This document shows positions 1 through 64,000 of a stretch of DNA of 64,000 nucleotides, piece after piece. Under the pieces are notes generated by a model. It was not told where the DNA came from, did no database searches, and saw only the letters and a list, made by a program, of their open reading frames with translations. The position numbers and the translations under genes are program-made. The first letter of the stretch is position 1; every line of letters starts with the position of its first letter. Origin of the DNA: a virus (lineage: Duplodnaviria > Heunggongvirae > Uroviricota > Caudoviricetes); the IMG/VR virus record IMGVR_UViG_3300042430_003153; one strand, given 5' to 3'.

Positions 1-5
1 GTAAT

Positions 6-932
6 ATGAAGAATATTGGATACTGTTGCATTCCACTTGGTTGTAATCAAGGTAAAAAAAAGAAAGAACAAATCTTAGTAAATAGAAGTATGGTCAGAAA
101 GACTTTTGACGCAAAAGGTCTTCCTTATGTTTCTGAATTAATAATTCTTAACTTAATTGATACAATTAAAGTATTGGACTGGAACTTACAAAACGATATC
201 TACATTTATCGTATGTCTTCTGATTCATTTCCTTGGATGTCTGAATATATGTTTGATGATCTACCAGATTTTGAGACAATCAAAAACTTACTTAAAAGAA
301 TTGGTGATAAAGCAAAAGAAAATGATATAAGACTATCATATCATCCTGGGCCTTTCAACGTTTTGGCATCAGAAAGACAAGATGTCATTTATCGAGCAAT
401 ATCTGAATTAGACCAACATGCTTATATTATGGATTTAATGGGTCTTGAACAATCTAACTTTTATCCTATCAATATACACGTAGGAACTACAAAACCAACT
501 ACATTTGAAGCTGCTAAGAAATTCTGTGAGAGTTTTCAACTACTTACAGACTCTTGTAAAAAGAGATTGACTATTGAGAACGATGATTCACCAAATCAGT
601 TTTCTGTTAAAATGTTGTATGATTGGATTCATAAAGAGATTGGAATTCCTATTGTGTTTGACCAACACCACTTCAATTATGGTCCACAAGATCAGACTAT
701 GGAAGAAGCACTTAAACTTGCTTGCTCTACCTGGGGTGATGTTCGACCACTGACTCATATGAGCTCACCTAAAACAATAGAAGACTTCACTGGTAGACAA
801 ACCGCACATGCTGACTATATTTATGAAGAAATTAAAACATTTGGTCTTGACTTTGATACAGAAATTGAGGCGAAAGCAAAAGACCTCGCAGTTATTAAAT
901 ACAGACAACAATTTAAAGTTCTCAAAGGGTGA
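6..932 (+). CDS. uvdE: UV DNA damage endonuclease (UvdE/UvsE family)
   Basis: 308 aa, full length for the family. N-terminal IGYCCI motif and conserved WNLxNxIYxYRxSSxxxP block typical of UvdE TIM-barrel endonucleases. Confidence 0.8.
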   Translation: MKNIGYCCIPLGCNQGKKKKEQILVNRSMVRKTFDAKGLPYVSELIILNLIDTIKVLDWNLQNDIYIYRMSSDSFPWMSEYMFDDLPDFETIKNLLKRIGDKAKENDIRLSYHPGPFNVLASERQDVIYRAISELDQHAYIMDLMGLEQSNFYPINIHVGTTKPTTFEAAKKFCESFQLLTDSCKKRLTIENDDSPNQFSVKMLYDWIHKEIGIPIVFDQHHFNYGPQDQTMEEALKLACSTWGDVRPLTHMSSPKTIEDFTGRQTAHADYIYEEIKTFGLDFDTEIEAKAKDLAVIKYRQQFKVLKG

Positions 933-1134
933 TATTGTTAGAATATTTCCTGAGTCTGATGGTATCTGGTCGGTTTCATTCACTGGTAAAATAATCGACT
1001 ATGAATCTGGATTAAAAGAACCAATTTACATAGTTGAGACTTATTCATCTAATCTTAGATTTCCAGAATCTACTCTAAAACATATAGATAAAGATGATGA
1101 AAGAGATTGGAAAATTAAACAAGTATTGAAATGA
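808..1134 (+). CDS. hypothetical small protein (SH3/KOW-like), paralog of 1131..1499; start uncertain
   Basis: Only in-frame starts lie within the uvdE 3' end (>100 nt overlap). KGDxVxIFxE...GKxxD core resembles the next ORF. Confidence 0.4.
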   Translation: MLTIFMKKLKHLVLTLIQKLRRKQKTSQLLNTDNNLKFSKGDIVRIFPESDGIWSVSFTGKIIDYESGLKEPIYIVETYSSNLRFPESTLKHIDKDDERDWKIKQVLK

Positions 1135-1499
1135 GAGATTTAACACCGTGGAGATATAAATTAACTTCACTACAATATTACTTTGATATAGTTAAAAGAA
1201 TTTTTATAAGAAATAAAGATGATAAGTATGGTTATATAAAATTTAAAAAAGGTGATGAAGTTAAGGTAACTATCTTTTCTGAAATACCTGAGTTTTGGTA
1301 TAAAGGTAAAGTATTAGATATTAATGCAAGATATGTTATATCTTCGATTGAAGAAAGTTGGACAGTAGAATATTATGTTGTTTTTATTAATAGTATGAAT
1401 GACAAAGTGACCGAATGGTTCTCAGAATCACAGTTGAGGAAATACTCTTTACAAGAAGAACGTAACTCACGAATAGAACAGATATTAAATGAAAATTAG
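1131..1499 (+). CDS. hypothetical protein, paralog of 808..1134
   Basis: 122 aa. Shares F-KGD-V...W..GK..D...Y-V...F-ES-L pattern with the preceding ORF. Start overlaps the upstream stop (ATGA). Confidence 0.55.
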   Translation: MRDLTPWRYKLTSLQYYFDIVKRIFIRNKDDKYGYIKFKKGDEVKVTIFSEIPEFWYKGKVLDINARYVISSIEESWTVEYYVVFINSMNDKVTEWFSESQLRKYSLQEERNSRIEQILNEN

Positions 1500-1532
1500 A
1501 AAACTTAGGTATATAATTATAATATAAATATT

Positions 1533-2021
1533 ATGGAATTAGTAACAACAAAAATTTGCATGGCATTAGACTTAGGGGTTCATGGTAATCTCTTTGGTGG
1601 AAATATGATGTCTTTTTTAGATGAAGCAGCGGCTGCTTATGCTTGTCAAATCTGTGACTCGGCTAAAATGGTAACAAAGAAAATTGAAGAAGTTGTCTTT
1701 GAAAGTCCGGTTAGAGTTGGTAATCTAATAAAGATTTATGCTTCGGTTCACAAATTCGGAACCACTTCAATTACTATTAATCTTGAAGCTAGAAAACACA
1801 ATGTTCACACTGGTAAACAAGATTTGGTGTGTTCTAACAAAATGGTATTTGTTAAGTTAGACGAAGAAGGATCCCCTATTCCAATTTCTGACAGAGTTAA
1901 AACAAGATACTCTGAAAGATTTAAAAAATATGGAAGAGGTTTACTTCATCCAGAAGAAATGGAAAAAGAGTTGAAAGAAAAGAAGGAAATTAAGACCACC
2001 TCACACTCTATTCATATGTAA
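1533..2021 (+). CDS. hotdog-fold acyl-CoA thioesterase (YciA-like)
   Basis: 162 aa. GxHGNLFGGxxMxxxDEAA N-terminal block and central helix/beta pattern typical of 4HBT/hotdog thioesterases. Confidence 0.65.
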   Translation: MELVTTKICMALDLGVHGNLFGGNMMSFLDEAAAAYACQICDSAKMVTKKIEEVVFESPVRVGNLIKIYASVHKFGTTSITINLEARKHNVHTGKQDLVCSNKMVFVKLDEEGSPIPISDRVKTRYSERFKKYGRGLLHPEEMEKELKEKKEIKTTSHSIHM

Positions 2022-2030
2022 ATAAAAAAA

Positions 2031-2059
2031 GAGAGTCAATTGACTCTCTTTTATTTTAT
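2031..2059. terminator. bidirectional rho-independent terminator
   Basis: Perfect palindrome GAGAGTCAATTGACTCTC preceded by an A-run and followed by a T-run, between convergent genes. Confidence 0.6.
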
Positions 2060-2743
2060 AAGATAATAATTAAAACTGATTGGAATTGGCATCCAACTTA
2101 CTTCTACTTCTAATTTGGCGTCTGGTCTAAATCTATTTTCTTCTATGGTGATTACATGAGTTCCACTTGATAGTTTAGAAAAAACAGAGTGTATTAATTC
2201 TTGAGACATAAGAGCGTCATTCATAAAGACATGAGTAGCATCTGATAAATCGCAGTTCAAAACATCATCATTTATAAACTCTACATTATCAATCTCATTT
2301 ATTTGATTTAGTATATTTAAACAGTATTTAAATCTAATAGTGTCTAATTCAATGCCAACTAATTTTCTAAAATTAGAAATTAATCCAAAATGCATAATCA
2401 TTTTTCCGTGACCAGAACCGATATCATAAAATACATCAGTTTCTTTTATACCTGTGTTTGATTTTATCCATTTATAAATATCTTCAGATCCTTTTTTAGT
2501 TATTTCACCATATGCGAATTTTTCAGAACCATTATAGTTTTTTAACTTGTCATAGTATTCTTCTAAATTACCATTTAATAAACTATCAGCTGTTGTTTGA
2601 TTTTCTAATTTCCATTGTTCTTCTGTTGATAAACTATACCATTCTCCTAAGTGTTGTAAAATTGACTTTAATGTAAAAAGTTTGTTTTGATAAATTGTAT
2701 TTATCGAGTCGAAATTAGTTATAGTTTTTAAAAAGTCTTCCAT
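2051..2743 (-). CDS. class I SAM-dependent methyltransferase
   Basis: 230 aa. YDIGSGHGKMIMHF glycine-rich motif I followed by an acidic residue after beta-2 (IELD). Confidence 0.55.
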   Translation of the reverse strand: MEDFLKTITNFDSINTIYQNKLFTLKSILQHLGEWYSLSTEEQWKLENQTTADSLLNGNLEEYYDKLKNYNGSEKFAYGEITKKGSEDIYKWIKSNTGIKETDVFYDIGSGHGKMIMHFGLISNFRKLVGIELDTIRFKYCLNILNQINEIDNVEFINDDVLNCDLSDATHVFMNDALMSQELIHSVFSKLSSGTHVITIEENRFRPDAKLEVEVSWMPIPISFNYYLIK

Positions 2744-3363
2744 TAGTATTTAACTATTTCTAATCCAGCATTTTTAAGGAATTCTAAACCAGATAAATCT
2801 TTATAATCTTCCATATAAACTAATTTTGAGATTCCTGATTGTAATATTAATTTAGAACAATCTTTACAAGGTGAGTGTGTTAAATAAAGTGTAGAACCCT
2901 GACAAGATTGACCGTGTTTAGCACATTTTAAAATGGCATTTGCTTCTCCATGAATTACAAACCAATGAGTTTCATTTTCTTCTGTTTCACAAGAATTCTC
3001 AAATCCGGTCGGTGTTCCGTTAAATCCATCAGATATAATCATTCCATTTTTAACAATAAGAGCACCTACTTGTTTCCTACTACAGTGTGAAAGTTTAGCC
3101 CACTCTAAAGCCATATTCAAATAAGTTTTGTCATACTTTTGTTGTTTGTATCTTGATTTAATCTCATCTATGAAATTTGTGATATTATCTTCACCATCAA
3201 TTGATTTTTCTTTACCAGATTTATCTTTGATTATCATTCTTGTAGCATTTTTATCTGAATTATTAATCACTTCCATGTCAATAATCATAGGACTCATATC
3301 ATCATAAAGATAACCTTGTGATTCAATCATATCTCTTGTAATACCTTCTAAATATTTACTCAT
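2743..3363 (-). CDS. dCMP deaminase
   Basis: HGEANAI and SPCKDC zinc-binding cytidine/dCMP deaminase motifs. Start taken as the ATG (plus cat at 3361-3363) one codon inside the track's TTG start. Confidence 0.8.
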   Translation of the reverse strand: MSKYLEGITRDMIESQGYLYDDMSPMIIDMEVINNSDKNATRMIIKDKSGKEKSIDGEDNITNFIDEIKSRYKQQKYDKTYLNMALEWAKLSHCSRKQVGALIVKNGMIISDGFNGTPTGFENSCETEENETHWFVIHGEANAILKCAKHGQSCQGSTLYLTHSPCKDCSKLILQSGISKLVYMEDYKDLSGLEFLKNAGLEIVKY

Positions 3364-3508
3364 CAAATAATTTATTTATTTTCTTCTTTCTTATAAGTTT
3401 TCTCACATCATTTTTAAATACTCTCTTAAAGGCTTCTTCTGGATATATTCTACCATTATTATGTTTACCGAATGTTTGTAGAACACCTTCTAGAATTATC
3501 TTACTCAT
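3356..3508 (-). CDS. small basic hypothetical ORF (50 aa)
   Basis: ATG start, lysine-rich, fills the gap between the dCMP deaminase and nusG-like genes. Below ORF-track size cutoff; hand-translated. Confidence 0.25.
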   Translation of the reverse strand: MSKIILEGVLQTFGKHNNGRIYPEEAFKRVFKNDVRKLIRKKKINKLFDE

Positions 3509-3644
3509 TGAATATTCTTTTGATTCTTTCTTTTCTTAAAGATTTTTTAGTCATATTTAAAATATTTTTTAAAATCCAATCTTTACTTAATTGGTAATTT
3601 CCAGTGATAATTAATTCCTTCATTAAATCAATTTTATCTTTCAT
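3501..3644 (-). CDS. small hypothetical ORF (47 aa)
   Basis: ATG start. Its stop overlaps the start of the downstream small ORF (ATGAGTAA), suggesting translational coupling. Confidence 0.25.
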   Translation of the reverse strand: MKDKIDLMKELIITGNYQLSKDWILKNILNMTKKSLRKERIKRIFNE

Positions 3645-3732
3645 AAACTAAAAATTCTTTTGATTTTAGATATTCTATAAACTGCTATAAATGTCCTTTT
3701 TGATTCCGAGTTTAAGACTACATAATTAGCAG

Positions 3733-3770
3733 AGCCTCTCAAAGAAGATTGATGTATCTTTTGAGAGGCT
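3733..3770. repeat. 12-bp perfect inverted repeat (AGCCTCTCAAAG / CTTTGAGAGGCT) with 14-nt loop
   Basis: Seen directly, just downstream of the nusG-like gene. No strong U-tract on either side. Confidence 0.45.
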
Positions 3771-3794
3771 TGTAATAATTTATCAACTAAACTT

Positions 3795-4355
3795 TTATTG
3801 ATCATTGTGCTTTTCAATCTGAAGAGCGCTTAACTCAACAAGATTTTTTCTACCAAAAATCATAACCTCGACTTTGACTTTTTGGTCTTTAATACTTTCT
3901 ACTGTTCCTGTAAATCCTGTAAATGGACCTTCAAGAACTTTAACTGATTCACCAGAAATAAAATGGTCGAATTGTTCAGCTACTTCTTCTTTTTGTTTTT
4001 GAATACCTAACATCCTATCTACTTCTCCTTGTGTTAAAGATTGAATAACACCAGTTCTATTTGTTAAAAATCCAGTGGCACCATTAACTGCTTTAAGATA
4101 GTATTTTAATTCACCTACAGCATTAGTCTCAACAAAGATATATCCTGGAAACATTACCTTTTCACGTTGAACTTTTTTACCGTTTTTAAGGTGAAATGAT
4201 TTTTCAGTTGGAACGACTACTCGACCAATTTTACCAATCAGTTCTCCTTTTTCTCCATCTTTTATAATTCTTTCAGATACAGACTTTTCACGGTTTGATT
4301 GTGCTCTTACAATATACCAGTTCATTGTTGTTTTTTCAATTTCAGTTGTCATCAT
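3795..4355 (-). CDS. nusG: NusG-like transcription elongation/antitermination factor (NGN + KOW)
   Basis: 186 aa. WYIVRAQSNRE NGN opening and C-terminal KOW-like GxxVxVxxGPFxGxxGxV block. Confidence 0.7.
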   Translation of the reverse strand: MMTTEIEKTTMNWYIVRAQSNREKSVSERIIKDGEKGELIGKIGRVVVPTEKSFHLKNGKKVQREKVMFPGYIFVETNAVGELKYYLKAVNGATGFLTNRTGVIQSLTQGEVDRMLGIQKQKEEVAEQFDHFISGESVKVLEGPFTGFTGTVESIKDQKVKVEVMIFGRKNLVELSALQIEKHNDQ

Positions 4356-4367
4356 ATTATATTTAAT

Positions 4368-4766
4368 TTATTGTTTTTCTAATTTTTTAAAATAGTTTAA
4401 CTCTTCTTTTATAAAATCAAAGTGATTTTCAATTAAGTAATCTAAGTCAATATCTTTAATCTTTAGTTTACTAAGAAGTAATTTATAATCAGAATCACCG
4501 ACTGGTCCTTTTTCTTTTTCACTTTTAGACCAAATCCAACTTGGGTATGGTTTGTCTTTCATAAAGTGATACCATAAGTCAAGACCTGATACTTTATCTA
4601 TTGATTTAAGATTTAAAAGTTGAGCTTTTTCTGGAAATCTTTTAGCCAGAAGTCGGTTAATGATAAAGAAGAAATCATTTTTCTGCTCATCACTAACCCA
4701 ATTCCAATTTTTCTTATCCTTAAACATCGCATTTGTTACAGCGAGTAAGTTATTTTCTATTATCAT
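4368..4766 (-). CDS. hypothetical protein
   Basis: 132 aa ORF with coding-like composition. No recognisable motif. Confidence 0.5.
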   Translation of the reverse strand: MIIENNLLAVTNAMFKDKKNWNWVSDEQKNDFFFIINRLLAKRFPEKAQLLNLKSIDKVSGLDLWYHFMKDKPYPSWIWSKSEKEKGPVGDSDYKLLLSKLKIKDIDLDYLIENHFDFIKEELNYFKKLEKQ

Positions 4767-5731
4767 TTACTGTATTTAGATTCCATTTTCTCAATAATTT
4801 CATCTGGTAAATTTTGTAATCGTAAATCAATTAGTTTTACATTACTGTTAATGTTCTCAACAATTGATTCAATTTGAGTCTTGCTCAATTTCTTTTTTTC
4901 ACAAATCAAATCCGCTATGTTTTCGAAAAGATCTGGATCTTCTAAATTTATTTCACCAAATTCAACCAAATAATTGTCATAAATTGTTTTAGCGCCTTTA
5001 GTTCCAATTCCTCTTTTCTTACCATTCTTAATTTGAGACCAAACCGAACCAATGTTATCTGATTGGTCACCAGAGATTATTTTTATAACTAAAGACTCCA
5101 TAGGATCAATTTCTACTATTTCATACTTAGTTAAAAATCTATCTAATAGTCCTAAAAATTCAACATTGTCATTCAAATTAAAAATATCATTGTTAGGTAG
5201 GTTTCTAACATTTGAGATAAAAATCTGATAGTTTTTTGGCATAAAAAGTTTTTCTTTGTTATACATCTCATTCGTCATGATATTTATGTAAAGAGGATTT
5301 AAATTCCAATTAACAATTTGTTTGATATCATAATCATTCGAAACGATAATGGTAGAACGCCCTTCTAAGTTTGCCTTTGTGGTTAAAAAAGAAATCCAAT
5401 CATCTCCTTCAACGTGAGGTGCTTCTAAAATTGTAACCAAATCCGACATTGATTGTTTAAATTCATCATAAGCGTTATAAACAAAAGGCCAATCAATATC
5501 AGAATCTTTTTTTCTATTAGCTTTATAAGCTTTAGTAAGTTGTTTTCTCCAAGATTTTTCTTTGGAGTCAGAGACAAGATAAACATTAGCAAACGGATAC
5601 CACTTTCTATAGTTGTTAATCGCGTTTTCTAATGATTTGTGTAATGCGCCATACAATAGGTTGTTTTTGTGAAGTGTGAAAACCAATCTACTCAAGATAT
5701 AATTTCCATCTATTACTAAATCACATATCAT
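4763..5731 (-). CDS. 5'-3' exonuclease / flap endonuclease (T4 RNase H-like)
   Basis: N-terminal LVIDGNYILSR PIN-like motif with acidic clusters. Helix-hairpin-helix GIGTKGAKTI typical of the FEN H3TH domain. Confidence 0.55.
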   Translation of the reverse strand: MICDLVIDGNYILSRLVFTLHKNNLLYGALHKSLENAINNYRKWYPFANVYLVSDSKEKSWRKQLTKAYKANRKKDSDIDWPFVYNAYDEFKQSMSDLVTILEAPHVEGDDWISFLTTKANLEGRSTIIVSNDYDIKQIVNWNLNPLYINIMTNEMYNKEKLFMPKNYQIFISNVRNLPNNDIFNLNDNVEFLGLLDRFLTKYEIVEIDPMESLVIKIISGDQSDNIGSVWSQIKNGKKRGIGTKGAKTIYDNYLVEFGEINLEDPDLFENIADLICEKKKLSKTQIESIVENINSNVKLIDLRLQNLPDEIIEKMESKYSK

Positions 5732-5772
5732 TAAAATATTATTATTTTTTATTTATAGTGATTTAAAAAAGT

Positions 5773-6108
5773 TTAGTTTATAATATTATCTATCTTTTTA
5801 TCTCTTTCCAGAATGGTAATTCTTTTTTCAATGAATTGTTCCATTTCATGTGGAAATATGACACCATTTTTTTTGAGTTCATCCCAGAATGGTTTTCCTA
5901 ACACATTTATAGTTGAAATAGCAACTGCTATATGACCATCGATATATCCAGTGTGTTCATATACTTCACCTAATATATTGAATTTATTTTTAGAGTGTCC
6001 GCTTGATCCACTAACATAACTTATTGTTCCTGATGAGGTGCTAGTAATTCCTATTGATGAACTTGGTCGCGCATGATGGTTGATTCCAATTGAAATATTT
6101 TTACTCAT
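5773..6108 (-). CDS. hypothetical protein
   Basis: 111 aa ORF, Ser/Gly-rich N-terminal half. Confidence 0.45.
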   Translation of the reverse strand: MSKNISIGINHHARPSSSIGITSTSSGTISYVSGSSGHSKNKFNILGEVYEHTGYIDGHIAVAISTINVLGKPFWDELKKNGVIFPHEMEQFIEKRITILERDKKIDNIIN

Positions 6109-6898
6109 TTAAAATTTTATTGATAACTGTGTTTAGTTCTCCTTTAGAGATTGATCGTGGACCTACAGTTAAATCGGTCCAGTTTTGTTTTTGAAGAGCA
6201 TTTATGACTTCTCCTATCTTATTTTTATTATCTAAAATAATAAAGTAATGAGACTGTTCTGACTTATCTAAATCTCTAAAAGCCTTTCCAGCATAAACAC
6301 CTACTCTTCTTACGGCGAAGTCTGCTAAATTTTTATCTTTTGTGTATGAGTAACCAGAACTTTCAGTTGATTTTATTTTATCTCTTTTGATATCAGATTT
6401 TTTCCAAATCTGAAATACACACTTTACGCTATAACTTTCACCATCAAGTAAATAAGAATCATCTGGTAAAACTTCTTCATACTCTAAATGAAAATATTCA
6501 GGTATCTTATTTTTCATACTTGGTTTAGCAAAACTTAGTGGTAGTATAAAAGCAATAGTATCAGAGAATTCAGAACTTCTTTTAATAAAATTCATTGCTA
6601 AAGAACCTTGTTTACCAAACGGTGGATTTGAAATCACAATAACTTTATCTCTTTGAGTGGTTATTTGAGAGTAGTTCCAAGTTAAGAAGTCATGAGTAAT
6701 AACACCTTCTAAGTGTGGTAAAATATCAATTCCTATTTTATTATTATGATTAATTTGAGAATAGAAAGCTCCATCACCACAGCAAGGATCTACAACTAAA
6801 TCAAAATTAGAAAAGTCAACATTTGATATTAACTTTTGAACTAAATCTCTTTTTGTGTAAAATTTATCTAAATCAGATTTAAGAATTCTTCTCATCAA
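6101..6898 (-). CDS. DNA N6-adenine (amino) methyltransferase, gamma class
   Basis: DPCCGDGAF (motif I, FxGxG-like) followed later by NPPF (motif IV). The I-then-IV order matches gamma-class amino-MTases. Confidence 0.65.
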   Translation of the reverse strand: MMRRILKSDLDKFYTKRDLVQKLISNVDFSNFDLVVDPCCGDGAFYSQINHNNKIGIDILPHLEGVITHDFLTWNYSQITTQRDKVIVISNPPFGKQGSLAMNFIKRSSEFSDTIAFILPLSFAKPSMKNKIPEYFHLEYEEVLPDDSYLLDGESYSVKCVFQIWKKSDIKRDKIKSTESSGYSYTKDKNLADFAVRRVGVYAGKAFRDLDKSEQSHYFIILDNKNKIGEVINALQKQNWTDLTVGPRSISKGELNTVINKILNE

Positions 6899-6926
6899 AT
6901 ATTTTATTAAAAATTATTAGTAAAGT

Positions 6927-8057
6927 TTAATAAATTTTAATATGTGGATTCTGAAGTATCTTAGTTTTGAAGTCATTAAAAGATATAGCAGATTGTATTC
7001 TAAGTTGTCCTTTAGAATCTCTTTTGAATCTAAGTTTCACTGTACTACTTTCTGCTAACTTTCTATATTTAATTCTAAATTGAAGCCAAGCTTCTTCTTG
7101 TTCATCACTTCTTTCTCCTTTTAGTCTATGTGAACTTAGTTCTTTATACATTTGTTCAAACTCTGAAGTCTTACTCCATATATCTGGAAGATAAGATTCC
7201 CAAACTTTAACAGGCATCAATACTAGATATTCTTCAACAATATTCTTTTTATCAATACCATCGTGAAAACCAACTGCTAAAATAAAATATTCAGCAGTTG
7301 TTTCTCTAATTTTTAATCTATCACCTACCATCTCCAAACCAGCAATTCTTTTGAAATCACCCATTTCAACATCGGTTCCTATTTTCATACATTTGATACT
7401 CCAGTTTCTTGATTCTGAAAAAGAATCCGGGTAGTAATCAAATTTAACATCTCCTTCTTTTGGTGACCAGATTACCTCATCAACACCAGAAACAGGATCT
7501 TTTTCTAATAAACTATGATATTGAGACTTATCCCAAAGCTCTATTTTTTTACCACTATCTGCTCTCCAAGTTAGATAAGTCTTATCCATTCCACCTTCAG
7601 CATCCCACTTATGTGTTTTCCCAAATCTTTGAAGTCCATTATATCTTCTTACATCACCTTCATAAATAAATCCGTGTAATTGTCTTGCTCTATTAGCCTC
7701 ATTTGAATTTTTCTTGAAGATATAAAGAAATACTTCTTGTCCGTCGCTAGTGACAATTTTTGAATCTTCTGGCATATAACCCTGATGTTTTTTAATATCA
7801 GAGTCAAAGAAATTAACGTTTTTAATTCTTAACGCAGATTTTGGTAGATTTAAAAACTTTTCTCTTTCTAACGGTGTCTTTTTATCACTCACTAAAACAC
7901 AGTGAGCATATTCATCAAAGTCATACATTCTCATCCACTTTTTAATTTGAGATTTTTTATAAATTCTTCTTTCAATTAAATCGTAAACTTTAAATGTAGT
8001 GTGATAAATATACAATTTTGCTTCGTTAATGAATTGACTATATGATTTAATATTCAT
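6927..8057 (-). CDS. hypothetical protein with CTS-like N-terminus; C-terminal domain paralogous to 43848..44386
   Basis: N-terminus MNIKSYSQFINEA. Last ~110 aa align with ORF 43848..44386 (GDFKR, VGF, IVxEY, LRFKRDxKxQxRIQ). Confidence 0.55.
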   Translation of the reverse strand: MNIKSYSQFINEAKLYIYHTTFKVYDLIERRIYKKSQIKKWMRMYDFDEYAHCVLVSDKKTPLEREKFLNLPKSALRIKNVNFFDSDIKKHQGYMPEDSKIVTSDGQEVFLYIFKKNSNEANRARQLHGFIYEGDVRRYNGLQRFGKTHKWDAEGGMDKTYLTWRADSGKKIELWDKSQYHSLLEKDPVSGVDEVIWSPKEGDVKFDYYPDSFSESRNWSIKCMKIGTDVEMGDFKRIAGLEMVGDRLKIRETTAEYFILAVGFHDGIDKKNIVEEYLVLMPVKVWESYLPDIWSKTSEFEQMYKELSSHRLKGERSDEQEEAWLQFRIKYRKLAESSTVKLRFKRDSKGQLRIQSAISFNDFKTKILQNPHIKIY

Positions 8058-8079
8058 AAAACTATATATTAAATATGTT

Positions 8080-8610
8080 TTATAGAATATTATTTATTTG
8101 AATTTCACGCCATAAAGTTCTAAATTCCTCTCTTATTTCTTCTGAATAATCCCAAGTATCTTTTTTACTCCAGTAGTCATACCATTTTTTACCAACTTCT
8201 TTTTGAACTATTTTGAAGTTTAAGAGTAAAGTTTCAAAGTCACTAAACTCTTTAGTAAAATTTACTAAATTTTCGATAAAATCAAAATCAATCTTTTTAA
8301 TTGATTTATAAAATTTAGAATCAGCATAACATCTAAAACAATGTAAGGGAATTTTGTTGATATTAAATTCCTCACCTGGATTTGAAAACTCAGGGTGTGT
8401 AAAATAAAATTTTAAATTAGAGTTTTCTAAATGATGTATTAAGTCTACAACTTGTCTTTGTATTCTCAAATCAAGAAACACCCAAACAATTCCATCCTTA
8501 AAATAGCAGAGTGGAACATTATGTAATTTTTTGAAAAAAACATAATCTTTACCAACACTCCATTCACGGTTATGTCTTTGTTTTTTTGGTATTAATTTAT
8601 ATAAGTCCAT
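8080..8610 (-). CDS. hypothetical protein
   Basis: 176 aa ORF, no recognisable motif. Confidence 0.5.
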   Translation of the reverse strand: MDLYKLIPKKQRHNREWSVGKDYVFFKKLHNVPLCYFKDGIVWVFLDLRIQRQVVDLIHHLENSNLKFYFTHPEFSNPGEEFNINKIPLHCFRCYADSKFYKSIKKIDFDFIENLVNFTKEFSDFETLLLNFKIVQKEVGKKWYDYWSKKDTWDYSEEIREEFRTLWREIQINNIL

Positions 8611-8914
8611 TTTCTTTTAGAATAATTCTAAATACCTTTTTTTGATATTCTCTGGTTTCGTTGGTGTGATCTCTCCAGTAATTATAATTTTTATTTGGTG
8701 AGAATTTAACTTTATTTTTTGTATCGTGCTTTTCAGTGGTTAAAGTTTTTGCTATAAAATATTCTTTAGTTCCTAAGAAATCTATCATAGTGGATTCACC
8801 ACAATAAGACTTATTAACATTCTGAAAAGCCCACCAATTTGAATGCATATGTCTACTGAGTCGTTTTTTGACGACTATTTCATGTTTGAATCTTCTCCAG
8901 GCACGACCTCTCAT
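8597..8914 (-). CDS. hypothetical basic protein
   Basis: 105 aa, overlaps neighbours by a few codons. Confidence 0.45.
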   Translation of the reverse strand: MRGRAWRRFKHEIVVKKRLSRHMHSNWWAFQNVNKSYCGESTMIDFLGTKEYFIAKTLTTEKHDTKNKVKFSPNKNYNYWRDHTNETREYQKKVFRIILKENGLI

Positions 8915-8931
8915 AACCGCAAATATACAAA

Positions 8932-9174
8932 TTATTTTAGAATTTCTGAAATCTTTTCCTCTCTATCTAATTGAAATGTGTCAATTTCAAACATCGGTAA
9001 TCCATCAATTCTTGAAGGACTTAAGTATTTACCATATACTGATTTTCCTTCATATTTATCAGAATTAAATACCATGCCAAACACTACACTATCAATAACT
9101 TTTAACTCTGAAAAATCTAATTGAATTATCTGGTCTTTATGTTCTAACTTTTCTGATTTTATTGTAAATTTCAT
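8932..9174 (-). CDS. hypothetical protein
   Basis: 80 aa. Stop overlaps the start of the topoisomerase gene. Confidence 0.45.
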   Translation of the reverse strand: MKFTIKSEKLEHKDQIIQLDFSELKVIDSVVFGMVFNSDKYEGKSVYGKYLSPSRIDGLPMFEIDTFQLDREEKISEILK

Positions 9175-11015
9175 TTTAACAACTCTGTTTTTCTTAAATC
9201 AGAACTCTTACCAAACCAAATATCCAATGAACCTTTGGACATATCATCTTTAGTGATTAAAGTCATTCTTGGTGAATTGATTATATCTTTGTATTCATCA
9301 TCAACAAGAGCTGCTAAACCTTTTTTATATTTAACTTCCCATTGTTTTAAATCATTCTTAGATTCCCACTCTGACCACTCTGACTGTGAATAAAAGAGAA
9401 CTTTTTTCTTACCTTTTTGTTTTGGGATAGCAACAACAATTGGTGTTTCTACTTTATAAATCATTTTTCTTTCAAACATATCAGGCCAGTATTTGTAAAA
9501 AAAGTTAATCAATAAACCGGCAATTGAGTTACCATCGACATCAGCATCTACATAAAAAAGAACACGACCGTATCTTAAACTTTTAAGTTCAATCTCTTGT
9601 CCAAGTTTTAAACCAATTGACGCCATTAAATTTACTACCTCATCATTTGCAACCAATTTTTGATTAGTCATTTCTGATACATTTACAAATTTTCCTTTAA
9701 GTGCGAAAGCACCCATTGTTTCTGGAGTTCTATATTTTCTGAATGCTGAAATAGCAGAGTCACCTTCGAATAATCCAATTGAACATTTCCATCGGTCTTT
9801 ACCTTTAGCGTCAATTAGCTTTTCAACTTTAATCTTAGAAAGTTTTTTATTTAACTCTCTTTGTAGTTTTGAGTCTTCAGCTGACTTTTTTTGTTGAATC
9901 CAATCTAAAATAGAATTAACAATCTCAGATTTTAATATACTTTGAATAAGTTTATTTGATATTTCAAAAGTTGTTCCGAAATCTTTAATCTCTGTAATTA
10001 ATTTCTCTTTGGTTTGTGATGAGAAGGATGGATTAATTATGGTGGAGTCTAAAAATAAAAACATATGATTCTTTAATTCAGATGGCTTAACATCAACCTT
10101 ATGTTTCTTCATAAAGAACTCTCTTAATTGAGAAACGATTTGATTCATAATATAATCAACGTGTGTTCCACCATCATAAGTTTCTGTAGAGTTAGCAAAA
10201 CTAACTTGTTGAAATCCATTCTCGGAAAGTGAAATACTAACTGACCAAGATTTATCTTTTGAAGTTTCATAAAAATAATCTTTGACATAAAGTTTAACAT
10301 AGTCTTCAAATGTTCCGAAATTCAAAAGTTTATTATTGAAATGTATTTTAAGATGTGTGTTACAAGCAGCCAGGTCATAAACTCTTTTTTCAATCATTTT
10401 GAAATGATTTTGGTCAATATCGCTCAATCCAAACTTTTCAAAGTCTATTAGAAACGAAATTTCTGTATGATTTTTTGATGATTTTGTAATCTTTGGTTGA
10501 GTTCTTTCTCTCATATTATTTGAGAAGCTCTGAACAAATTGTTTTTTACCATCACAAGTTGAAATAGTAAATCTTGTTGAATAGATATTGGTCAATGTAG
10601 AACCAACACCATTAGTTCCTGCCCAACTTCTTGCTTCACTATCATCAAAGTTTGAACCTGCTTTAAGATTAGAAAATATCATTTCTGGAATCCATTCTTT
10701 GTGCTCTGAGTGTTGAACTACTGGAATTCCACCATTATCCCAAATGGTTATAGTATTTTTTTCTCTATCAATAGTTACTTTGATTGTGTTTAACTTTGAA
10801 CCTTTTCTCTTAGATTCATCAACTGAGTTAGTAATGATTTCGTCGAATATTTTTAGAAAACCTGGATTATATGTGGTTTCTTTTAATTCTACAGTATCTT
10901 CATTGATTAACCATTTATTAGATGTATGTGGTTTTATTGAACCGATATACATACCCGGTCTCAATATTACATGCTCAATATCATCTAACTTCTGGAACTT
11001 CTTATCTACGGACAT
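9171..11015 (-). CDS. type II DNA topoisomerase large subunit (GyrB-like ATPase + TOPRIM; T4 gp39+gp60 equivalent)
   Basis: EHVILRPGMYIGS and IFDEIITNSVDE GHKL-ATPase motifs, with a TOPRIM EGDSA motif. Single continuous 614-aa ORF. Confidence 0.9.
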   Translation of the reverse strand: MSVDKKFQKLDDIEHVILRPGMYIGSIKPHTSNKWLINEDTVELKETTYNPGFLKIFDEIITNSVDESKRKGSKLNTIKVTIDREKNTITIWDNGGIPVVQHSEHKEWIPEMIFSNLKAGSNFDDSEARSWAGTNGVGSTLTNIYSTRFTISTCDGKKQFVQSFSNNMRERTQPKITKSSKNHTEISFLIDFEKFGLSDIDQNHFKMIEKRVYDLAACNTHLKIHFNNKLLNFGTFEDYVKLYVKDYFYETSKDKSWSVSISLSENGFQQVSFANSTETYDGGTHVDYIMNQIVSQLREFFMKKHKVDVKPSELKNHMFLFLDSTIINPSFSSQTKEKLITEIKDFGTTFEISNKLIQSILKSEIVNSILDWIQQKKSAEDSKLQRELNKKLSKIKVEKLIDAKGKDRWKCSIGLFEGDSAISAFRKYRTPETMGAFALKGKFVNVSEMTNQKLVANDEVVNLMASIGLKLGQEIELKSLRYGRVLFYVDADVDGNSIAGLLINFFYKYWPDMFERKMIYKVETPIVVAIPKQKGKKKVLFYSQSEWSEWESKNDLKQWEVKYKKGLAALVDDEYKDIINSPRMTLITKDDMSKGSLDIWFGKSSDLRKTELLK

Positions 11016-11063
11016 TGAAATTTACAATTTTTTTAGATGTATATAGTAAAAAGTAAAATTTGT

Positions 11064-11756
11064 TTATTCTGGTATATCTGTGAATCTACTATCTGGCTTG
11101 AGTGGAATAAGTGGATTTACTTCAAATTTTTTATTTATGTAATCTTTTAGTTCATTCTCAATATAGTTTTCAGGAACTTCTTTATCTGGATCCTCTAAAC
11201 TCATTTTAAGAGAAAGTGAGTTTGAAAAACTCTGTATAACTTCAGGTCTAATTGCACTAACTAATTTATCAGATACTACAAAAGCTCTTGTGAATCTATC
11301 TTTAACCGGAATCTCACCTTCAGCTACTTTCATAGACCTGTCAATTAATTGTTTAAGAAAACCTTCATAAGTATCAGATGAGTCCTGTAGTATAGGAGCT
11401 AATATTTTATTAAAAGCTCTTGTAGAGCCAAGTATCATACCTAAAATAGCTGCTATAGGAAAAAACGGAGCTAAAGCCATTGGTATAACTCTATGAAGCG
11501 CTTTTACAATTCCAACTTTTAAGTCAGTTCTTTTCTTTGCAGTTTGAGCATCTTTAAAAAGAGCTAATAACATTCCGAATCTCATTTCGGTTCCTTGTGA
11601 TTTTAAGTAATCAGCCAAATGACCTCTATGTGCATTGTAAAGTTGACGATTGATTTCTTCTTCGTCAGTGATTCCCAATCTTTGTAATTCTGCTTTAAAA
11701 TTATCATCAAACTTCTCTAAAATTAGGAATTGACTATATCTCTTTAATTTACTCAT
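11064..11756 (-). CDS. hypothetical membrane-associated protein with CTS-like N-terminus
   Basis: N-terminus MSKLKRYSQFLILEKF. Internal hydrophobic stretch VIPMALAPFFPIAAILGMILG. Confidence 0.5.
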   Translation of the reverse strand: MSKLKRYSQFLILEKFDDNFKAELQRLGITDEEEINRQLYNAHRGHLADYLKSQGTEMRFGMLLALFKDAQTAKKRTDLKVGIVKALHRVIPMALAPFFPIAAILGMILGSTRAFNKILAPILQDSSDTYEGFLKQLIDRSMKVAEGEIPVKDRFTRAFVVSDKLVSAIRPEVIQSFSNSLSLKMSLEDPDKEVPENYIENELKDYINKKFEVNPLIPLKPDSRFTDIPE

Positions 11757-11876
11757 TATTGTATATATTAAAAACTTAATATTAACTTAATGTAATCATA
11801 ATTAATATATCTATAAAAAACCAGTTAATTTATCTAAATAGTTTATATCACGAAATACTGTGTTTATAAATAAATT

Positions 11877-12611
11877 ATGAAAATTAAAACACTTTTTATT
11901 TCTGACGTTCATTTAGGAACAAAAAAATGTCAAGCTGATAAACTCTTAGAAGTTATAAGAGATTACGAGTTTGAGAAACTAATTATTGTTGGTGACTTTA
12001 TTGACTTAACTTCACTTAAAAGAAAGTTTTATTGGCACCCTGACCACTCAACTGTTATTCAAAAGATACTTAGAGAATCAAGAAAAGGAGTTGAGATTAT
12101 TTATATTTTAGGAAATCATGATTTTTATTTAAGATCTTTAATTGTAGATGAAAACATTAATTTAGGTTCAATACTTATTTGTGATGAGTATTTCTATACA
12201 ACATCAGCAGGTGAAAAAATTTATATCTGTCATGGTGACCAGTTCGACGGATTTATTAGATTACATCCTTTTATTTACTCATTAGGTGACTGGGCTTATG
12301 AGTTAAGTTTTAAGATAAATAAGTGGTATAATAAAATTAGAAGATTATTTGGATTACAATATTGGTCTCTTTCTCAGTTCTTAAAATCAAAAGTTAAAAA
12401 CGCAATCTCATTTATAAATGATTTTAAAATACTTTCAATAAAAACAGTAAAGGAAAAAAACTGCGACTCAATTATGATAGGACATATTCACACACCAGCT
12501 ATTGAAAAAATAGAAAATTTCACTTACTACAATACCGGTGACTTTTGTGAAAGTTGTTCTTTTTTATATGAAGACCTTTCTGGACAAATTAACTTAGTAG
12601 TGATTGATTAG
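11877..12611 (+). CDS. metallophosphoesterase (calcineurin/LpxH-like)
   Basis: ISDVHLG, GDFIDL, GNHD and GHIH metal-binding motifs in canonical order. Confidence 0.7.
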   Translation: MKIKTLFISDVHLGTKKCQADKLLEVIRDYEFEKLIIVGDFIDLTSLKRKFYWHPDHSTVIQKILRESRKGVEIIYILGNHDFYLRSLIVDENINLGSILICDEYFYTTSAGEKIYICHGDQFDGFIRLHPFIYSLGDWAYELSFKINKWYNKIRRLFGLQYWSLSQFLKSKVKNAISFINDFKILSIKTVKEKNCDSIMIGHIHTPAIEKIENFTYYNTGDFCESCSFLYEDLSGQINLVVID

Positions 12612-12646
12612 GAAAAACAAAATAAAGTTTTTACTATATACGAATT

Positions 12647-13990
12647 ATGATGACAGAAAAAAGTATATCAGAGTTCTTATCAGACGAATATAAAGAGTTT
12701 GCAATGTATGTAATTGAAGGTAGAGCAATTCCTTCAGTCATTGATGGTTTCAAACCAACCCAAAGAAAAATCATTCATATTGCAAATCAAATCTGGAGAA
12801 CCGGAAATGAAAAAACCTTAAAAGTGTTTCAGTTAAGTGGTAAAGTCGCTTCAGATTGTTTCTATCACCACGGTGATATGTCACTTTCAAATGCTATAAT
12901 AACTATGGCTCAAAGATTTAAAAACAATGCTTCTCTTTTAGAAGAAGAAGGTCAGTTTGGTTCACTAAGATCACCTCAGGCGGGAGCTCCTCGATATATT
13001 GGAACAAAATTATCTGAAAACTTTAGATTAATTTATAAAGATTTTGACTTGTTGAAATTCAAAGAAGAAGAAGGTGAATCAATTGAACCTCATTATTTTT
13101 TACCGATTGTTCCAACAGTTTTACTTAATGGTTCATCAGGAATCGCTGTAGGTTTCGCTTCCAACATTTTAAATAGAGACATAAAGTCAATTATTGATGC
13201 TTGTTTAAAAGTTCTTAATGGTAAACAACCAGGTGAAATTAAACCATCATTAAATGGATTTACAGGAGATTATATTCAAGACACTGAAAATAATAAAAGA
13301 TGGATTATTCGTGGTAAATTTGTTAGAGCAAATACTTCTACTGTTAAGATTAGTGAGTTACCACCTTCAATGACTTATGAAAAATATGAAGACATTTTAG
13401 ATAAGTTAGTTGATGATAAAATTATTGTTTCTTATGATGATAATTGTAAAGATAATATTGATTATACTATTAAATTCACAAGATCTGATTTAGATAAATT
13501 AGATGATGAGAAATTGATTAAGTTATTGAAACTTGAAGAATCATCAACTGAAATATTTTCAACATTAGATGAAAGGGGTAAGTTAATGATATTTGATTAC
13601 ACTCAAGATATAATCAATTACTTTGTTAATTTCAGATTAAATTATTACCATAAAAGAAAAGAGCATCTACTTGAAAAGATGAACAGAGAGTTAAAAATAC
13701 TTTCTAACAGAGGTCGATTCATTAAAGCCATTTTAGATGAAAAGTTAAAAGTTAATAATGTTCCTAAAATTGAAATCATCAAAGGTGTTGAAGAAATGAA
13801 CTTAGATATGATAGATGGTTCATATGACTATCTCTTAAGAATGCCTATCTACTCGTTAACAAAAGAAGTTTTTGATAAACTAAAAGCTGATTTTATTGAA
13901 AAGAAAGCTGAAATTCAAAAGATGGAGCAAACTGATCCTAAAGATATGTATGTTGATGATTTGAATGAATTAAAAAAGAAATTCAAATAA
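12647..13990 (+). CDS. type II DNA topoisomerase medium subunit (GyrA-like; T4 gp52 equivalent)
   Basis: AIPSVIDGFKPTQRKI (GyrA N-terminal signature) and APRYIGTKL (active-site Tyr region). 447 aa. Confidence 0.85.
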   Translation: MMTEKSISEFLSDEYKEFAMYVIEGRAIPSVIDGFKPTQRKIIHIANQIWRTGNEKTLKVFQLSGKVASDCFYHHGDMSLSNAIITMAQRFKNNASLLEEEGQFGSLRSPQAGAPRYIGTKLSENFRLIYKDFDLLKFKEEEGESIEPHYFLPIVPTVLLNGSSGIAVGFASNILNRDIKSIIDACLKVLNGKQPGEIKPSLNGFTGDYIQDTENNKRWIIRGKFVRANTSTVKISELPPSMTYEKYEDILDKLVDDKIIVSYDDNCKDNIDYTIKFTRSDLDKLDDEKLIKLLKLEESSTEIFSTLDERGKLMIFDYTQDIINYFVNFRLNYYHKRKEHLLEKMNRELKILSNRGRFIKAILDEKLKVNNVPKIEIIKGVEEMNLDMIDGSYDYLLRMPIYSLTKEVFDKLKADFIEKKAEIQKMEQTDPKDMYVDDLNELKKKFK

Positions 13991-14017
13991 TTGTTTTTTC
14001 TTTTTAATATATAACTT

Positions 14018-14734
14018 ATGTCTAATAAAAAAGTTTTATCTTACGAAGAGTTTGTAAACGAAGAAATCAATCTTAAAAAAGCTTTAGCTGGAGCCGCTTT
14101 AGGTGCTGGTCTTATGTTTGGTAATCCAACTGATGCAAAAGCACAACAACCAGTTCAAACTGAAATATCACAAACATCAAATGCTGATTACTCAGAAGTT
14201 TTCGAAGTAGATAGTCTTCTTAAGAAATCAGATATTAAAACTAAGATTACCAGTCAAATTTATAATAGTCTTTCTGGAATTAGAATCCTTACAAATACTA
14301 CTGATAAAATAACTTGTTCTGTTACAATGAATGCTAAACCTGATAACTCAAATGGTGTTTGTTATGCAACTATGGATGTCTCATTTAAAGATGGTAAGTA
14401 TAAAGTTGAATTTTCAAATATTTACTTTGTTCATGTAGGAACTCAACCACAAACAGCTGGTCAACAGCTAGGACAGAATTTGAATAGACAATTAACAGGA
14501 GTGGCAACTAATGCGTTAACTGGAACTATCAGAAATCCTATATTAAGAAACATGACTCAACAAGCTGTAAATACTACAGTTAGAAATGTTCAAAATTCTA
14601 ACCAGACTAATTCTAATATTAATTACAAAAACTCGAATAATCAATCATTCGTAAATTCTGTTAATGCTGAAATAAGTAAAATTACAACCACTTTTCAATC
14701 AGCTTTCTCGACCAATACAGATAATGATTGGTGA
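14018..14734 (+). CDS. hypothetical protein with CTS-like N-terminus, hydrophobic segment and N/Q/T-rich tail
   Basis: N-terminus MSNKKVLSYEEFVNEE, then ALAGAALGAGLMFG, then a low-complexity N/Q/T-rich C-terminus. Confidence 0.5.
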   Translation: MSNKKVLSYEEFVNEEINLKKALAGAALGAGLMFGNPTDAKAQQPVQTEISQTSNADYSEVFEVDSLLKKSDIKTKITSQIYNSLSGIRILTNTTDKITCSVTMNAKPDNSNGVCYATMDVSFKDGKYKVEFSNIYFVHVGTQPQTAGQQLGQNLNRQLTGVATNALTGTIRNPILRNMTQQAVNTTVRNVQNSNQTNSNINYKNSNNQSFVNSVNAEISKITTTFQSAFSTNTDNDW

Positions 14735-14781
14735 TTTTTAATTTTTTTCATAAAAATAACTTATTTCTTAAATCTTATTAA

Positions 14782-14789
14782 TATATTTG
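14782..14789 (+). promoter_or_regulatory. Bacteroidetes-type -7 promoter element TATATTTG
   Basis: Matches TAnnTTTG, 22 nt upstream of the ATG at 14812. Confidence 0.4.
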
Positions 14790-14811
14790 CTGTAAAATAT
14801 AATATAATATA

Positions 14812-15180
14812 ATGGTGTTAAAAGAAATAAAAGAATTTGTTGTTTCACAGATGAAAGAATCTGATTGGGAATCCGATCATTCAAGAGATTTAATAAAATA
14901 CAACTCAAAACATATAGTAATTAGAATTCCCAATACTGGTAAAATGAACTTTAATATAAAAGTCCCGGGTGGATATTCTAATGATGATATCAATATTAAA
15001 AGAAAAGAATTAGGATTAAATCTTATACACTTTTGGATTCTAATGATATATGTAAAAAACTCTTCTAAAAATGTAGAAAAGAGAAAAAGAGAAAAAGAAA
15101 TCACTTATCAATGGAATAGATTTTTAGAAAGAAATAAAGATTTAAGAAGAAATAATAAGTTAAATAAAATACTAGACTAA
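14812..15180 (+). CDS. hypothetical protein
   Basis: 122 aa ORF, basic C-terminus. Stop overlaps the next start (TAATG). Confidence 0.45.
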   Translation: MVLKEIKEFVVSQMKESDWESDHSRDLIKYNSKHIVIRIPNTGKMNFNIKVPGGYSNDDINIKRKELGLNLIHFWILMIYVKNSSKNVEKRKREKEITYQWNRFLERNKDLRRNNKLNKILD

Positions 15181-16298
15181 TGAAACAAGAACTATTTAAT
15201 CTTATTGAACAAAAATCAACAGGTGCAAAACCGCTGTATCTTGTTATACGAGGTTCACATGCCTATGGAACTAATATTGAAACTTCCGATACTGATTATG
15301 CGGGAGTTTTTATACAATCATTAGATGATATCTTAGGTAATAATTACAAAGAACAAATTAATGATGATAAGAATGATACTGTAATTTATGAAGTTCGTAG
15401 ATTTCTTCAACTAATTGCTAGTAACAATCCAACTGTATTAGAATTACTCAACACACCAGAAGATTGTGTTATTTATAAAGACCCTGCTTTTGATATTATC
15501 TTAGAAAACCGTGAGAAGTTTATAACTAAAGTTTGTGCTAAATCTTTTGGTGGATACGCTAAACAACAAATCAGTAAAGCAAAAGGTCAGGATAAAAAAC
15601 AAAATTGGGAAAAAGATAAAGTCACTCGTAAAACTCCTTTAGATTTCTGTTATATTCACCGTGGTGAAAAATCTATTTCACTTGTGAATTTTATGGAAGA
15701 AAAAGGTATGGATCAAAGATTTTGTGGTTTATCTAATGTTCCACATAGTAGAGATACTTATGCTCTTTTCTATGACTTCAAAGAAGAAGAGACTAATGGC
15801 GAAATTAAAAATTTAGGATTTAAGGGAATTGCTTTTGAAGATTCTAATCAAGTTAGACTATCATCTATTCCGGTAGAAACACCTAAAAATTATTTTATTG
15901 GACATGTTTCTTATAACAAAGATGGTTACTCACAACATTGTAAAGATTATCTTTCTTACCAAGAGTGGTTAGAAAATCGAAACTTAGCACGTTGGGTGGA
16001 TGTTAAATCTCATGGTCAAAAAATTGACGGTAAGAATATGATGCATTGTAAGCGTCTAATGGAAATGGCAAAAGAGATTGGTGAAGGAAAAGGTATTATT
16101 GTAAGAAGACCAAATGCTGAAGAACTAATTGCTATTCGTAGAGGTGAAGTTGATTTACAAACTTTAATCGATTCGGTTGAGAAGGAAATTAAAGAGGTTG
16201 ATAGAATCTTTGAAGAGTCAAATCTTCCTGAAAAAGTTGATGAAAAATTCATCAATAAAATGATTGTTGAAATAAGAAAACAAATATATAAACTATGA
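15180..16298 (+). CDS. Pol-beta superfamily nucleotidyltransferase (COG3541/PF10127-like)
   Basis: LVIRGSHAYGTNIETSDTDYAGVF matches the hG[GS]x9-13D[hD] nucleotidyltransferase signature of this family. Confidence 0.55.
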   Translation: MKQELFNLIEQKSTGAKPLYLVIRGSHAYGTNIETSDTDYAGVFIQSLDDILGNNYKEQINDDKNDTVIYEVRRFLQLIASNNPTVLELLNTPEDCVIYKDPAFDIILENREKFITKVCAKSFGGYAKQQISKAKGQDKKQNWEKDKVTRKTPLDFCYIHRGEKSISLVNFMEEKGMDQRFCGLSNVPHSRDTYALFYDFKEEETNGEIKNLGFKGIAFEDSNQVRLSSIPVETPKNYFIGHVSYNKDGYSQHCKDYLSYQEWLENRNLARWVDVKSHGQKIDGKNMMHCKRLMEMAKEIGEGKGIIVRRPNAEELIAIRRGEVDLQTLIDSVEKEIKEVDRIFEESNLPEKVDEKFINKMIVEIRKQIYKL

Positions 16299-16933
16299 TG
16301 ATTGTTGCATTAATTTTCACTTTTGTTTTTGGTGTTTCTCTTGGAGGTTATCTTCAGAAAAGATTATTTGAGAGAGCACTTAGAATTGAAAAAGAAAAAG
16401 CTGATGAATTGAAAAAAAATCAATTTATTGAACTCAAGAAAAAAGTTAGAAACGGTAAATCAAAATTTAAAACTCGTGTAAATGATATGGTTTATCTTTC
16501 TGTGTCTCTTGAAGAGCATGGTGACGTGGACTTAATTTATCTATTAGATAAAGATGATATAGCTATTTTTCAAGAAACCAAATGTCTTTATACATCTGAT
16601 GGAATTGATAAGAGTTTAGTTGATGAAATAATATCAACGATATACAAAATTTACGGTAAAAAAATAAATGACGTAGTTGAAATTTTAGGATTTGTATTTT
16701 ATAGAGAGGAATTTGAAAATTCTTTTAATATTAAAGTTGAAGATTTGAAAAAGTCTAATCTTTTTTCAAATTTATCAAATGATATGGGTGAGATAGAAAA
16801 AATAAAAAGTGAAAATAAAAAAAGGTTTAATATAGATGAGATATTAGACAAAATTTCATCTTTTGGAATCGCATCTCTTACTATTGAAGAAAGATTGTTT
16901 TTAGATAATTATTCAAATGAAAAGAGAGATTAA
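16295..16933 (+). CDS. hypothetical protein, N-terminal TM helix; C-terminal IDEILDKI..GIxSLTxxExxFLD motif
   Basis: N-terminus MMIVALIFTFVFGVSLGGYL is hydrophobic. C-terminal ~25 aa shared with ORF 24591..25157. Confidence 0.5.
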   Translation: MMIVALIFTFVFGVSLGGYLQKRLFERALRIEKEKADELKKNQFIELKKKVRNGKSKFKTRVNDMVYLSVSLEEHGDVDLIYLLDKDDIAIFQETKCLYTSDGIDKSLVDEIISTIYKIYGKKINDVVEILGFVFYREEFENSFNIKVEDLKKSNLFSNLSNDMGEIEKIKSENKKRFNIDEILDKISSFGIASLTIEERLFLDNYSNEKRD

Positions 16934-17246
16934 CGTTAGTCCTTGGAAACACATCACCACGTCTCACAAAATTGACCATCATAGTTTAGATGAAATATTC
17001 ACCATTCTAATTGAAAAAGATGGTGAATATTATTTCATTGTTGAAGAATGTCAAAAAGTTTTTGATATATCACAAATGCCAAATTATATTAAAGAAGATT
17101 GGATAAAATACAATAAAAAATCCTTATCTTTGTCATTACTTAATGAACAGATTAAAAAACTCACAAATGATTTAGATCAATTTGAAGATGAGTTGAGTTT
17201 ATTAAAGTCATTAAGAAGAGATTTAATAATTAAAGGAATAATATGA
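16917..17246 (+). CDS. hypothetical protein
   Basis: 109 aa, predicted helical C-terminus. Confidence 0.45.
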   Translation: MKREINVSPWKHITTSHKIDHHSLDEIFTILIEKDGEYYFIVEECQKVFDISQMPNYIKEDWIKYNKKSLSLSLLNEQIKKLTNDLDQFEDELSLLKSLRRDLIIKGII

Positions 17247-17437
17247 AAGATTTATTTAAAAGAAAGCCTCGTAAAATAGAAGATGATTTTGCTCCTGTTG
17301 GAACAAAAGATTGTGAAATGAAGTGTGAACGTCGAGTTATAATGATGTCAAACGGTCCGGTTATTGTTTGTGAAGGTTGTAAAAGAATAGTAATGGATAA
17401 TAGAGATGAAGGCGGTAATTCAGATAGTTCTAATTAA
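17243..17437 (+). CDS. small zinc-ribbon protein
   Basis: 64 aa with CEMKC...CEGC pattern (two CxxC pairs). Confidence 0.4.
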   Translation: MKDLFKRKPRKIEDDFAPVGTKDCEMKCERRVIMMSNGPVIVCEGCKRIVMDNRDEGGNSDSSN

Positions 17438-17963
17438 TTTTATTGTTTACTCCGTTACATATTTAATGGAGATTAATGGATTATATCTAAATAATCTATT
17501 AGCTCTTTTTCCTTTAAATTCTGAACACTTTTCCATACATCAATTAGTTACACATATTTTTGCACATGCTGACTTTATGCATGTGATGTCTAATATGTTG
17601 ATACTTCTAATAGTGGGTCCTGATGTCGAGAGAATCTTAGGTAAGAAAGAATTTTGGAAGTATTTTATACTTTCTGGTATCTTTAGTTCTGGATTATATT
17701 TCCTAGCAAGTTCACATCCTATAATTGGAGCATCAGGTGCTGTTTTTTCGGTTGCATCAGCATCAATTATAATCAATTGGAAATTACAAAAAGAATCGTG
17801 GTCAATCAGATTGAGAAATACATTTTTTATTTTTTTAATAGCCTCTGAACTATTAGATGTTATTCTTAATAAAAATGATGATGTTGGTCATTTGGCTCAT
17901 GTTCTTGGGGCATCTTTTGGAATAATATACTTTTTTATTTTATCAAAAAAAAAGATACAGTAG
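17406..17963 (+). CDS. rhomboid-family intramembrane serine protease
   Basis: HxxxN TM2 motif (HIFAHADFMHVMSNM), catalytic GASGAV (GxSG) and TM6 AHVLGASFG (catalytic His). Several hydrophobic helices. Start may be the downstream ATG. Confidence 0.8.
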   Translation: MKAVIQIVLINFIVYSVTYLMEINGLYLNNLLALFPLNSEHFSIHQLVTHIFAHADFMHVMSNMLILLIVGPDVERILGKKEFWKYFILSGIFSSGLYFLASSHPIIGASGAVFSVASASIIINWKLQKESWSIRLRNTFFIFLIASELLDVILNKNDDVGHLAHVLGASFGIIYFFILSKKKIQ

Positions 17964-18004
17964 TAAATAATCTAATATATAATCAGTAAAAAAAATTATT
18001 ATAT

Positions 18005-19093
18005 ATGAAGAAATTATTATTATTTTTATTTCTTGCGGTTCAATTTATTAGTCTATCTCAGACACAATACCGTAATGACTTTGTTGAAACCTTCTCAACT
18101 GATTGGTCTGGAGAATGGTTCATACCAGCTGCTACCACTGGATACTTTAACAACGCATCTGTTAGCACAACATTAAGTGCTGCTATTTACGGTAGTGGTA
18201 ACTCTTCGATTGAACAAGACTGGTATTCATTTCCTAATATCACATTAAATCCATCAAATACATATAAGTTTAAATTCAGATTAGCTTCTTATGCTTTTAG
18301 TAACTCGACTGCTGCAACAAGAGGTTTGGATGCTGCTGATTACATAACTGTTCAAGTTTCAACTAACGGTGGTGTGACTTATGTTAATGAATTACGAATA
18401 ACTGGAAATAGTAACTCTCTTTGGAATTACAGTGCTACTGGTTCTATTACACACTTTGCAAATGGATCTTTCACTAACTTAGCTGCTCCTGCCGGTGACG
18501 TTTATCAAGCACCCAGTGGGACAAACCCTCAAACTTTTTTAAGTAATGGTCCTACTTCTATAACACTTGAATTAGCTCCAGGAATTGGTCAAGTAGCAAT
18601 TGATATCTATTGTAGAATTAATTCGGCTGGTGAAGAGTGGTGGATGGATAACTTTGAGTTGATAGAAACAGTTCCTGTATCTTTACCGGTTGAGTTAACA
18701 AAATTTGAAGCAAGAAGTTCTACCTATTATAATGTTATAAATTGGACAACAGTTTCAGAGTATAACTCTTTACATTATGATTTAGAAATGAGTTTAGATG
18801 GTGAAAATTGGAAATTAATCTCAAATCAAAAAGCGGCTGGATTTTCAAATGAAGAAATAAACTATTCTTTTACTGATTATAATCAAAATCAGTTGACTTA
18901 TTACAGACTTATTCAATATGATAATGATGGTAAATCAAAGGGGTATGGGCCAATAACAGCATTCAAGAAAAAATCTATTAAGAAAGTTGAAAAGTATGTA
19001 AATACAATTGGCCAAGAAATAAATCCTGATAATTACAGTGGTGTTTATTTTGAAATCTACGAAGATGGAACTTCTAATAGATTTTTTAAATAA
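18005..19093 (+). CDS. secreted protein: signal peptide + choice-of-anchor-J/MAM-like domain + T9SS C-terminal sorting domain
   Basis: Signal peptide MKKLLLFLFLAVQFISLSQ. EEWWMDNFELIE motif. C-terminal ~35 aa (VNTIGQEI...SGVYFEIYEDG...RFFK) resemble Por/T9SS CTDs. Confidence 0.5.
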   Translation: MKKLLLFLFLAVQFISLSQTQYRNDFVETFSTDWSGEWFIPAATTGYFNNASVSTTLSAAIYGSGNSSIEQDWYSFPNITLNPSNTYKFKFRLASYAFSNSTAATRGLDAADYITVQVSTNGGVTYVNELRITGNSNSLWNYSATGSITHFANGSFTNLAAPAGDVYQAPSGTNPQTFLSNGPTSITLELAPGIGQVAIDIYCRINSAGEEWWMDNFELIETVPVSLPVELTKFEARSSTYYNVINWTTVSEYNSLHYDLEMSLDGENWKLISNQKAAGFSNEEINYSFTDYNQNQLTYYRLIQYDNDGKSKGYGPITAFKKKSIKKVEKYVNTIGQEINPDNYSGVYFEIYEDGTSNRFFK

Positions 19094-19120
19094 TAATTTG
19101 TATTATCTTTATTTTTTCCA

Positions 19121-19128
19121 TATATTTG
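19121..19128 (+). promoter_or_regulatory. Bacteroidetes-type -7 promoter element TATATTTG
   Basis: Motif ends 4 nt before the ATG at 19133. Confidence 0.4.
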
Positions 19129-19132
19129 CAGT

Positions 19133-19492
19133 ATGGATATAAATAGAATTAACGATATGGTAGATAGAAAAGTAATCCAATCCTTTCAGGAGGGATTTTC
19201 TATCGGTGCTATTCAATCTGATTTAATGGTTAGAATGAAAAACTTCATGAAGACTATTGAAAAAGATGATAGTTCTAATTACCAGGAGTTATATAATTCT
19301 GAATTTAGTCAAATCTCAAATATCCGTCTTAGATATGGTATTACTTACATCAAACAATGTGAAAAAAGAATTAAAGATTTGAGTTGGATTTTTGATAAGA
19401 AAAAAAGATTTCCAGGTTATACCAATTCTCAAATTTTTAAGATGATACAATTCAAAGAAAAATTGTTAAAAAAAGAAGATTTAGTCGCTTAA
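19133..19492 (+). CDS. hypothetical protein
   Basis: 119 aa ORF. Confidence 0.45.
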   Translation: MDINRINDMVDRKVIQSFQEGFSIGAIQSDLMVRMKNFMKTIEKDDSSNYQELYNSEFSQISNIRLRYGITYIKQCEKRIKDLSWIFDKKKRFPGYTNSQIFKMIQFKEKLLKKEDLVA

Positions 19493-19519
19493 TTCCTTTG
19501 CTGTTATTGATATTCTCCT

Positions 19520-19527
19520 TATATTTG
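19520..19527 (+). promoter_or_regulatory. Bacteroidetes-type -7 promoter element within conserved 15-mer TCTCCTTATATTTGT
   Basis: Identical 15-mer also at 27267..27281. Motif ends 4 nt before the ATG at 19532. Confidence 0.45.
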
Positions 19528-19531
19528 TATT

Positions 19532-19753
19532 ATGAAAATCGATAAAGGAACACTCTGGAACATTCTTGAAAAATACGACACTAAAGAGTATGAAGCTCTT
19601 TGTGATGGGTTATCTAATATTATCAGAGAAAAAGAAGACATCAACGATTTTCTAAACATCTATACTTACTATGATAAGATTGACAATTCTGATAGAAAGT
19701 TAATCGAAGAGCAGGTTGGAAATAAAATCACCGGAGCGCTTTTCTCAATTTAG
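19532..19753 (+). CDS. hypothetical protein
   Basis: 73 aa ORF. Confidence 0.4.
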   Translation: MKIDKGTLWNILEKYDTKEYEALCDGLSNIIREKEDINDFLNIYTYYDKIDNSDRKLIEEQVGNKITGALFSI

Positions 19754-19787
19754 ATTTATATTACTTTTGATGGGTAATATATAACCT

Positions 19788-20660
19788 ATGAAACCACTAC
19801 TAACTTTATTATTCTCCTTCTTTATTTCATTTTTTTATTGTCAAGTATCACAAGACACGGTAAGTCTTTCCCCACAAGAGTTATTTGAATTTAACTCAAG
19901 ATGGAACAATTTAGGTGTATCACAAATTTATGTAGACTTTTCAAAAGATGTTTTATCGACTTCCGACTTATCATTTGGAGTTGTTGGTAAAAGAGTATCT
20001 ACTACACTTAATCTATCATATAATATCCAGTCTAAAAATGGCAAATGGAGTAATATGATATTAAGTTCAATTAATCCACTCTGGAAATATTATGGAATTG
20101 GTTATGGATTATCTATGACTACTGATAAAAGAAATACTACACTACAAACTATGTTGTCAAGTGATTTTAATTTTCAAAATAATATAAATATATCAATAAT
20201 AGATGTCTATAAAACTAAAAAGTTAGGTAAATTTGGATGGAGTTTAACTGCATCAAAAACATACTGGGGTGAATGGGAAGGCCCCTGGGAAGGACAATAC
20301 ATAGTAGATTCACTTGGAAATTGGGTTTCTAATGTTTACCCTATGAATCCACCATCTAATCAATTAACAACGAGAGCTATGGTGATGTATACTTACTCAA
20401 TTAAAACAAAAATTGTTGATATATCACCCCAGATTTTTGTAACTGGTGATATTTACAAAGTTTTTAAAAGTCCTGAATTAAATATTAGTTATTTTGACGA
20501 TTTTAATTTAGATATTTATTATGGTGTAAATATGAATTGGAAAATCACTAAGAAGTTTGTTTTAAATACCACAATAAGATTTAACAATACTTATGATAAG
20601 GTTGATTTAGGATTTAAAAAGAGTAATCCTATTCTATTTATGATAGGAACAAGTTTCTAA
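19788..20660 (+). CDS. secreted protein, possible outer-membrane beta-barrel
   Basis: Signal peptide MKPLLTLLFSFFISFFYCQ. Alternating amphipathic strands. C-terminal aromatic residue (..IGTSF). Confidence 0.5.
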   Translation: MKPLLTLLFSFFISFFYCQVSQDTVSLSPQELFEFNSRWNNLGVSQIYVDFSKDVLSTSDLSFGVVGKRVSTTLNLSYNIQSKNGKWSNMILSSINPLWKYYGIGYGLSMTTDKRNTTLQTMLSSDFNFQNNINISIIDVYKTKKLGKFGWSLTASKTYWGEWEGPWEGQYIVDSLGNWVSNVYPMNPPSNQLTTRAMVMYTYSIKTKIVDISPQIFVTGDIYKVFKSPELNISYFDDFNLDIYYGVNMNWKITKKFVLNTTIRFNNTYDKVDLGFKKSNPILFMIGTSF

Positions 20661-21349
20661 GACTTTGATATTTTAACTTTTATACCAACAGTCAATTTGT
20701 GAATCATACGTGTTTCACTATCACTTCTATAATTAATCAAATCCTGTATAGTTAAATTTACTTTATTCTTTGGAAATAAGACTAATTGATTGCTAGCGTT
20801 TATTATTTGATTATTGAAATCAGTCATACTGGGTTGAAAATAAACTTCGCTTATAAACTGAATCTTTTCTGTTGTCCATTTAATTCTTGTTCTTAATGAA
20901 TGTCTGAAATAATCTTTTTCTATTCCGTTTGCGAAAACTGTTTTTTGATACAAACCAGCATAGGATACTGATATTTTGAATTTATCTTTTTGTTCTTTTT
21001 TAATACCGCCTCCGATACCAATAAAGTTATCGTTATCAATTCCTCTAATAAAAGAGTAGTTGTATGTATGTGTTACGAAGGCGTCAAATTTAGAATTATT
21101 ATATCTAATATTTTGTCTACTTAAATATTCATTATTTGTAAGTTGTGGTGAATATTGAATTATATAAGATGGGTTATAATCAAATCCAAATTTTTTATAA
21201 TCCAACGAGTTAATACCACCTAAGGTAAGAGTGAGTTGATTACCTGTTTTAGTTGTTCCATAAACACCGGTTAAGGTATTATCAAAAGACCATTTTAACT
21301 GACCGAGACTAAGCAAAGGCAATAAGCAAAATAAAAGTAAAAGTTTCAT
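20657..21349 (-). CDS. secreted protein, possible outer-membrane beta-barrel
   Basis: Signal peptide MKLLLLFCLLPLLSLGQ. Gly/Tyr/Asn-rich beta-strand-like repeats. Confidence 0.5.
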   Translation of the reverse strand: MKLLLLFCLLPLLSLGQLKWSFDNTLTGVYGTTKTGNQLTLTLGGINSLDYKKFGFDYNPSYIIQYSPQLTNNEYLSRQNIRYNNSKFDAFVTHTYNYSFIRGIDNDNFIGIGGGIKKEQKDKFKISVSYAGLYQKTVFANGIEKDYFRHSLRTRIKWTTEKIQFISEVYFQPSMTDFNNQIINASNQLVLFPKNKVNLTIQDLINYRSDSETRMIHKLTVGIKVKISKS

Positions 21350-21352
21350 AGT

Positions 21353-22093
21353 TTATTTTTTAATCCATTCTTTAAATCTAATAATAGATTCTTGTAGACT
21401 TTCTACAAAATTGAAATCCTTAAGAAATTCACCAAATTCAGCGACGTATTCTTCTTTGGATTCATCATTGGCATTTTTTAAATATTGCCAATTAAATGAT
21501 AATTGATTAGGAGTTTTAAAACCAAAGAATTCTAAAACTTCTTTTTCTAATTTTACAGCTTCTGATCCATTCCAGTTATGTCCAACAGCAATTACACCAG
21601 CCTCTTTATTTTTAAGTAGATTAGATTCACCAAGTGTTGTGTGTCTATTTTCTAACCAAGTCAGTCTTTCAATTAAAGAAGTATAGATAGCATTCATCTT
21701 ACCCCATCTAATTGAACCAAAGAATATTACAATATCTGCATCAAAAATTGCATTTGCAACTTTATACATTTCATCTGATTTGTTATTTAGTGATGCCCAG
21801 CATCTGATTTGACCAGTAGGATTCTTTTCTTTATCACCAAGTTTAGCATCTTTTAAACCACAAGTGTTTCCTCTTTTGGTAGAAACGTTTCCTTCACAAG
21901 GAAATATCTTTAACTTTGCAACATTCATTACTTGACATCTATCACTTCCTAATTTCTTCATAAGTTCTTCAGCAATGATAGAAGACTTTGGTAATTCTTT
22001 ATCACCACTCCATCTATTTGAAGTTGTTAAGAAAAGAATTTTCTTTTTATTATTCTTCTTTAAATAGTTATAAAGTCTTTTTAATTCGGTCAT
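21353..22093 (-). CDS. flavodoxin-fold NAD(P)H-dependent FMN reductase-like protein
   Basis: KILFLTTSNR N-terminal beta-strand/phosphate-loop-like region and DIVIFFGSIRWG second nucleotide-binding loop. Weak assignment. Confidence 0.4.
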   Translation of the reverse strand: MTELKRLYNYLKKNNKKKILFLTTSNRWSGDKELPKSSIIAEELMKKLGSDRCQVMNVAKLKIFPCEGNVSTKRGNTCGLKDAKLGDKEKNPTGQIRCWASLNNKSDEMYKVANAIFDADIVIFFGSIRWGKMNAIYTSLIERLTWLENRHTTLGESNLLKNKEAGVIAVGHNWNGSEAVKLEKEVLEFFGFKTPNQLSFNWQYLKNANDESKEEYVAEFGEFLKDFNFVESLQESIIRFKEWIKK

Positions 22094-22124
22094 AATTTAT
22101 ATATTAAATATCTAACACAATTTA

Positions 22125-23054
22125 TTACAAACCGAATTCTCTTTTTAACTCTTCACTTATTGTTTCAGGAATTGCTGATGGTGGAATTGATTCTCTTTTT
22201 AGTTTCCAATGAAGTCCTTCCCAATTTTTAATTTCCTGTTCAAGTTTCATTAGAGAAGACTCTTCTAAATTAACTTCTTCTATTTTCATTAGTAAATACT
22301 TTTTGACTTCTTCAATGTCTGATTCTAATTGTAAAAGTCTTTCTTCTCTTCTTTTTAGTTCACCCGATTTAGATTCGATATCTCTTTCTTTTTCGGAAAG
22401 AGCTCTTATATCTCTGTCAATTTTTAATTGTAACTCGGAATATTTGATATCTAAATCTTTTGATGATTCTAATAAACTTCTATCTAAGTTTCTTTCTTTT
22501 TCGTTAAGAGATTGAATTTTATCTTCTAAATCGATTTGTCTTTCAGTCAATTCTCTTGATCTCGTTCTTAAATCATCTTCTTTTTTATCTAATCCTTGAA
22601 GTTCGTTTTTGTAATCAACTTCTCTTTTTTCAACTCTCTTTAATCGAATATCAATTTCATCTTCTTTATCTTTTATTCTACGTTCTCTATTATTTAAATC
22701 TTTTTCTTTCCATTCAATCTCTCTGATTTTAGATTCATCGAATGTTGATACAGGTGTATTATTCTGTTGAATAGATGAAAGAACCATATCTTCAATAAAT
22801 GGAACAAGTTTTTTGTGAAACTGAGAAGGAGTTGGAAACTTCTGAGTTTTCATATATGAAAGCATTTCAGCCTTCCAATCAATGTTATCAAAAAGTTGAG
22901 GATTAGCTTCAACTATATCTCTATCAATTGGAATATTCTCACCTTTTAATTTATATTGATATTCCTCTATTATAGTTCCAGATTTTATTAGAAATATCTT
23001 TTTATCAGGGGTGATATATTGGTAGTCGGAAAGAAGTTTGTGTTTAATTTTCAT
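22125..23054 (-). CDS. coiled-coil protein with charged repeats
   Basis: C-terminal 200 aa are heptad-like E/K/R/D repeats (ERRIKDKEDEIDIRLKRVEKRE...). Confidence 0.5.
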   Translation of the reverse strand: MKIKHKLLSDYQYITPDKKIFLIKSGTIIEEYQYKLKGENIPIDRDIVEANPQLFDNIDWKAEMLSYMKTQKFPTPSQFHKKLVPFIEDMVLSSIQQNNTPVSTFDESKIREIEWKEKDLNNRERRIKDKEDEIDIRLKRVEKREVDYKNELQGLDKKEDDLRTRSRELTERQIDLEDKIQSLNEKERNLDRSLLESSKDLDIKYSELQLKIDRDIRALSEKERDIESKSGELKRREERLLQLESDIEEVKKYLLMKIEEVNLEESSLMKLEQEIKNWEGLHWKLKRESIPPSAIPETISEELKREFGL

Positions 23055-23111
23055 TTCAAAAATTATATTTTCATTATATATAAAAATCCACTTTTTTTGT
23101 TTTATTTTTAA

Positions 23112-23119
23112 TATATTTG
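23112..23119 (+). promoter_or_regulatory. Bacteroidetes-type -7 promoter element TATATTTG
   Basis: 7 nt upstream of the ATG at 23127. Divergent intergenic region. Confidence 0.4.
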
Positions 23120-23126
23120 TAGTTAA

Positions 23127-23579
23127 ATGGAGGATAAAAATTTAAATAAGTTAATAAATCTGTTAAGTTTCAATCTTAACTTATCAAGATATTGTGATGT
23201 TGGACCTTTGGTTAATCAATCACCTGATTATATTTTAGAAAAATATAATCATTGGATAGGAGTTTATGCAATAACGGATTATCCAAATTACACACCTGAT
23301 GATTTAACTACTTTCTTTAATCAATATCACAAAATATGGAAAAGTGATATTTATTATGTTAAGAGACATCTTCTTTATTTACAAGAAACCGAGAGTCTAG
23401 AAATGACAACGATGGTTGATTCTTTTGAAAGATATTTTGGACCAATTGAAATGATAAGTGATGTTATAAAACCTGGGTTGCATTTCAAACTTGAAGACTT
23501 TAAAAAAGATATATTAATCGGAAATAAAAAAAATATACAAATTATCCTCAGAGATATGAGATTAAAAGAATTATTATAA
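23127..23579 (+). CDS. hypothetical protein
   Basis: 150 aa ORF. Confidence 0.5.
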   Translation: MEDKNLNKLINLLSFNLNLSRYCDVGPLVNQSPDYILEKYNHWIGVYAITDYPNYTPDDLTTFFNQYHKIWKSDIYYVKRHLLYLQETESLEMTTMVDSFERYFGPIEMISDVIKPGLHFKLEDFKKDILIGNKKNIQIILRDMRLKELL

Positions 23580-23580
23580 C

Positions 23581-23952
23581 ATGAAATATAAAGATAAAGG
23601 ATTTTTAAAGTATCAAGAAAAACAACGAGACGGTGAATTTGATGATTGGTCACGCAAATCTGATAGACAAATTCGTAGAGAATCAGAACATCGATTTTCC
23701 ACATTCTATCAAAAGTTTTTGATAGGAAGAATTGATAAGTATTGGTGGAAACACTTAAAAGATAGTGATAAAGAAAAAGTCATGTCACTTTATTCTCTTC
23801 AATTAGATGCCATTTCGACTAAAGATGTTGATAGATGGTATTCAGATCCGGTATTCGAAACCTGGACCGAATGGCATGATTATATAATGACAACTTTTAA
23901 ACCAAATAGAATATCATTAAGAGAGGATAAACTCAAAGTTTTAGGTATATAA
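23581..23952 (+). CDS. hypothetical protein
   Basis: 123 aa, Trp-rich. Confidence 0.5.
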   Translation: MKYKDKGFLKYQEKQRDGEFDDWSRKSDRQIRRESEHRFSTFYQKFLIGRIDKYWWKHLKDSDKEKVMSLYSLQLDAISTKDVDRWYSDPVFETWTEWHDYIMTTFKPNRISLREDKLKVLGI

Positions 23953-23967
23953 AAAATAGTTTTTATT

Positions 23968-24180
23968 ATGAGAAAAGGTGACAAACTTATTTGTAAAAAA
24001 GATATAAAAAATATATTCGGCTGGATTCTATTTGAAAAAGGTAAAGTATATGAAGTTCTTTATATTGATAATGAGAAACCAGAGATTATGGTAGTTCTTA
24101 ATCACAAAATGTATGCTAATGAATATAATGAATATTCACTTGAATGGATAAACGAAAATTTTAAATATGGTAAAGGATAA
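23968..24180 (+). CDS. hypothetical protein
   Basis: 70 aa ORF. Confidence 0.4.
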   Translation: MRKGDKLICKKDIKNIFGWILFEKGKVYEVLYIDNEKPEIMVVLNHKMYANEYNEYSLEWINENFKYGKG

Positions 24181-24586
24181 AATAGCATTAGTAATTGAAA
24201 CTTTGATTTCTACAACACAGTCAGGTAATTTGATTTGGGATGAAGATAGTTCTTCATATGATAGAAGATACAAGCGAAAAATGATATCAGTGGGAGAAGA
24301 TACTTCTCTTTATGAATTGGAGATAGAGTATAAACTCAATAATGAAAAATTCATACTGGATAAAAATCCATCACTTTGGATTAGAAATCCAAAATTACCA
24401 AACGGTATGTTCTATATTTATGGAGGTAATTATGATTTAACAAAATTACGAGATATGATAATGGTTAAATTCTTACCTGACTTCCAACCAACATTAGGTG
24501 ACTTAGAAGATACACTTGATGAAATTGCCAAAGGTATTAGTGTGTCTGAATTCAGAGACGGTAAAATAAATAAAATTTTAAATTAA
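24167..24586 (+). CDS. hypothetical protein
   Basis: 139 aa ORF, overlaps the upstream stop. Confidence 0.45.
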   Translation: MVKDKIALVIETLISTTQSGNLIWDEDSSSYDRRYKRKMISVGEDTSLYELEIEYKLNNEKFILDKNPSLWIRNPKLPNGMFYIYGGNYDLTKLRDMIMVKFLPDFQPTLGDLEDTLDEIAKGISVSEFRDGKINKILN

Positions 24587-24590
24587 TAAT

Positions 24591-25157
24591 ATGTATATCA
24601 TTAACACAAACCTAGAAGAAGTATTGAAAGAATTTCAATTCGTAGAAAGTTGGATGGATACCATCTGTCAAAATATTCTACATAAAGATAGAGAGGATTG
24701 TAAGACTACTTTATTTTATAATTATGGATACTTTGTTCCGAAAGGAAAAGGTGCAAATCCAGAACAGTATGACATGATGTTTAGTGATAGACTCGAATAT
24801 GAGTTATCAAAAGTAAGAGTGAATGTTACCATCAAAATTGATGAATTTATGATGACTAATCGACTTAAAAGAGGTATGATGCCGGAACTGGTTAAGTCTA
24901 TGGTAACTGAAATCACAAAATATAAAATGAGCATTGAGTGTGAGTTTCATCAAAATCAAGAAGTAAAAGATTCAATTCCAGATTTTGATGAAAGTGTAGT
25001 ATCTATCGAAGTTATTAGAAAAGAAATTGGAGAAGATAAAATCGAAGAAGAGTATTTTGATATTGATGATATTTTAGATAAGATTGCTAGAAGTGGAATA
25101 GACTCACTTACTGAAGGTGAGAAAGATTTTCTTGATAAAAAAAGTAAAGAAATGTAA
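24591..25157 (+). CDS. hypothetical protein with C-terminal DIDDILDKI..GIDSLTEGEKDFLD motif
   Basis: C-terminal ~25 aa shared with ORF 16295..16933. Confidence 0.5.
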   Translation: MYIINTNLEEVLKEFQFVESWMDTICQNILHKDREDCKTTLFYNYGYFVPKGKGANPEQYDMMFSDRLEYELSKVRVNVTIKIDEFMMTNRLKRGMMPELVKSMVTEITKYKMSIECEFHQNQEVKDSIPDFDESVVSIEVIRKEIGEDKIEEEYFDIDDILDKIARSGIDSLTEGEKDFLDKKSKEM

Positions 25158-25957
25158 TGGATATAAACCAGATATACAGAGGTGACTCATTAGAGTTATT
25201 AAAACAATTACCAGACAACTCAGTTGATTTGGTGATAACGTCACCTCCGTATGCTGATTTAAAGGTATACATCGATAATCCAGGAATTTTAGCTGATAAC
25301 TATGTAGAGTGGTTTCTACCAATATGTAATGAAATCTGTCGAGTTATTAAACCGACAGGTTCTTTTATTTTAAATATCAATGATAAAGTCGAAGGTGGAT
25401 TTAGACATCCTTATGTTTTTGATTTGATATCAGAAATTCATAAAAGAACTGAATTGAAAATGTTTGAAAGACTTTTCTGGAATAAAATGAAAGGTCTTCC
25501 TAATAGAAGTAGATTTGGAGATAGAGTTGAATATCTATTCTGGTTTGCTAAAGAAAAGGGTTTCAAATTCAACATTGATGAAATGAGAACTGAGTATTCA
25601 GAGAAGTCAATTCAGAGAATGAAAAAACCTCTTAAAAAAAGATTTGCTAGAACAGAAAATGATTCTGATGAATATAAAGACTGGTCACCAAATCCACTTG
25701 GTGCTCTTCCAACAACATTAGTAAATATTTCATCTGAGTCTAAAAAGATTGCTGATAATCACGTTGCTGTTTATCCAGTTGAGTTAGTTGATTACTTTAT
25801 TAAAGGTTCAACTTTAGAAGGTGATTTAGTTTTAGATCCGTTTATGGGAACTGGAACAACTGGAGTTTCTGCTAAAAAATTAGGTAGAAACTTTATAGGA
25901 TTTGAAAAACAATTAGAATATATCGAAATTGCTAATAGGAGGATTGAACAATGTTAA
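25157..25957 (+). CDS. DNA N6-adenine/N4-cytosine methyltransferase, beta class (PF01555-like)
   Basis: DLVITSPPY (motif IV) near the N-terminus and LDPFMGTGTTG (motif I) near the C-terminus. Confidence 0.8.
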   Translation: MDINQIYRGDSLELLKQLPDNSVDLVITSPPYADLKVYIDNPGILADNYVEWFLPICNEICRVIKPTGSFILNINDKVEGGFRHPYVFDLISEIHKRTELKMFERLFWNKMKGLPNRSRFGDRVEYLFWFAKEKGFKFNIDEMRTEYSEKSIQRMKKPLKKRFARTENDSDEYKDWSPNPLGALPTTLVNISSESKKIADNHVAVYPVELVDYFIKGSTLEGDLVLDPFMGTGTTGVSAKKLGRNFIGFEKQLEYIEIANRRIEQC

Positions 25958-26253
25958 GAATATCTAAAAATACTAACAAGATTTCTTCTATAAATTGGTA
26001 TACTAAAGAAGAGGTAGATTCTAATTACAATGGTAATGAAATAGATAGTTTTGTTATTATACCTGGTGTTACTCAATATCAACATATCTATACAAAAGGA
26101 AAATGGATAGTGTTTGATGGTAAATCAAGTTATATAGGTGTAGAGTTTACATCGGACAGTGACTTGGAAAGATTCTTCGTTCAGCTAATGAGAGAAATTA
26201 AACTTAATCAAATCACAAATGTAAATGTTGATGTTGATACAAAAAGTAAATAA
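25951..26253 (+). CDS. hypothetical protein
   Basis: 100 aa. Start overlaps the MTase stop. Confidence 0.45.
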   Translation: MLRISKNTNKISSINWYTKEEVDSNYNGNEIDSFVIIPGVTQYQHIYTKGKWIVFDGKSSYIGVEFTSDSDLERFFVQLMREIKLNQITNVNVDVDTKSK

Positions 26254-26258
26254 TATGA

Positions 26259-26495
26259 GTGGAGATATATTGCAAACGAACAATGTTTAACACAGATGAA
26301 AAAATAGTAATTTGTTCTAAAGGTAAGATTTATAAAACCCATCCACCAACTGACTTCGAAGACCAATGTGGAATTTGTCTATGGGTAGAGAGTGATTTAC
26401 CAGAAAGAGTTCCTATAACTGTAAAGATTTTCGATAAGTTCTTTACAACATTAGACGAGATTAGAGATATTAAATTAAACGAGATATTAAAATGA
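26259..26495 (+). CDS. hypothetical protein
   Basis: 78 aa ORF. Confidence 0.4.
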   Translation: MEIYCKRTMFNTDEKIVICSKGKIYKTHPPTDFEDQCGICLWVESDLPERVPITVKIFDKFFTTLDEIRDIKLNEILK

Positions 26496-27247
26496 AAAAA
26501 TATTTATCAGATAGTGAAATAATGAATTGGAATGACCGATTGAGTTCAACTTCATATTTTGTAATACCAAAATATCATACTCACCTTTCTTTTCCGATGA
26601 TAGTTTTTAAACAAAGAATAAAAACTGGATTAGGATCTTTTGGTATGGATCCGGAAGCCGAGGTTGTTACAATGGATCCACATATGAAATTTAATTTTTC
26701 ATTCTCTGTTGCTAAAAATAGAGTAGATAACTTTTTTCATATTTTTGATAAATGGTTTACAAATAAAATAGAGACAAAAACACTCTTCGAAGATAAGACT
26801 AATAGAGAAAAGATTGGTGATATCGAGGTATCTGGATCGATTATCAAATCAAAGACACAAACTGAACACAAAGTAAAAGAAAAAGAATACACTAAATTTA
26901 CTTATGAGTTTGAAGGACACTTATCATCAATAATGGCTTATGTTATGTTTTTAGAAGACACAATTGAAATCTTTTCTAAAATCTGGGGTTATGATGAAGA
27001 TGGCAGTGAACACACTTTAACCAAATTCGCAATTGGAGATATTGTAACCAAGACAGGAGACCAATCAGAAGACTATTTAGTATTAGATTTTTCACCAACT
27101 AAGTCAGATAATAAATTCAACATAAATTATGAGATTTGCAAGATGATCACAAAAGGACAAATCATTCAGTATGGTCAGGTTGAATATGTGAATATATCTG
27201 ATATAACTTGGTCTAGAAATAATCGAATTGATGATATTTTGAATTAA
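26492..27247 (+). CDS. hypothetical protein
   Basis: 251 aa ORF. Confidence 0.5.
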   Translation: MKKYLSDSEIMNWNDRLSSTSYFVIPKYHTHLSFPMIVFKQRIKTGLGSFGMDPEAEVVTMDPHMKFNFSFSVAKNRVDNFFHIFDKWFTNKIETKTLFEDKTNREKIGDIEVSGSIIKSKTQTEHKVKEKEYTKFTYEFEGHLSSIMAYVMFLEDTIEIFSKIWGYDEDGSEHTLTKFAIGDIVTKTGDQSEDYLVLDFSPTKSDNKFNINYEICKMITKGQIIQYGQVEYVNISDITWSRNNRIDDILN

Positions 27248-27273
27248 TTGTTTGGTTATTTATAATTTCTCCT

Positions 27274-27281
27274 TATATTTG
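27274..27281 (+). promoter_or_regulatory. Bacteroidetes-type -7 promoter element within conserved 15-mer TCTCCTTATATTTGT
   Basis: Same 15-mer as at 19513..19527. Motif ends 4 nt before the ATG at 27286. Confidence 0.45.
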
Positions 27282-27285
27282 TGAG

Positions 27286-27411
27286 ATGAACGATAAAATA
27301 ACAAATAAAACATTGGTACAGATAGCACTTATCACAGGTGTTGTCGTTTTGGCATCATTGGGTGTCAATGGTTGGGGTTGGTTAATATTTTTGCTTTTTA
27401 TTACTTCTTAA
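27286..27411 (+). CDS. small hydrophobic peptide (41 aa, one TM helix)
   Basis: MNDKITNKTLVQIALITGVVVLASLGVNGWGWLIFLLFITS. ATG 4 nt after the promoter motif. Below ORF-track size cutoff. Confidence 0.3.
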   Translation: MNDKITNKTLVQIALITGVVVLASLGVNGWGWLIFLLFITS

Positions 27412-27415
27412 TTTA

Positions 27416-27925
27416 ATGAATACTTGGATAGATAAACAATTTTCTGACTTTCTTGAAGAAGAAAGAAAGAATTGTTATTGGTTTTGGTTTAAAGGTAAGA
27501 TTACACAGAAAAGAAAACTATCTGGTGAGATATATGAACAAAACTTATCAGGAACTTTGGAGTGGAATGGAATTAGATTTCAGAATGGATTTAATCATTG
27601 TTTTAATATTCTAACAAATAGTTATATGAGAGGATTAAAAGAAGGAAAATACAACGGTCAAACTAAATCAGAGTTTGATAAGAATAAAATACGGGTTAGT
27701 GATATTTGGATTAAATCAGATGGTGATGTGGATAAAGCAATCACACTTGCAAAAACACAAGCTAATCGAATTACAGACGAGTGGAAAGCCCTAAATAGAG
27801 CGATGTGTGCTAAACAAATGGGTTATGAAGAAATATTTGAGACTTTCTTTCAACGTGCTTATGAGTTAGGTTCAGTCTCTAAACAAGAATACAGAGAATA
27901 TAAATTAGAAAAATTAGGAATATAA
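27416..27925 (+). CDS. hypothetical protein
   Basis: 169 aa ORF. Confidence 0.5.
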   Translation: MNTWIDKQFSDFLEEERKNCYWFWFKGKITQKRKLSGEIYEQNLSGTLEWNGIRFQNGFNHCFNILTNSYMRGLKEGKYNGQTKSEFDKNKIRVSDIWIKSDGDVDKAITLAKTQANRITDEWKALNRAMCAKQMGYEEIFETFFQRAYELGSVSKQEYREYKLEKLGI

Positions 27926-27936
27926 AAAATAAAAAT

Positions 27937-28350
27937 ATGCACGACGAAAACACTGACAAATCAAATAAGAATATTAATGTCTCAAATGAGTTTGTTGATA
28001 TTTTTAAAAACTTCAATGTTATTAATAAGGTTGAAGAAATGAAAGCGCTTTCTAAAAAAGAACTATACTTACTATTGACTCTTTGTTTAGATAAACACGA
28101 TGATGGACAACCAACTGTTGTTTATAATTTTCAACCGTTTAGAGAGCAAGTGATGGAGTTATTTGAAATACAGGATGACAAAGAAACTCTCAATCCGATT
28201 CTACAAGAACTTATTGAAGAAAGTGGTGACAAATATATTGAAACTGACAATATTGTTGATGTGGATGGAAACAAACTTCCAGAACCTTTAACTAAAGAAG
28301 AAGTTAGAGATGCTAAAATTAATATCATTAATAGTGATATTTCGGAATAA
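27937..28350 (+). CDS. hypothetical acidic protein
   Basis: 137 aa, strongly acidic. Confidence 0.5.
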   Translation: MHDENTDKSNKNINVSNEFVDIFKNFNVINKVEEMKALSKKELYLLLTLCLDKHDDGQPTVVYNFQPFREQVMELFEIQDDKETLNPILQELIEESGDKYIETDNIVDVDGNKLPEPLTKEEVRDAKINIINSDISE

Positions 28351-28355
28351 TTTAC

Positions 28356-28363
28356 TAAATTTG
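28356..28363 (+). promoter_or_regulatory. -7-like promoter element TAAATTTG in conserved context ACTAAATTTGTAAAAAAATAATTATG
   Basis: Near-identical to the element upstream of 30725 (ACTATATTTGTAAAAAATAATTA). ATG at 28377. Confidence 0.4.
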
Positions 28364-28376
28364 TAAAAAAATAATT

Positions 28377-30158
28377 ATGCAAGAAGATATTCAAAATCAA
28401 GAAACAGAAGAAGTAAGAAAAGAACCACTTATTGGTGAGTTCAAACCAAAACGTAAATTCCTAAACTTTGTTTCTGCTGTTAATGGAGCTCGTATTCGTT
28501 TCATCCGTGACGTTGCCTTTCTCAAAGGTGAGAAACTATCCGGAGTTTTAGAAGGAGCTATTTTTAAAATCACTATCTGTGATGAAGGAACAATCAATAT
28601 CGAAGAACAAGAAGGAACAAATCTTTCTGATAAAGCCATGCTTCAACGATTACTTAACGAAATCGATGAAATGGATGTTACAGGATACGCTCAGAAATTT
28701 ATTGTTGGTAGTTTAGAATTCGCTGATGTAAAAGGTGACCGTTGCTATTTAGAAGTAGAACATCAAAAACCAATTGATAAATTAAAGTCTTTGTTTGATG
28801 AAGATGAAAAAGTAGAAGTATCTGAAAAGAGTTTAAGTTTACTTGATGATTTATTTGGTAGTAATGATGAGGATGAATTTGACGAAGACCACGCACTTTC
28901 AGAAGTGATGAATTCTATGTTAGACGATCTTTCGGAAGAGGATATCAAAACTATTGTAGAAGAAGTAGAAAACCCGTCTGAACCTAATGACAAACTAAAA
29001 GTTGCAGCTGAGTCTTATATGGAACAACAATTCCGTAAGATGAATGAAGCAAAAATCATTGAGTTGGAATATCGTATTGAAGAAACTCAAAAAGAAATCA
29101 TTCGATATAAAAATGAGGCTAAACAAGCAGAACAAAAAGCTGAAGAGAAAAAAGAATCACTTGGTATTTTAGAAACTCGACTTGAAACAATGAAACCGGT
29201 TGATGAACCAAATGGTTATGTCTTTTTTGTATCTGAAGAAATGAAAGATATGGAAGAGTTGGATGAAACCGAGTCTAAAGTAGCGGCTAAGATTGCTGAC
29301 ATTATGAAGTTAAAAACTGATGTCTTAATGAAGATGCTTACTGAAGGTTACTACAAAATCAAAATTGCTAAGTCAGATGATATTACAAATCAAGACTTTG
29401 AATTAGAAAAAGAAGTTTATCAAAAGATTGCTACTTTGGATATCGAAGGTAAGATGAAACTTACTGAAGAAGGATTTGAGTATCGTGGTAAATTAAACTG
29501 GCATCAACTTGTTTCTAAAATGATTAAATCTGGATTTACTCAAGATGAAGAGTTTGATAAACTATGTAATTCAAACTCTTATGAAAGTAAAGAAGAAGAG
29601 AAAGTTGAAGAGAAAGAAGTTGAAACAGTAGAAGTTGAAACAACTACTTCAACTGAAATCAAGTCAAAAGACCTAAGAACATACAATGAAGAAACTACAT
29701 TAGTAGTTGTTGGAACTATTGACCACAATGATAATCGTGATGTTGAAATCACTGATGATTACACTTCATTTGGAGTTTATGTTGGTGATAAAAAAGTTAA
29801 AGGTTTTTATGATTCTGATGGATTTATCTCAATTATGACTTTACCAGAGTTTAAGATTTGGCAAACACAATACCCAGATGCTATGACTGATGGTGGTGGT
29901 ATAGGTTCATTCTTACTACCCCACTTCAAAGGAACTATTGGTATAACTGCTATGGTTGATGGTGAGGGTTATTATTCTACAAAAGTTTTCACATCTGATT
30001 TCGACTTGAGTGATTACATTCAACATCAAGATGAAATGGAAGACGCTGAAGTGTTTTTAACACTTCCTGAAGGAACTGAGATTATGAAGATGGATGATTA
30101 TCATAAAGTTCCAGTTGCCTCAATGAGAGATATTAAAATTGATAAAATTGTTGAATAA
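28377..30158 (+). CDS. large acidic protein with central coiled-coil
   Basis: 593 aa with long E/K-rich helical segments. Confidence 0.55.
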   Translation: MQEDIQNQETEEVRKEPLIGEFKPKRKFLNFVSAVNGARIRFIRDVAFLKGEKLSGVLEGAIFKITICDEGTINIEEQEGTNLSDKAMLQRLLNEIDEMDVTGYAQKFIVGSLEFADVKGDRCYLEVEHQKPIDKLKSLFDEDEKVEVSEKSLSLLDDLFGSNDEDEFDEDHALSEVMNSMLDDLSEEDIKTIVEEVENPSEPNDKLKVAAESYMEQQFRKMNEAKIIELEYRIEETQKEIIRYKNEAKQAEQKAEEKKESLGILETRLETMKPVDEPNGYVFFVSEEMKDMEELDETESKVAAKIADIMKLKTDVLMKMLTEGYYKIKIAKSDDITNQDFELEKEVYQKIATLDIEGKMKLTEEGFEYRGKLNWHQLVSKMIKSGFTQDEEFDKLCNSNSYESKEEEKVEEKEVETVEVETTTSTEIKSKDLRTYNEETTLVVVGTIDHNDNRDVEITDDYTSFGVYVGDKKVKGFYDSDGFISIMTLPEFKIWQTQYPDAMTDGGGIGSFLLPHFKGTIGITAMVDGEGYYSTKVFTSDFDLSDYIQHQDEMEDAEVFLTLPEGTEIMKMDDYHKVPVASMRDIKIDKIVE

Positions 30159-30216
30159 ACAAACATTCAATTGATAAAAAGTATAATTAGAAATAATAAT
30201 TTAAATAAAATTTTAT

Positions 30217-30675
30217 ATGAAAAAAACACCCTTTAAAGCCAAGTTAACTAGAGCAAAAAGAATTTTCAGAATTATCTATCTGAAAGCTATTAGAAGTTTC
30301 AAAAATAGTAAAGTAAAGAAACCGTCTAAATTGAGTGATGCTGAGTCGACAGCTTGTGAGATTTTCTTGACTATTCTACATAATAAAGATAGCAAGTTAT
30401 ATTATGATATTCAAACACAGGAGTGTTATATTAGTTCAGGTGACAAAACTCTTTTTGTTTTCTTAGAGGCAAATAATGTAAAAATTATAAACTCTGTTTT
30501 CGGATATGATGTTCATGTCAAAGCAGAACTTGAATCTTACTTACTTGAAAAGTTCATAACAGAAATGGGTAAAAGAAGAAATGCTTTTAAAAATGAAGTA
30601 CTTTCTAAAATCAATCACTCATTAGATAGCACACTTACAAGAATTAAAGATTCTGATTTAAAATATAAGTCTTAA
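30217..30675 (+). CDS. hypothetical basic protein
   Basis: 152 aa ORF. Confidence 0.45.
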   Translation: MKKTPFKAKLTRAKRIFRIIYLKAIRSFKNSKVKKPSKLSDAESTACEIFLTILHNKDSKLYYDIQTQECYISSGDKTLFVFLEANNVKIINSVFGYDVHVKAELESYLLEKFITEMGKRRNAFKNEVLSKINHSLDSTLTRIKDSDLKYKS

Positions 30676-30699
30676 GTTGTATTATCAAATAATAAATAC

Positions 30700-30707
30700 T
30701 ATATTTG
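30700..30707 (+). promoter_or_regulatory. Bacteroidetes-type -7 promoter element TATATTTG
   Basis: 18 nt upstream of the ATG at 30725. Context conserved with 28356..28363. Confidence 0.4.
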
Positions 30708-30724
30708 TAAAAAATAATTAACAA

Positions 30725-32185
30725 ATGATAATTAAGAACATTCACGAAAAATTACTCAACGGTATTCAAACAATGTTGATTGACACTAAAATCAACTTGC
30801 CTTACTACGGTGAGTTCAACCTACACGTCAGTTTCCACGAGCAAGATTCAATTGGAACTTGTGCTGTAAATGTTACCTCAAAAGGTATGAACTTTTACTA
30901 CTCTCCAAAGTTTTTGGAAAATATGTCACAAAAAGAAGTTAACTTTATTACTCTTCACGAGGACTTTCACCTTCTTTTTAACCACCCTCGTAGAACAATC
31001 ACTGGTCAGTATGACCACAAATTGTCTAACATCGCTCAAGATATGATTATCAATCACGTTATCTGGGAAGATATTCCACACGCTTTTGTAGAAATTCCAA
31101 AGTCTCCAGATGGTAAGAATATGGCTCTGTTTGTTCCAAAAGAATATACAGGGAAACTTATCTTTGAAGAGCTTTATGAGTGGTTGAAAGATGAGAAAGA
31201 AAAATGGCAAAAAGAGCAAAAACAGAACTCTGAGTGTCAGTCTTGTAAAGGATCTGGTAAAAAAGACCAATCACAGAAAGGTGACCAACCTGGTGAAGGA
31301 CAACAACCTGGTGAAGGTAAAGGTGAGAAAAAAGATGGTGAAGGAGAAGGTCAGGGAGAGTCTTGTCCAGATTGTCAGGGAACTGGTAACGAAGGAGGTA
31401 ATGACTCTAGTGGAAAACCATCTTATGGGCCTTACGGTAAAAACCCATCAAAAGATGGTGATTCATTAGACACTTGGTCTAAAGAGCAAATCTTCCAAGA
31501 TATGGAAAACGGTAACGGTGAGTATCTTGACAAACACATCGGTGATGATGTTCCTGAGGAACTGAGAGATGCGATGGTGAAAGATGTGATGGAAAGACTT
31601 GCGGCTCGTGGACTATCAGCGGGTAATGTTGAGCAAACACTTAACAAACTTCGTAAGAAACGTAAAGATTATCTTCGTGAAATCAAAAGAGCGGTTTCTA
31701 ATATGATTTTTGGAACTGTTAAAGAAAGAACTATCGTTAAACCTAATCGTAAGGGTATCTCTGGTTTGAAAGGAGCTCGTAAAGTGAAAACTAAGATTAA
31801 TGTTGGTCTTGATACTTCTGGTTCAATGGGTGGTCAGGGAACGTTTGAAAGAGTTCTCTCATATGTTTACAGAAACGATATTGAAATCAATTTCATGGAA
31901 AGTGATACTCAAGTAAACTGGGTAGAGAACATCAAAAGTAAAAGACAACTTGAAAGTATTCCGATTAAAGGATTAGGTGGAACCTGTTTACAACCAATGA
32001 TTGACTACATTGTAGAACATCACAACGATTGTAATAGTGTCTTATTGACAGATGGTTACACCGATACTCTTGATTTTTCAAAAGTAAGAGGTAGAGTTTT
32101 GATTATCTCGGTTGGTGTTAAGTGTCCAATTTCAAGAACCAATGGTAAGGTGAAACAAATTACCATTGAGGGTAATGAAAAGTAA
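30725..32185 (+). CDS. metallopeptidase-domain + VWA-domain protein (DUF2201/PF13203-PF09967-like) with Gly-rich linker containing two CxxCxGxG zinc knuckles
   Basis: LHEDFHLLFNH (HExxH), C-terminal MIDAS-like DTSGSMGG, and linker CQSCKGSG / CPDCQGTG. Confidence 0.7.
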   Translation: MIIKNIHEKLLNGIQTMLIDTKINLPYYGEFNLHVSFHEQDSIGTCAVNVTSKGMNFYYSPKFLENMSQKEVNFITLHEDFHLLFNHPRRTITGQYDHKLSNIAQDMIINHVIWEDIPHAFVEIPKSPDGKNMALFVPKEYTGKLIFEELYEWLKDEKEKWQKEQKQNSECQSCKGSGKKDQSQKGDQPGEGQQPGEGKGEKKDGEGEGQGESCPDCQGTGNEGGNDSSGKPSYGPYGKNPSKDGDSLDTWSKEQIFQDMENGNGEYLDKHIGDDVPEELRDAMVKDVMERLAARGLSAGNVEQTLNKLRKKRKDYLREIKRAVSNMIFGTVKERTIVKPNRKGISGLKGARKVKTKINVGLDTSGSMGGQGTFERVLSYVYRNDIEINFMESDTQVNWVENIKSKRQLESIPIKGLGGTCLQPMIDYIVEHHNDCNSVLLTDGYTDTLDFSKVRGRVLIISVGVKCPISRTNGKVKQITIEGNEK

Positions 32186-32190
32186 AAAAA

Positions 32191-32216
32191 GTCTCAGAGA
32201 AATCTGAGACTTTTTT
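32191..32216 (+). terminator. rho-independent terminator
   Basis: Stem GTCTCAGAGAAATCTGAGAC followed by TTTTTTATTT. Confidence 0.6.
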
Positions 32217-32249
32217 ATTTTTGACCAAAATTATTTAATATATAGTCAT

Positions 32250-33944
32250 ATGAAATTGTTCAAATATGACGAATTTATCACTGAGTCTCAGTTACACTTC
32301 TTATTGGAAGCTAATGTGAATTTTACAAAAGAATTTATATCTATTTTGGGTAGAGTTGATTCTCCTATTTCTAAAAAACTTATTGATATTGAAGGTAGAG
32401 AGATTGATATAAATCAAAATTATATTGGTATAAATAAAGAAAAAACAGACACGATTTTCTTTAAACCAGATGATAAAGTTGGTAAAGTTGCTAAAGTAGT
32501 TAGTCAAAATGGAATTTATCCACAAATCACATATCAACTTAGTAAAATTGAAGGCAGTGGAGTTGATAAGTATGAAGAGTCTGACTTTGTAAATCCTGAA
32601 AACGATACAGTTGGTCAAGTTGTAAAAGAATATTCTTTAGAAGAAATAAGTAATTTTCTTCCTGACTATAGATCAAACTTACAGTATATGTTTATTACTG
32701 AAAATCCACTTGTTCTTTTTCAATGGATTAAAGATAGGAAAAAATATCAAATTTTAATCAATAAAAATTCCATCAACACTGGACCAGAAGCTGTTCGTAG
32801 TTCAGAGATAGCTGTTGGTAGATTTGTTAGAGCTATACTTACAAAGGCTGGTCATAAATTCACAGATGCTGAAATTGAACAATTTGTTTACAAGTATAGA
32901 GCTGAAGTAGAAAAAGAAAAGAATGTATTAGATTTAAGATTTAAAGTTGTTGAAGGAAGTGATATTAAAAAATACTATCATAAAAGTATGTATGAGAGTG
33001 AATCTGGAAGTTTAGGAAGTTCGTGTATGCGTTATGATAGATGTCAGAGCTATTTAAGTATTTATACAGATAATAGTCAATGTAAACTTTTATTATTAAT
33101 GTCAGAAACAGAACCTGATAAAATTTGTGGAAGAGCTATACTTTGGGAGATGGAACCTTATGAACTATCTACAAAAGTTATGGAAAGAATTTATAGTACT
33201 AGAACCGCAGATGAACAGTTGTTCAAAGAGTGGGCTATTAAAAATGGATACTGGTTTAAATCAAAACAAGACTTTAGTGAATATACTGAATTTGAATTTC
33301 ATAAAGAAGATGGAACTGTTGAGAAAAGACAGGGTGAGTTCTCTGTCAAATTAGACAATAAAGGTGAATATTCATATTATCCTTATATGGATTCATTTAA
33401 GTATTATGATCCATATAAAGGTGTTCTTTATAACTCATCAAACTTTGATTATGAATATGAACTAACTGATACAGAAGGTGGAAATGGTTCTTGTTCTGAG
33501 TGTGGTGGTAGTGGTAGAGTTGAGTGTGGTGATTGTGATGGTGATGGAACCAAAGAATGTTACGAATGTGATGGAAATGGTTCTGTTAGTTGTGAAGACT
33601 GTGATGGAGGGGGTAAAGAAGACTGTAATGTCTGTGATGGTGAAGGTGAAATTGAATGTTCAACCTGTGATGGAAATGGTCAAGATGATTGTGATGATTG
33701 TGGTGGTGATGGTGAAATCGATGGTGAGGAATGTGAAAGTTGTTCAGGAAGTGGAAAACAAGATTGTTCAGATTGTTCTGGTGAAGGTAAAAAAGAATGC
33801 TACAAATGTGATGGTGATGGAAACTACGAATGTAAAAACTGTGACGGTGAAGGTAGTTTAGAATGTGATGATTGTGATGGATCAGGTGAAAAAGAGTGTT
33901 ACAATTGTGATGGTAATGGTAGACACAGTTGTCCAGAATGTTAA
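32250..33944 (+). CDS. CTS-bearing protein with C-terminal array of 13 DnaJ-type CxxCxGxG zinc-knuckle repeats
   Basis: N-terminus MKLFKYDEFITES. Last ~155 aa are CxxCxGxGxxE repeats with 11-aa period, ending CPEC. Confidence 0.6.
   Translation: MKLFKYDEFITESQLHFLLEANVNFTKEFISILGRVDSPISKKLIDIEGREIDINQNYIGINKEKTDTIFFKPDDKVGKVAKVVSQNGIYPQITYQLSKIEGSGVDKYEESDFVNPENDTVGQVVKEYSLEEISNFLPDYRSNLQYMFITENPLVLFQWIKDRKKYQILINKNSINTGPEAVRSSEIAVGRFVRAILTKAGHKFTDAEIEQFVYKYRAEVEKEKNVLDLRFKVVEGSDIKKYYHKSMYESESGSLGSSCMRYDRCQSYLSIYTDNSQCKLLLLMSETEPDKICGRAILWEMEPYELSTKVMERIYSTRTADEQLFKEWAIKNGYWFKSKQDFSEYTEFEFHKEDGTVEKRQGEFSVKLDNKGEYSYYPYMDSFKYYDPYKGVLYNSSNFDYEYELTDTEGGNGSCSECGGSGRVECGDCDGDGTKECYECDGNGSVSCEDCDGGGKEDCNVCDGEGEIECSTCDGNGQDDCDDCGGDGEIDGEECESCSGSGKQDCSDCSGEGKKECYKCDGDGNYECKNCDGEGSLECDDCDGSGEKECYNCDGNGRHSCPEC
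33478..33944 (+). repeat. degenerate 33-bp tandem repeat (coding for CxxCxGxG units)
   Basis: tgtgatggtgatgg-type units recur every 33 nt. They also create a spurious alternate-frame ORF (33478..33861). Confidence 0.7.
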
Positions 33945-33946
33945 TT

Positions 33947-34471
33947 TCAATTCTTATAAAATGCTAAAACTAATTTTTGAGCTTTAAATATATTAGGATC
34001 TTTGGATCCTAGTTTAGCCGTATTGAGTGGAATGTTTTCTTTTATCTTATCAAGGTCTTCAAAGTACATATAACTCCAGTGATAATTAACATAGATATAA
34101 TTTGGAATTAAATCATAATTATCAAATAAATAATCTTTTAACATTTCATAAGCTTCTGATGTTTCGTCTATATTATATGTATGTAGTTCTGACGTATTAA
34201 ATTCTATTGTTAATGAATTACCAGTTCTTGATTTAGTGTATTTATCAATATCACCAGAGTTTAAACATTTTGAGCCACCTGTTTTATCATCATTGAACAA
34301 ATTCCAATCAATTACAACAGAGGATCCAACTTTGATGTCATAATCTAAACCCATTTGTTCAAAGTCAATTAATATATGTTCTAATTCTACTAAATCAATT
34401 TCAGATTCTAACAAACTCTTCTTGACACCGCGTAAGTTTTCAAATACTCTAAAATTTTTAATAAACTTCAT
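33947..34471 (-). CDS. hypothetical protein with CTS-like N-terminus
   Basis: N-terminus MKFIKNFRVFENLRG. 174 aa. Confidence 0.5.
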   Translation of the reverse strand: MKFIKNFRVFENLRGVKKSLLESEIDLVELEHILIDFEQMGLDYDIKVGSSVVIDWNLFNDDKTGGSKCLNSGDIDKYTKSRTGNSLTIEFNTSELHTYNIDETSEAYEMLKDYLFDNYDLIPNYIYVNYHWSYMYFEDLDKIKENIPLNTAKLGSKDPNIFKAQKLVLAFYKN

Positions 34472-34504
34472 AAACTATATATAAAATAATAGATATTAAA
34501 AGAG

Positions 34505-34512
34505 TATATTTG
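34505..34512 (+). promoter_or_regulatory. Bacteroidetes-type -7 promoter element TATATTTG (context TATATTTGTATTATG shared with 19520)
   Basis: Motif ends 4 nt before the ATG at 34517. Confidence 0.45.
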
Positions 34513-34516
34513 TATT

Positions 34517-35083
34517 ATGAAAGTAATGTTTTTAGATTTTGATGGTGTAATGTGTCTTTCTGAGCAGTGGGGTGGTCGTGCTAAAAAAATGCTAAAATTT
34601 AAAAAAGAATTTCCTGGTTCATCTGAAGATGATATGCCAGCTTGGATTAAGTTAGACAACTTTGATTTTAAATCAACTAAAGTTCTTAATTCAATCTTAC
34701 TTCATTATGATGTTGAAATAGTTGTTAGTTCAGATTGGAAGTTGTTCGCTACTTTAGAAGAACTTCAAGATATGTTTGATAAATACGGTGTTATCAAATC
34801 ACCAATTGATGTTACTCCTACTCTTGTTAAGTATGAGTCTAAATCTCAATTCACACAATCTGAACTTGAGCAGTGGAGAGTTAAAGAAATCAAAATGTGG
34901 TTGGATCAACATCCAGAAGTAACCAATTGGGTTGCTATTGATGATATGGATTTAGGTGAAAAGTTTGGACCAGTTTCTGGTAATTCAAATGGTGGTTTAT
35001 CTAATTTTGTTGTCACTAAACAATATATTGGAATTAAACAATCTGGAATAAAAGAAAAAATCATTAAATTTTTAAATGATTAA
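34517..35083 (+). CDS. HAD-superfamily hydrolase-like protein (possible nucleotidase/3'-phosphatase)
   Basis: N-terminal FLDFDGV motif resembles HAD motif I (DxDGT/V). Rest is weakly supportive. Confidence 0.45.
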   Translation: MKVMFLDFDGVMCLSEQWGGRAKKMLKFKKEFPGSSEDDMPAWIKLDNFDFKSTKVLNSILLHYDVEIVVSSDWKLFATLEELQDMFDKYGVIKSPIDVTPTLVKYESKSQFTQSELEQWRVKEIKMWLDQHPEVTNWVAIDDMDLGEKFGPVSGNSNGGLSNFVVTKQYIGIKQSGIKEKIIKFLND

Positions 35084-35573
35084 TGTTTTAGAAATGGATA
35101 TGAGTATTGAATACAAGCTCGCGTGGAATGTAGCCGCTCGATCTTGTTATCAAATATTCTATAGTCTTCCAGACTGTATGTTACTTTATAGACACCAGAT
35201 ATCAGAACCATATGTCTGGACTAAATTTGGTTGTAATCATCCTGATAAAATAAAATTAGAAAAACTTGATGGTAGAAATCTAATGTTATTTCATGTTGAT
35301 GTTTATAAAGAAGATACTAATAAATTTAAAGACCTAATTGATTACTGTCAATCTAATAACATTGATATGTGGATACCTTTTCCTCTAAAAAATCTTTGGA
35401 GAAATGAAGAACCACATCTCCAAATAATGAAAGATATATTGGGTGGTTATCAATGCAACACTTATGATTTAACTGGTATGAATTACAGAAGTGAAAATGA
35501 AATAAATGGTTTAATAATAGAAAAAACGAAACCTATATTCAGAGATATTAAATTGAGAAATTTATTTGATTAG
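35076..35573 (+). CDS. hypothetical protein
   Basis: 165 aa ORF. Confidence 0.45.
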   Translation: MINVLEMDMSIEYKLAWNVAARSCYQIFYSLPDCMLLYRHQISEPYVWTKFGCNHPDKIKLEKLDGRNLMLFHVDVYKEDTNKFKDLIDYCQSNNIDMWIPFPLKNLWRNEEPHLQIMKDILGGYQCNTYDLTGMNYRSENEINGLIIEKTKPIFRDIKLRNLFD

Positions 35574-35824
35574 TATTCTATTTTCTCAACATCATCCAAA
35601 TCAACATAGTATTCTCCACCATCAATTTCAACGGTAATTAAACCATCTTCATCTATATCAATCGGTGTGATTGGATCTTTAGGATCATTATCGGGATATT
35701 CTTTTACAATAGTTGAATAGATAACACCTCTTTCTTTAATACAGTTGATAATATCATCAATTGTAATTAGAGTTCCTTCTTCGTTATTTTGCTTGAAATC
35801 TTCAAATAATTTTATCCATTTCAT
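35570..35824 (-). CDS. hypothetical acidic protein with CTS-like N-terminus
   Basis: N-terminus MKWIKLFEDFKQNNEE. D/E-rich 84 aa. Confidence 0.45.
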   Translation of the reverse strand: MKWIKLFEDFKQNNEEGTLITIDDIINCIKERGVIYSTIVKEYPDNDPKDPITPIDIDEDGLITVEIDGGEYYVDLDDVEKIEY

Positions 35825-35857
35825 AATTCTATATATAAAAAATAATATATAAGAAGT

Positions 35858-36748
35858 ATGAAATATATCAAAAAATTCAACGAAGAGTTATATCCTAAGA
35901 CTTATAGAAGTGCTGGTAGTAAATTAGATTATTATAATAAGTCAAAAAATGCAGCAAAACTATTTGATTTTGCTGATGAAAAGGAGTTTGGTTTTTATAA
36001 TATGAATTGGGCAAATAATAATCCAAGCATTACAATAAAAGATTCATCTTTTACTGAACCTAGATTGACTGGTATTTATTATGCTTCAACTCCAACAAAA
36101 TACAAAGATGAATTTAAAGGTTTTAATGGAATGTCATATGGAAAAGATGCAGAAACGTTAGCAGAAGATTTAGTTGAAAGGTGGAAATTGGGTCAGGATG
36201 GACTTAATATAAGTTTTGAGTTTTCATTTAAGGCTACAAGAGAAACTGTTGAAAAAAGTGGTAGAAGCACAAATTTTTGTTGGAATGCTAATAATCCTAC
36301 TGCTAAAGAAGTAAAAGCCTTTAACTTACAAATAGACTTAAGTGAATGGTATAATGGAATTGATGATTGGGATGCTGATGCTAGATGGGATGCTGAATAC
36401 GATGGTGTAGAATTTACTCCAACTACTTTGATAGAATTTTATAATTGGTCTGCATGTTATAATGTGATGATAAAAAACCCTAATGATAGTCAATATGGTA
36501 TTTTCAGTGATAGAAAGTCAGCAATTAAATTTAAAAACTGGTTATTAACTAATCACTTAGATGATATCAAAGATGCTATTATGAATGTTTTAAGAGTTGT
36601 TGGTGGTACATCTGAAAATATTGAAAAAGCGGTTGATGCTTTTACAAAAATGAAAATTCAAGGTCTTTATGATGATGATTTACCAACTCGTGGTGGATCT
36701 GGTGATTGGATTCGTAGTAGATGGTATGAAAAAGATATAAGTATATGA
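35858..36748 (+). CDS. paralog family member 1 (CTS-like N-terminus, conserved C-terminal FxxRxxAxKFKNxL motif)
   Basis: MKYIKKFNEELYPKTYRSAGSKL ... FSDRKSAIKFKNWLL. Confidence 0.6.
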   Translation: MKYIKKFNEELYPKTYRSAGSKLDYYNKSKNAAKLFDFADEKEFGFYNMNWANNNPSITIKDSSFTEPRLTGIYYASTPTKYKDEFKGFNGMSYGKDAETLAEDLVERWKLGQDGLNISFEFSFKATRETVEKSGRSTNFCWNANNPTAKEVKAFNLQIDLSEWYNGIDDWDADARWDAEYDGVEFTPTTLIEFYNWSACYNVMIKNPNDSQYGIFSDRKSAIKFKNWLLTNHLDDIKDAIMNVLRVVGGTSENIEKAVDAFTKMKIQGLYDDDLPTRGGSGDWIRSRWYEKDISI

Positions 36749-37470
36749 AATATTTAAAGAGATTTAACGAAGAATTAAGACCACAGACTTATATGTCTGC
36801 TGCTAGAAAACTTGACAAATTAGGTCATCATGATAGAGCAAATGCCCTAAAAGACTGGGCTAAAGAAACTGAGAAAAAAGAAGAAATGATTAAGTGGCAA
36901 GACCACATTCAAGATTATGCTCAGTTTGGAACATTTAAGATGACTATAAAAAATCCAGAAACTAACGAGACTTTGACAGGTGACTTTCACTTAGATGTTA
37001 ACTTTGATGATTTGGCATTTGGTGATGAACCAGAAAGTGGTATTACTTTTTTTATAGGTTTAATTCCAACATCTGAAGATTTAATCTATCAGTATATGGA
37101 ACTTTGTCCAGATTATGATTTTGGAAACGGTTTCTTCTGGGGCAAGATATTTACTTTAGGATATGAATTAGAAGATACGGTTAAATTTACTAAATGGAAT
37201 ATGTGGGACTATGATGATGAAATGAACGGTAAAGTCAATTTTGCTGATAGAGCATCTGCTAATAAGTTTAAGAATTTACTTATTCAAATATTTAGTAACC
37301 CGCAATTAGGTTACCCATCTGGACACACGGATGCTGATGACTTATATGAAAAATTAACAAATTGTATCCTAGCTGAGAATTCATTTTCTTCTGATTATGG
37401 ATTTAGATTAGAGGATGCTGCTGAATACATAAGAACAATATCACCAAATTTACTTTCTTCTACACTATGA
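36745..37470 (+). CDS. paralog family member 2
   Basis: MKYLKRFNEELRPQTYMSAARKLDKLGH ... FADRASANKFKNLLI. Start overlaps the upstream stop. Confidence 0.6.
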   Translation: MKYLKRFNEELRPQTYMSAARKLDKLGHHDRANALKDWAKETEKKEEMIKWQDHIQDYAQFGTFKMTIKNPETNETLTGDFHLDVNFDDLAFGDEPESGITFFIGLIPTSEDLIYQYMELCPDYDFGNGFFWGKIFTLGYELEDTVKFTKWNMWDYDDEMNGKVNFADRASANKFKNLLIQIFSNPQLGYPSGHTDADDLYEKLTNCILAENSFSSDYGFRLEDAAEYIRTISPNLLSSTL

Positions 37471-38327
37471 GATATTTAAAAAGATTTAATGAAGAGTTAA
37501 AAGCATCTACTTACAAAAAAGCAGGTGAAAAATTTACTCAGATGGGTCACAAAAGAAGAGGTGCTGAATTATTAGATTATGCAACTCAAGTTGAATTAAG
37601 AGAAAAATCTGATAAACTTTTACAAGCTCAAAATGTAAATAAAGAGTTTGGTTTATTTGATATTACAGTGGCAAGAGGTTATGGGTCAAATAAGAAAGAT
37701 ATATTTTCTGGTCAATTTTATCTACAGATGTGTTTAGAATCTGATTGGTTTAAAGACCAGTTACATGATTGGTTAGGTGAAGGTATGACTTGGTCAATGG
37801 GAATTGCTATGGAATTTGCCATTATACCAGCTGATGATGAGACACTTAAAATGTTTGAAACAAGCGAAGATTCCGATATTATATATTTTAGAAATAACTC
37901 TATGTGGAGTGATGACTATAGATACTGGACTAATAGATTATGGCTTAATCTTTTTGGTAAAGGTGGGGTTCCTTCTTATACATGTGGATCTGGTGGATTT
38001 GAAGATAGAGATGGATTTACGTTTCACTTTAATTCTAGATCAGAGGCTATGAAATTTAAAAACTTGTTATCTAATACATTAGAAGGAAAATCAAATTGGG
38101 GTGCTTGGAATGAAAGAACAATTGCTGACCAATTAAAATCAACGCTTAGTTTAGATGAAGAGTTGTGGAGAAAAAAACTGATGGATCATTACTTAAATGG
38201 TAGAGAAGATGAATATGATTTAACAGATCCAGATACCTGGCCAAAAAATCCTTTTGGAGAAGATACCTATAAAGGTGCTGTTGATGCTGCTAAGAGAATG
38301 TCAGTAAATGGTTTATATAGAGATTAA
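37467..38327 (+). CDS. paralog family member 3
   Basis: MRYLKRFNEELKASTYKKAGEKFTQMGH ... FNSRSEAMKFKNLLS. Start overlaps the upstream stop. Confidence 0.6.
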   Translation: MRYLKRFNEELKASTYKKAGEKFTQMGHKRRGAELLDYATQVELREKSDKLLQAQNVNKEFGLFDITVARGYGSNKKDIFSGQFYLQMCLESDWFKDQLHDWLGEGMTWSMGIAMEFAIIPADDETLKMFETSEDSDIIYFRNNSMWSDDYRYWTNRLWLNLFGKGGVPSYTCGSGGFEDRDGFTFHFNSRSEAMKFKNLLSNTLEGKSNWGAWNERTIADQLKSTLSLDEELWRKKLMDHYLNGREDEYDLTDPDTWPKNPFGEDTYKGAVDAAKRMSVNGLYRD

Positions 38328-38330
38328 AAG

Positions 38331-39596
38331 ATGAAGTATTTAAAAAGATATGAAGAAGCTGTCGGTGTTAGATTGAAATCAGAATTGAAATCAACTGTCG
38401 AAGACTTGCTTATTGAATTAAGAGATGAAGAGTTCGATACAAAAGTGTCTGAAATAGATTATCATTCACAAAAAGAAAGAGTTAAAGTTTCTGTGAGTAG
38501 GAATAAAGAATTCACATATAGTGATATAAAAATACCAATTGAATCTATTTGGTCTTATTTAAGTGGAGAAGGATTTGAAATAGAACACTTTACTTGTGTA
38601 GAAGATGAAAACTTTGAAGAATCAGAAGATGGATTCACAATTAACCAGAAAATTAAAGGTTATCATTGGACAACAGATCCTGAAACATTTGGTGTTAAGT
38701 CTATTGAAAAAGAATACCAAAGAAGACCTCAAATTGCAAAATCAGAAGTATATAATCCGATTAATTTTGATAGAATTAATAGCTGGTTATTTGAGATTTC
38801 ATTCACTAAGGATAAAATTGAGATAGATAGAAGTAGAGGTCTTTCAACAAATGAAGATCTTGACCCAAGAACATACATAAGTGCGGCTGATAAATTAAAA
38901 AGTTTAGGTCATATTAAAAGACCTGAACAACTAAGAGCTTGGGCAGAGGTTGTTAGACAAAGAGAAAGAGATGCTAAACATAAGATGACGCTTGAACAAG
39001 CAAAAAAATTAGGTCAATTTCAACTAAGATTTGTTAAGGGAAGTGAAATAAGATTTGTAAATTGTTATATACAATTGTATTTTAATTCTGACTATTACCT
39101 AAGTGAGATGTTACCAGAATGGTTAGATGATGAGAGAAATAGTCTTTGGCCACAGTTTATGTTTGGAGTTCATCCAGTAAGTGAAGAAGATTTAGAAGTT
39201 TTAGATTGGTATGTCGGTGGTGATATTAAAGGTTATACAAACTCAGATGGTATAATTTGGTTACAAGATGTTTATATCAATCTGACAAATCAAAGATGCA
39301 AAGATCACCATGGTGTAAAATTACCTATGGTGTCTACAGGAGCTGTATCAATTGAATGTTCTGAATTTTCTGAAGTTTATTTTTCAAACAGAAGAGAAGC
39401 TATTAAGTTTAGAAATTTATTAGTTGGTCTTTTTGAAGGAGATATAGATTACATACAACCGAATGGTAAAGACTTTAAAGAAGATATAATCGAAACTTGG
39501 TGTGAACATGAAGAAAGACCAGTTGAATTGTCAGAGTTGGAAGATTTTATTGATAAACTTAGAGTGGTGAGATTAAATTCATTATATAGAGATTAA
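38331..39596 (+). CDS. paralog family member 4 (extra N-terminal domain plus internal copy of the family N-module)
   Basis: MKYLKRYEE at the N-terminus. Internal NEDLDPRTYISAADKLKSLGH. C-terminal FSNRREAIKFRNLLV. Confidence 0.6.
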   Translation: MKYLKRYEEAVGVRLKSELKSTVEDLLIELRDEEFDTKVSEIDYHSQKERVKVSVSRNKEFTYSDIKIPIESIWSYLSGEGFEIEHFTCVEDENFEESEDGFTINQKIKGYHWTTDPETFGVKSIEKEYQRRPQIAKSEVYNPINFDRINSWLFEISFTKDKIEIDRSRGLSTNEDLDPRTYISAADKLKSLGHIKRPEQLRAWAEVVRQRERDAKHKMTLEQAKKLGQFQLRFVKGSEIRFVNCYIQLYFNSDYYLSEMLPEWLDDERNSLWPQFMFGVHPVSEEDLEVLDWYVGGDIKGYTNSDGIIWLQDVYINLTNQRCKDHHGVKLPMVSTGAVSIECSEFSEVYFSNRREAIKFRNLLVGLFEGDIDYIQPNGKDFKEDIIETWCEHEERPVELSELEDFIDKLRVVRLNSLYRD

Positions 39597-39612
39597 TTAT
39601 TATATTTACAAA

Positions 39613-40785
39613 ATGAAAATTAAAAAATATCAACAGTTTTTAGAATCACAAAGTTCAGATATGTGGAATATAATTCCACAATCGGTTAAAGAATTGCAAT
39701 TACTTTTCAAATCAAAAGGAAAAAAATTGTATGTCGTCGGAGGTGCCGTTAGAGACTTCCTCACTGGAGATAAACCAAAAGACTTTGACTTAGCAACTGA
39801 TGCTCTCCCAGATGAGGTATTAGAAATCATCGGAAAAGATTATAAGACTAACTTACAGGGTAAAGCATTTGGAGTTGTAGTTGTATTCACCGATGATCAA
39901 CCAGAGGGAATGGAAATTGCTACATTCAGAGAAGATGTTAGTAAAGGAAGAAACCCTGAAGTTAAATTAGGAGTTACTATTGAAGATGATGTTAAAAGAA
40001 GAGATTTGACTTATAACGCACTTTTCTATGACTTAGATAATAAAGAGATTGTTGATTTGACTGGAGGTCGTGAGCATTTGAAAAATGGTATAACTCAAAT
40101 GGTTGGTGATCCAACTGAAAGATTTGATGAAGATTCTTTAAGAATTCTTAGAGCTTTCAGATTTGCTTCTCGTTATGGACACCCTCTTCATAAAGATACT
40201 GAAGTGGCAATTGAAAAAAGAAAACAATTAGAAAATATAGAACCTGAAACCGGTGAAATGAAAAGAATTTCTCAAGAAAGAGTTTGGGAAGAAATGAAAA
40301 AAGCTTGGAAACAAGCAAGAGATTATAGAAACTATCTTAACTTCTTTACTAAGTTTGATATGTGGTCTGAAGTTTTTCCTGGTTCTGAAATCAACACTGA
40401 CTTAGTTGATTCGAAAGACTTTGTAGTTGTTATTTCTAACTTATTTAAATTGGAAAATCCAGATGGATTAGAAAAAAGATTAGTTCAAGATTATAAAATC
40501 GAATCAGAAGTAGCAACTAAAATTGTTTTCTTATTAAGATTATTAAAACTAACTCCAGAACTTGCTTTCGATATGTATAAATCAAAACTTCAATGTCATA
40601 TTGAAGATAAAACTATTTTAGAATGGTTTAGAGTGTTGGGTATAAATGATCCTATTAAGATAAAATTTGTTGAATATAAACCAACTACATCAGCTCAGGA
40701 CTTAATGGCTAATGGATTCAAAGGAAAACAATTAGGTGATGAAATCAAAAGAATTGAAATTGAAAATTTCAAAAGTATGTTATAA
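39613..40785 (+). CDS. cca: tRNA nucleotidyltransferase (CCA-adding enzyme) head domain with CTS-like N-terminal extension
   Basis: YVVGGAVRDFLTGDKPKDFDLAT and RRDLTYNALFYD (PolyA_pol head motifs). Preceded by a ~30-aa extension MKIKKYQQFLESQ. Confidence 0.8.
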   Translation: MKIKKYQQFLESQSSDMWNIIPQSVKELQLLFKSKGKKLYVVGGAVRDFLTGDKPKDFDLATDALPDEVLEIIGKDYKTNLQGKAFGVVVVFTDDQPEGMEIATFREDVSKGRNPEVKLGVTIEDDVKRRDLTYNALFYDLDNKEIVDLTGGREHLKNGITQMVGDPTERFDEDSLRILRAFRFASRYGHPLHKDTEVAIEKRKQLENIEPETGEMKRISQERVWEEMKKAWKQARDYRNYLNFFTKFDMWSEVFPGSEINTDLVDSKDFVVVISNLFKLENPDGLEKRLVQDYKIESEVATKIVFLLRLLKLTPELAFDMYKSKLQCHIEDKTILEWFRVLGINDPIKIKFVEYKPTTSAQDLMANGFKGKQLGDEIKRIEIENFKSML

Positions 40786-40816
40786 TTTGTATTTTAAAAA
40801 TTGATATATAGTCATT

Positions 40817-41284
40817 ATGGTTTACTATGTTTCTTATTTAAAAGACCGTGTCGGTAATAATTATCTTGGTTTAAATATACCTTTTGATATAGTAGAGCCT
40901 TATCTAAACGAACTTGAAAGTATTTTAGGTGAAGAAGAATTTAAAATCTATACAAAAAACCAAGCTGATAGAGATTCTGGTAAACATCATTTAACATTGA
41001 TTAATGTTTCTGACTATAACCGATTGATTACAGAAGTTGGAATGGACAAATTCATCAATTCATTGGAATTAATTTTTAATTATGAAGTAGATGATTTAGA
41101 AATGCCTGGAATCGGAATGGCTACTAAATCAGACAACACTTCATATTTTATAGTTTGTGAATCTAATAAATTAGATGCGATAAGAACAAGATATGATTTA
41201 CCAAAATTTGACTTTCACATAACTTTAGGTTTCAAGTGGAAAGATGTTCACGGAGTTCCGAAAAATAAAATCATAGAAAAGTAA
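40817..41284 (+). CDS. 2H phosphoesterase superfamily protein (LigT/cyclic phosphodiesterase-like)
   Basis: Two H-x-T-x motifs (HHLTLI and HITLGF) spaced ~90 aa apart. Confidence 0.6.
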   Translation: MVYYVSYLKDRVGNNYLGLNIPFDIVEPYLNELESILGEEEFKIYTKNQADRDSGKHHLTLINVSDYNRLITEVGMDKFINSLELIFNYEVDDLEMPGIGMATKSDNTSYFIVCESNKLDAIRTRYDLPKFDFHITLGFKWKDVHGVPKNKIIEK

Positions 41285-41334
41285 ACTTTTTAACTAAATA
41301 TAAATATTAAAATCTATATTAAAAAAATAATTTT

Positions 41335-41610
41335 ATGGAGAAAATGGAACTTTATGATTATTACAATCTTTGTGAATGTGTTGACAGAAAAAAAGTAATT
41401 AATGTTTTAAAGAAATTAAAGAAGGAAGGAAAGATTAGTTACTCAATAGATGGCGACACTTTAAAAGTTGAAGATTTAGATCTTGACGAGTCAGATGTTG
41501 AATATTTATCTGATTTGTTTGACGAGAACGATGTCTTTCCTGAGGTTGATAGAGAAGATGATGATGATGATTATTATGACGACTTCGGAGATTACGATGA
41601 TGATTATTAA
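41335..41610 (+). CDS. small acidic protein with poly-D/Y tail
   Basis: C-terminus DREDDDDDYYDDFGDYDDDY. Confidence 0.45.
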   Translation: MEKMELYDYYNLCECVDRKKVINVLKKLKKEGKISYSIDGDTLKVEDLDLDESDVEYLSDLFDENDVFPEVDREDDDDDYYDDFGDYDDDY

Positions 41611-41616
41611 AAAAAA

Positions 41617-41645
41617 GAGTTAGACTAAATCTAACTCTTTTTTCT
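41617..41645. terminator. bidirectional terminator hairpin
   Basis: AGAGTTAGACTAAATCTAACTCT flanked by an A-run and a T-run, between convergent genes. Confidence 0.55.
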
Positions 41646-42521
41646 TTCTTTCTTTTTCTTACGATTCCAAAAATAAATAAATATTGGAATTATAATAGTT
41701 GTCATAAGCCACTGCCAATACTTTTCAAAAAATCCACCAACCGCTACGGTTACATTCTTTTTGATTTTAATATTTTTGTTAAAAACAACTATATCTTTAT
41801 TCAAGTCTTTAACTCTTATAATCAATTTTAAAGGACTATCACCACTCTTCTTAGGTGTAACAATCCATTCCCATTCTGTGTAACTCTCATTGTCTATATT
41901 TTGAACAGGAGTCGATAAGGCTTTTATATCAAAAGCGCCAGCATCAGCTCTTAATTCAGCAGACATCTCACCAGATACTTTAACATCTTCGATAGTTGCA
42001 ACACTTGGTAGTGATGGATTGTTTATAGCATCTGAACTTCCTAAAATCAAATGGGCTTTTGTTTGGCTTCCTGACTTTTTTGAAATTCTTACTTTTACTG
42101 AATATGTTTTTGCAACTTTCATTTCTTCAGGAACTGAATAAGCAATCCAACCTGAAGTTGTATCGTTTTCTTTTAACTGAGAAGTAGCATCAACAACTTT
42201 TAAATTTGTTTTTCTTTCGTGTTTTTCAATTTGTTTGATGACATCTCTTTCATCTATATTTTTTCTTATCTGTTCTTTTTCAACTATCATATAGTTGACT
42301 TCTGGACAACCAAGTTCATTTGTTCCAAATATTTCTGGACACTCATCGTTTATATCTAAAACACCATCATCATCTTTATCTAAATCAACAACTAATAAAC
42401 TATCAATGATTGAATCATTTTTAACGATTTCGTTATCCATTTCAATATTGTTATTGATATCTTTAACATTATTGCAAGAAAATAAACAAATTAATATAAA
42501 TAAAAATAAAGTAACTCTCAT
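41631..42521 (-). CDS. lipoprotein with thrombospondin-type-3-like Ca-binding D-rich repeat and C-terminal TM/basic tail
   Basis: Signal peptide MRVTLFLFILICLFSCNN (lipobox). DKDDDGVLDINDECPE. C-terminal IIIPIFIYFW + KKKKERKKS. Confidence 0.5.
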   Translation of the reverse strand: MRVTLFLFILICLFSCNNVKDINNNIEMDNEIVKNDSIIDSLLVVDLDKDDDGVLDINDECPEIFGTNELGCPEVNYMIVEKEQIRKNIDERDVIKQIEKHERKTNLKVVDATSQLKENDTTSGWIAYSVPEEMKVAKTYSVKVRISKKSGSQTKAHLILGSSDAINNPSLPSVATIEDVKVSGEMSAELRADAGAFDIKALSTPVQNIDNESYTEWEWIVTPKKSGDSPLKLIIRVKDLNKDIVVFNKNIKIKKNVTVAVGGFFEKYWQWLMTTIIIPIFIYFWNRKKKKERKKS

Positions 42522-42579
42522 AGTTTTATATATTTAAATTTTTTATTAACTTTGTTTATTAGAACTATACTTTCAGAAA

Positions 42580-43845
42580 ATGAATATTAAAAATTTCTCT
42601 ATACCACAAACCGCTGGTTGCTATATCTTTAAAGATAGTAAGGGTCAAATCATTTATGTTGGTAAGTCAAAGTTTCTACCTAAACGAGTAAACAGTTACT
42701 TTCAAAAAAATCATAAAGATACCAAAACTGCTAAATTAGTAACTGAAATCAATAATGTAGATTTTATTTCAACTGAAAGTGAAAACGAAGCTCTTGTTTT
42801 AGAAGAAGATTTAATCAAGCTTTACAAACCTAAATTCAATATAAAAGGTAAAGATGATAGAACTATTCGTAGTAAATTGGTTTTAACCGGAGGTGAATGG
42901 AAAAAGTTAGAGTTATTCTACCCACACGAAGAGTTTGATGGTGAAGTTCTTTGTGAGTTTACCTCAGGTAAAGTTGCTCATGAAGTTTATGAAGCAATTT
43001 ATGATATCTTTCAACTAAGAAGTTGTAACTACTCAATAACCGAAGAAAACGTAGAAAAGGGTAAGTTTAAATCTTGTCTTGAATTCCATATGCAAAGATG
43101 TCAAGCTCCGTGTGTTGGTTTAGCAAAAAAAATTGATTACCTATTCACTGTTAAACTAATTAAAGATATTTTTCAATTTAATTTTTCAACATCACTTAAG
43201 TTTTTCAAAAGAAAAATGATATATCATTCGAGTGTTCAAGAGTATGAATTGGCACAAAAGTATAAAATAAAGATGCTAGTAATTAAAAAGATAGAAGGTC
43301 TTCTTAAACCAACTATGACTATTGGTAAACGTAATAGAGTTGAACAAATTCAAAAAGATTTAGGGTTGAAATTTTCACCTACCGTAATTGATGCTTTTGA
43401 TAACTCACATACATCAGGAACAGAAGCGGTTTGTGGGATGGTTAGATTCGCACTTTTAGAAGCTGATAAATCTGAGTGGAGAAAATTCATTATTAAATCA
43501 GGTGCTGGTGGAGATGATTATGGAAGTTTTGATGAAGTCTTAATCAGAAGATTTAAACGATTAGTCGAAGAGAAAACAAATCTACCAAATTTAGTTATAA
43601 TAGATGGTGCTCGTCCACAATTGAATGTTGCAATATCCGTTTTAAAATCATTAGATATTTATGATAAATTAGATGTGATAGCTATTTCGAAAGATGATAG
43701 GCACAGAGCAAACTTAATACACTTATCAAATGGAACTGATGTTTCAATTAAAGGTTATAATGAGTTTGCACATATACTAAACGAAGTTCATAGGTTTTCA
43801 CTTGATTTTCATAGAAAACGTATGTCTAAAAAAATGTTTAAATAA
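42580..43845 (+). CDS. uvrC: UvrC-like excinuclease (GIY-YIG + Cys-rich + RNase H-like endonuclease domain; no C-terminal HhH)
   Basis: GCYIFKDSKGQIIYVGKSKFLPKRVNSYF (GIY-YIG), CQAPCVG, and FDNSHTSGTEAVCGMVRF (UvrC endonuclease domain). 421 aa. Confidence 0.8.
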   Translation: MNIKNFSIPQTAGCYIFKDSKGQIIYVGKSKFLPKRVNSYFQKNHKDTKTAKLVTEINNVDFISTESENEALVLEEDLIKLYKPKFNIKGKDDRTIRSKLVLTGGEWKKLELFYPHEEFDGEVLCEFTSGKVAHEVYEAIYDIFQLRSCNYSITEENVEKGKFKSCLEFHMQRCQAPCVGLAKKIDYLFTVKLIKDIFQFNFSTSLKFFKRKMIYHSSVQEYELAQKYKIKMLVIKKIEGLLKPTMTIGKRNRVEQIQKDLGLKFSPTVIDAFDNSHTSGTEAVCGMVRFALLEADKSEWRKFIIKSGAGGDDYGSFDEVLIRRFKRLVEEKTNLPNLVIIDGARPQLNVAISVLKSLDIYDKLDVIAISKDDRHRANLIHLSNGTDVSIKGYNEFAHILNEVHRFSLDFHRKRMSKKMFK

Positions 43846-43847
43846 AA

Positions 43848-44386
43848 TGGCAGAAAGACAAGAACATGCTTTTGAATATGAAAGTAGAATTATTTTAGAA
43901 AATAATATTATTAAATCAGAAGGATATACCGATAAGTGGGATGCTTTTGAAAATGACATTCCTGTATCGGTAAAAAATATTAAACTAAATTCTGGTGTTG
44001 ATTTTGGTGACTTTAAAAGACAAACTCTTTTAAGCCAAGACTTTTATCTTTATGTTGGATTTTGGCAAACTGATAAAACTAATATTGTTAAAGAATATAA
44101 GATTTTAGTTAGTTTTGAAAACTGGAAGAAATACTTTGGTGATATTACAATTATTCAAGATATGATTGGTGAAATGAAGCAAATATCAAATGACCGTAGT
44201 GATGATGGTAAATGGAAAGAGTTTAGAAAAAAATGGAATCTACTTTACAAAAAGTTTAATAGTAATCCTGTAATCACACTTAGATTTAAAAGAGACCACA
44301 AAAAACAAAAACGAATTCAATGTGGTATATCATCAAGCAACTTTAAGAAACTAATTGATGAAAATCAAATTATTTGGCAGAGATAA
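43848..44386 (+). CDS. hypothetical protein paralogous to the C-terminal domain of ORF 6927..8057 (possible PD-(D/E)xK-like)
   Basis: Start at ATG 43848 avoids overlap with uvrC-like. Shares GDFKR, VGF, IVKEY and LRFKRDxKxQxRIQ with ORF 6927..8057. Confidence 0.5.
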
Positions 44387-44404
44387 TTAATATATATCCT
44401 TAAT

Positions 44405-45670
44405 ATGGATATTATTACTAAATTTTCTAAATTCTTAAATGAATTAAATGAAGCCAGAACAGTAGACTTACCAATTTTAGATGTTGTAATCGATGATGAT
44501 GGTTTAATCTATAATGGAGAACAAGCTGATTTAGTTAAAGGTAGAGTTCAAAGAGAACCTGGAAGAATCGTTACTAGAATTTTAGGAACTGATAATAAAG
44601 AATATCCTGCAGGAATTGACAAAAATGGAAATGTAGTTGCTTTACAAAAAGACACAGAAAACAGAGCACTTAACTCAGCTGGTCAACCAATACCGGTTCC
44701 ACAATTTATACAAAAGAAATATAAAATTGGTCACCAATTCTATTACGAAGATCCAGAGTTTGATTATTACTCTGTGATTCCAATTACACCAACTGGGTGG
44801 ATTAACGTAAAGATTGATATGGAAATTGTGAAAAGAGTTAAAAGATATGCTAAAACTCTTGGAACAAATAACAGAGGACACGAATCTTTTATTTCTAAGT
44901 TAATGGAATTTGAAAAACTATCAACTCAAAGTCGTTCACCACAATATATTTCAAGACTTAAAAGAAGCACTATTCAAAAAGAAATGTCTGCAATTCTTTT
45001 ACTTCACCATATAAATGAAATTAAAGACTTCTTTAATCCATCACAGGGTGGTTTTTTATTTGAATCATTTGTTGCTGGTTTGATTCCAGACGCAAGAGTA
45101 AAAGAAGATAACTCACCAGTTGATATAAAATCAGCAAGTGGTAGATATCAATTAAAATTAGTCGATTTTAAAACAGAATATATTGAAGTAACAAAAGATA
45201 ATGACCCAACCAAATCACCTTGGTTAGAACATTATATGATGGCTTTAAAATATGTCGATAGAATAGATATGTATATTGTTGATGGTAGAATTTTAGAAGA
45301 TAGATACAATAATGATACACTTGAAAATTTAATAACAAAAGGTGGTGCTAAATCTGGACCGAAATTTGCGGTAAAAAGATTAATAGCACTTAATGATCCT
45401 ACTTTAGTTAGAAAGTTCACAATCGAACTAACCGATATTGATGGTAGAATCAAAAACTTAGGTGATAGTCTAAAACAAAGTTTGAAAGAGTTATATGATG
45501 AGTTAAGTAGATTTCAATATAATGTTGAAACAATCATTACTGGAGTTAACGAAAAAGGAAAAGTTGTCAGAGACCAATACGAATTTGATGTTTATCATTT
45601 ATCAGCTGAAAAGAATATCATAAATTTATCACATCACCTAAAAAGGCTAGTATCAGATATAAACAAATAA
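44405..45670 (+). CDS. hypothetical protein with CTS-like N-terminus
   Basis: N-terminus MDIITKFSKFLNELNEA. 421 aa. Confidence 0.5.
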   Translation: MDIITKFSKFLNELNEARTVDLPILDVVIDDDGLIYNGEQADLVKGRVQREPGRIVTRILGTDNKEYPAGIDKNGNVVALQKDTENRALNSAGQPIPVPQFIQKKYKIGHQFYYEDPEFDYYSVIPITPTGWINVKIDMEIVKRVKRYAKTLGTNNRGHESFISKLMEFEKLSTQSRSPQYISRLKRSTIQKEMSAILLLHHINEIKDFFNPSQGGFLFESFVAGLIPDARVKEDNSPVDIKSASGRYQLKLVDFKTEYIEVTKDNDPTKSPWLEHYMMALKYVDRIDMYIVDGRILEDRYNNDTLENLITKGGAKSGPKFAVKRLIALNDPTLVRKFTIELTDIDGRIKNLGDSLKQSLKELYDELSRFQYNVETIITGVNEKGKVVRDQYEFDVYHLSAEKNIINLSHHLKRLVSDINK

Positions 45671-45672
45671 TC

Positions 45673-46185
45673 TTACCAATTATTAGAATAAGTATCAGTG
45701 TCTTCTTTAAAAAGAGATACTAAAGACCAAGCAATAATTGATACTATCGCTCCTATTATAAATAACAAACCACTACTTACTGCTAATCCTAAAAATGCAG
45801 CTACTGGTGCTCCAAAGCAAGCGATTAGTGTAATTGAAGCTCCTGAAATACGAGCTATTTTTTGTAACATTGTTTCAGTTTCTTCATCTTCAACTGATTC
45901 ATTAACAATAGGTTGAATTTGTAATGGATTTCCAACAAATGATTTAACCCAATTCCAAAGTTTCATTAATTCAGATTGATTTTGTTGTTTAAGTTTCTGT
46001 GTAGTTTCTTCCATTAATTCAGGATTTTCTTTAACCCAGTTCATTCCATATTCAGCTCCTTCTTTAACTTCACCTGTTAATTTAGAAATCCAACCTGATA
46101 ATTTTTCTTTAATCCAATTAAAAGCTTGTAAAAACCAATTTTCATTAACAACATTGAATTTTTCATAAGTCTTAATATATCTCAT
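45673..46185 (-). CDS. membrane protein with CTS-like N-terminus and C-terminal TM helices
   Basis: N-terminus MRYIKTYEKFNVVNEN. C-terminal hydrophobic helices (ASITLIACFGAPVAAFLGLAVSSGLLFIIGAIVSIIAW). Confidence 0.5.
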   Translation of the reverse strand: MRYIKTYEKFNVVNENWFLQAFNWIKEKLSGWISKLTGEVKEGAEYGMNWVKENPELMEETTQKLKQQNQSELMKLWNWVKSFVGNPLQIQPIVNESVEDEETETMLQKIARISGASITLIACFGAPVAAFLGLAVSSGLLFIIGAIVSIIAWSLVSLFKEDTDTYSNNW

Positions 46186-46273
46186 ATTAGTGAATAATTT
46201 TTATAGTTTATATATAAATTTTATAAATTTATTTTTTATAAAAACTTTTACTACAGACCTATTTATAATAAGT

Positions 46274-46930
46274 ATGGAATTATTTCACTTTGATATTGAG
46301 ACTGCTTGTAACTATCCAAACTGGAAAAACTTTCTTTCTGAAGATGAAAGAGGAGCTAAACTTTTTGAATCTAAATATCACCGTATGAATTGGGAAGAAA
46401 AGTATTCTTCAATCGAAGAGGCTTATTTAGAACAGGGTGGTATTATTTCAACATATGGTAGAATTGTTTGTATCTCTTTTGGATTTACTGATGATAGTGG
46501 TCAAATACAAATTCGTTCAATTTATGGTGAAGATGAAAAAGATATAGTTGAATCTTTTAATAATCTATTGAAAAAGATTGAAAAGAAATCGTTTAATTTA
46601 TCTGGATTCAGAATCCTACATTTCGATATTCCATATGTCTTACATAAACTACATAAGTATTCAATTACACCAGCTGATATCATCAAACCATATAACAAAA
46701 AACCTTGGGAAATGAGAATCGTTGATATGGCAGATGATTGGAGACAAAAATTTGCTTGGTCTTGGTCATTCGATGAAATGTGTTATGAATTAGATATAGA
46801 TTCTCCGAAAGATAAGATAAATGGAGGTGACGTTAATTCTTATTTCTGGTCTGGTAAATTAGAAGAGATTAAAGAGTATTGTGAAAAAGACGTTAAAGCT
46901 TGTATAGAAGCTTCAAAAAGAATTTATTAG
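46274..46930 (+). CDS. DEDDy-type 3'-5' exonuclease (DnaQ-like)
   Basis: HFDIETA (Exo I DxE), ILHFDIPYVL, and YCEKDV (Exo III YxxxD). Start taken at ATG 46274 rather than the upstream hydrophobic track start. Confidence 0.55.
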   Translation: MELFHFDIETACNYPNWKNFLSEDERGAKLFESKYHRMNWEEKYSSIEEAYLEQGGIISTYGRIVCISFGFTDDSGQIQIRSIYGEDEKDIVESFNNLLKKIEKKSFNLSGFRILHFDIPYVLHKLHKYSITPADIIKPYNKKPWEMRIVDMADDWRQKFAWSWSFDEMCYELDIDSPKDKINGGDVNSYFWSGKLEEIKEYCEKDVKACIEASKRIY

Positions 46931-46931
46931 A

Positions 46932-47771
46932 ATGGAAACCAATTTAGTAGTTGACTTATTAAATAGAATTATTGAAAATAAAATAGAAATATACGACAAG
47001 ATTACTAATGATATTGATGAATCCGATTTAGAATCCATAAAAGAAGAATTCTTATCTACTTATAAAAAACATGCTGATAGAGAAATCATTTCGTTAATAT
47101 TAGAACACACCGAAATTGTTTATAAGTGGATATTCAATCAGCTAAAAATTGAATATAAATTAAGAGTTTTAAACAGAAGTAACTTTATTGTAGCAAAATC
47201 TAAAACTCAAATTGGTTTGGATTTTGAATATCACCACTTTGACTTTGATGAAAAAGATATTTTAGATAGTATCATTACAAAAGCGAATCAAATAATTGAT
47301 GGTAATTACACATTGTCTTATAATCTTCTTTATCTTCTTCCATTTAAGAACGGTAAATACTTTAAGTTTGGTATATCAACACAAAAAGATTTATCTAGAG
47401 TAGACCACATCAATAATTTATATGATATTGACTTTAACAAATCTATAGTTTACTATGGGTTAAAAACAGATATTCAGTTAGTTGAAAACTATATTAAAAA
47501 GATTACACCAAGAATCTATAACAATCCATATCAAGGAAAAGATGGATTCAGTGAAGTAAGAGATTTTTCCTTCTTTGAAAATATACTCGATAAATGTGAT
47601 AATCAATTTCAAACAGATTTTTCATTTGTTAGATATGAACTGAAAAATTTAGAAATTAATAATTGGAAAAGCAATCTTAAAGTAAGACCGGTGGTTAAGA
47701 AAGATGATTTTAATAGTTTTGAATCAATTCCTGAATTAGAATATTTACCTGATGTTTTCTTTTTAGATTAA
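46932..47771 (+). CDS. hypothetical protein
   Basis: 279 aa ORF. Confidence 0.5.
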   Translation: METNLVVDLLNRIIENKIEIYDKITNDIDESDLESIKEEFLSTYKKHADREIISLILEHTEIVYKWIFNQLKIEYKLRVLNRSNFIVAKSKTQIGLDFEYHHFDFDEKDILDSIITKANQIIDGNYTLSYNLLYLLPFKNGKYFKFGISTQKDLSRVDHINNLYDIDFNKSIVYYGLKTDIQLVENYIKKITPRIYNNPYQGKDGFSEVRDFSFFENILDKCDNQFQTDFSFVRYELKNLEINNWKSNLKVRPVVKKDDFNSFESIPELEYLPDVFFLD

Positions 47772-47832
47772 ATTTATTTTCTAAAAAATATGAATACACG
47801 CTAAATCAATATATAAAAATAAAAAAAATTGA

Positions 47833-48792
47833 ATGGCAAAGTATAGAATATTATCACTTGATGGTGGTGGATTGAGAGGAGTCATCCCGGTATTAATCTT
47901 GAAAAAAATTGAAGAGATGACTGGGAAAAAAATCTGGGAATTATTCGATTGTATTGTTGGGACTTCTACAGGGGGAATTATTGCAGCTGGTGTAACCGTA
48001 ACTAAAAATGGCAAAACGCCACATTTAGATTTAGAAACACTTTATAAATTATATACTGAAGAAGGCTCTGTTATATTTCCACAGCCTAAAAATAAATTTC
48101 AAAAAATATTCAAAGATATTAATTCAGTTTTCAATCCTAAATATTCACCAGATGGTTTAGATAAACTCTTAACTCAATATTTTGGTGATCTAACACTTAA
48201 AAATACACTCAAGCCTATTATAGTAACTTCTTATGACTTAAAGTCAAATCAAATTATTATGTTCAAAACCAGGAATGCTCAATGGCATGACGAAAGATTC
48301 AACGTTAAATTGAAAGATGTTTGTAGAGCAACATCAGCAGCTCCGACATATTTACCTTCATATGAAATGAAGTTTGATGGTAAAGATAGAGTCTTAGTCG
48401 ATGGTGGTGTTTACATCAATAACCCAGTTTTAGCCGCTGTATCTGATGTAATTAAAAATTGTGATATCAAATTGTCTGATATCGAATGTCTTTCTATAGG
48501 AACAGGCATACATAGTGAGAGTCTTGGTGTAAAAACAGAAGGTTGGGGATTAATAAATTGGGTTAAACCTATCACAACAATCATGATGCAAGCATCATCA
48601 ATGTCTGTCGACTATCAAAGTGACCAATTGTTAAAAAAACATTTGAGACTTCAAATAAAAATTGAAGACCAATCAAAAACTGATATGGCTGATTCAAGAC
48701 CAGAAACCACTCAATATTTAGTAGATAAAGTTAAAAAAGAAATATTTGATGATGTTGAATTGATGAAAAAGTTACAAAGATTCTTTAAGTAA
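47833..48792 (+). CDS. patatin-like phospholipase
   Basis: LDGGGLRG (oxyanion hole), GTSTGG (GxSxG nucleophile) and VDGGVYINNP (catalytic DGG). Confidence 0.8.
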   Translation: MAKYRILSLDGGGLRGVIPVLILKKIEEMTGKKIWELFDCIVGTSTGGIIAAGVTVTKNGKTPHLDLETLYKLYTEEGSVIFPQPKNKFQKIFKDINSVFNPKYSPDGLDKLLTQYFGDLTLKNTLKPIIVTSYDLKSNQIIMFKTRNAQWHDERFNVKLKDVCRATSAAPTYLPSYEMKFDGKDRVLVDGGVYINNPVLAAVSDVIKNCDIKLSDIECLSIGTGIHSESLGVKTEGWGLINWVKPITTIMMQASSMSVDYQSDQLLKKHLRLQIKIEDQSKTDMADSRPETTQYLVDKVKKEIFDDVELMKKLQRFFK

Positions 48793-48795
48793 TTA

Positions 48796-49305
48796 ATGGG
48801 TAGAAAATCATCAATCAATAAAGTAAAACGAGATAACTCTAAATCAAAAAATATAGAATCGGCTTTAGTAATGTATCTTTATCAAAAGTCTCATTCACCA
48901 ATAACAACCAGATTTACTGGAATGGGTCTTCAAGAGTGTGACGTTATTTCTGTAAGTAAGTCTGATTACATTTATGAATATGAAATTAAAATAAGTCGTC
49001 AGGATTTTAAAAAAGATTTCATTAAAGAAAAACATTCACACATCTTAAACGAGAAATTCACTTATGTTAGAAAAGGTGAACAACTTTTCAGAGTTTGTAA
49101 TTACTTTAACTACGTTGTTCCAAAAGATTTGATTTCAGTTGAAGAAGTTCCTGAATACGCTGGTTTAATTTATATCAATGAAGATTTTACTTTTGAGATT
49201 GTTAAGAAACCAAAATTGTTACATAAGACTAAGGCTACACCTGGATTTATTAGACAATTAGCACATAACTTAAGTTGTAAATTAATATTTAATAAAATAG
49301 TTTAA
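48796..49305 (+). CDS. hypothetical protein, possible PD-(D/E)xK nuclease fold
   Basis: CDVISVSKSDYIYEYEIKISR has a D...ExK-like arrangement. Weak. Confidence 0.4.
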   Translation: MGRKSSINKVKRDNSKSKNIESALVMYLYQKSHSPITTRFTGMGLQECDVISVSKSDYIYEYEIKISRQDFKKDFIKEKHSHILNEKFTYVRKGEQLFRVCNYFNYVVPKDLISVEEVPEYAGLIYINEDFTFEIVKKPKLLHKTKATPGFIRQLAHNLSCKLIFNKIV

Positions 49306-49311
49306 TAAAAA

Positions 49312-49341
49312 AACCTCATTTTTAAGTGAGGTTTTTTTTAT
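49312..49341. terminator. bidirectional terminator hairpin
   Basis: AACCTCATTTTTAAGTGAGGTT flanked by an A-run and a T-run, between convergent genes. Confidence 0.6.
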
Positions 49342-49347
49342 AAGTTA

Positions 49348-49638
49348 TTAAGACATTGATGGATAAATACCCTCTAATGCTATATAAGTTTCTATAAAAA
49401 CTTTACCATTGTGTACCTCACCAACTCTTAGTTGGATAACATTTCCGTTTTCATCTTTTGGTCTTAAATCCGGTAAGCCAAATGTTTCAACACCATCACC
49501 ACCATAACTAGTTCCCAATAAATTGTATAACACATCATTCTCAGCGATAGATAATAACTGTCCGTGACAGTAAGCCCAACCAGCGGGGCAAAAATTGTAA
49601 GGAAATTGAGCTAACTCCCCAATAAATACTTCATCCAT
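49348..49638 (-). CDS. phage tail-collar-domain protein (PF07484-like)
   Basis: FPYNFCPAGWAYCHGQLLSI...LYNLLGTSYGGDGVETFGLPDLR matches the tail-collar/MdpB consensus. 96 aa. Confidence 0.65.
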   Translation of the reverse strand: MDEVFIGELAQFPYNFCPAGWAYCHGQLLSIAENDVLYNLLGTSYGGDGVETFGLPDLRPKDENGNVIQLRVGEVHNGKVFIETYIALEGIYPSMS

Positions 49639-49654
49639 AATTAAATTTTATTTT

Positions 49655-49945
49655 TTAGCTTCTTGAAGGATAAATTCCGTTTAATGCAATATAGTAATCC
49701 ATATAAGGTTTACCTTCATAAATATCACCAACTTGAAGTTGAATAACATTTCCGTTTTCATCTTTTGGTCTTAAATCAGGTAAGGCAAATGTGGTTCTAC
49801 CATCACCACCGAAAGTAATTCCTAATAGAGAAAACAAAGCAGTGTTTTGTTGTATAGACATGATTTGACCGTGACACGATGCCCAGTTTTTTGGTGCGAA
49901 ATTATAAGGATACTGACATATTTCTCCTACGAATGGTTCATACAT
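49655..49945 (-). CDS. phage tail-collar-domain protein, tandem paralog
   Basis: ~60% identical to 49348..49638. YPYNFAPKNWASCHGQ...GGDGRTTFALPDLR. Confidence 0.65.
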   Translation of the reverse strand: MYEPFVGEICQYPYNFAPKNWASCHGQIMSIQQNTALFSLLGITFGGDGRTTFALPDLRPKDENGNVIQLQVGDIYEGKPYMDYYIALNGIYPSRS

Positions 49946-50032
49946 AATTAATTTTTATTTTTATATATTGAATTGAAAGAGGTCCTTTTAAGACATACAC
50001 AAAATAATTAGTGATAAACAATAATGTAACAT

Positions 50033-50785
50033 TTGGTTTTTAATCCGTATCTTTACAAATCAATATATAATACAATGAGAATAACATTTTTATCAGACAC
50101 ACATACTAAACACAGATTAGTAAATTCTTTTTTACCGGGTGGTGATATATTAATTCATGCTGGTGATTTTATGTCAAGTGGATATAACCCATCAGAAGCC
50201 GAAAGCTTTTTTAGTTGGTATGATTCAATAGAGGGATATGAAACTAAAATTCTTATCTCTGGAAATCATGACCGAATTATGGAAAATGATCCAAGTTGGG
50301 CATCTGGTATACTAACCGGTTATAAAACAATTGAGTATTTACAGGATGATGGATTAACACTTTATTTTGATGGACCTAATGGAGATTTTCCAGAAGATAA
50401 TATTCATATATGGGGATCTCCGTGGCAACCTGAGTTTTGTAATTGGGCTTTTAATTTACCTCGAAATGGTGAAGAAATTAAAGGAAAATGGAATTTAATA
50501 CCACAAAATACCGATATACTAATAACACACGGACCTCCTTTCAGCAAATTAGACTTTGTTAATCGAGGAGGAAATGTTGGATGTGAAGGATTATTGAGTA
50601 GAGTTGGTGATGTAAAACCAAAAATACATGTATTTGGTCACATTCATGAAGGTGCTGGTTATGTATTTGATGGCACAACACACTTTTTTAACGCATCAGT
50701 TCTTAATGATAGATATGAGTTTCGAAATAAACCAATTACAATTGATTGGAACCCCGAAACAAATGAGATTGAATTTATTGATTAA
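50033..50785 (+). CDS. metallophosphoesterase (calcineurin-like); probable true start ATG 50075
   Basis: MRITFLSDTH, HAGDF, GNHD, THGPP and GHIHE motifs. Confidence 0.7.
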   Translation: MVFNPYLYKSIYNTMRITFLSDTHTKHRLVNSFLPGGDILIHAGDFMSSGYNPSEAESFFSWYDSIEGYETKILISGNHDRIMENDPSWASGILTGYKTIEYLQDDGLTLYFDGPNGDFPEDNIHIWGSPWQPEFCNWAFNLPRNGEEIKGKWNLIPQNTDILITHGPPFSKLDFVNRGGNVGCEGLLSRVGDVKPKIHVFGHIHEGAGYVFDGTTHFFNASVLNDRYEFRNKPITIDWNPETNEIEFID

Positions 50786-50855
50786 TAAATTTTTTAAGTA
50801 TTGTATCAACTTTAAAAAAGTTTTTGATATGACTCTTAAATAATAAATTACTTAC

Positions 50856-51740
50856 ATGAAAACACTCCTAACAATTTTACTCTTTACGACATTTACAACT
50901 TTTGGTCAATGGACTTACAAAACAATCTCTAACGGATTTGATGATCCTTTTAAGAAGGCATTTACTGCAACAAATAACAACGGATGGCTTGCTATGGAAG
51001 CAGGCGAATCTCAACCATTTATTGAATATCCAGATTCAATTACCAAAAAAATGTTGTCTATCACCGATGTTTTATTAATCAAAGATAGAATCACATCTAT
51101 ACCTTATATAAAATCTGATATTATTGCTTATCAAAGTAAAACAGCTTACATCAATAAAGTATCTGATAGCTCAAAAAATATTATTAACGATTTTGTTATC
51201 TCTCTGACTACATATAGAAATCCTAATTCTTATTTACTTTCTTATGAACTTCAGCAAAAAGAACCTACATATAAAATTGTAACTACATCAGGAACTTATT
51301 ACATTGGTGATACTGAATATTATACCACTGGATTTACACGTTCATATGAAGTAACTTATATGGGTTCTGGTTGGTCTGAACAAAATACTGGATTAATTAT
51401 AGAGTTGAAAAACTATATGAATAATTACGGAATTGAAAAAACTGTTAAATATCCTTTACTTTATTTATACGGGTCTTACTTTTGTGATGATGTAATTAAT
51501 TGCGATATTGTATTCACTGTTGGTGGTGTTGATAAAAAATATGTAGTTGAAGGTATGAAATCATCTGATAATACAATCCTTTTCTTTGATGAAGATTTAT
51601 TTTCAAATAAAGATTTTAAGTCTGATTTCTTAGCGTCTTCTAAAGTTAAAATTAGAGCTAGTGAAAGTTATTGTGATACTGAATACTTCACATTTACAAT
51701 GTCTGGATCTACCGCGGCTTATAACTTTGTTAATAAATAA
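50856..51740 (+). CDS. secreted hypothetical protein
   Basis: Signal peptide MKTLLTILLFTTFTTFGQ. Confidence 0.5.
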   Translation: MKTLLTILLFTTFTTFGQWTYKTISNGFDDPFKKAFTATNNNGWLAMEAGESQPFIEYPDSITKKMLSITDVLLIKDRITSIPYIKSDIIAYQSKTAYINKVSDSSKNIINDFVISLTTYRNPNSYLLSYELQQKEPTYKIVTTSGTYYIGDTEYYTTGFTRSYEVTYMGSGWSEQNTGLIIELKNYMNNYGIEKTVKYPLLYLYGSYFCDDVINCDIVFTVGGVDKKYVVEGMKSSDNTILFFDEDLFSNKDFKSDFLASSKVKIRASESYCDTEYFTFTMSGSTAAYNFVNK

Positions 51741-51747
51741 TAGAGAT

Positions 51748-51987
51748 ATGAAAAACTTATTATCTATTATATGTTTATTATTTATTATAACTTCATGTAA
51801 GACAAATTCTAATTGTGACGCTTACTCACAATTATTAAAAACAAAAACAGACTCTCTTGAAACCGAAGTTCAAAATAAAAAAGATTCTATTAATCTATTA
51901 AACAATTATATTATTTTCTTAGAAAATGAAACACAGTTTTTAGGTAGCGTTCTTGCAGAGAAAGAATTCGAAGACGGTATTGAATAA
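51748..51987 (+). CDS. small lipoprotein with coiled-coil (spanin-like?)
   Basis: MKNLLSIICLLFIITSCK lipobox, then a helical region. 79 aa. The ORF track's longer 51661 start overlaps the upstream gene. Confidence 0.4.
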   Translation: MKNLLSIICLLFIITSCKTNSNCDAYSQLLKTKTDSLETEVQNKKDSINLLNNYIIFLENETQFLGSVLAEKEFEDGIE

Positions 51988-51992
51988 AAAAA

Positions 51993-52020
51993 GAGAGTCA
52001 AATGACTCTCTTTTTTTTTA
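51993..52020 (+). terminator. rho-independent terminator, near-identical hairpin to 2031..2048
   Basis: GAGAGTCAAATGACTCTC followed by T9. Confidence 0.65.
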
Positions 52021-52050
52021 TGATTTCTTTGTCAATCTAAAATTAATCCG

Positions 52051-52058
52051 TATATTTG
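52051..52058 (+). promoter_or_regulatory. Bacteroidetes-type -7 promoter element TATATTTG
   Basis: In the 170-nt gap upstream of the codon-optimised gene at 52191. Implies a long 5' UTR if used. Confidence 0.35.
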
Positions 52059-52190
52059 TATTGTCTGATTGGGGCAACGATTTAGATACAACAATCAGAA
52101 AAAAAGATAAGGAAATATTTGGTGAACCCAGAAAAACTCCTTATCTTTGTTAAAAGAAATTAATCACTACAAATAAAAAACGAAAAAATT

Positions 52191-52814
52191 ATGGCAACTA
52201 ACTTATTTCAAAAGGCAAAGAAAGCAGCACCCGCTAAGACTACAGCATCAAAAGACAAAAAAGTTCGTCTTCAAGTAACTGACCCTACATTCTTCTCTAA
52301 AGTTGAGAAGTTGGAGCAACTAAACGACACTTTAAAATCAGCTAAAGCTCAAGCTGACATGATTTCTGACGAAATCAAAGACTTGGCTAAATCTGAGTGG
52401 GTTGATTACTACTCTCAAACTGGTAAAAACCCTGAGTCTGTTATGATTGTTCAAGAGGTAGCCGGAGACACTGCACAAGTTATGTTTATACCGACTGACA
52501 AGTATATCACAGTTACTGAGGCGAGAGCTGAAGAGTTACGTGAGACTTACGGTGAAGAAATCGTTGAAGAAGAAACTACTTTTTCTTTTGACTCTACAAT
52601 GATTGAGAAATACGGTGAAGTTCTTTCAATGCTTATCGAGAACTGTGCTGATATCACAGACGCTGACAAAGAGAAAATCATCAAAGCAACTACTAAATAC
52701 TCTGTTGCTAAAGGAACTATCGACAAATTGAACCAATACGGTGATGTTCAAGAAGTTATGGAAGCTGTGAAACCAGTTGTAGCACTTAAAAACGTTGAAG
52801 TTATCAAAGGGTAA
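52191..52814 (+). CDS. hypothetical acidic protein, probably highly expressed
   Basis: 207 aa. Visibly less AT-biased codon choice (gct/gac/gag/gtt-rich) than neighbours. Terminator upstream. Confidence 0.55.
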   Translation: MATNLFQKAKKAAPAKTTASKDKKVRLQVTDPTFFSKVEKLEQLNDTLKSAKAQADMISDEIKDLAKSEWVDYYSQTGKNPESVMIVQEVAGDTAQVMFIPTDKYITVTEARAEELRETYGEEIVEEETTFSFDSTMIEKYGEVLSMLIENCADITDADKEKIIKATTKYSVAKGTIDKLNQYGDVQEVMEAVKPVVALKNVEVIKG

Positions 52815-52847
52815 TCCTTTGATAATTTTTTTATATAAATTTTAACT

Positions 52848-52997
52848 ATGATAACACTTATTTTACTACCGATTGTTGTCGTTACCTCATTTTTAATTAG
52901 CAAATACTCTGAGCGTTTACAATGGAATAAACTTATTAAACTAGGTAGAATTCCACGACCAAGCAATTCTAAATTGGACCACAGTAAGTATTGGGTA
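52848..52997 (+). CDS. small single-TM peptide (49 aa)
   Basis: MITLILLPIVVVTSFLISKY... Below ORF-track size cutoff; hand-translated. Confidence 0.25.
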
Positions 52998-53251
52998 AAT
53001 CACTAACAATGAAGTGTAAACTATTCAGTCATAAGTGGAACTACTATAAAGAAGAAGTTGGACATACTGTTTCTTCACTTTTTAGTTATGGTTCATTTAC
53101 TACGATGGTTGATACCGAATTTAGAATATGTGAAAGATGTCAGTATAAACAAGTAAGAGAACATTTTACTGGTCGTGAATCTGATTGGTCAACATCCGAA
53201 TTAAGTAAAGAACAATTAAGAAATAAGAAACTAAAAGAATTAGGCATATGA
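52991..53251 (+). CDS. small Cys/His-containing protein
   Basis: C..H...C..C spacing (CKLFSHKW ... CERCQY). Start may be the internal M. Confidence 0.4.
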   Translation: MGKSLTMKCKLFSHKWNYYKEEVGHTVSSLFSYGSFTTMVDTEFRICERCQYKQVREHFTGRESDWSTSELSKEQLRNKKLKELGI

Positions 53252-53895
53252 GACTAAAAACATTTAATGACTTCCCACATATTGATGATTCAAATATCGA
53301 TAATATCCTTTACAATGCTAAGGTTTATATCTTAGAAAACAATCTAGTAGAGAACGATTACCATAACAATGAACATATGGTAAATGTTTTCAACAATGCT
53401 ATGATCCTTTTTAATCATTACAAAGATGAATATGAACTAACACCATATAATAAACTCAGTTTAGGTTTAGCAGCACTGTTTCACGACTTTAATCACTCTG
53501 GTGGTAAATTAAAAGATAGTGAAAATATCGAACTTGCCTTAGTATCCTTAAAAGAGTTTTTAGATACTATTACCGAGTTCACGAAGTTCACTAATAAGTC
53601 AGACTTATATTCTCAAATCGAGAACATTATAATCGCAACTGAGTTCCCACACTTAGATATCGATTTAGATATCCTACAAAAAATCATCAGAGACGCTGAT
53701 ACAATGGGTGGTATCATCGAAGGGTGGAAATCTGTTGTTACTAATTTAGCTAGTGAGTATAATAAGTCTCTAGAAGAATTCATTCCAACACAAATCAAAT
53801 TCTTAGATACTGTTAAATTCAATACAGATTATTGTAATGAGTTACTAAAGAATAATAAAGAAAAGATTATTGAAGAATTAAATAAAATGAAATAA
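53248..53895 (+). CDS. HD-domain phosphohydrolase-like protein
   Basis: H...(AALFHDFNH)...D (IRDADTMG) arrangement consistent with the HD motif. Confidence 0.5.
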   Translation: MRLKTFNDFPHIDDSNIDNILYNAKVYILENNLVENDYHNNEHMVNVFNNAMILFNHYKDEYELTPYNKLSLGLAALFHDFNHSGGKLKDSENIELALVSLKEFLDTITEFTKFTNKSDLYSQIENIIIATEFPHLDIDLDILQKIIRDADTMGGIIEGWKSVVTNLASEYNKSLEEFIPTQIKFLDTVKFNTDYCNELLKNNKEKIIEELNKMK

Positions 53896-53912
53896 TAACA
53901 AACTAACCGTAA

Positions 53913-54134
53913 ATGATAAACGCTAAAGTAAAGATATTTTATAGTGAATATTCAACTCGTCTCGAAGGTGAAATGAGTGAATTTCTACAGACAATTGATG
54001 TAAGACAGATAATTAAAACTGATTATTCAACTGCGGCTACTAGTAGTGCTTACAGATATACTGCTATTATCTATTATGTAGAACTAGCGGATGTAAGAGA
54101 CGCAAAGATTGAAAATGTATTGGAAATTAAATGA
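53913..54134 (+). CDS. hypothetical protein
   Basis: 73 aa ORF. Confidence 0.4.
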   Translation: MINAKVKIFYSEYSTRLEGEMSEFLQTIDVRQIIKTDYSTAATSSAYRYTAIIYYVELADVRDAKIENVLEIK

Positions 54135-54137
54135 TAA

Positions 54138-54326
54138 ATGATAGAAATGAAGTATTTTAAAGTATTCTTGATGTGGACAGCACTTATTGCTACAGCCACA
54201 TATTACGGCGAGTATGTCGTAAGTAGAGAAGTAAACGGGTTCATCCAACTTGTAGGTTTCGTTGGAATGGTTGGACTCTTAGCGTTAGTAGTAAACGAAA
54301 CCATTAAAGTTATAAATAAAAAATAA
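54138..54326 (+). CDS. small membrane protein (2 predicted TM helices)
   Basis: 62 aa: FLMWTALIATATYY ... GFVGMVGLLALVV. Confidence 0.4.
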   Translation: MIEMKYFKVFLMWTALIATATYYGEYVVSREVNGFIQLVGFVGMVGLLALVVNETIKVINKK

Positions 54327-54332
54327 AGAAAA

Positions 54333-55283
54333 ATGATTAGCACAGTAATTTTTGTAGTGTTTTTAATTGTGGCAGTCCTCACCGCACTAAAAACAAGAGG
54401 TAGTATGTTTGTGAAAGGCACAAATAGTTATGGAAATCAAGTTGAAAAATTTAGCGCATCGTGGCTAATTAAACCAATTGTTATTTTTATAGCCGGTATT
54501 GTAATCTCAATGTTTCAACCATTCGCAATTGAAAAAGTTGATGCCGGACACAAAGGATTAAAAATCAATTTAGTAGGTGACCAACGTGGTGTATCTTCTT
54601 ACCAATACAAAACAGGTTGGGTATTGTATAACACTTGGACTGAACAAGTATTGGAATTTCCAACATACCAACAACACATTGAGTATGAAGACCAAGGTGT
54701 AATCCTTAAAGGTGGTTTCTCAGCAACTATTAAACCAACATTCAACTATTCTTTGAGAGAAGATGCTATTGGTGATATGTTTGTTAACTTAAGACTTCCT
54801 ATCAATGAAGTAGAAAGAGGATGGTTGAAAAATGCAATTATCGGAGCCGTTAATGACGTTGCAAATACTTGGGAAGTTGATAGTATCTTTAATCACCGAC
54901 AAGCTTTTGAATCAGCGATTGTTGCAGAATGTAATGTTAGATTGTCTAAGTGGTTTAATGTATCGCAATTACGAACTAATATTACACCACCAGAAGCTTT
55001 ACAAGAATCAATTATTGCAAAAACAAAAGCAATTCAACAAGCTGAAGCGTCTGAACAACAAGCAATTGCTGCAATCTCTGAAGGAAGACGTAAGGTAGCT
55101 GTAGCAAGAGCAGATTCTGCAGAAACTGTGATTAACGCAAACGCAGCAGCAAAAGCTATTAAGATTAAACAAAGTGAACTATCTCCACTTTATATTGAGT
55201 ATTTGAAAGCTAACGCTTGGGATGGAAAACTTCCAACAACAGTTGCTGGTGGTTCAGGAATGTTCTTAAATATTAAACAATAA
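54333..55283 (+). CDS. SPFH/band-7 (prohibitin-like) domain membrane protein
   Basis: N-terminal TM helix, then central domain, then Ala/Gln/Glu-rich helical tail (QQAEASEQQAIAAISEGRRKVAVARADSAE...) typical of SPFH proteins. Confidence 0.55.
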   Translation: MISTVIFVVFLIVAVLTALKTRGSMFVKGTNSYGNQVEKFSASWLIKPIVIFIAGIVISMFQPFAIEKVDAGHKGLKINLVGDQRGVSSYQYKTGWVLYNTWTEQVLEFPTYQQHIEYEDQGVILKGGFSATIKPTFNYSLREDAIGDMFVNLRLPINEVERGWLKNAIIGAVNDVANTWEVDSIFNHRQAFESAIVAECNVRLSKWFNVSQLRTNITPPEALQESIIAKTKAIQQAEASEQQAIAAISEGRRKVAVARADSAETVINANAAAKAIKIKQSELSPLYIEYLKANAWDGKLPTTVAGGSGMFLNIKQ

Positions 55284-55291
55284 TATGAAAA

Positions 55292-55313
55292 TCGGGTGGT
55301 GATAATTCACCAC
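55292..55313 (+). terminator. hairpin terminator
   Basis: GGGTGGTGATAATTCACCACCC followed by a weak T-rich tract. Confidence 0.5.
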
Positions 55314-55329
55314 CCTTATTAAATTAAAA

Positions 55330-55545
55330 ATGGAACTAAAACTAATTGTTTTTATACTTTTTGTTATATCAGCCTTAATCACAAAGGCTTCTTATGAAGA
55401 AGTGTGGGTTGATAAGCGAAAATTTTTAGGTATTGAAATATCTGAAGGATTTGCTCCAAAAACTCGATGGTTTGTAATGGGGTATATCACCATGATGTTG
55501 CTTATTTTTTTAATTTACTTAAACGATAATCCAATTTATATATGA
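55330..55545 (+). CDS. small membrane protein (2 TM)
   Basis: 71 aa with two hydrophobic helices. Confidence 0.4.
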   Translation: MELKLIVFILFVISALITKASYEEVWVDKRKFLGIEISEGFAPKTRWFVMGYITMMLLIFLIYLNDNPIYI

Positions 55546-55742
55546 AAACTAAATTACTAATACTCCTATCACTCATTCTATTTAGTTGTAAATCAACTAA
55601 AGATTACGGATGTTATTCATCATTTGTTGAAAAAGACACCGTTACTGTTGTGACTGAGCATGTTAATTATGATGGAAAATGCCACGAATCTATTACGGTC
55701 AGTAATGTTGTTTCTGATACTGTATATATATTTTTAAAATAA
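55542..55742 (+). CDS. small lipoprotein, Cys-rich
   Basis: MKTKLLILLSLILFSCKS lipobox. 4 Cys in the mature part. Confidence 0.4.
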   Translation: MKTKLLILLSLILFSCKSTKDYGCYSSFVEKDTVTVVTEHVNYDGKCHESITVSNVVSDTVYIFLK

Positions 55743-55751
55743 AAAAAACAT

Positions 55752-56027
55752 ATGAGCACAAAAGACAAAATTAAACTAATTGAAGTAGTTATAATCTCAG
55801 GACTTATTCTACTATTTACAATGTTCTTTACTTCTTGTGAAGACAGAGGAGTAAGAGCCCCAGAAACAAAACGTATGGAGTTAGATAAAAACTCACAATA
55901 CTATGACCAAAACTATAAAGTTTATACTTTAGAAGGTTGTGAATACGTTGTAGTTGGATACGGAAACTCAAGATGGGGTTCTCATAAAGGTAACTGTAAA
56001 AATAATATTCACTATGAAAAGAAGTAG
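55752..56027 (+). CDS. small membrane/lipoprotein-like protein
   Basis: Hydrophobic N-terminal helix ending FFTSC. Confidence 0.4.
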   Translation: MSTKDKIKLIEVVIISGLILLFTMFFTSCEDRGVRAPETKRMELDKNSQYYDQNYKVYTLEGCEYVVVGYGNSRWGSHKGNCKNNIHYEKK

Positions 56028-56175
56028 AACTGATAAAGTAATCGCTGGTGTCTGTGGTGGCATTGGCAAAGCCACCGGAATTAATCCGTGGTTGTTTAGA
56101 ATATTATTTTTAATATTAGGTGGTGGATTTTGGATTTACCTTTTAATGTGGGTATTTATTGAAGAAGAATTTTAA
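56014..56175 (+). CDS. PspC-domain small membrane protein
   Basis: MKRSRTDKVIAGVCGGIGKATGINPWLFRILFLILGG matches the PspC-domain consensus. Start taken at ATG 56014. Confidence 0.55.
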   Translation: MKRSRTDKVIAGVCGGIGKATGINPWLFRILFLILGGGFWIYLLMWVFIEEEF

Positions 56176-56302
56176 TTATGGAAAATTGGAATCCTAATGA
56201 CTGGCAAGGTCGCCGTAAAGACCAATATGAATACTCAGCAAAAGTTGTATTTTATTGCCTAATTCTTTTTGCTGTAATTACCCTAACATCAATTTTCTTC
56301 CT

Positions 56303-56887
56303 ATGAGAATAGTAACACTTTTAATATCACTGCTTTTTTATTCACCAACTCACGATAGTAAATTAGTTGAAGTTAGAAAAAGTGAAGTTAAAAAAGAAGT
56401 TAAAAAAGTTTTGCCTCAAAAAAACATCATCATCGGTGACTCTCAATCACCATTTGTCGATTGGGGAAGTGCTGACTTCAATTTGATTTCAACTGTCGGT
56501 GGTCAAGGTTCTCTTTGGTTAGGTGGAAAGACCTTAGGTTGGTTGCTAGAAGCTGTTAAAGTTTACCCCGGTGATACTACAGTGACCGGTGTGGCAATCG
56601 TTGTTGGAACTAATGGTGGTTTTAATAAATCTGATAAGATATCTGAACTGGTAACTGAATGTAAATTAAAATTCCCTAACTCAAAATTCTATGTAGTTCA
56701 AGGTTCTTGGGGATGGGGTGGTGTGTCAAATAAAACTGAAAAACAAGTAAGAGATTATTATTTAAAGTTTGCTGAATTAGGAGTTCAAGTGGTTGAACCA
56801 CCAATTGGAAGGATTGAACCACACGGAAGAAAGCCAATTTATAAAATAATTGGAAAAAATTTAGATAGTTTGGTGAAAATAAATTAA
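56303..56887 (+). CDS. SGNH/GDSL-like hydrolase, secreted
   Basis: Hydrophobic N-terminus MRIVTLLISLLFYS. NIIIGDSQS (block I GDS) and GTNGG. Catalytic His region is uncertain. Confidence 0.45.
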   Translation: MRIVTLLISLLFYSPTHDSKLVEVRKSEVKKEVKKVLPQKNIIIGDSQSPFVDWGSADFNLISTVGGQGSLWLGGKTLGWLLEAVKVYPGDTTVTGVAIVVGTNGGFNKSDKISELVTECKLKFPNSKFYVVQGSWGWGGVSNKTEKQVRDYYLKFAELGVQVVEPPIGRIEPHGRKPIYKIIGKNLDSLVKIN

Positions 56888-56938
56888 ACAATATAACATA
56901 ATTCAAATAAAAGTGTTATCTTTGTTAAAGATTAAAAA

Positions 56939-57022
56939 GGTCGAGTGGTGGAATAGGTAGACACGCCGGACTTAAAATCCTGTGGGCATTTGCCCGTGCG
57001 GGTTCGACTCCCGCCTCGACTA
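56939..57022 (+). tRNA. tRNA-Leu(UAA): tRNA-Leu (anticodon UAA), type II with long variable arm
   Basis: Hand-folded: 7-bp acceptor (G1.U wobble), 3-bp D stem, anticodon loop CUUAAAA, variable stem-loop GGGC-AUUU-GCCC, T-arm GCGGG-UUCGACU-CCCGC. No encoded CCA. Confidence 0.75.
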
Positions 57023-57058
57023 CAAATAGGTAATCTTTGGAAAGCCTTATAAACAAAG

Positions 57059-57132
57059 GGTCCGCTAGCTCAGCTGGATAGAGCAACTGCCTTCTAAGCA
57101 GTAGGTCTCAGGTTCGAATCCTGAGCGGATCA
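57059..57132 (+). tRNA. tRNA-Arg(UCU): tRNA-Arg (anticodon UCU)
   Basis: Hand-folded cloverleaf: acceptor GGUCCGC/GCGGAUC, D stem GCUC/GAGC, anticodon stem ACUGC/GCAGU with loop CUUCUAA, T-arm UCAGG-UUCGAAU-CCUGA. Confidence 0.8.
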
Positions 57133-57140
57133 CAAAAAAA

Positions 57141-57168
57141 GAGACTCATATTTGAGTCTCTTTTTGTT
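57141..57168 (+). terminator. rho-independent terminator after tRNA pair
   Basis: GAGACTCATATTTGAGTCTC followed by TTTTTGTTTT. Confidence 0.6.
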
Positions 57169-57233
57169 TTAATATATATACTAAAAAGATTATTTATTTC
57201 AAAATAAAAAATAAAAAAATTTATATATATTCT

Positions 57234-57914
57234 ATGTCAAAATCATTAGAAGAAATTTGGGAAAAAATGCAACAGGAGTTGCAATCTAAGAAAGACGCAG
57301 AGACTGCTAAAGAAAATGAATTGTTTCAAATTGCAGAAAAGAAGAGAAGAGAATATGTTCAAAGAAATCGTATGTATGAATCCATATCTAATTCATCTTC
57401 GTTAACAGTTGGTTCCGGTGGTGGTTCAATAACTGACCAATACATTTCTATTATTAATACAATTTGGTTATACCCACAAGAAGATTTGGATTATGTAGTT
57501 GAGTCTGTTCCTGGTCTTACATTTAGTAAGTCTCATAATGTTTACTCTTTTCCAACTTTAAATAATTTGACTGACTTCTACGACCAAGTTTATTTAAGAA
57601 CCACAGTTACTAACCCAGGTCTTTCAGTCCCTCCGAATCCTGGCTACTCATTGGGTGTTGGAACGGTCACAAGTTCAAAAAGAAACCAGAAAATACTTTT
57701 TAAGTTAGATTCTGGTATAACAGTAGTTGAAATGAGACTCATGCAACAAATTACAAACCAATCTGATTTACCAGTCGGTGGTGATTCACCGGACGGAACT
57801 TTAGGATGGGGTTTAGTTTATTGTGATTGGGACTTAGATGGTGTTCAAGATCCAACAAGTGCTACACCTCCAGGTAGTTTCTGTGATCCATTAAGATTTC
57901 AACTTATTAGTTAA
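57234..57914 (+). CDS. hypothetical protein
   Basis: 226 aa ORF. Confidence 0.5.
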   Translation: MSKSLEEIWEKMQQELQSKKDAETAKENELFQIAEKKRREYVQRNRMYESISNSSSLTVGSGGGSITDQYISIINTIWLYPQEDLDYVVESVPGLTFSKSHNVYSFPTLNNLTDFYDQVYLRTTVTNPGLSVPPNPGYSLGVGTVTSSKRNQKILFKLDSGITVVEMRLMQQITNQSDLPVGGDSPDGTLGWGLVYCDWDLDGVQDPTSATPPGSFCDPLRFQLIS

Positions 57915-58053
57915 TTGATTTTATTTAAAAATATTTAAAATTTCTGAAAATAAATCCAGCCTTACTGGGTAAAGGATGTATCGAAATTTGACTAAAAATG
58001 TCACTTTTTTGATTATAAAACCCTGATATATAATAAAAAAATAAATTATTAAT

Positions 58054-58656
58054 ATGGCTGATATCACATCACAATTTTCTGGGCTTCCAATTGAAGACCT
58101 AATAGTTTCTCCTTTAGTTGGAATGGCAAAAGGACAAGCACAACTTAATGATGTAACTTGGAGATATATCTCTGAAGTAGCATTTGTAAAAGACGAAAAA
58201 ACAGGTAAGACAAGCGCTCGATCTTTAGATGTAGAGATGAACAGAGTTATGACTGACCCAGAAACTGGTAAGCAATCTTTACAAAAGATTTATACTCAAG
58301 TTCCTATGTTACCTTTAGTTCCACTTCCTTCATTAGCTATCACATCTGCTGATATCGAGTTTACAATGGAAGTTAAAACTTCTGAAGTTGATAAATCTTC
58401 TACAGATACTGAGGCTTCTTTTCAAGCTTCTGCTTCTGGTGGATTCTGGGGTATGAAATATTCTGTTTCTATGGCAGGTAAAGTTGCTACTCACAAAGAG
58501 AATACAAGATCAACTGATAATTCTGCTAAGTATAATGTAAAAGTTCACGCTGAACAATTACCAGCTACTGAAGGTATGATGAAATTATCTGACTATTTAA
58601 CACAAATGTTGGAGCCTTCATTAATTCCATTAACAGAAGACCCACAAAGTAAGTAA
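58054..58656 (+). CDS. hypothetical protein, probably highly expressed
   Basis: 200 aa. Less AT-biased codons. Followed by a strong terminator. Confidence 0.55.
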   Translation: MADITSQFSGLPIEDLIVSPLVGMAKGQAQLNDVTWRYISEVAFVKDEKTGKTSARSLDVEMNRVMTDPETGKQSLQKIYTQVPMLPLVPLPSLAITSADIEFTMEVKTSEVDKSSTDTEASFQASASGGFWGMKYSVSMAGKVATHKENTRSTDNSAKYNVKVHAEQLPATEGMMKLSDYLTQMLEPSLIPLTEDPQSK

Positions 58657-58677
58657 TAATAAAGTAAAAAATTAAAA

Positions 58678-58702
58678 GGAGACTTCGGTCTCCTTTTTTT
58701 TT
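58678..58702 (+). terminator. rho-independent terminator
   Basis: GGAGACTTCGGTCTCC (UUCG tetraloop) followed by T9. Confidence 0.7.
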
Positions 58703-58750
58703 AAACTTTAGTCTGGTTTTCATTATAATTAAAAAGATAAAAGATAAATA

Positions 58751-59239
58751 ATGTCAAAATTAAACGTAGAAGAACTTGTTAGTGGTCTTTTAGAAGCCGG
58801 AATGGTTGCTCAAAGGATATCTGAAAGACAGCATATCAGTAACATAGTTAACTACTTTAATGCTGACGGAACACCTAAAACTCAAACATTTAAGATAGGT
58901 GAAAAAGATATGCAAGTTCCGTTATTTATTTTAGCCGACCACTCATCAATTGGATTAGATGAATTAGATATTGAATTTGAAGCAAGACTTGTTTTTGGTG
59001 ATAGTAAAGCATCAGATCTTAAAAGAAGTTTGTTAGGTATATTCAAAAATAAAGACGGTAAAGTCAGTAAAGATGACCATCACAATATTAAATCGATTGA
59101 AGTTGATTCTGGTAAATCTGAAGATGGTTCTGGTATGGCAAAAATTAAAGTCAAATTTAAATCAGATACAAAACCTGAAATGATATCAAGATTAATTGAT
59201 TCATATATTCAAAGATTAGAAGACACATCAACAAATTAA
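58751..59239 (+). CDS. hypothetical protein, probably highly expressed
   Basis: 162 aa. Same codon style as 58054..58656. Confidence 0.55.
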   Translation: MSKLNVEELVSGLLEAGMVAQRISERQHISNIVNYFNADGTPKTQTFKIGEKDMQVPLFILADHSSIGLDELDIEFEARLVFGDSKASDLKRSLLGIFKNKDGKVSKDDHHNIKSIEVDSGKSEDGSGMAKIKVKFKSDTKPEMISRLIDSYIQRLEDTSTN

Positions 59240-59248
59240 TTATAACAT

Positions 59249-59458
59249 ATGCCAATGCCTTGTCCTTCTTGTAAAACAAACTTAGGTTTAGATTTACAAT
59301 TTATTATTAAAAATCCTATGTGTGTTTGTCCGGGATGTGGTGTTATTTTAGATTTCAGTGTTAATGATGAGATTAAAGAAAAATATTCAGACGCAATGAG
59401 AACTATAAATACTATAAAGAGTAAATATAAAGATATTGCAAAATTCGGAAGCAAATAA
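59249..59458 (+). CDS. small zinc-ribbon protein immediately upstream of sigma factor
   Basis: CPSCKTN ... CVCPGCG (two CxxC pairs). 69 aa. Confidence 0.45.
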   Translation: MPMPCPSCKTNLGLDLQFIIKNPMCVCPGCGVILDFSVNDEIKEKYSDAMRTINTIKSKYKDIAKFGSK

Positions 59459-59465
59459 TAAACAA

Positions 59466-60152
59466 ATGATAAGTCTAAATAAAGGTATAATTGTAACAGA
59501 AGTTGAATCTATAATCAAATACATTAATGAGATTAAAAATATACCGGTTCTTACTAAAGAACAAGAATTTGAGATTTGTCAAAGAATTAAGAGTGGTGAT
59601 GAAGAATCCATTACAAAGTTAGTTAAACACAATCTTAGATTTGTTGTTCACATTGCTAAGAAATACCAGAATTTAGGATTAACATTTGAAGACTTAATTT
59701 CTTTTGGAAACTTAGGTTTATATAAAGCAGTAAAGAAGTTCGATCCAGATAGAGGATTTAAATTTATCACATTTGCTATTTGGTATGTTAAGGCTGAAAT
59801 TACAACGTCTTTAAATGAGTTATCAACAACTGTTAGAATTCCAAACTCACAAAGTGATGAAGATTTCAGTTGCCATGGTTTAGAACACGACATCACATCA
59901 AATGATGTTGACCGTTTTGATAAGTCTGATTTAATGATTGAGTTAAAAATGATACTTAATTCACTTAATGAAATCGAGTATGATTCTATTACTAAATTTT
60001 ATGGATTTGGTTATGAATATGCTTGGCCAATGGATGATGTTGCTAAACATCTTAATGTTTCTAATGAAAGAGCAAGACAAATTGTAAAAAAAGCGGAAGC
60101 AAAACTCAAAAAACACCCTAATTTAGATATTTTAAGAAAATATTTAGATTAG
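59466..60152 (+). CDS. sigma-70 family RNA polymerase sigma factor
   Basis: Regions 1.2-2.4 (TKEQEFEICQRIKSGD, HNLRFVVHIAKKY, DLISFGNLGLYKAVKKFDPDRGFKFITFAIWYVK) and region 4.2 (LNVSNERARQIVKKAEAKLKK). Start taken at ATG 59466. Confidence 0.8.
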   Translation: MISLNKGIIVTEVESIIKYINEIKNIPVLTKEQEFEICQRIKSGDEESITKLVKHNLRFVVHIAKKYQNLGLTFEDLISFGNLGLYKAVKKFDPDRGFKFITFAIWYVKAEITTSLNELSTTVRIPNSQSDEDFSCHGLEHDITSNDVDRFDKSDLMIELKMILNSLNEIEYDSITKFYGFGYEYAWPMDDVAKHLNVSNERARQIVKKAEAKLKKHPNLDILRKYLD

Positions 60153-60171
60153 TAATCTAATAAATAAGAGT

Positions 60172-60888
60172 ATGAAATTAGAAGAACTTGTTACTATAGT
60201 AATACCTTGTAAAAATGAAAAAGAAATCATTTTAAAAACTTTAGACTTACTGAATTATCAGAAAGATATTTGGAGAGTAAAAGTTATAGTTTGTGACGCA
60301 TCAAATGATGGTGTTACAAAACCAGACTTAATTAATAGATTAGAAATGAATTCAGATTATTTTGATTTATATCTAATGGACGGTGGTCTACCATCAGTTG
60401 CTAGAAACAATGGTTTTAAATTAGTAAAAACTCCTTATGTTCTTTTTATGGATGCTGATGTTTTCTTATTAGATCCTAAGGTTCTTTTAAGATCAATACT
60501 TAAGATTAAAAAATATAATTTAGATTTAGTTACTGTTAAGTTTCGTTCAGACAACGGTAGATATAATTATGTTTATAAAGTTTTTGATTTTATTCAAATG
60601 CTTTCAAAGTGGTCGACTCCATTCTGTTTGGGTGGTTATATGTTAGTTAGATCAGAAACTTTTAAAGTGATTGGTGGTTTTGATGAAGAAATAAAAGTAG
60701 CAGAAGACTATATGTTTTCAAAACAGATAAAGCCAAAAAAGTTCGGAAGAATCAATAACATTGTTTATACACCGCCTAGAAGATTTGAAAACAAAGGTGT
60801 CTGGTATATGTTACAACTAATGTTATCATCATTCTTTAATAAGAATAACAAAGACTACTTTACTTCTGACCAAGGTTACTGGAAGTAA
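60172..60888 (+). CDS. family 2 glycosyltransferase (GT-A fold)
   Basis: TIVIPCKNE N-terminal signature and FMDADV DxD motif. Confidence 0.75.
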   Translation: MKLEELVTIVIPCKNEKEIILKTLDLLNYQKDIWRVKVIVCDASNDGVTKPDLINRLEMNSDYFDLYLMDGGLPSVARNNGFKLVKTPYVLFMDADVFLLDPKVLLRSILKIKKYNLDLVTVKFRSDNGRYNYVYKVFDFIQMLSKWSTPFCLGGYMLVRSETFKVIGGFDEEIKVAEDYMFSKQIKPKKFGRINNIVYTPPRRFENKGVWYMLQLMLSSFFNKNNKDYFTSDQGYWK

Positions 60889-61347
60889 TTATTCTTCAGA
60901 ATAGTGATTTATACACTTAATTACATGTGCTTTTAACCAAAATTCACAGTCTTTTAACTTATTTACAAATTTTAGTTCATATAAATAACATTCTAACTCT
61001 TCTTTAGGTTCAGTTAATTTAATACCTTTATTCAGTATGTAAAGATGGTGAGTTTCGTGTATAATTATACAAGCTAAATTATTAATTGAATTCAATCTAA
61101 TATCTTTTGTTGATATCATAACTGTTGATGAATCTGTTGTTGTAGAAAAATTACCTAACCAAAATGTGATGTGAGTGCAATAATTTTCGACTTCAGTCCA
61201 ATGTTCTGGACTTGTTCTTTTAATTAATAAAAGAGCAGAATCAACTTGAGACTTCCAACCATCACCTACATCATCTACTAATATTTGTGAGAATAAATTA
61301 GTTGTAAAAAGTAGAAAAACAAAAATTATGGCATTTTTGAAATACAT
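60889..61347 (-). CDS. small secreted HExxH protein (putative zinc metallopeptidase)
   Basis: Signal peptide MYFKNAIIFVFLLFTTNLFSQ. IIHETHHLYI (HExxH). Confidence 0.45.
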   Translation of the reverse strand: MYFKNAIIFVFLLFTTNLFSQILVDDVGDGWKSQVDSALLLIKRTSPEHWTEVENYCTHITFWLGNFSTTTDSSTVMISTKDIRLNSINNLACIIIHETHHLYILNKGIKLTEPKEELECYLYELKFVNKLKDCEFWLKAHVIKCINHYSEE

Positions 61348-61778
61348 TCGATGATAGCCTTTTTTATAGCTGAAGAAAGAACTGTTTGATTAAATGGAAT
61401 TGAACCTTCGACAAGTTCTATCATAACTGCTCTTACTTCTACTTCTGACTCACCAATACTTTCATAAGTCACACCTTTATAATACATTTTGACACCGACT
61501 TGAGTTTTCATATCTGTTTTCTCAACACCCAATATTCTAATTGTGGTTTTAGGAGTTCCGAAATAGTAAACTTCTAAATCTATATCATCACCTTCATCTG
61601 ATAAACAATATTTGTTAGATAGTTCATCTTCTGCTATTTGCTTTAGACCGAATCTAATATCTCTTCTATTTATTTCTTTTGCTTTACAAGTAGAGTAAAC
61701 TGAATCCACAGTTACGCAATTTTGGCCAAATAATAATGTTGGTAAGAAGATTAAAATTGAAATTAAAAGTGTTTTCAT
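61326..61778 (-). CDS. secreted hypothetical protein
   Basis: Signal peptide MKTLLISILIFLPTLLFGQ. Confidence 0.45.
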   Translation of the reverse strand: MKTLLISILIFLPTLLFGQNCVTVDSVYSTCKAKEINRRDIRFGLKQIAEDELSNKYCLSDEGDDIDLEVYYFGTPKTTIRILGVEKTDMKTQVGVKMYYKGVTYESIGESEVEVRAVMIELVEGSIPFNQTVLSSAIKKAIIECISKMP

Positions 61779-61795
61779 AGTGGTTGTTTTATTTT

Positions 61796-62968
61796 TTAAT
61801 TTGTGAATCCAGTTCTAACTAAATAGAATGTAGTTGACCCACCATTGACTGGCGTTATTATCATTGATTGAACACCTGGGTATGTTGATTTAAGATTAGT
61901 TGTTCCAACCTTAATAACATTCCATTGAGTTTGGTTAAATATTCTATAATTTGGTGAATTTAACCAAGTAGGAAATACACCTGATGCTTTACCATAAATA
62001 CACCAAGAATCTGCTACATTGACTCTACCATCATTATTAATATCCATTTGATAAAATAACTTTGAATTTAAAGTTGTTCCAGAATGACTTAATTGATTTG
62101 GATAGTTTGCTTCAGTTGGTGTAAAATTTGGCATTGTCAAACTTTCCAATCTAACTTCAAATTGATAAGATTGAGCATCTAAATTAGGAACCATTGTAAA
62201 ATAACCAGATGCGTTTGTCAAATAAGTTCCTTTTAAAGAAAATGTTGTTTCAGCCGCCGATGGTGTAAATCTAACAGAATAATTTGTGACATTCCATTGA
62301 GAAGCGTTTTTACCACCAACTGGAACGACATTAGTATTATTAGAGTTAACTAAACCAGCAGTAGCATTGTTAGCACCACATTGAGGTTTAGATTGATAGT
62401 TAATATCAATTATACCAGATGTTTCTTTTAGAACAAATTGAAAAGTGTGTAAATTTGTGTTACATCCATAGTGTGGAACAGCGTTAAAAGAAACTACTAA
62501 TTGTCTATTAGGTGCTACTCCGATAGTTGTGTATCTTATATTTGATGCTCCCGGAAAAAGATCTTCCCAGTCTGCTAATATAGTATTCATAGGAGAAGAA
62601 GCATTTGGAATATACTGAGCTACATATCCAGTAGTTTGTCCTGGACTAAATCCAATCCAACCGTTTGATCCTACATAAAACTGTGTGTAGTTATTACCAA
62701 AGAAATTAAAAGTAAATCCTATATTAAATGGACCGTGTGTTACATCATCCGATGATGGTATAACAGTTCCTGTTGTGTAAGAAGCAGCAGTTGAGTAAGC
62801 TGGATAAGTGATATCATATGGATCAGTTCTCCTACCCCAAAGAGTTACGGGAACATTAGAAAGTCCTTGTTCATTTGCTCCCTTTACCCAACCAGAGTAA
62901 GTAAATGGTTGAGCGTCTATTGCAAAGATATTGAAAATTACTAAAAGTGTTATAATTAAGTTTCTCAT
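61796..62968 (-). CDS. secreted hypothetical protein (Gly/Asn/Thr-rich beta-type)
   Basis: Signal peptide MRNLIITLLVIFNIFAIDAQ. 390 aa. Confidence 0.5.
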   Translation of the reverse strand: MRNLIITLLVIFNIFAIDAQPFTYSGWVKGANEQGLSNVPVTLWGRRTDPYDITYPAYSTAASYTTGTVIPSSDDVTHGPFNIGFTFNFFGNNYTQFYVGSNGWIGFSPGQTTGYVAQYIPNASSPMNTILADWEDLFPGASNIRYTTIGVAPNRQLVVSFNAVPHYGCNTNLHTFQFVLKETSGIIDINYQSKPQCGANNATAGLVNSNNTNVVPVGGKNASQWNVTNYSVRFTPSAAETTFSLKGTYLTNASGYFTMVPNLDAQSYQFEVRLESLTMPNFTPTEANYPNQLSHSGTTLNSKLFYQMDINNDGRVNVADSWCIYGKASGVFPTWLNSPNYRIFNQTQWNVIKVGTTNLKSTYPGVQSMIITPVNGGSTTFYLVRTGFTN

Positions 62969-64000
62969 ATTGCTAATCTTGTTCCAAACATCAAAGTGAA
63001 GTTCATTACGTTTTCATTTATCGCATAAGCTCCTCCGAAATTAACATTGAATTTGAATTTCTTTGTTATTCCGATATTAGTCCCGATAATTGGCATAATA
63101 ACATAAGGAGATTTAAGTAAAATATCATTATAGTAACTCACATAAGGAGCGTATATAAATAGATTCATTAGTTTAACATCAATTCTTTTAGAAACTTTCC
63201 AGTCATACATTCCACCAGCAATTGCTGCTGTTCCTAAAAATGTTTCACCATAAACATTTCCAAATGAACCAGTTGCCAAATAGATAGCTTTTAAATTTTT
63301 AACTTTAGGAAAACTCCACATTTGACCTAAAGCTAATGTTCCGTATTGAGAACCTCTACCGTAAAAACTAATAGTAGCGGTTACAGAAATTAAATCGATT
63401 CTTCTTTTTGCCATATTAGCCCAGAATCCTGTTACATTTGGTCCTCTAATAATAGATGTGTAATCTAAAAGAACTCCATAACTTCTTTTACCATCCCATC
63501 TCATAGAAGTGTATCCAGCGGTTCCTTTACCACCAAAACTTACTTCTTTATCTCTAAAGTTAAATCCAGCAAAATCAGAACTCAAAACAATTTGTGGTTT
63601 ATTACTTTCAGTAGATCTTTGAGTTGAGTTTACAGTTCCACCTAAAGAGTTAATCTTTTTTTCTTCTGTGGTTTCTGTTGCACTTTCAGAACCATTTGGT
63701 GGATTACCATTAGATTCTTGACTAGATCCTGAACCACCATTAGAACCATTAGAAGTTTGAGAACCAGTTTGATTAGAAGAACTGGTTTGTGTATTGGATG
63801 ATTCTGAAGAATTCTGAGATGTGTTTTCAGAGTTATTTAAATTTTGACCAGACTGTTGTTCAGAACTAGTAGAGTTTGAATTCTGGTTGTTTTGACCGGA
63901 CTGACCATTTTCGTTTTGAGTGTTCTCAGTTGTAGAATTTTGAGATGATTGATTATTTTGTGAATTGTTACCACCTTCATTCTGACCATTTTGTGTCGAT
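62965..64000 (-). CDS. OMP/beta-barrel-like protein with long N/Q/S/T/G-rich low-complexity region; N-terminus lies beyond the window
   Basis: The minus-strand frame stays open from 63585 to the window end with no ATG. The tracked M is a TTG. Upstream part is Q/N/S/G-rich. Confidence 0.5.
   Translation of the reverse strand, partial: STQNGQNEGGNNSQNNQSSQNSTTENTQNENGQSGQNNQNSNSTSSEQQSGQNLNNSENTSQNSSESSNTQTSSSNQTGSQTSNGSNGGSGSSQESNGNPPNGSESATETTEEKKINSLGGTVNSTQRSTESNKPQIVLSSDFAGFNFRDKEVSFGGKGTAGYTSMRWDGKRSYGVLLDYTSIIRGPNVTGFWANMAKRRIDLISVTATISFYGRGSQYGTLALGQMWSFPKVKNLKAIYLATGSFGNVYGETFLGTAAIAGGMYDWKVSKRIDVKLMNLFIYAPYVSYYNDILLKSPYVIMPIIGTNIGITKKFKFNVNFGGAYAINENVMNFTLMFGTRLAI

Follow-up and report, generated by a model that had tools for sequence, protein, structure and literature searches.

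A short N-terminal peptide on many unrelated megaphage proteins resembles the phage T4 capsid targeting sequence and may serve as a capsid-targeting propeptide

Tagged genes in the window

The window, a stretch of 64,000 nt, derives from a Mahaphage-type megaphage with a genomic GC content of 29%, the host of which is probably a member of the Bacteroidetes. The phage and every tagged relative are uncultured. Thirteen open reading frames sharing a basic, aromatic and acidic N-terminal peptide (here called the tag) had been listed in a preliminary description, and all of them were present at the coordinates below with N-termini as described. A 14th tag, absent from that list, was found at 53248 (+). 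An arrow marks a putative boundary of the tag.

6927..8057, minus strand: protein with a PD-(D/E)XK restriction-endonuclease-like fold, 376 aa; N-terminus MNIKSYSQFINE↓AKL
11064..11756, minus strand: ORFan, 230 aa; MSKLKRYSQFLILE↓K; one hydrophobic segment (aa 87-112)
14018..14734, plus strand: ORFan, 238 aa; MSNKKVLSYEEFVNE↓E, then a Gly/Ala-rich hydrophobic stretch; PSSM score 16.0
32250..33944, plus strand: protein of 564 aa; MKLFKYDEFITE↓S; Cys-rich zinc-ribbon region at the C-terminus (BSD2_CRD, 8.9e-6)
33947..34471, minus strand: ORFan, 174 aa; MKFIKNFRVFE↓N; PSSM score 12.7; ATATATA box 4 nt 5' of the ATG
35570..35824, minus strand: small acidic ORFan, 84 aa; MKWIKLFE↓DFKQ
35858-36748, 36745-37470, 37467-38327 and 38331-39596, plus strand: four tandem paralogs; MK/RY[IL]K[KR][FY][NE]E[EA]; PSSM scores 19.5-23.2
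39613..40785, plus strand: CCA-adding enzyme (tRNA nucleotidyltransferase), 390 aa; MKIKKYQQFLE↓S, linker QSSD, ancestral-looking start MWNIIP
44405..45670, plus strand: ORFan, 421 aa, with a divergent tag; MDIITKFSKFLNE↓LNE↓A
45673..46185, minus strand: ORFan, 170 aa; MRYIKTYEKFNVVNE↓N; C-terminal hydrophobic region (aa 113-161); PSSM score 19.1
53248..53895, plus strand: protein of 215 aa missed earlier; MRLKTFNDFPHI; PSSM score 15.3; HD / cyclic-nucleotide phosphodiesterase domain

The gene products singled out earlier were recovered. The CCA-adding enzyme is encoded at 39613 (Pfam PolyA_pol 1.9e-30, starting at aa 39; PHROG tRNA nucleotidyltransferase 2e-58), the membrane proteins are those at 11064 and 45673, with the hydrophobic segments given above, and the four-gene paralog family occupies 35858..39596. 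Because these four (35858, 36745, 37467 and 38331) are tandem paralogs they are not independent of each other, and the figure of 13 thus holds as a count, not as a number of independent cases. All four match LR_514145, the true start of which is an internal MKYLKRFNEEL, and none gave a family match in Pfam or PHROG. The same two collections yielded nothing for the 11064 protein, while the 14018 protein weakly matched phrog_4002 and the 53248 protein matched PDEase_I (5.5e-6; 26.7 bits, cut-off 24.8) and HD (4.4e-3) in Pfam.

The 6927 gene adjoins a type II DNA methyltransferase gene (6101-6898), and 11064..11756 is located between two topoisomerase II genes. A tagged homolog of the latter protein is present in LR756502, and the equivalent slot of LR745206 holds a different, unrelated tagged gene. 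The tag was kept in LR ortholog 513049 of the 35570 protein (67% identity) and in LR homologs 90898 and 475547 of the 32250 protein (32% identity), which belongs to a megaphage family with multiple copies. The LR homolog of the 44405 protein (378849) aligns with aa 130-420 only, and its own N-terminus is tagged (MNIKKFENFSE). A weak further candidate at 27416 (+) was left unsupported, since its LR ortholog carries no tag.

Enrichment, spread and selection

The tags were summarised by the consensus M-K-[YH]-[LI]-K-x-[YF]-x-x-F-[ILVE]-x-E and fall into two sub-classes, MKYLKxYxxFE and MIKKYxQFIxE. The pattern proposed earlier, MKxxKx[F/Y]x[E/Q]F, was loose and did not hold as written, as 44405 (MDIITKFSKFLNE) and 14018 (MSNKKVLSYEEFVNE) fit it from the aromatic pair onward only. 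The consensus occurred in 11% of N-termini compared to 0.04% of internal windows. A 13-column PSSM, applied to the window plus the relative LR745206.1, scored above 12 for 107 of the 969 N-termini but for only 2 of 4845 windows taken from inside the same proteins, a difference of more than 250-fold. Within the window, a strict regex ([KR].{0,2}[FY]..F within the first 16 aa) found a match at 12 of 97 gene N-termini; the background rate was 1.5% for internal windows of 16 aa and 0.6% for those beginning with M. The tag is strictly N-terminal. A compositional artefact might be suspected in an AT-rich genome, where codons for Lys, Phe, Tyr, Ile, Asn and Glu, such as make up the motif, abound; this explanation is refuted by the regex and PSSM enrichments and by an exact T4-like pattern (arom-x-[EQDN]-arom-[ILV]-x-E) found at 21 N-termini against 0.96 expected, and with the motif also kept across divergent orthologs we give it a vanishingly small probability.

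An equal frequency of the motif on replication enzymes had been named beforehand as evidence against packaging. In the window, the topoisomerase II subunits, the RNase H/FEN-type nuclease, the methyltransferase and the dCMP deaminase were all found to be untagged. In the 635-kb relative LR745206.1, 127 of 909 proteins were tagged (14%, about one in seven), and the 106 selected by PSSM, compared by BLAST without their first 25 aa, separated into 102 unrelated groups, so that the tag is borne by approximately 100 unrelated protein families. Tagged proteins include, besides the CCA-adding enzyme and the restriction-endonuclease-like protein, an Rnl1-type RNA ligase, a 2H phosphoesterase-exonuclease and phosphodiesterases, as well as HD/PDEase, DHH, NUDIX, cyclase and GH108 muramidase proteins. 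The tagged proteins are also acidic, with a median pI of 4.9 vs 5.8. No tag was found in the 52 genes of Tenacibaculum phage PTm1, the closest cultured relative by MCP.

In known enzymes the tag is an add-on ahead of the ancestral start. Among 120 metagenomic homologs of the CCA-adding enzyme (77-100% identity), MK[IL]K[KR]Y.QFLES was invariant and was followed by a linker variable in both sequence and length, and then by a conserved MW(D/N)IIP. In the 6927 family (30-96% identity), 44 of the 53 members that were parsed have [ILV]xE ending exactly 3 aa ahead of the first β-strand, and where insertions occurred [IV]NE stayed adjacent to the domain. The AF2 model of the 6927 protein places residues 1-10, at low confidence, ahead of that strand. 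Eight orthologs without the tag, with synteny unchanged and in genomes with tags on other genes, start with MK(K)LYI(Y/H), corresponding to the predicted cleavage product. Among orthologs, the tag is gained and lost exactly at the predicted cleavage point.

Synonymous codons within the motif were used as they are genome-wide, which places selection at the peptide and not the nucleotide level. This bears on the notion that the tag is an inherited N-terminal module or recombination cassette, devoid of a targeting role and spread by duplication or shuffling among fast-evolving accessory genes, as might be supposed from the predominance of accessory ORFans, the local paralog array at 35858-39596 and the slot between the topoisomerase II genes, which holds unrelated tagged genes in different genomes and is in this respect reminiscent of the hyperplastic T-even IP locus. 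Nucleotide conservation does not exceed what the amino acids impose, which argues against a recombination substrate, and the tag is constant in families down to 30% identity and across the 120 CCA-enzyme variants while the linkers drift, which speaks for purifying selection on a function. Together with the addition of the tag to enzymes of cellular ancestry (CCA-adding enzyme, Rnl1, 2H, NUDIX), this makes such a passive module very improbable.

A role in expression, in which the peptide would boost translation of (near-)leaderless mRNAs in a non-SD host or set protein half-life as a degron or anti-degron, was weighed against the upstream sequences. No SD sequences precede the genes, and tagged genes are associated with an ATATATA box 4-5 nt 5' of the ATG (odds ratio 5.4, p 1e-11), as at 14018 (4 nt), a spacing which implies leaderless-like transcripts. 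Lys-rich starts moreover generally favour initiation. The box is, however, absent from 68 of 106 tagged genes, including the operon-internal 36745, 37467 and 38331, and box-driven genes without a tag are common, e.g. those for signal-peptide proteins and a gp25-like baseplate wedge protein. The association of tag and box, together with the occurrence of the box ahead of this wedge gene and of a tail-fibre-like gene, counts in favour of a capsid role, but the topoisomerase II medium-subunit gene and helicase genes have the box too, so that expression late in infection does not follow. The unconstrained synonymous sites of the motif make an RNA-level signal unlikely, some orthologs are tagless, and neither the invariant aromatic pair nor the placement of [ILV]-x-E has a rationale in translation initiation. 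We therefore regard an expression element as distinctly unlikely.

Correspondence with the T4 capsid targeting sequence

The tag had been likened to a T4 capsid targeting sequence (CTS), MKTYQEFIAE, ascribed to IPI-III. This N-terminus is correct for IPII and IPIII (MKTYQEFIAE↓A), whereas IPI starts with MKTFKEFTST. Mutagenesis of the CTS has shown that targeting needs residues 4 and 7 (Y4, F7) and processing residues 8 and 10 (I8, E10) (PMC9026906). The best-conserved residues of the tag, an i/i+3 aromatic pair, correspond to T4 residues 4 and 7, and the [ILV]-x-E that follows to residues 8 and 10; the proposed resemblance is thus borne out at the very residues mapped to targeting and processing. 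Position 0 was Y/F in 119 of 119 PSSM-selected sequences (partly due to the selection itself) and position +3 was F/Y in 73 of 119, followed by [ILV] at +4 with E at +6, or by I/L-F-E.

The acidic end is similarly marked, with a Glu no more than 9 aa past the first aromatic residue in 123 of 127 tags (46% of controls) and [ILVMF]-x-E in 91 of 127 (20% of controls). The canonical [ILV]-x-E, noted earlier for several peptides of the window, followed the aromatic pair in 8 of those 13, the remaining five having F-x-E (four) or neither (one); the four paralogs and the CCA-adding enzyme carry F-x-E in its place. Those sequence-level predictions of the T4 reading that were tested all came out as expected, which lends it partial support.

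The other T4-type genes invoked earlier were found in relatives; the window itself has no head genes, which lie outside it. The relatives encode homologs of gp20, gp17, gp18 and gp19, a gp23-type capsid protein (Gp23 Pfam match, 1.8e-26) and a protease domain that aligns with T4 gp21 over the H85 and S140 motifs (E 3e-4; catalytic residues from PMC12991175). Its Peptidase_S77 match (E 0.005) falls under the Pfam cut-off, and its assignment as gp21-like is weak. Joined to the protease is a scaffold comprising approximately 13 repeats of YSEY[IL]AE (N-I-x-Y-S-E-Y-[ILV]-A-E), and this fusion with [ILV]-A-E repeats is kept in four lineages. A PSSM built from the scaffold repeats alone showed no enrichment at N-termini, and the likeness between tag and scaffold is therefore at the pattern level only.

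On this evidence, the peptide is probably, with considerable room for doubt, an N-terminal T4-type capsid-targeting propeptide. The tag would comprise 10-16 amphipathic residues, with a basic start, hydrophobic positions at -3, 0 and +3/+4 and an acidic end, and would dock the new protein on a prohead core made of the protease-scaffold fusion, the repeat of which is similar to the C-terminal half of the tag. Upon closure of the gp23-type shell, the protease would cut after Glu, preferably at [ILV]-x-E, removing the tag and fragmenting the scaffold, and the mature proteins would stay in the head until infection, when they would exit together with the DNA. The phage may thus inject a very large number of enzymes along with its genome. 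If so, approximately 14% of the proteome would be cargo, including the restriction-endonuclease-like protein, tRNA/RNA repair enzymes (CCA-adding enzyme, Rnl1-type ligase, 2H phosphoesterase-exonuclease), nucleotide-signal enzymes (HD/PDEase, DHH, NUDIX, cyclase) and the GH108 muramidase.

Several observations count against packaging: some 127 cargo species per genome is unprecedented and far above anything known, some tagged proteins have predicted membrane-spanning segments, tagged proteins are acidic with a canonical [ILV]-x-E in only 43% of tags, and none of 52 genes of the cultured PTm1 is tagged. A signal for another destination, such as docking to a common phage or host partner (a chaperone, a replication or assembly compartment, a membrane) instead of the prohead core, would be equally compatible with a modular, peptide-selected tag on unrelated proteins. 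The amphipathic helix formed by the tag, the transmembrane segments, the many ordinary cytoplasmic enzymes that would function unpackaged, and the acidity that sets tagged proteins apart from T4 IPs, would suit it. It leaves unexplained, however, the residue-for-residue match to the T4 CTS with processing residues included, the [ILV]-x-E enrichment 3 residues ahead of the mature domain, the tagless orthologs starting at the predicted cleavage point, and the co-occurring T4-type head module with its Y-x-E-Y-[IL]-x-E scaffold. A membrane anchor would moreover have to be longer and less charged than the tag, and we know of no other N-terminal sorting system with its consensus. Another destination is accordingly rather unlikely in our judgement.

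Comparison with known packaging systems

The T4 CTS shares with the putative megaphage propeptide its position as a 10-19-aa N-terminal extension of otherwise unrelated, fast-evolving proteins, its pattern (M-K-x-[YF]-x-E-F-I-x-E in T4, M-(x)K-x-[YF]-x-x-F-[ILV]-x-E in the megaphages), the swapping of cargo genes at fixed genomic slots, and its co-occurrence with a gp23 shell, a gp20 portal, a gp21-type protease and a proteolysed scaffold. The differences lie in the number of tagged proteins (~127 per megaphage genome against 3 in T4) and in their nature, those of the megaphages being acidic, up to ~660 aa long and in many cases enzymes, whereas T4 IPs are basic. The megaphage tag moreover has two sub-classes, in which the aromatic pair is preceded by 2-3 additional residues, and a canonical I/L-x-E in under half of cases, a single polypeptide with 14-aa repeats combines protease and scaffold, and the system, from a probable Bacteroidetes host, is known from sequence alone.

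Encapsulin cargo-loading peptides are likewise short, modular and transferable terminal peptides, which suffice for loading various enzymes into a shell of the HK97 fold. They mostly sit at the C-terminus, attach directly to the inner face of the shell and are not known to be cleaved or to involve a scaffold, a protease or DNA. Incorporation of the phage P1 Dar proteins follows an ordered protein-protein dependency and is not known to use a common N-terminal tag. The likeness here is of head-packaged, injected proteins in a myovirus, the Dar anti-defence proteins being packaged in the head and then injected (PMC9024508, PMC12810830).

The phiKZ-like giant phages (phiKZ, 201phi2-1, SPN3US) are also giant myoviruses packaging tens of different proteins, and their N-terminal propeptides are cut after Glu by a protease related to T4 gp21. 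These propeptides are long and dissimilar, with the cleavage motif S/A/G-x-E and, to our knowledge, no common N-terminal consensus tag. In SPN3US, the head is reported to contain approximately 50 proteins, and its ejection proteins to exceed 40 MDa (PMC7411985). In contrast, the megaphage tag is short and near-identical from protein to protein, which allows candidate cargo to be read directly from sequence.

Distribution of the N-terminal tag

The window has a GC content of approximately 29%, Shine-Dalgarno sequences are absent from its genes, and Bacteroidetes-type TAnnTTTG boxes stand before several of them. Since its topoisomerase II (topo II) region shares 73–76% nucleotide identity with the uncultured huge phages LR745206.1 (635 kb) and LR756502.1 (642 kb), and its gene order at 2–53 kb is that of LR745206 at 485–522 kb, the window is, as judged by sequence comparison, a piece of a Mahaphage-type megaphage. 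Both relatives come from the phage group in which the largest known genomes occur (PMC9723777). LR745206.1 was taken whole and 909 ORFs were called.

All 13 window ORFs for which the preliminary description had reported a shared N-terminal peptide begin as written there. The tag is 11–16 aa long, up to a linker or domain, and examples from this phage group are MKYLKKYKIFES, MIKKYNQFINEE and MNIKSYSQFINEA. A strict regular expression matched 12 of the 97 window gene N-termini, as against 1.5% of internal windows. With a PSSM trained on N-termini (consensus M-K-[YH]-[LI]-K-[KRTS]-[YF]-[NEK]-[EQL]-F-[EVLI]-[ES]; score >12), the confinement of the tag to N-termini held for the window and LR745206.1 taken together, 107/969 N-termini and 2/4845 internal windows being matched. 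The most conserved part is an aromatic pair, followed by [ILV] at +4 with E at +6, or by [ILV]-F-E. The first aromatic (position 0) is Y/F in 119/119 PSSM-selected sequences, partly by construction of the selection, and the second (+3) is F/Y in 73/119. The pattern arom-x-[EQDN]-arom-[ILV]-x-E was observed at 21 N-termini with 0.96 expected. Chance is contradicted by these counts.

After addition of a second regular expression for a shorter tag form, MIKKYxQFIxE, the tag was found on 127/909 LR745206 proteins (14%), encoded across the entire 635-kb genome, and on 14/97 window proteins, the 14th gene being 53248-53895. A 15th candidate, 27416(+), was rejected on its weak PSSM score and tag-free LR745206 ortholog. 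Other relatives also carry the tag (LR756502, 8/65 sampled genes; LR756501, 5/55), at lower density in LR756504 (5/126 genes, ~4%) and LR756500 (3/108, ~3%). The nearest cultured phage by capsid protein, Tenacibaculum phage PTm1 (MCP 29% identity), whose annotation has no proteomics labels, had no tags in its first 52 genes. Replication enzymes had been proposed as the proteins on which an equally frequent motif would speak against virion packaging; none of the replication genes in the window is tagged.

Several further features of the window were observed. tRNA-Leu(TAA) at 56939-57023(+) and tRNA-Arg(TCT) at 57059-57133(+) lie in the same genome as a tagged CCA-adding enzyme. The dCMP/cytidine deaminase at 2743-3366(-) (Pfam 9.7e-23; listed start codon TTG) has an N-terminal extension of ~80 aa that is missing in the 125-aa LR745206 ortholog. 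A tandem pair of 96-aa paralogs, 49348-49638(-) and 49655-49945(-), starts with MDEVFIGELAQFPYNF and MYEPFVGEICQYPYNF, which we take to resemble phage tail-collar or MDP-type domains. The product of 47833-48792(+) has the N-terminus MAKYRILSLDGGGLRG, presumably a patatin-like GGGxRG motif, and 37% identity to LR745206 87064-88059. A patatin-like phospholipase has been reported from Mar_Mega_1 and LR745206 (PMC9723777). Finally, 50856-56887 and 60889-62968 hold many closely packed small ORFs whose N-termini look like signal peptides, lipoproteins or transmembrane segments (e.g. MKTKLLILLSLILFSCK), for which neither a tag nor LR745206 homologs were found.

Tagged proteins and the boundary of the tag

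The carriers foreseen in the preliminary description, namely a CCA-adding enzyme, membrane proteins (two window proteins with hydrophobic segments) and a four-gene paralog array, are indeed among the tagged proteins of the window. Tagged ORFans also occur in the window, and Pfam, PHROGs and PADLOC assign no function to most of them.

Tagged proteins of the window and of LR745206
6927-8057(-), window: 376-aa protein
35858, 36745, 37467 and 38331(+), window: tandem paralogs
39613(+), window: CCA-adding enzyme, Pfam domain from residue 39
53248-53895, window: HD / cyclic-nucleotide phosphodiesterase-like protein
LR745206: Rnl1-type RNA ligase
LR745206: 2H-phosphoesterase (Acb1-like) fused to DEDD exonuclease
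LR745206: ankyrin protein
LR745206: nucleotide cyclase
LR745206: NUDIX hydrolase
LR745206: GH108 muramidase
LR745206: DHH phosphoesterase
LR745206: Toprim-like protein

When the first 25 residues were cut off, the 106 PSSM-tagged LR745206 proteins fell into 102 BLAST-unrelated groups, and on this comparison the tag is therefore a modular unit. In 120 metagenomic homologs of the CCA-adding enzyme, MK[IL]K[KR]Y.QFLES is invariant, the 3–5 residues after it differ both in identity and in number, and these lead into MW(D/N)IIP, which is conserved; judged from this alignment, the tag is an add-on to the enzyme. Homologs of this protein, as well as of the 6927 protein, are present on many metagenomic contigs.

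The family of the 376-aa protein 6927(-) (87 homologs, 30–96% identity) provides what we regard as the single strongest item of evidence. Its tag Glu is at least 90% conserved, as are core residues, and in 44 of the 53 parsed members exactly 3 residues separate the end of [ILV]-x-E from the first β-strand (E-x-K-L|[FY]-I-[YF]). Insertions of 3–21 residues fall after the tag Glu or double the aromatic part, while [IV]-N-E stays beside the domain. Moreover, eight tag-less orthologs start with MK(K)LYI(Y/H), at most 1 residue from the predicted cleavage product. They were found in 23%-GC relatives, including L022 and L023, in which other genes carry tags, and their synteny is unchanged (topo II, x, gene, MTase, RNase H, NusG). 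Because of these tag-less orthologs, with the same synteny in genomes tagged elsewhere, the tag is gained and lost in one protein at a time, always at the same boundary. A neutral inherited module is contradicted by the constancy of the tag across this divergent family and across the 120 CCA-adding enzyme homologs. An AF2 model of the 6927 protein gave a pLDDT of 50 at residues 1–10, with a short helix (6–10) ahead of a strand (14–23), and no PDB match was returned for a profile of the family.

The region 6101-8057(-) encodes the tagged 376-aa protein, with a predicted restriction-endonuclease-like fold, and then a type II DNA methyltransferase (6101-6898). On the basis of the predicted fold, the two genes look like a phage-borne R-M pair with the tag on the nuclease only.

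Which gene occupies the slot between the genes for the two topo II subunits differs among genomes:
11064-11756(-), window
491501-492349, LR745206
6994-7581, L022
6998-7594, L023

Three of the four have a clear tag, the L023 gene (MIEKYIEFVGN) falling below the tag criteria, and BLAST detects no similarity between the gene of the window and that of LR745206. This cassette-like gene replacement is reminiscent of the T-even internal protein (IP) locus. Also in L023, at 3934-6953(-), the topo II medium-subunit gene is in two parts (166 aa and 416 aa) with a 404-aa ORF between them, which may be a mobile insertion, e.g. a homing endonuclease or intein-like element.

Expression signals and level of selection

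An ATATATA box precedes the ATG in LR745206, at a distance of 4 nt in 62 genes and 5 nt in 32 genes. It is associated with the tag in this genome (38/106 tagged and 75/803 other genes; odds ratio 5.4, p 1e-11), and in the window it occurs at 8/14 tagged and 7/83 untagged genes.

Window genes with the (T)TAATATATA box 4–6 nt before the ATG
6927(-)
11064(-)
14018(+)
16295(+)
19788(+)
21353(-)
32250(+)
33947(-)
35570(-)
35858(+)
40817(+)
41631(-)
50075(+)
57234(+)

The (T)TAATATATA box, also present at ~100 LR745206 genes, is thus tag-linked but not tag-exclusive. It likewise precedes a gp25-like baseplate wedge gene, a tail-fibre-like gene, a helicase gene and the topo II medium-subunit gene. 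Given its fixed distance of 4 or 5 nt from the start codon, the transcripts would be near-leaderless, and a T4-like late promoter is a plausible identity for the box. A phmmer search with T4 gp55 gave no match; a gp55-like candidate, LR_189151, is weak (pairwise E 2e-4 only). TAnnTTTG boxes of the Bacteroidetes -7 type lie upstream of window 8597-8914, 19133, 19532, 23127, 30725 and 34517. Since the two kinds of box precede different gene sets, at least two promoter classes, host-type and phage-type, are suggested.

The association with the box could be taken to mean that the tag is itself an expression element, but this is contradicted by codon use, which is nearly the same in the motif as in the genome (AAA for Lys, 0.73 vs 0.75; TAT for Tyr, 0.79 vs 0.85; TTT for Phe, 0.76 vs 0.71; GAA for Glu, 0.76 vs 0.73). 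A nucleotide-level signal, for leaderless translation or as a recombination cassette, was ruled out on these figures. Because synonymous codon use in the motif equals genome-wide use, selection acts on the peptide.

Head genes and comparison with the T4 capsid targeting sequence

The expectation of other T4-type genes held in the relatives, where T4-type head genes occur with a protease that is weakly gp21-like, but not in the 64-kb window, from which the head-assembly set is absent. LR745206 encodes homologs of T4 gp20 (4.8e-23), gp17 (3.7e-50), gp18 and gp19, together with a Gp23-family capsid protein (Pfam 1.8e-26). T4 gp21, gp22, gp23 (partial), gp67, gp68 and the IPs gave no phmmer match in LR745206, and the MCP and protease were located via synteny, Pfam and pairwise BLAST. 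Directly upstream of the capsid protein gene, 198546-200669 encodes a 707-aa protein whose first ~140 residues align weakly to T4 gp21 (BLASTP 3e-4), with the catalytic His and Ser motifs spanned; the match to Pfam Peptidase_S77 is also weak (E 0.005). Its middle consists of ~13 or more 14-residue repeats in tandem (N-I-x-Y-S-E-Y-[ILV]-A-E-x-L-D-K); beyond them come a very acidic segment and a C-terminal domain that is conserved. The protease-scaffold fusion and its repeats are kept in LR756504, LR756501 and LR756500, and we know of no earlier description of a predicted prohead protease fused to a scaffold of 14-aa repeats. In the repeats the core reads YSEYIAE, and both the YQEFIAE core of the T4 sequence and the C-terminal half of the tags are similar to it. 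As a PSSM from the scaffold repeats only (YSEY[ILV]AE) gave no meaningful N-terminal enrichment (1.4–2.7-fold on tiny counts), this resemblance is claimed at pattern level only. The N-terminal region of the capsid protein has a conserved WMSEYAE[FYM]H.[IM][NH]E-N, plausibly a maturation site. A 50-aa ORF, 3356-3508(-) (MSKIILEGVLQTFGKHNNGRIYPE), was rejected as a prohead protease N-terminus (BLASTP E 0.15); by eye, it and LR745206 605387-605551 are like a protease first strand plus NRNxRIY motif.

The N-termini of T4 IPII and IPIII read MKTYQEFIAE|A, and that of IPI MKTFKEFTST...ITE|A (NC_000866). Mutagenesis in T4 assigned residues 4 and 7 (Y4, F7) to targeting and 8 and 10 (I8, E10) to processing (PMC9026906), while gp21 favours I/L-x-E and cuts x-x-E more weakly (PMC12991175). 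The aromatic pair of the megaphage tag, with its i/i+3 spacing, corresponds to Y4 and F7, and an I/L-x-E closing the tag would correspond to I8 and E10. [ILV]-x-E is found in 51/119 tags (43%) as against a background of 16–20%, and [ILVMF]-x-E in 91/127 (72%) as against 20%. The [ILV]-x-E earlier noted after several peptides is near-universal and exactly placed in the 6927 family, but the four paralogs and the CCA-adding enzyme either lack it or have a non-canonical form (F-x-E).

The best-supported reading, which we consider fairly probable, is that the tag is a capsid-targeting propeptide of the T4 type which has undergone massive expansion in the megaphage clade. Weighed against it are the non-canonical cleavage sites of half the tags, the acidic cargo, a number of cargo species without precedent and the weak protease assignment. 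Its chief competitor is a tag that sorts proteins to a destination other than the capsid; even then, a single N-terminal address label shared by ~14% of the proteins of a virus would represent a new system of protein sorting in phages. Should the tag function as a capsid targeting sequence, sequence data would suffice to list the protein payload of megaphages that have not been cultured. More tentatively, and with slightly less confidence than an even chance, Mahaphage-group megaphages may load >100 proteins (~14% of the proteome) in the virion via a T4-type tag resembling their own scaffold repeat. Infection would then start with a pre-made 'injectome' readable from the genome sequence, including a restriction endonuclease, a tRNA/RNA repair kit, signalling-nucleotide-degrading enzymes and a muramidase. 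Counter-defence, RNA-repair and host-DNA-attack enzymes would thereby be delivered ready-made, ahead of phage gene expression, the payload diversity would be an order of magnitude above that of any studied phage, and the purpose of very large capsids and genomes would in part be accounted for. Work on engineered, capsid-based protein delivery would also gain a collection of naturally occurring tags, together with orthologs that have or lack them.

The phrase 'capsid targeting' was absent from the megaphage and huge-phage papers in the full texts searched, and none was found that connects megaphages with such a sequence. The T4 mechanism, documented so far in T-even phages of enterobacteria, would on the propeptide reading reach a distant Bacteroidetes-associated lineage, and would therefore be ancient within the gp20/gp21/gp23 head module. 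T4 IPs as a class are small (8–20 kDa), basic and DNA-associated, whereas the tagged megaphage proteins are acidic (median pI 4.9, 79% below pI 6) and range from ~60 to ~660 aa. They should not be classed as IP homologs, and the likeness to T4 lies in the tag only: both tags stand at the extreme N-terminus, start with Met-Lys and are short (~10–19 residues in the T4 type), and, as with the T4 propeptides, their carriers are mutually unrelated, poorly conserved proteins.

Follow-up and report, generated by a model that had tools for sequence, protein, structure and literature searches.

A predicted minimal rhomboid protease and its DUF6576-bearing neighbours in a huge phage of Bacteroidota

A short gene on the viral contig IMGVR_UViG_3300042430_003153 (IMG/VR; 64,000 nucleotides, the whole of which is here called the window) encodes a member of the rhomboid family of intramembrane serine proteases, as established by profile match, fold and active-site residues. 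On present evidence, it is one further accessory gene of host derivation carried by a huge phage, and its product is a further case of a known enzyme family that is rare in phages. The best explanation of the data as a whole, to which a probability of about 55% is assigned, is that the protein would be a competent, minimal six-helix rhomboid of host derivation serving a rhomboid/DUF6576 pathway; the topology, activity, substrate class, partnership and biological role attributed to it below are those predicted by this reading. The link to DUF6576, which is absent from an earlier note on this DNA, is the most informative feature of the locus. The genes concerned are as follows:

15180..16298, + strand, RlaP-type nucleotidyltransferase (PF10127 E=1e-19; phrog_388 E=2.7e-57)
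16295..16933, + strand, single-pass membrane protein with C-terminal DUF6576, 212 aa
16917..17246, + strand, conserved cytoplasmic protein of 109 aa (orf109), no significant family match in Pfam
17243..17437, + strand, candidate zinc-ribbon protein (Cx3C...Cx2C), 64 aa, last 32 nt overlapping the rhomboid start
17406..17963, + strand, predicted rhomboid-family intramembrane serine protease, 185 aa, ATG start, minimal 6-TM core
18005..19093, + strand, exported protein with signal peptide (N-terminal hydrophobic signal), 362 aa, directly downstream of the rhomboid
24591..25157, + strand, second DUF6576-tailed protein, soluble, 188 aa (PF20216 E=2.8e-8, 34.2 bits)

The earlier note had recognized the rhomboid in an ORF of ~185 aa by three motifs (HxxxN, GASGAV and AHVLGASFG), all of which are present as quoted. 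The TM2 motif HADFMHVMSN occupies residues 54–63 and contains the oxyanion-hole residues H59xxxN63; GASGAV covers residues 108–113 in TM4, with the S110 codon at nt 17733–17735; and AHVLGASFG covers residues 164–172 in TM6, with the H165 codon at nt 17898–17900 and with H162 and G168xxxG172 as further key residues of this helix. The Pfam Rhomboid profile (PF01694) matches the protein far beyond chance (E=9.6e-29, 100.9 bits; gathering cutoff 22.6) over profile positions 4–142 of 143; in alignment with Haemophilus influenzae GlpG (2NR9), the GxSG and AHxxG motifs of the two proteins pair, with the serine and histidine at the TM4 and TM6 equivalents. Fewer than 5–6 TM helices had been named in the earlier note as incompatible with a rhomboid; six are present in the AlphaFold2 model (residues 2–23, 57–78, 80–99, 110–123, 132–154 and 159–184; pLDDT 90.6, pTM 0.89), in agreement with six hydrophobic segments in the sequence. 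The best 27 Foldseek matches of this model are all GlpG, with TM-scores of 0.66–0.77. Lysine and arginine cluster in the TM2–3 loop, the TM4–5 loop and the C-terminus and L1 is acidic, a charge distribution that fits an N-in/C-in topology. The N-terminal TM1 sequence 'MKxVxQIILIN' is conserved among homologues, with N11 invariant, which supports the annotated start codon.

The residues expected of a working protease are conserved. No variation is seen at S110, H165, H59, N63, G108 or G168 among 31 homologues, nor among 11 viral relatives and 113 cellular ones, and the catalytic and oxyanion residues remain unchanged across sequences down to 26–50% identity. The gene is under purifying selection, with a dN/dS of 0.15 between the window rhomboid and the 92%-identical copy of contig L006. 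The L1 'WR' motif is absent and H45-Q46 is found instead, Q46 being invariant across the phage rhomboid family; short relatives from cells read WQ, YQ or FQ at this site (Q in 50/54), and, judged from these alignments, [W/Y/H]Q is the norm of the whole cellular subfamily and no argument against rhomboid membership. That the protein is an inert passenger, or a rhomboid-like scaffold without catalysis, is highly improbable: close relatives do without the gene and the WR motif is not conserved, but such a pseudoprotease would sit poorly with invariant active-site residues, the low dN/dS and a GlpG-like fold predicted at high confidence. The phage rhomboid is apparently an active enzyme.

The window derives from a huge 'Mahaphage'-type phage of Bacteroidota, and the earlier note's view that the rhomboid is phage-encoded is borne out by the topoisomerase II match and by synteny with complete huge-phage genomes. 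The topoisomerase II is of the split T4 type, with phage PHROG matches at E=1e-150 to 1e-188, and its large subunit is 80% identical to that of LR745206 and 78% identical to that of LR756502. These are curated, complete phage genomes of 634 and 642 kb with predicted Bacteroidetes hosts (PMC7162821). Both carry orf109, the zinc-ribbon gene and the rhomboid in synteny with the window, LR745206 additionally having the RlaP and DUF6576 genes upstream, and in both cases synteny extends over >15 kb. A megablast search of positions 15000–21000 against phage records returned no match. Although the rhomboid family is of cellular origin, many window genes lack annotation as phage hallmarks and an unbootstrapped NJ tree puts the rhomboid of a 'MAG' contig (L030) among those of phages, a cellular (Bacteroidota) or chimeric contig has next to no probability in the face of this synteny, the T4-type topoisomerase, and IMG/VR contigs of up to 176 kb that carry the same rhomboid cassette. 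Cellular rhomboids also stand apart: among representatives of 185,579 species none is more than 36% identical to the window copy, and the best matches (35–36% identity or less) come mostly from Bacteroidota, chiefly Saprospiraceae.

Rhomboids had been described in the earlier note as rare or unreported in tailed phages, of which rarity stands and lack of report does not. With the window rhomboid as query, 2 of 50,697 phage records were matched at E<=1e-5; a cellular short rhomboid retrieved 19 phage records at E<=0.01, several of them doubtful as phage. Phage rhomboids are not unreported, because some have already been annotated automatically: PHROG 16931 matches the window rhomboid, huge-phage genes carry the automatic annotation 'Rhomboid family protein' in the GenBank files of Al-Shayeb et al. 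2020, and phage proteins in BFVD/UniProt are named 'Rhomboid family', 'glpG-like' or 'rhombosortase'. A literature search on phage and viral rhomboids returned nothing relevant and no functional study.

Among phages, the rhomboid is an accessory gene that is absent from close relatives. The DUF6576 protein occurs without a rhomboid in contigs L096/L097, L094 and L093, of which L096/L097 and L094 retain orf109 and the zinc-ribbon gene as well; L094 and L095 encode an identical DUF6576 protein, with a rhomboid in L095 only; and in LR756502 and L008 a rhomboid is present but the cassette lacks a DUF6576 gene. Linkage of rhomboid and DUF6576 protein is not obligate among phages. In related phages the rhomboids are 46–51% identical where adjoining core genes are 87–93% identical, and in the NJ tree the copies from phages make up a fast-evolving clade of their own, on the basis of which, without bootstraps, a single acquisition by phages may be proposed. 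The rhomboid of LR745206 is 45% identical to a Saprospiraceae rhomboid, against about 30–34% to the window copy.

Patchy accessory distribution and fast evolution are typical of host-interaction genes, and the rhomboid lies within a variable island of exported proteins. These features are consistent with a rhomboid that would act on the host's inner membrane, cutting proteins such as components of receptors or transporters, defence sensors bound to the membrane, or anti-sigma factors, with the supposed effect of blocking superinfection, disarming defence or rewiring envelope physiology. Membrane and surface proteins of huge phages have been remarked on as possibly altering susceptibility to other phages (Al-Shayeb et al., PMC7162821), which also speaks for such a weapon. 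However, PADLOC models matched no known defence or anti-defence family in the cassette, and a dN/dS of 0.15 is ordinary purifying selection with no arms-race signature; a host-directed role is considered doubtful.

The gene string around the rhomboid is compact. The RlaP gene is the first of an overlapping, co-directional series, its stop overlapping the start of the DUF6576 gene, and is syntenic in L001, L004, L006, L007, L094, L095 and L098. The 212-aa DUF6576 protein has an N-terminal TM segment at residues 2–20, in which G13 and G17 are invariant; a juxtamembrane helix rich in K/R follows, then a globular domain on the cytoplasmic side and, beyond a flexible linker, the C-terminal DUF6576 module. 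Two small genes separate it from the rhomboid. The first, orf109, overlaps both neighbours (by 17 nt upstream and by ATGA downstream), shows 81–91% amino acid identity and a dN/dS of 0.08–0.15 in L001, L004, L006 and L007, and adjoins the rhomboid in L008, L098 and L099. The second encodes a 64-aa protein in which C24, C28, C43 and C46 are invariant among nine homologues, a pattern that fits a zinc ribbon; it is 80–95% identical in the closer phage contigs L006, L001, L004 and L007, is retained even in phages that lack the rhomboid, and has no match in Pfam, PHROG or NCBIfam. Its 32-nt overlap with the rhomboid start confirms an observation of the earlier note. The string from DUF6576 gene to rhomboid is conserved in at least seven lineages, and the rhomboid cassette on contigs of 59–176 kb. 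A scan of positions 14500–19800 yielded 28 sigma-70 promoter matches against 33.1 expected from shuffled sequence and 1 terminator match against 0.9, a scan that does not cover Bacteroidota promoters.

Downstream, the 362-aa exported protein is variable cargo of the island that adjoins the rhomboid. It is 32% identical to residues 584–838 of a 908-aa L001 protein that carries GBD_T9SS_assoc, GEVED and Por_Secre_tail; the gene is missing in L006, the closest relative, and is replaced or enlarged in other relatives. Two OMP-like genes and the gene for the 188-aa DUF6576 protein also lie downstream. The OMP-like genes and the kinship of the exported protein to T9SS-cargo-like proteins give the rhomboid an envelope-related setting, which speaks for the reading preferred here. 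The locus as a whole is a region of DNA and RNA metabolism that borders a variable island of exported proteins, and the adjacency of the rhomboid to its neighbours may therefore be partly accidental.

Single-pass membrane proteins are the targets of rhomboids, and holins and antiholins are themselves small proteins of the membrane. It could be supposed from this that the phage enzyme triggers or delays lysis by cleaving a holin, antiholin or spanin, and in L093, which has no rhomboid, the fourth gene downstream of the DUF6576 gene, in the same island and on the opposite strand, is endolysin-like (PG_binding_1 and Glyco_hydro_19). Such a timing device is nonetheless very unlikely, given that no endolysin, holin or spanin adjoins the rhomboid in the window, L001, L004, L006 or L007, that the neighbourhood is one of DNA and RNA metabolism, and that phages of the same clade manage without a rhomboid. 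More broadly, the earlier note's suggested roles in processing a holin or antiholin, a membrane-bound defence sensor or a packaged membrane protein with a CTS find no support in the context, there being no lysis or virion module at the locus.

The preferred reading, of a rhomboid serving a DUF6576-linked pathway, draws on cellular genomes. In Bacteroidota and allied phyla the short rhomboid usually stands in tandem with a long one, which bears DUF6576 as a C-terminal, cytoplasmic tail. In 80 loci, a short rhomboid is followed by a rhomboid–DUF6576 protein in 33, a single rhomboid–DUF6576 fusion occurs in 26, and a rhomboid is followed by a separate DUF6576 protein in one. DUF6576 accompanies rhomboids in Bacteroidota, Gemmatimonadota, Zixibacteria, Ignavibacteria and others, and the locus order mutL, short rhomboid, long rhomboid–DUF6576, Exo_endo_phos recurs in Saprospiraceae and Flavobacteriales. 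A profile search with DUF6576 returned mainly fragments of 44–102 aa, and a check of two 'stand-alone' mini-DUF6576 ORFs placed both at a rhomboid locus: the first comes immediately after a rhomboid gene, and the second is upstream of Exo_endo_phos at a site where no rhomboid gene was called. The linkage of DUF6576 to rhomboids in cells is an observed one. An HMM of the phage family gives short paralogues much the better score (about 1e-50 against 1e-26), with values between roughly 1e-45 and 1e-56 for them and between roughly 1e-17 and 1e-31 for the long paralogues beside them, by which measure the phage rhomboid is most like the short paralogue of the Bacteroidota/FCB pair. On the viral side, a DUF6576 ORF directly follows the rhomboid in contig L011, and the 188-aa protein of the window is recognized by a purpose-built DUF6576 HMM (E=1.8e-15), lacks a TM segment (maximum 15-residue hydropathy 0.73) and has orthologues in L006, L096/L097 and L098. 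No paper mentioning DUF6576 was found in a literature search.

A more far-reaching proposal is that Bacteroidota and allied phyla might have a two-component rhomboid system in which DUF6576 serves for docking on the cytoplasmic side. Huge phages would hijack this system through their own short rhomboid and through DUF6576 tails grafted onto unrelated phage proteins, one membrane-anchored and one soluble; as adaptors or decoys, these proteins would steer host and phage intramembrane proteolysis to new targets during infection. This is a speculative idea that we hold to be rather improbable; if true, it would be the first known viral strategy that reprograms regulated intramembrane proteolysis.

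The same gene string can be read as that of a dedicated maturase, which would cut one phage bitopic membrane protein and so activate or release it, and two candidate substrates were considered. The DUF6576 anchor protein is encoded in a tight, overlapping, co-directional string that leads from its gene to the rhomboid in at least seven lineages, and has a single N-terminal TM with invariant G13/G17 and a cytoplasmic body; its candidacy rests on analogy with the trimming of TatA by Providencia AarA. Yet it has essentially no periplasmic N-terminal extension, and persists with identical sequence in phages without the rhomboid. A recognition motif (hydrophobic P4, small P1, hydrophobic P2') was sought at its N-terminus, and the pattern found in the window copy (M2, A5, I7) is not conserved in homologues; because A5 is not conserved, the motif was rejected as evidence. 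The second candidate, ORF 41631-42521, combines a lipoprotein signal, a Pro-containing C-terminal TM ('IIIPIF') and a KKKKERKK tail, a type-I membrane lipoprotein with the classical topology of a rhomboid substrate. Among window proteins of 100 aa or more, it alone has a C-terminal TM together with a basic tail, but it lies 24 kb from the rhomboid, and no GlyGly-CTERM or other sorting signal was matched in NCBIfam. A maturase of this kind is possible but unlikely.

Under the rhomboid/DUF6576 pathway reading, a short rhomboid would have been captured from a host by an ancestral phage, from which a clade of Mahaphage-type Bacteroidota phages of >600 kb descends. During infection, the protein would become embedded in the cytoplasmic membrane of the host, its two termini on the cytoplasmic side and its Ser110–His165 dyad and H59/N63 oxyanion residues opening towards the periplasmic leaflet, and would cleave transmembrane segments of bitopic membrane proteins. 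At its weakest step, the proposal holds that the enzyme may supplement or redirect host-type rhomboid/DUF6576 processing or quality control of membrane proteins at a time when the envelope is being filled with exported and membrane proteins of the phage; the DUF6576-tailed phage proteins, one membrane-anchored and one soluble, would act as partners or adaptors.

Bacterial rhomboid biology is thin, being largely confined to TatA maturation, quality control of MgtE and orphan subunits, and rhombosortase. To this the gene adds a compact and apparently active enzyme, conserved in the largest known phages and tied by comparative genomics to the uncharacterized DUF6576 module of Bacteroidota and allied phyla. 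It therefore offers a possible handle on the Bacteroidota short/long pair and on envelope management by huge phages.

Comparison with known systems places the protein among, and apart from, several relatives. Other viral rhomboids (UniProt A0A6J5NSS0, A0A8S5Q3G3 and A0A8S5TE03; Yasminevirus and Aureococcus anophagefferens virus) share the rhomboid fold, with about 155–210 aa in the phage examples, but are 15–28% identical to the window rhomboid. Inactive rhomboid-like proteins of the iRhom/Derlin type were rejected as a class for it, since its catalytic Ser and His are present and invariant and matches to iRhom2 are weak (E about 4e-3). As in rhombosortase/GlyGly-CTERM systems, in which the protease is dedicated to exported proteins, the phage rhomboid adjoins genes for exported proteins, and its best structural match in BFVD is a phage protein named 'rhombosortase'; assignment to rhombosortase was rejected (TIGR03902, 35.1 bits against a cutoff of 84), and no GlyGly-CTERM protein was detected within the window. 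T9SS cargo carries a beta-sandwich CTD that is cleaved by PorU and has no TM anchor (PMC4804311, PMC8545088). A role in T9SS processing was rejected on this ground and on the absence of the cargo gene in L006, and a literature search for a rhomboid–T9SS link returned nothing relevant.

In Providencia stuartii, AarA, a rhomboid with seven TM helices, processes TatA, a protein of N-out/C-in topology with an N-terminal TM helix, by removing an 8-residue N-terminal extension. The phage DUF6576 anchor protein is predicted to share this topology, but lacks the extension, and its recognition-motif positions are not conserved. With GlpG of Escherichia coli and H. influenzae (2NR9, 2IC8, 2XOW), the phage protein shares the six-TM core, which superposes with a TM-score of 0.71–0.77, the GxSG serine at the top of TM4, the AHxxGxxxG histidine of TM6, HxxxN in TM2 and an aromatic residue four positions after the serine (F114 in the phage, Y205 in GlpG), and at 185 aa it is close in size to the H. 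influenzae enzyme (192–196 aa). It differs in its low identity (18–20%), in having HQ rather than WR in L1, and in starting at TM1 without an N-terminal cytoplasmic domain; orthology to GlpG was rejected, the TIGR04239 and NF008155 equivalogs scoring 38.7 bits against a cutoff of 250 and 32.4 against 335. The closest cellular relatives are the short rhomboids of Bacteroidota/FCB (30–36% identity, 187–244 aa), which share the motifs [W/Y/H]Q-x2-T-[H/Y]-x-F-x-H and GASG and a genomic association with a DUF6576-bearing membrane protein. In cells, however, DUF6576 is carried by a full second rhomboid, whereas in the phage its carrier is a single-pass protein whose cytoplasmic domain is unrelated, and the phage gene order is reversed relative to cells, with the DUF6576 protein upstream and two small genes between.

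The ORF at 17406..17963 on the plus strand (ATG start, 185 aa) encodes a compact protein that belongs, by its sequence, to the rhomboid family (S54) and is expected to work like other S54 enzymes. An earlier note had recognized it from motifs, all of which are present (HADFMHVMSN, residues 54-63; GASGAV, 108-113; AHVLGASFG, 164-172), and a chance motif match is effectively excluded by a hit to Pfam PF01694 over essentially the entire profile (100.9 bits against a cutoff of 22.6, E=9.6e-29). When PDB sequences are searched with phmmer, the protein aligns with H. influenzae GlpG (2NR9) such that GASGAV pairs with GLSGVV and HLAHVLG with NAAHISG, placing Ser110 and His165 at the catalytic positions; the HxxxN motif pairs too. 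S110, H165, H59, N63, G108, H162 and G168 are invariant across 31 homologues (26-92% identity) and likewise in a family-HMM alignment of 11 viral and 113 cellular relatives. The L1 loop lacks the 'WR' motif and has H45-Q46 in its place; cellular relatives carry [W/Y/F]Q at this position, indicating that the missing 'WR' is a trait of the entire subfamily.

An AlphaFold2 model built on the 31-homologue alignment (pLDDT 90.6, pTM 0.89) contains six transmembrane (TM) helices (residues 2-23, 57-78, 80-99, 110-123, 132-154 and 159-184), and hydropathy gives the same six segments. GlpG structures account for all of the best 27 Foldseek matches in the PDB (TM-score 0.66-0.77), and iRhom comes next. 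Given that Lys and Arg are concentrated in the TM2-3 loop, the TM4-5 loop and the C-terminus, the topology is predicted to be N-in/C-in, with the active site facing the periplasm.

The surrounding DNA (window GC ~29%) is of phage origin. It encodes both subunits of a topoisomerase II (PHROG matches phrog_543, E=8.6e-188, and phrog_551, E=1.1e-150), together with nucleases, methylases, a tRNA nucleotidyltransferase and two tRNAs; translation-support genes of the latter kinds are typical huge-phage content.

9171-11015, minus strand: split T4-type topoisomerase II, large subunit
12647-13990, plus strand: topoisomerase II gp52-like subunit
25157-25957: N6/N4 DNA methylase
30725-32185: DUF2201 metallopeptidase/VWA-like protein
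39613-40785: tRNA nucleotidyltransferase (PolyA_pol head domain; phrog_2244)
42580-43845: UvrC-like GIY-YIG and RNase H-domain endonuclease
56939-57133: tRNA-Leu(TAA) and tRNA-Arg(TCT)

The genes for the two topoisomerase subunits (9171-13990) are divergent and flank a 230-aa ORF and a calcineurin-like phosphoesterase; this arrangement is kept in related huge-phage contigs. The large subunit is 80% identical to that of LR745206 (634,780 bp) and 78% to that of LR756502 (642,428 bp), which correspond to two circularised genomes of 634 and 642 kb that Al-Shayeb et al. 2020 assign to the 'Mahaphage' clade and predict to have Bacteroidetes as hosts (PMC7162821). In both, a rhomboid occupies the syntenic position behind orf109 and the zinc-ribbon gene, and IMG/VR and metagenome contigs of 59-176 kb contain the same string of topoisomerase II, RlaP, DUF6576 protein, orf109, zinc ribbon and rhomboid. 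This synteny with complete phage genomes contradicts the view that the gene is a cellular artefact, and no cellular copy above 36% identity was found among genomes representing 185,579 species. No virion genes were found within the 64-kb window, so the label 'tailed phage' rests on kinship with the two published genomes.

The rhomboid is under purifying selection, as its dN/dS is 0.15 relative to the 92%-identical copy in the related contig L006; conservation contradicts the reading of the gene as a passenger or pseudoprotease. It changes much faster than its neighbours, being 46-51% identical to the copies in the related contigs L001, L004 and L007; for the same contigs, identity is 87-93% in topoisomerase A and 81-91% in orf109. 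It is also an accessory gene. The related contigs L093, L096 and L097 lack it, and in L096 and L097 the DUF6576, orf109 and zinc-ribbon genes are followed, after 40 nt, by an orf119 homologue; L094 and L095 encode an identical DUF6576 protein, and the rhomboid is found in L095 only. LR756502 and the related contig L008 have orf109 and the rhomboid with no DUF6576 gene in the cassette; the zinc ribbon is present in LR756502. Between zinc ribbon and orf119 lies an island of variable content. L096 has no gene there and L006 only the rhomboid; the window, L001, L004 and L007 have the rhomboid and at least one exported protein with a relationship to T9SS cargo, and L094 has an S8 peptidase in opposite orientation. 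A rough neighbour-joining tree (no support values) places the syntenic phage rhomboids in one clade that includes the 'MAG' contig L030. In this 30 kb contig (JBCCGK010000126.1, 'MAG: Bacteroidota bacterium'), the rhomboid precedes a 361-aa non-rhomboid DUF6576 protein, a phage-like arrangement, and the contig could be either a prophage or a piece of phage DNA that was mis-binned. On grounds of synteny, a single acquisition by the phage clade is likely, but no more than that, since the LR745206 rhomboid is less similar to the window's copy than to a Saprospiraceae rhomboid (45% identity over 71% of the query).

The small ORF said to overlap the rhomboid start is a 64-aa ORF at 17243..17437, the last 32 nt of which the rhomboid ORF overlaps; its four cysteines do not vary among nine homologues, consistent with a zinc ribbon. 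Together with orf109 it forms a pair (16917-17437; 80-95% identity, dN/dS 0.08-0.20) that is far better conserved than the rhomboid or the DUF6576 protein and is kept in relatives without the rhomboid; no family assignment was obtained for either member. Downstream of the rhomboid, 17964-21349 is a variable island of envelope proteins whose content differs among close relatives.

Within 17964-21349: 362-aa protein with signal peptide, akin to T9SS-cargo-like proteins of related phages
Within 17964-21349: 290-aa signal-peptide protein with C-terminal Phe (OMP-like)
Within 17964-21349, opposite strand: 230-aa DUF481-like protein with signal peptide (E=0.002, under the Pfam cutoff)

Further along, 54138-56306 holds a cluster of small and medium unannotated ORFs (62, 316, 71, 91 and 42 aa) with one or two strongly hydrophobic segments each, all of which may encode phage membrane proteins.

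The part of these results most deserving of pursuit is the connection with DUF6576, for which the literature search found no mention. The window encodes two proteins that end in this module (Pfam PF20216 in the first, 34.5 bits against a cutoff of 27.3) and share the C-terminal motif ...IDxILDKISxxGIxSLTxxEkxFLd...:

16295-16933: DUF6576 anchor protein, single-pass membrane protein, 212 aa, two genes upstream of the rhomboid
24591-25157: soluble protein with the same C-terminal module

In the anchor protein, the N-terminal TM helix spans residues 2-20 (G13 and G17 are invariant) and continues into a K/R-rich stretch, implying N-out/C-in; there is also a disordered linker, and the C-terminal DUF6576 consists of two helices. 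Cellular rhomboids are linked to the same module, as tallied here for the 80 best cellular loci (L013-L092):

33 of 80: short rhomboid (187-244 aa) followed directly by a long rhomboid (278-505 aa, mostly ~280-320) ending in DUF6576
26 of 80: lone rhomboid-DUF6576 fusion
19 of 80: rhomboid alone, at least some at contig ends
1 of 80: rhomboid, then non-rhomboid DUF6576 protein
1 of 80: two rhomboids, the second truncated at the locus end

Among Bacteroidota, Saprospiraceae and Flavobacteriales share a conserved gene order of mutL, short rhomboid, long rhomboid-DUF6576, Exo_endo_phos; L013 (2142-6526) and L078 (2006-6721) are examples of tandem loci. Both paralogues keep the catalytic residues, and this short/long system appears to be uncharacterised. 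The phage enzyme is closer to the short paralogue by HMM (E ~1e-50, against ~1e-26 for the long one). In the more distant viral contig L011, the rhomboid is followed directly by a 180-aa DUF6576 ORF, and both small 'stand-alone' metagenome DUF6576 ORFs checked lie in a rhomboid locus, one directly behind a called rhomboid gene and the other upstream of Exo_endo_phos with no rhomboid called. Because DUF6576 is fused to or adjoins rhomboids in cellular loci, gene fusion and neighbourhood argue that it is a cytoplasmic module working with rhomboids, which the phage appears to have transferred onto non-rhomboid proteins.

Overall, the gene is a real, host-derived rhomboid of a huge phage and is probably active. 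The enzyme would insert in the host inner membrane, N-in/C-in, and cleave bitopic proteins within their TM segments, acting from the periplasmic side. It would supplement or redirect a host-type rhomboid/DUF6576 pathway at the time when exported phage proteins are being loaded into the envelope. We give this reading as a whole somewhat better than even odds (roughly 0.55), and the role taken by itself much lower ones. Alternatively, the rhomboid may be a maturase dedicated to one bitopic protein of the phage. The DUF6576 anchor protein could be the substrate, as TatA is that of AarA, but it lacks an N-terminal extension and its recognition motif is not conserved. The other potential substrate is a predicted lipoprotein:

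41631-42521, minus strand: 296-aa predicted lipoprotein (signal ...LFSC) with C-terminal TM helix and polybasic tail

Its Pro-containing helix ('IIIPIFIYFW'), preceded by 'VGG' and followed by the tail NRKKKKERKKS, gives a type-I topology that favours this role and recalls both C-terminal sorting signals and rhomboid substrates; an NCBIfam search yielded no sorting-signal family. A host-directed protease, serving superinfection exclusion or anti-defence, is a further rival, and a function in lysis timing finds no support in the gene context.

Rhomboids had been described as rare or unreported in phages. Rarity holds, with 2 of 50,697 phage records matched by the window's rhomboid at E<=1e-5, and 19 matched by a cellular short rhomboid at E<=0.01, cellular or fragmentary records included. 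'Unreported' does not: PHROG 16931 ('unknown function') matches the protein (E=1.2e-11), BFVD has entries for phage proteins under the names rhomboid, glpG-like and rhombosortase, along with rhomboids of giant viruses, and automatic annotation has labelled genes as 'Rhomboid family protein' in three of the supplementary GenBank files of Al-Shayeb et al., whose main text does not mention them (PMC7162821). The literature search turned up no functional work on a phage rhomboid. A third huge phage, of 636 kb, may encode a more divergent rhomboid, to judge from a weak tblastn match over the full length (LR756504.1, 465956-466528; 24.9% identity, 98% coverage, E=0.4). Among characterized groups, rhombosortase is rejected (35.1 bits against a cutoff of 84), as is GlpG orthology (38.7 bits against an equivalog cutoff of 250).

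Follow-up and report, generated by a model that had tools for sequence, protein, structure and literature searches.

Organization of the locus

The 64-kb stretch of DNA analysed here (the window) comes from a Mahaphage-type huge phage whose host is probably a member of the Bacteroidota. Two neighbouring genes were considered, and all of the features described below lie on the plus strand. The first, gene 1 (30725..32185), encodes a DUF2201-type metallopeptidase-VWA protein of 486 amino acids, and the second, gene 2 (32250..33944), encodes a protein of 564 amino acids from a large, unannotated phage family. The two genes are 64 bp apart. A pattern scan identified an intrinsic-terminator-like hairpin between them (32185..32216) that is composed of a 14-bp stem, a GAAA loop and a T-run. 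The RNA fold of the hairpin has an energy of -18.4 kcal/mol and a z-score of -5.6, which was matched by none of 200 shuffles. Both the hairpin and the T-run are conserved in a relative (L004) whose gene 1 and gene 2 products are 87% and 77% identical to those of the window, respectively.

The DUF2201 metallopeptidase-VWA protein

Gene 1 encodes an ordinary DUF2201 metallopeptidase-VWA protein. The HExxH and VWA/MIDAS architecture described in the original prediction was borne out, with the motifs present and both Pfam domains above their curated cut-offs: DUF2201_N (E = 3.5e-17; 63.4 bits against a cut-off of 23.2) and the DUF2201 VWA-like domain (E = 1.3e-6; 29.0 bits against a cut-off of 26.4). 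The product also matches phrog_1314 (E = 1.2e-43) and is 75% and 74% identical to homologues from the huge phages LR756502 and LR745206, respectively. From its sequence, HEDFH (residues 78–82, 30956..30970) is a putative zinc-peptidase motif of the HExxH type, and it is kept in all 114 full-length homologues (at least 78% identity). The MIDAS-type motif of the VWA-like domain, DTSGSMGG (residues 363–370, 31811..31834), is likewise kept in 114 of 114 close homologues. The homologue search behind these counts covers the 120 matches listed, all at least 78% identical, and not more distant contexts.

A linker rich in Gly and Glu (31235..31387) bears a CxxCxGxG knuckle at each end, CQSCKGSG at residues 171–178 and CPDCQGTG at residues 214–221, as had been noted earlier. 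Together, the two knuckles are enough for one predicted Zn(Cys)4 site. An 18-nt tandem repeat lies inside the linker (31278–31318), and while both knuckles are found in each of the 114 close homologues, the distance between them ranges from 36 to 87 amino acids. The DUF2201 homologue of LR756504 has no knuckles and that of LR756501 has a different Cys-rich insert in their place. Judged by these alignments, the knuckle pair is a lineage-specific insert. Compared to COG3864-type peptidase-VWA/MoxR pairs, the gene 1 product agrees with both Pfam models and keeps the HExxH and MIDAS motifs; its lineage differs in having the length-variable, Gly-rich linker closed by a single pair of knuckles.

The original prediction had remarked that no MoxR-type ATPase is nearby, and this holds for the entire 64-kb window. 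MoxR-like proteins from LR756501, LR745206 and S-TIM54, used as tblastn and phmmer queries, gave no match in the window, and Pfam scans of 36 window ORFs identified no AAA+ domain. The window lacks a MoxR-like gene even at the slot where LR745206 carries one. A MoxR partner elsewhere, which had been named, along with a lack of interaction with the knuckle protein, as evidence against a functional pair, was found in the relatives. In LR756501 the MoxR-like ATPase is encoded directly downstream of the DUF2201 gene, and the corresponding distances are 10 kb in LR745206, 24 kb in LR756502 and 355 kb in LR756504. The cyanophage S-TIM54 also has a MoxR-DUF2201 gene pair, which is preceded by an Hsp20 gene. 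Since the ATPase is adjacent in LR756501 and 10–355 kb away in closer relatives, its absence from the window does not imply that gene 1 has acquired a new partner. A false lead is thereby removed, since the peptidase-VWA gene adjoining gene 2 is unremarkable and, in relatives, is accompanied by a MoxR-like partner of its own.

The gene 2 family and its core domain

Proteins of the gene 2 family would combine a short N-terminal leader similar to the T4 capsid-targeting sequence (CTS), a variable β-rich region, a conserved GNAT-like core and a polyanionic C-terminal appendage. In the window, the appendage takes the form of a candidate zinc ladder. The roughly 400 amino acids that precede it had been described as unknown sequence. 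They are indeed unannotated, in that no family in Pfam, PHROGs or NCBIfam scored above threshold against gene 2 and neither the N-terminal 412 amino acids nor 36 core domains gave a consistent family. They are nevertheless part of a very large phage family with a distant GNAT-like core. At E ≤ 1e-3 the family comprises 4600 representatives of 50%-identity clusters, and there are 7–15 scattered copies per Mahaphage genome. One member, and the only homologue from a cultured phage, is gp037 of the Cellulophaga phage phi38:1, which lies in a non-structural block and is labelled "hypothetical" in a record where other proteins are labelled structural. No annotation library names this family. The ladder serves as its mark, which makes some of the "dark matter" in the largest phage genomes open to study.

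The conserved core (residues 200–412, 32847..33485) was modeled with high confidence (pLDDT = 92.4). Structural matches to the model were exclusively of the GNAT fold and included 3fyn, 2eui, FemX, MprF and ATE1, all GNAT-fold acyl or aminoacyl transferases. From the model, the core appears to be a distant GNAT-like α/β fold, and its invariant polar residues (Ser-Cys-Met, Arg, Tyr and Asp) are reminiscent of those of an enzyme. The invariant positions are S258-C259-M260, Y272, N275, R295-A296, Y315, P378 and D381. The acyl-CoA pyrophosphate-binding motif Q/RxxGxG/A is not seen after β4, where the loop reads TRTAD/SAD and lacks GxG/A, and none of 36 family members has a Pfam GNAT match. A WYL_2 assignment of the core was considered and rejected, as it appeared in one of 36 members with E-values of 0.02–0.08.

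The predicted zinc ladder

The C-terminal array of gene 2 consists of 13 CxxCxGxG motifs and a terminal CPEC, giving 14 CxxC motifs over residues 415–561. The unit consensus is C-x-x-C-D-G-x-G-x-x-E and the spacing is 11 amino acids (33 nt) throughout, apart from a single spacing of 14 amino acids between units 7 and 8. The array may thus be divided into a first arm of seven CxxCxGxG units with invariant cysteines (residues 415–488, 33492..33713), a central linker, EIDGEE, that is a predicted hairpin turn and the only spacer departing from 11 amino acids (residues 489–494, 33714..33731), and a second arm of six units plus the terminal CPEC (residues 495–564, 33732..33941). Such an array is far beyond chance. 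The original prediction of 13 back-to-back units with a 33-nt DNA period was correct as to the 13 motifs and the 11-amino acid period; the true layout, however, is seven plus seven about a central linker with a terminal CxxC. Tandem Repeats Finder (TRF) detected no 33-nt tandem repeat in the DNA of gene 2, the units being 63% identical on average.

Conservation of the array is exceptionally strong. All 28 cysteines are invariant among 66 homologues with identities down to 42%, and exactly 14 CxxC motifs are present in 112 of 120 homologues (40–94% identity). The remaining variants have 10, 12 or 16 motifs, always arranged as 5+5, 6+6 or 8+8 about the single long spacer. The array had been called an extreme expansion, and with 14 motifs it does stand at the top of the family range. 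Active repeat dynamics had also been proposed, with a comparison of repeat number among relatives as the means to reveal them. The comparison does not support such dynamics, copy number being fixed at 14 in the 112 of 120 homologues, and the units have the divergence of an old array.

The symmetry of the arrays indicates how they may fold. Among 146 family representatives the number of CxxC motifs is mostly even (4, 6, 8, 10, 12 or 14). In 82 of 85 arrays the largest deviation in spacing falls exactly at the centre, where about 0.14 is expected by chance, and 12 of 16 unusual spacers are mirrored on the opposite arm (shuffle mean of 2.0, with none of 2000 shuffles reaching 12). Because the counts are even, the long spacer is central and the odd spacers are mirrored between the arms, the sequences indicate an antiparallel hairpin in which motif i would pair with motif 15-i to form seven Zn(Cys)4 rungs. 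In an AlphaFold2 (AF2) model, the strands assigned by DSSP are also mirror-placed about residue ~491. Within the array, the confidence of this model is highest at the central linker (pLDDT = 66–80) and low at the outer rungs (pLDDT = 30–45). Zinc binding by the tail is predicted, as is a rod-like stiffness.

The tail is strongly acidic. With 45 Asp/Glu and 10 Lys/Arg residues its net charge is -35, or about -49 if seven [ZnCys4]2- centres are added. Across the family, array tails average 25% Asp/Glu and 6% Lys/Arg, and the acidic excess is above two-fold in 89 of 95. In 40 of 146 representatives there is no array tail, or a short, unstructured acidic one stands in its place, and members that have no array often end in tails rich in Asp, Glu and Tyr, such as a paralogue in LR756502 and phi38:1 gp037.

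Comparison with DnaJ and BSD2

The only solved relatives of the gene 2 array are the cysteine-rich (CR) domains of DnaJ and BSD2. By sequence profile, the best match among solved structures is the DnaJ CR domain 1EXK (E = 1.2e-5). According to Martinez-Yamout et al. (2000), DnaJ motifs 1 and 4 reportedly bind Zn1 while motifs 2 and 3 bind Zn2. The DnaJ CR domain (PF00684) has the CxxCxGxG motif in common with gene 2. Its hairpin joins the two outer motifs to each other and likewise the two inner ones, and the mirror covariation suggests a pairing of this type for gene 2. DnaJ has four motifs, two zinc ions and longer spacers, whereas gene 2 has 14 motifs, seven predicted zinc ions and a strict 11-amino acid period. 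The DnaJ domain is located between the J/G-F region and the client-binding C-terminal domains, whereas the gene 2 array is strongly acidic and forms the C-terminus of an unrelated protein. Pfam searches of gene 2 identified no match to PF00684 at E ≤ 0.1 and neither a J domain nor DnaJ_C. The BSD2_CRD model (PF25436) scored 26.3 bits, just below its cut-off of 27. BSD2, a Rubisco assembly factor (6EKB), has two rungs compared to the seven predicted for gene 2, which has no plastid or Rubisco context.

To our knowledge, the DnaJ/BSD2 zinc hairpin is known solely as a two-zinc unit, and among the papers available a search for long CxxCxGxG arrays returned only ordinary DnaJ-type domains, small phage ones included. 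The gene 2 arms would be antiparallel, with each rung a Zn(Cys)4 site built from one CxxC of each arm, so that the DnaJ/BSD2 hairpin is iterated to seven zinc ions. The comparative data would then suggest that this hairpin can be extended rung by rung, from two to eight, into a long zinc ladder, and the strict symmetry of its arms may offer a simple, designable rigid-rod motif.

The N-terminal leader

Gene 2 begins with the leader MKLFKYDEFITES (32250..32288), in which Y6, F9, E12 and S13 hardly vary across the family. The original prediction had called the leader CTS-like, and it does resemble the T4 CTS at the functional positions. The T4 sequence is MKTYQEFIAE (PMC8442874), of which residues 4 and 7 are used for targeting, with cleavage after L/I-x-E governed by residues 8 and 10 (PMC9026906). 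When MKLFKYDEFITE of gene 2 is compared with the T4 CTS, Y6, F9 and E12 of the family correspond to positions 4, 7 and 10, I10 corresponds to position 8, and both ITE12 and LLE20 fit L/I-x-E. The latter belongs to a second L-x-E/A site that follows the leader (LLE20-A21). From its low pLDDT (40–50), the leader is outside any folded domain.

The internal proteins of phage T4, and its Alt protein, present a similar N-terminal Y-x-x-F-I-x-E leader, an L/I-x-E site, diverse cargo that has the leader alone in common, and dispersed, multi-copy genes (PMC3012670, PMC9026906, PMC8442874). The T4 internal proteins differ from the gene 2 product in being small and basic, whereas the latter has 564 amino acids and is very acidic. 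If the leader match is real, it would provide a sequence tag with which to predict, in uncultured huge phages, the proteins that are packaged and ejected.

Interpretation

The explanation that we favor, with a confidence only somewhat better than even, is that the two genes are independent and that gene 2 encodes an early or ejected effector with a rigid, polyanionic zinc ladder, and not a chaperone for its neighbor. Gene 1 would end at the terminator in the window, and its expected partner would be a MoxR-like AAA+ ATPase, encoded next door or elsewhere in the genomes of relatives. The original prediction had instead taken the two to work together, perhaps as a zinc-dependent holdase or chaperone or as a redox module, with the knuckle protein taking the place of MoxR. 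Several observations are in keeping with a pair. The genes are adjacent on one strand here, a DUF2201 gene is directly upstream of the gene 2 homologue in a relative at 77% identity, and in a relative at 54% identity the two are neighbors separated by an inserted gene. Both proteins contain CxxCxGxG motifs, the tail is related to parts of the chaperones DnaJ and BSD2, the MoxR-like ATPase of LR756501 occupies the position immediately after DUF2201, and an Hsp20 gene is found next to the S-TIM54 pair. Against these stand the conserved terminator and the loss of synteny. No DUF2201 gene was found within 10 kb of the gene 2 homologues in contigs P0064 and P0099 (65% and 42% identical) or within 8 kb upstream of a family member with an acidic tail in contig P0183, while LR745206 has the DUF2201 gene with no gene 2-type neighbor. 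The gene 2 family is dispersed in 7–15 copies per genome and close relatives encode the MoxR-like ATPase elsewhere. The knuckle motif common to both proteins lacks specificity, the same period-11 ladder module being present in unrelated protein families, and the DUF2201 pair is a lineage-specific insert. The ladder, which is strongly acidic, Gly-rich and predicted to be rigid, bears little resemblance to a hydrophobic surface for the binding of clients, its surface being rich in Asp, Glu and Gly, and gene 2 has neither a J domain nor the DnaJ C-terminal domain. The products of the two genes probably do not work together, and a module of the two seems quite unlikely. A lineage-specific link may still exist because adjacency persists in part of the clade, that is, at 77% and 54% identity and in LR756502, where a gene 2 paralogue is near the DUF2201 gene on the opposite strand.

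How the gene 2 product reaches its site of action is a separate matter. It may be carried inside the capsid, its leader being a CTS of the T4 type at which the prohead protease would cleave behind ITE12 or LLE20, and be injected along with the phage DNA. Such a route does not conflict with the favored explanation and, while possible, is on balance doubtful. The leader YDEFITE is close to YQEFIAE of the T4 CTS (PMC8442874), its nearly invariant Y6, F9 and E12 fall on the functional positions (PMC9026906), it fits L/I-x-E cleavage, and it is flexible in the AF2 model. Similar N-termini are enriched, occurring in 12 of 90 window ORFs compared to 2.3% of internal 20-amino acid windows, and the internal proteins of T-even phages are a varied set of anti-defence proteins with the CTS alone in common (PMC3012670). 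On the other hand, the gene 2 protein has a net charge of -49, in contrast to the basic internal proteins of T4 (PMC8442874), and a CCA-adding enzyme and many further ORFs begin with a leader of this kind, a sign that the motif may have another role. The "hypothetical" gp037 of phi38:1, in its non-structural block, weakens the ejected part of the favored explanation, and no head genes were found in the 64-kb window or in the loci of relatives that were examined. The ladder could alternatively be a structural rod of the virion, serving as a spacer or fibre element in a whisker, a decoration or an appendage of the tail. In favor of this, a stiff and elongated module is predicted, and from paralogue to paralogue its length changes in discrete rungs, as on a ruler. 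This seems highly improbable since gene 2 lies among genes for replication, repair and RNA repair and not among structural ones, its core has an enzyme-like conserved site, the array is absent or exchanged for a short acidic tail in 40 of 146 representatives, and the phi38:1 homologue has no structural label.

The early or ejected effector with a rigid polyanionic rod is our best guess for gene 2. The tail of its product would form a narrow, stiff rod that resists proteases and carries many Asp and Glu residues. The property under selection may be that of a rigid polyanion, which either mimics nucleic acid or attaches to basic surfaces on the nucleic-acid-binding proteins of the host or the phage. 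T7 Ocr and ArdA are acidic DNA-mimic anti-restriction proteins, and gene 2 would resemble them, by analogy of mechanism only, in having an elongated, rigid and strongly polyanionic surface on a phage protein that is made or delivered early. There is no relation in sequence or fold, and the stiffness of gene 2 would come from metal staples and not from helices. A more specific proposal, which we consider unlikely, is that the ladder is a metal-stapled mimic of double-stranded nucleic acid on a diversifying, multi-copy effector family that is delivered from the capsid by way of the T4-like leader and jams DNA-targeting defences of the host or other nucleic-acid-binding proteins. If this were true, seven [ZnCys4]2- centres and 45 acidic side chains would place roughly -49 charges on a rod with an estimated length of a few nanometres, a charge density of the order of that of duplex DNA.

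The cysteine array as a probable antiparallel zinc ladder

The 564-aa protein encoded by ORF 32250-33944 (+) is present as originally predicted, with 13 CxxCxGxG matches followed by a terminal CPEC. Its units recur every 11 aa, except that units 7 and 8 are 14 aa apart. The proposed 33-nt DNA period holds as this 11-aa protein period but not as a DNA repeat; TRF identified no 33-nt tandem repeat, and the 13 DNA units have a mean identity of only 63%, roughly the level that follows from their common Cys, Gly and Asp codons. From these two results, the repeat is ancient at the DNA level. A whole-protein search identified 416 homologues, the best 120 of which share 40-94% identity and are nearly all 555-590 aa in length. 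Exactly 14 CxxC motifs are found in 112 of these 120, and all 28 cysteines are invariant in an alignment of 66 non-redundant homologues. Among relatives the repeats remain in frame with their cysteines kept, and close relatives show none of the copy-number variation that was to reveal active repeat dynamics. The array is fixed rather than dynamic and is under strong purifying selection.

The few deviating homologues have 10, 12 or 16 CxxC motifs with the long spacer exactly central (5+5, 6+6 or 8+8). Searching with a profile built from residues 1-412 gave 4600 cluster representatives at E ≤ 1e-3 (1609 at E ≤ 1e-30), and the tails of 146 new representatives among the matches listed contain 0, 4, 6, 8, 10, 12 or 14 CxxC motifs; a few odd counts probably reflect degenerate motifs. 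The central gap is the largest departure from 11-aa spacing in 82 of 85 arrays, where chance would give approximately 0.14 per array. In 12 of 16 cases an unusual spacer (9, 13, 15 or 17 aa) has a counterpart of equal length at the mirrored point of the opposite arm, as in [11,13,11,18,11,13,11] and [11,17,14,17,11]; shuffled arrays gave a mean of 2.0, and none of 2000 reached 12. Such covariation in spacer length is expected of a structure with two antiparallel arms, in which unit i would be paired with unit 15-i and each rung would be a putative Zn(Cys)4 site built from one CxxC per arm. Sequential pairing (1+2, 3+4) fits less well. In 7+7 arrays it would place the long spacer within a pair, in 6+6 arrays it would place it between pairs, and it would leave the mirrored spacers unexplained.

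An AF2 model of the protein has short strands that are symmetric about residue ~491, in weak agreement with a hairpin, and the confidence of the array is 66-80 near the turn and 30-45 at the outer rungs. Zinc binding by the tail is predicted, and the structural part of the explanation, a seven-site zinc ladder folded as a hairpin, is very probable. The array would be the DnaJ/BSD2 zinc hairpin, iterated, on an unannotated family. No description of this family, or of a ladder with more than two rungs, was found in Pfam, PHROGs, NCBIfam or the literature searched; as evidence of absence, this is of limited weight.

Period-11 ladders of 3+3 or 4+4 are also found in unrelated proteins (P0405, P0448, P0460 and P0458; for example, at positions 6001-6834 of locus L020). 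One family of such carriers, 277 aa long, has an acidic 4+4 ladder at its centre. Other carriers are lipoprotein-like with 12-13 CxxC motifs and mirror-symmetric spacers, and are not acidic. The period-11 ladder is a mobile module.

With 45 D/E and 10 K/R residues, the tail of the ORF 32250 protein has a net charge of -35, to which seven predicted [ZnCys4]2- centres would, from coordination chemistry, add approximately -14. The units follow the consensus C-x-x-C-D-G-x-G-x-(V/I)-E. Over the representatives listed, array tails average 25% D/E versus 6% K/R and are more than 2-fold acidic in 89 of 95. Short D/E/Y tails such as ...EDYDDDYYEDYNEDDD are common in family members that have no array; a paralogue beside the DUF2201 gene of the Mahaphage genome LR756502 terminates in ...NYDDGDDYNDYDDDY, and the long acidic tail of Cellulophaga phage phi38:1 gp037 ends with EELEEDEEVEEEV. 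Since tails with and without arrays are alike acidic, negative charge is a property common to this tail position. The zinc ladder would add stiffness and, presumably, protease resistance.

The DUF2201 protein and its adjacency to the knuckle gene

The preceding gene, ORF 30725-32185 (+), was also found as described. Its product passes the Pfam thresholds for both DUF2201_N and DUF2201, contains HEDFH at residues 78-82 and DTSGSMGG at residues 363-370, and belongs to a known family as an ordinary representative. A DUF2201 protein listed at 100% identity to it (P0267) is encoded on a 342-kb contig. A Gly/Glu-rich linker is flanked by two knuckles, CQSCKGSG (171-178) and CPDCQGTG (214-221). Within the linker (31235-31387) there is an 18-nt tandem repeat at 31278-31318, and in homologues that are at least 78% identical the knuckles lie anywhere from 36 to 87 aa apart. 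Live repeat dynamics are visible in this linker and not in the knuckle array of ORF 32250. Many phage records and phrog_1314 label DUF2201-type peptidase-VWA proteins as 'HNH endonuclease', among them phage G (gp576), PA5oct-like phages, and Acinetobacter phages XC38 and Presley. This label is probably a propagated mis-annotation.

The nearest public relatives of the window are the four largest phage genomes, LR745206, LR756502, LR756504 and LR756501/3 (634-735 kb). They correspond to the genomes of 634, 636, 642 and 735 kb in Al-Shayeb et al. 2020 and belong to the Mahaphage clade, with Bacteroidetes as predicted hosts (PMC7162821). As predicted, no MoxR-like gene lies near ORF 30725 or elsewhere in the 64-kb window; the syntenic slot after ORF 52191-52814 (52814-54333) contains other small ORFs. 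LR745206 encodes a MoxR-like ATPase directly after its homologue of ORF 52191-52814 (locus L019, 3935-5056), and LR756501 encodes one of 406 aa (Walker A GKPGMAKS) approximately 300 bp downstream of DUF2201. Homologues of the latter are found 10.3 kb (LR745206), 24 kb (LR756502) and 355 kb (LR756504) from DUF2201, and in cyanophage S-TIM54 a DUF2201-like gene is directly preceded by a MoxR-like ATPase. A MoxR partner of DUF2201 exists in the clade.

The original prediction joined the two genes into a functional pair, perhaps a holdase, a chaperone or a redox module. While gene order is kept in relatives with 87% and 77% identity for the two proteins, the 64-bp gap between the genes contains a perfect 14-bp-stem hairpin followed by a T-run (32185-32216; fold energy -18.4 kcal/mol, z -5.6) that is conserved in a relative (locus L004, ~9940-9975). 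The hairpin is likely a terminator, possibly a bidirectional one. With this conserved hairpin between them, the genes probably form separate transcription units. Adjacency extends to a relative of 54% identity, where the homologues are still neighbours with a DUF7487 gene inserted between them, and to LR756502, where the paralogue lies next to DUF2201 on the opposite strand; however, no DUF2201 gene lies within 10 kb of the homologues that share 65% and 42% identity, or in the 8 kb upstream of a family member with an acidic tail, and LR745206 has DUF2201 with no knuckle gene as its neighbour.

The DUF2201 protein also evolves much more slowly than its neighbour, and its MoxR-like partner is encoded in the four Mahaphage relatives and S-TIM54. 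Nor does the knuckle motif common to both proteins serve as a sign of pairing. The DUF2201 knuckle pair is a lineage-specific insert, missing in LR756504 and different in LR756501, and ladders occur in unrelated proteins. With a conserved hairpin, adjacency that is lost in distant relatives, and MoxR in the clade all against it, a functional pair of this kind is quite improbable.

Large Cys-rich DUF7487-type genes are inserted beside DUF2201 in relatives (loci L002, 6191-7870(-), and L009, 4796-6571 and 8073-9965), and in one relative the insertion separates DUF2201 from the knuckle gene. They are probably homing endonucleases, and the locus resembles a hot spot for insertion.

Core domain, leader and proposed role

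Pfam, PHROG and NCBIfam models gave no match to the N-terminal ~400 aa of the ORF 32250 protein. By tblastn against annotated phage records, the Mahaphage genomes match the family at 7, 8, 14 and 15 places, and Cellulophaga podophages (~73 kb) have a single copy, always labelled 'hypothetical protein'; the window has one copy only. A conserved core (residues ~206-410) shares 38% identity with the LR756502 paralogue (E 1e-34) and was modelled alone with a pLDDT of 92.4 and a pTM of 0.84. In the structure search suggested for the N-terminal ~400 aa, the top matches of the core in BFVD were its own family of uncharacterised marine-phage proteins, and weak GNAT matches followed. The β4-α3 loop does not contain the acetyl-CoA motif. 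The core may be a distant GNAT-like fold, and its invariant residues (S258-C259-M260, Y272, N275, R295-A296, Y315, P378 and D381) look like an active or ligand site.

The ORF 32250 product may be of effector type, drawn from a multi-copy family that is diversifying. Its conserved core would perform chemistry or binding, and its C-terminal polyanionic appendage, here a rigid seven-zinc ladder, would dock on or compete for basic nucleic-acid-binding surfaces. The statement as a whole, joining the zinc ladder, independence from ORF 30725 and the effector/polyanion role, is favoured by a slight lean.

The N-terminus MKLFKYDEFITES is kept family-wide, with Y6, F9, E12 and S13 nearly invariant, and is flexible in the model. 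The T4 capsid-targeting sequence (CTS) is MKTYQEFIAE (PMC8442874); targeting depends mainly on its residues 4 and 7, while gp21 processing is directed by residues 8 and 10, with cleavage after L/I-x-E (PMC9026906). Y6, F9, I10 and E12 occupy the relative positions of the T4 functional residues, and a second candidate site, LLE20/A21, is also conserved. At the level of sequence, the predicted CTS likeness is real in both positions and L/I-x-E sites. Of the 90 window ORFs, 12 have a leader-like motif (M..K[YF]..F[ILV].E) within their first 20 aa, an enrichment over the 2.3% of internal 20-aa windows. Its carriers include the unrelated ORFs 6927-8057(-), 11064-11756(-), 14018-14734(+), 27416-27925(+), 39613-40785(+) and 44405-45670(+), with a CCA-adding enzyme among them. 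Unlike the basic internal proteins of T4, the ORF 32250 protein is acidic. Its phi38:1 homologue maps to the non-structural block and does not carry the structural label that other proteins of the phi38:1 record have. The protein may be delivered from the capsid by way of its leader.

Gene neighbourhood

The window has a G+C content of 29.8%. Replication, repair and RNA-repair genes surround the two ORFs, including type II topoisomerase subunits, UvdE, a UvrC-like nuclease, a 5'-3' exonuclease, NusG and DNA methylases; no structural genes were seen among them. The RNA-repair set consists of HAD_SAK_2 (34517-35083), a CCA-adding PolyA_pol-type nucleotidyltransferase (39613-40785), a 2H-SAK phosphoesterase (40817-41284) and RlaP (15180-16298), to which contigs of relatives (locus L006) add an RNA ligase. 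Four tandem paralogous genes at 35858-39596 all start MK/RY[IL]K[KR][FY][NE]E and match nothing in Pfam; the block is also found in LR745206 and LR756502 (loci L001, 10195-12587, and L002, 11195-12789). Two tRNA genes, tRNA-Leu (anticodon TAA) and tRNA-Arg (anticodon TCT), lie at 56939-57023 and 57059-57133. The window also encodes a patatin-like phospholipase (47833-48792), an SPFH/Band-7 protein (54333-55283), and signal-peptide or lipoprotein-like ORFs (17406-21349 and 60889-62968). Such N-termini, e.g. MKKLLLFLFLAV... and MKPLLTLLFSFF..., occur on several window ORFs and suggest phage-encoded secreted or envelope proteins.
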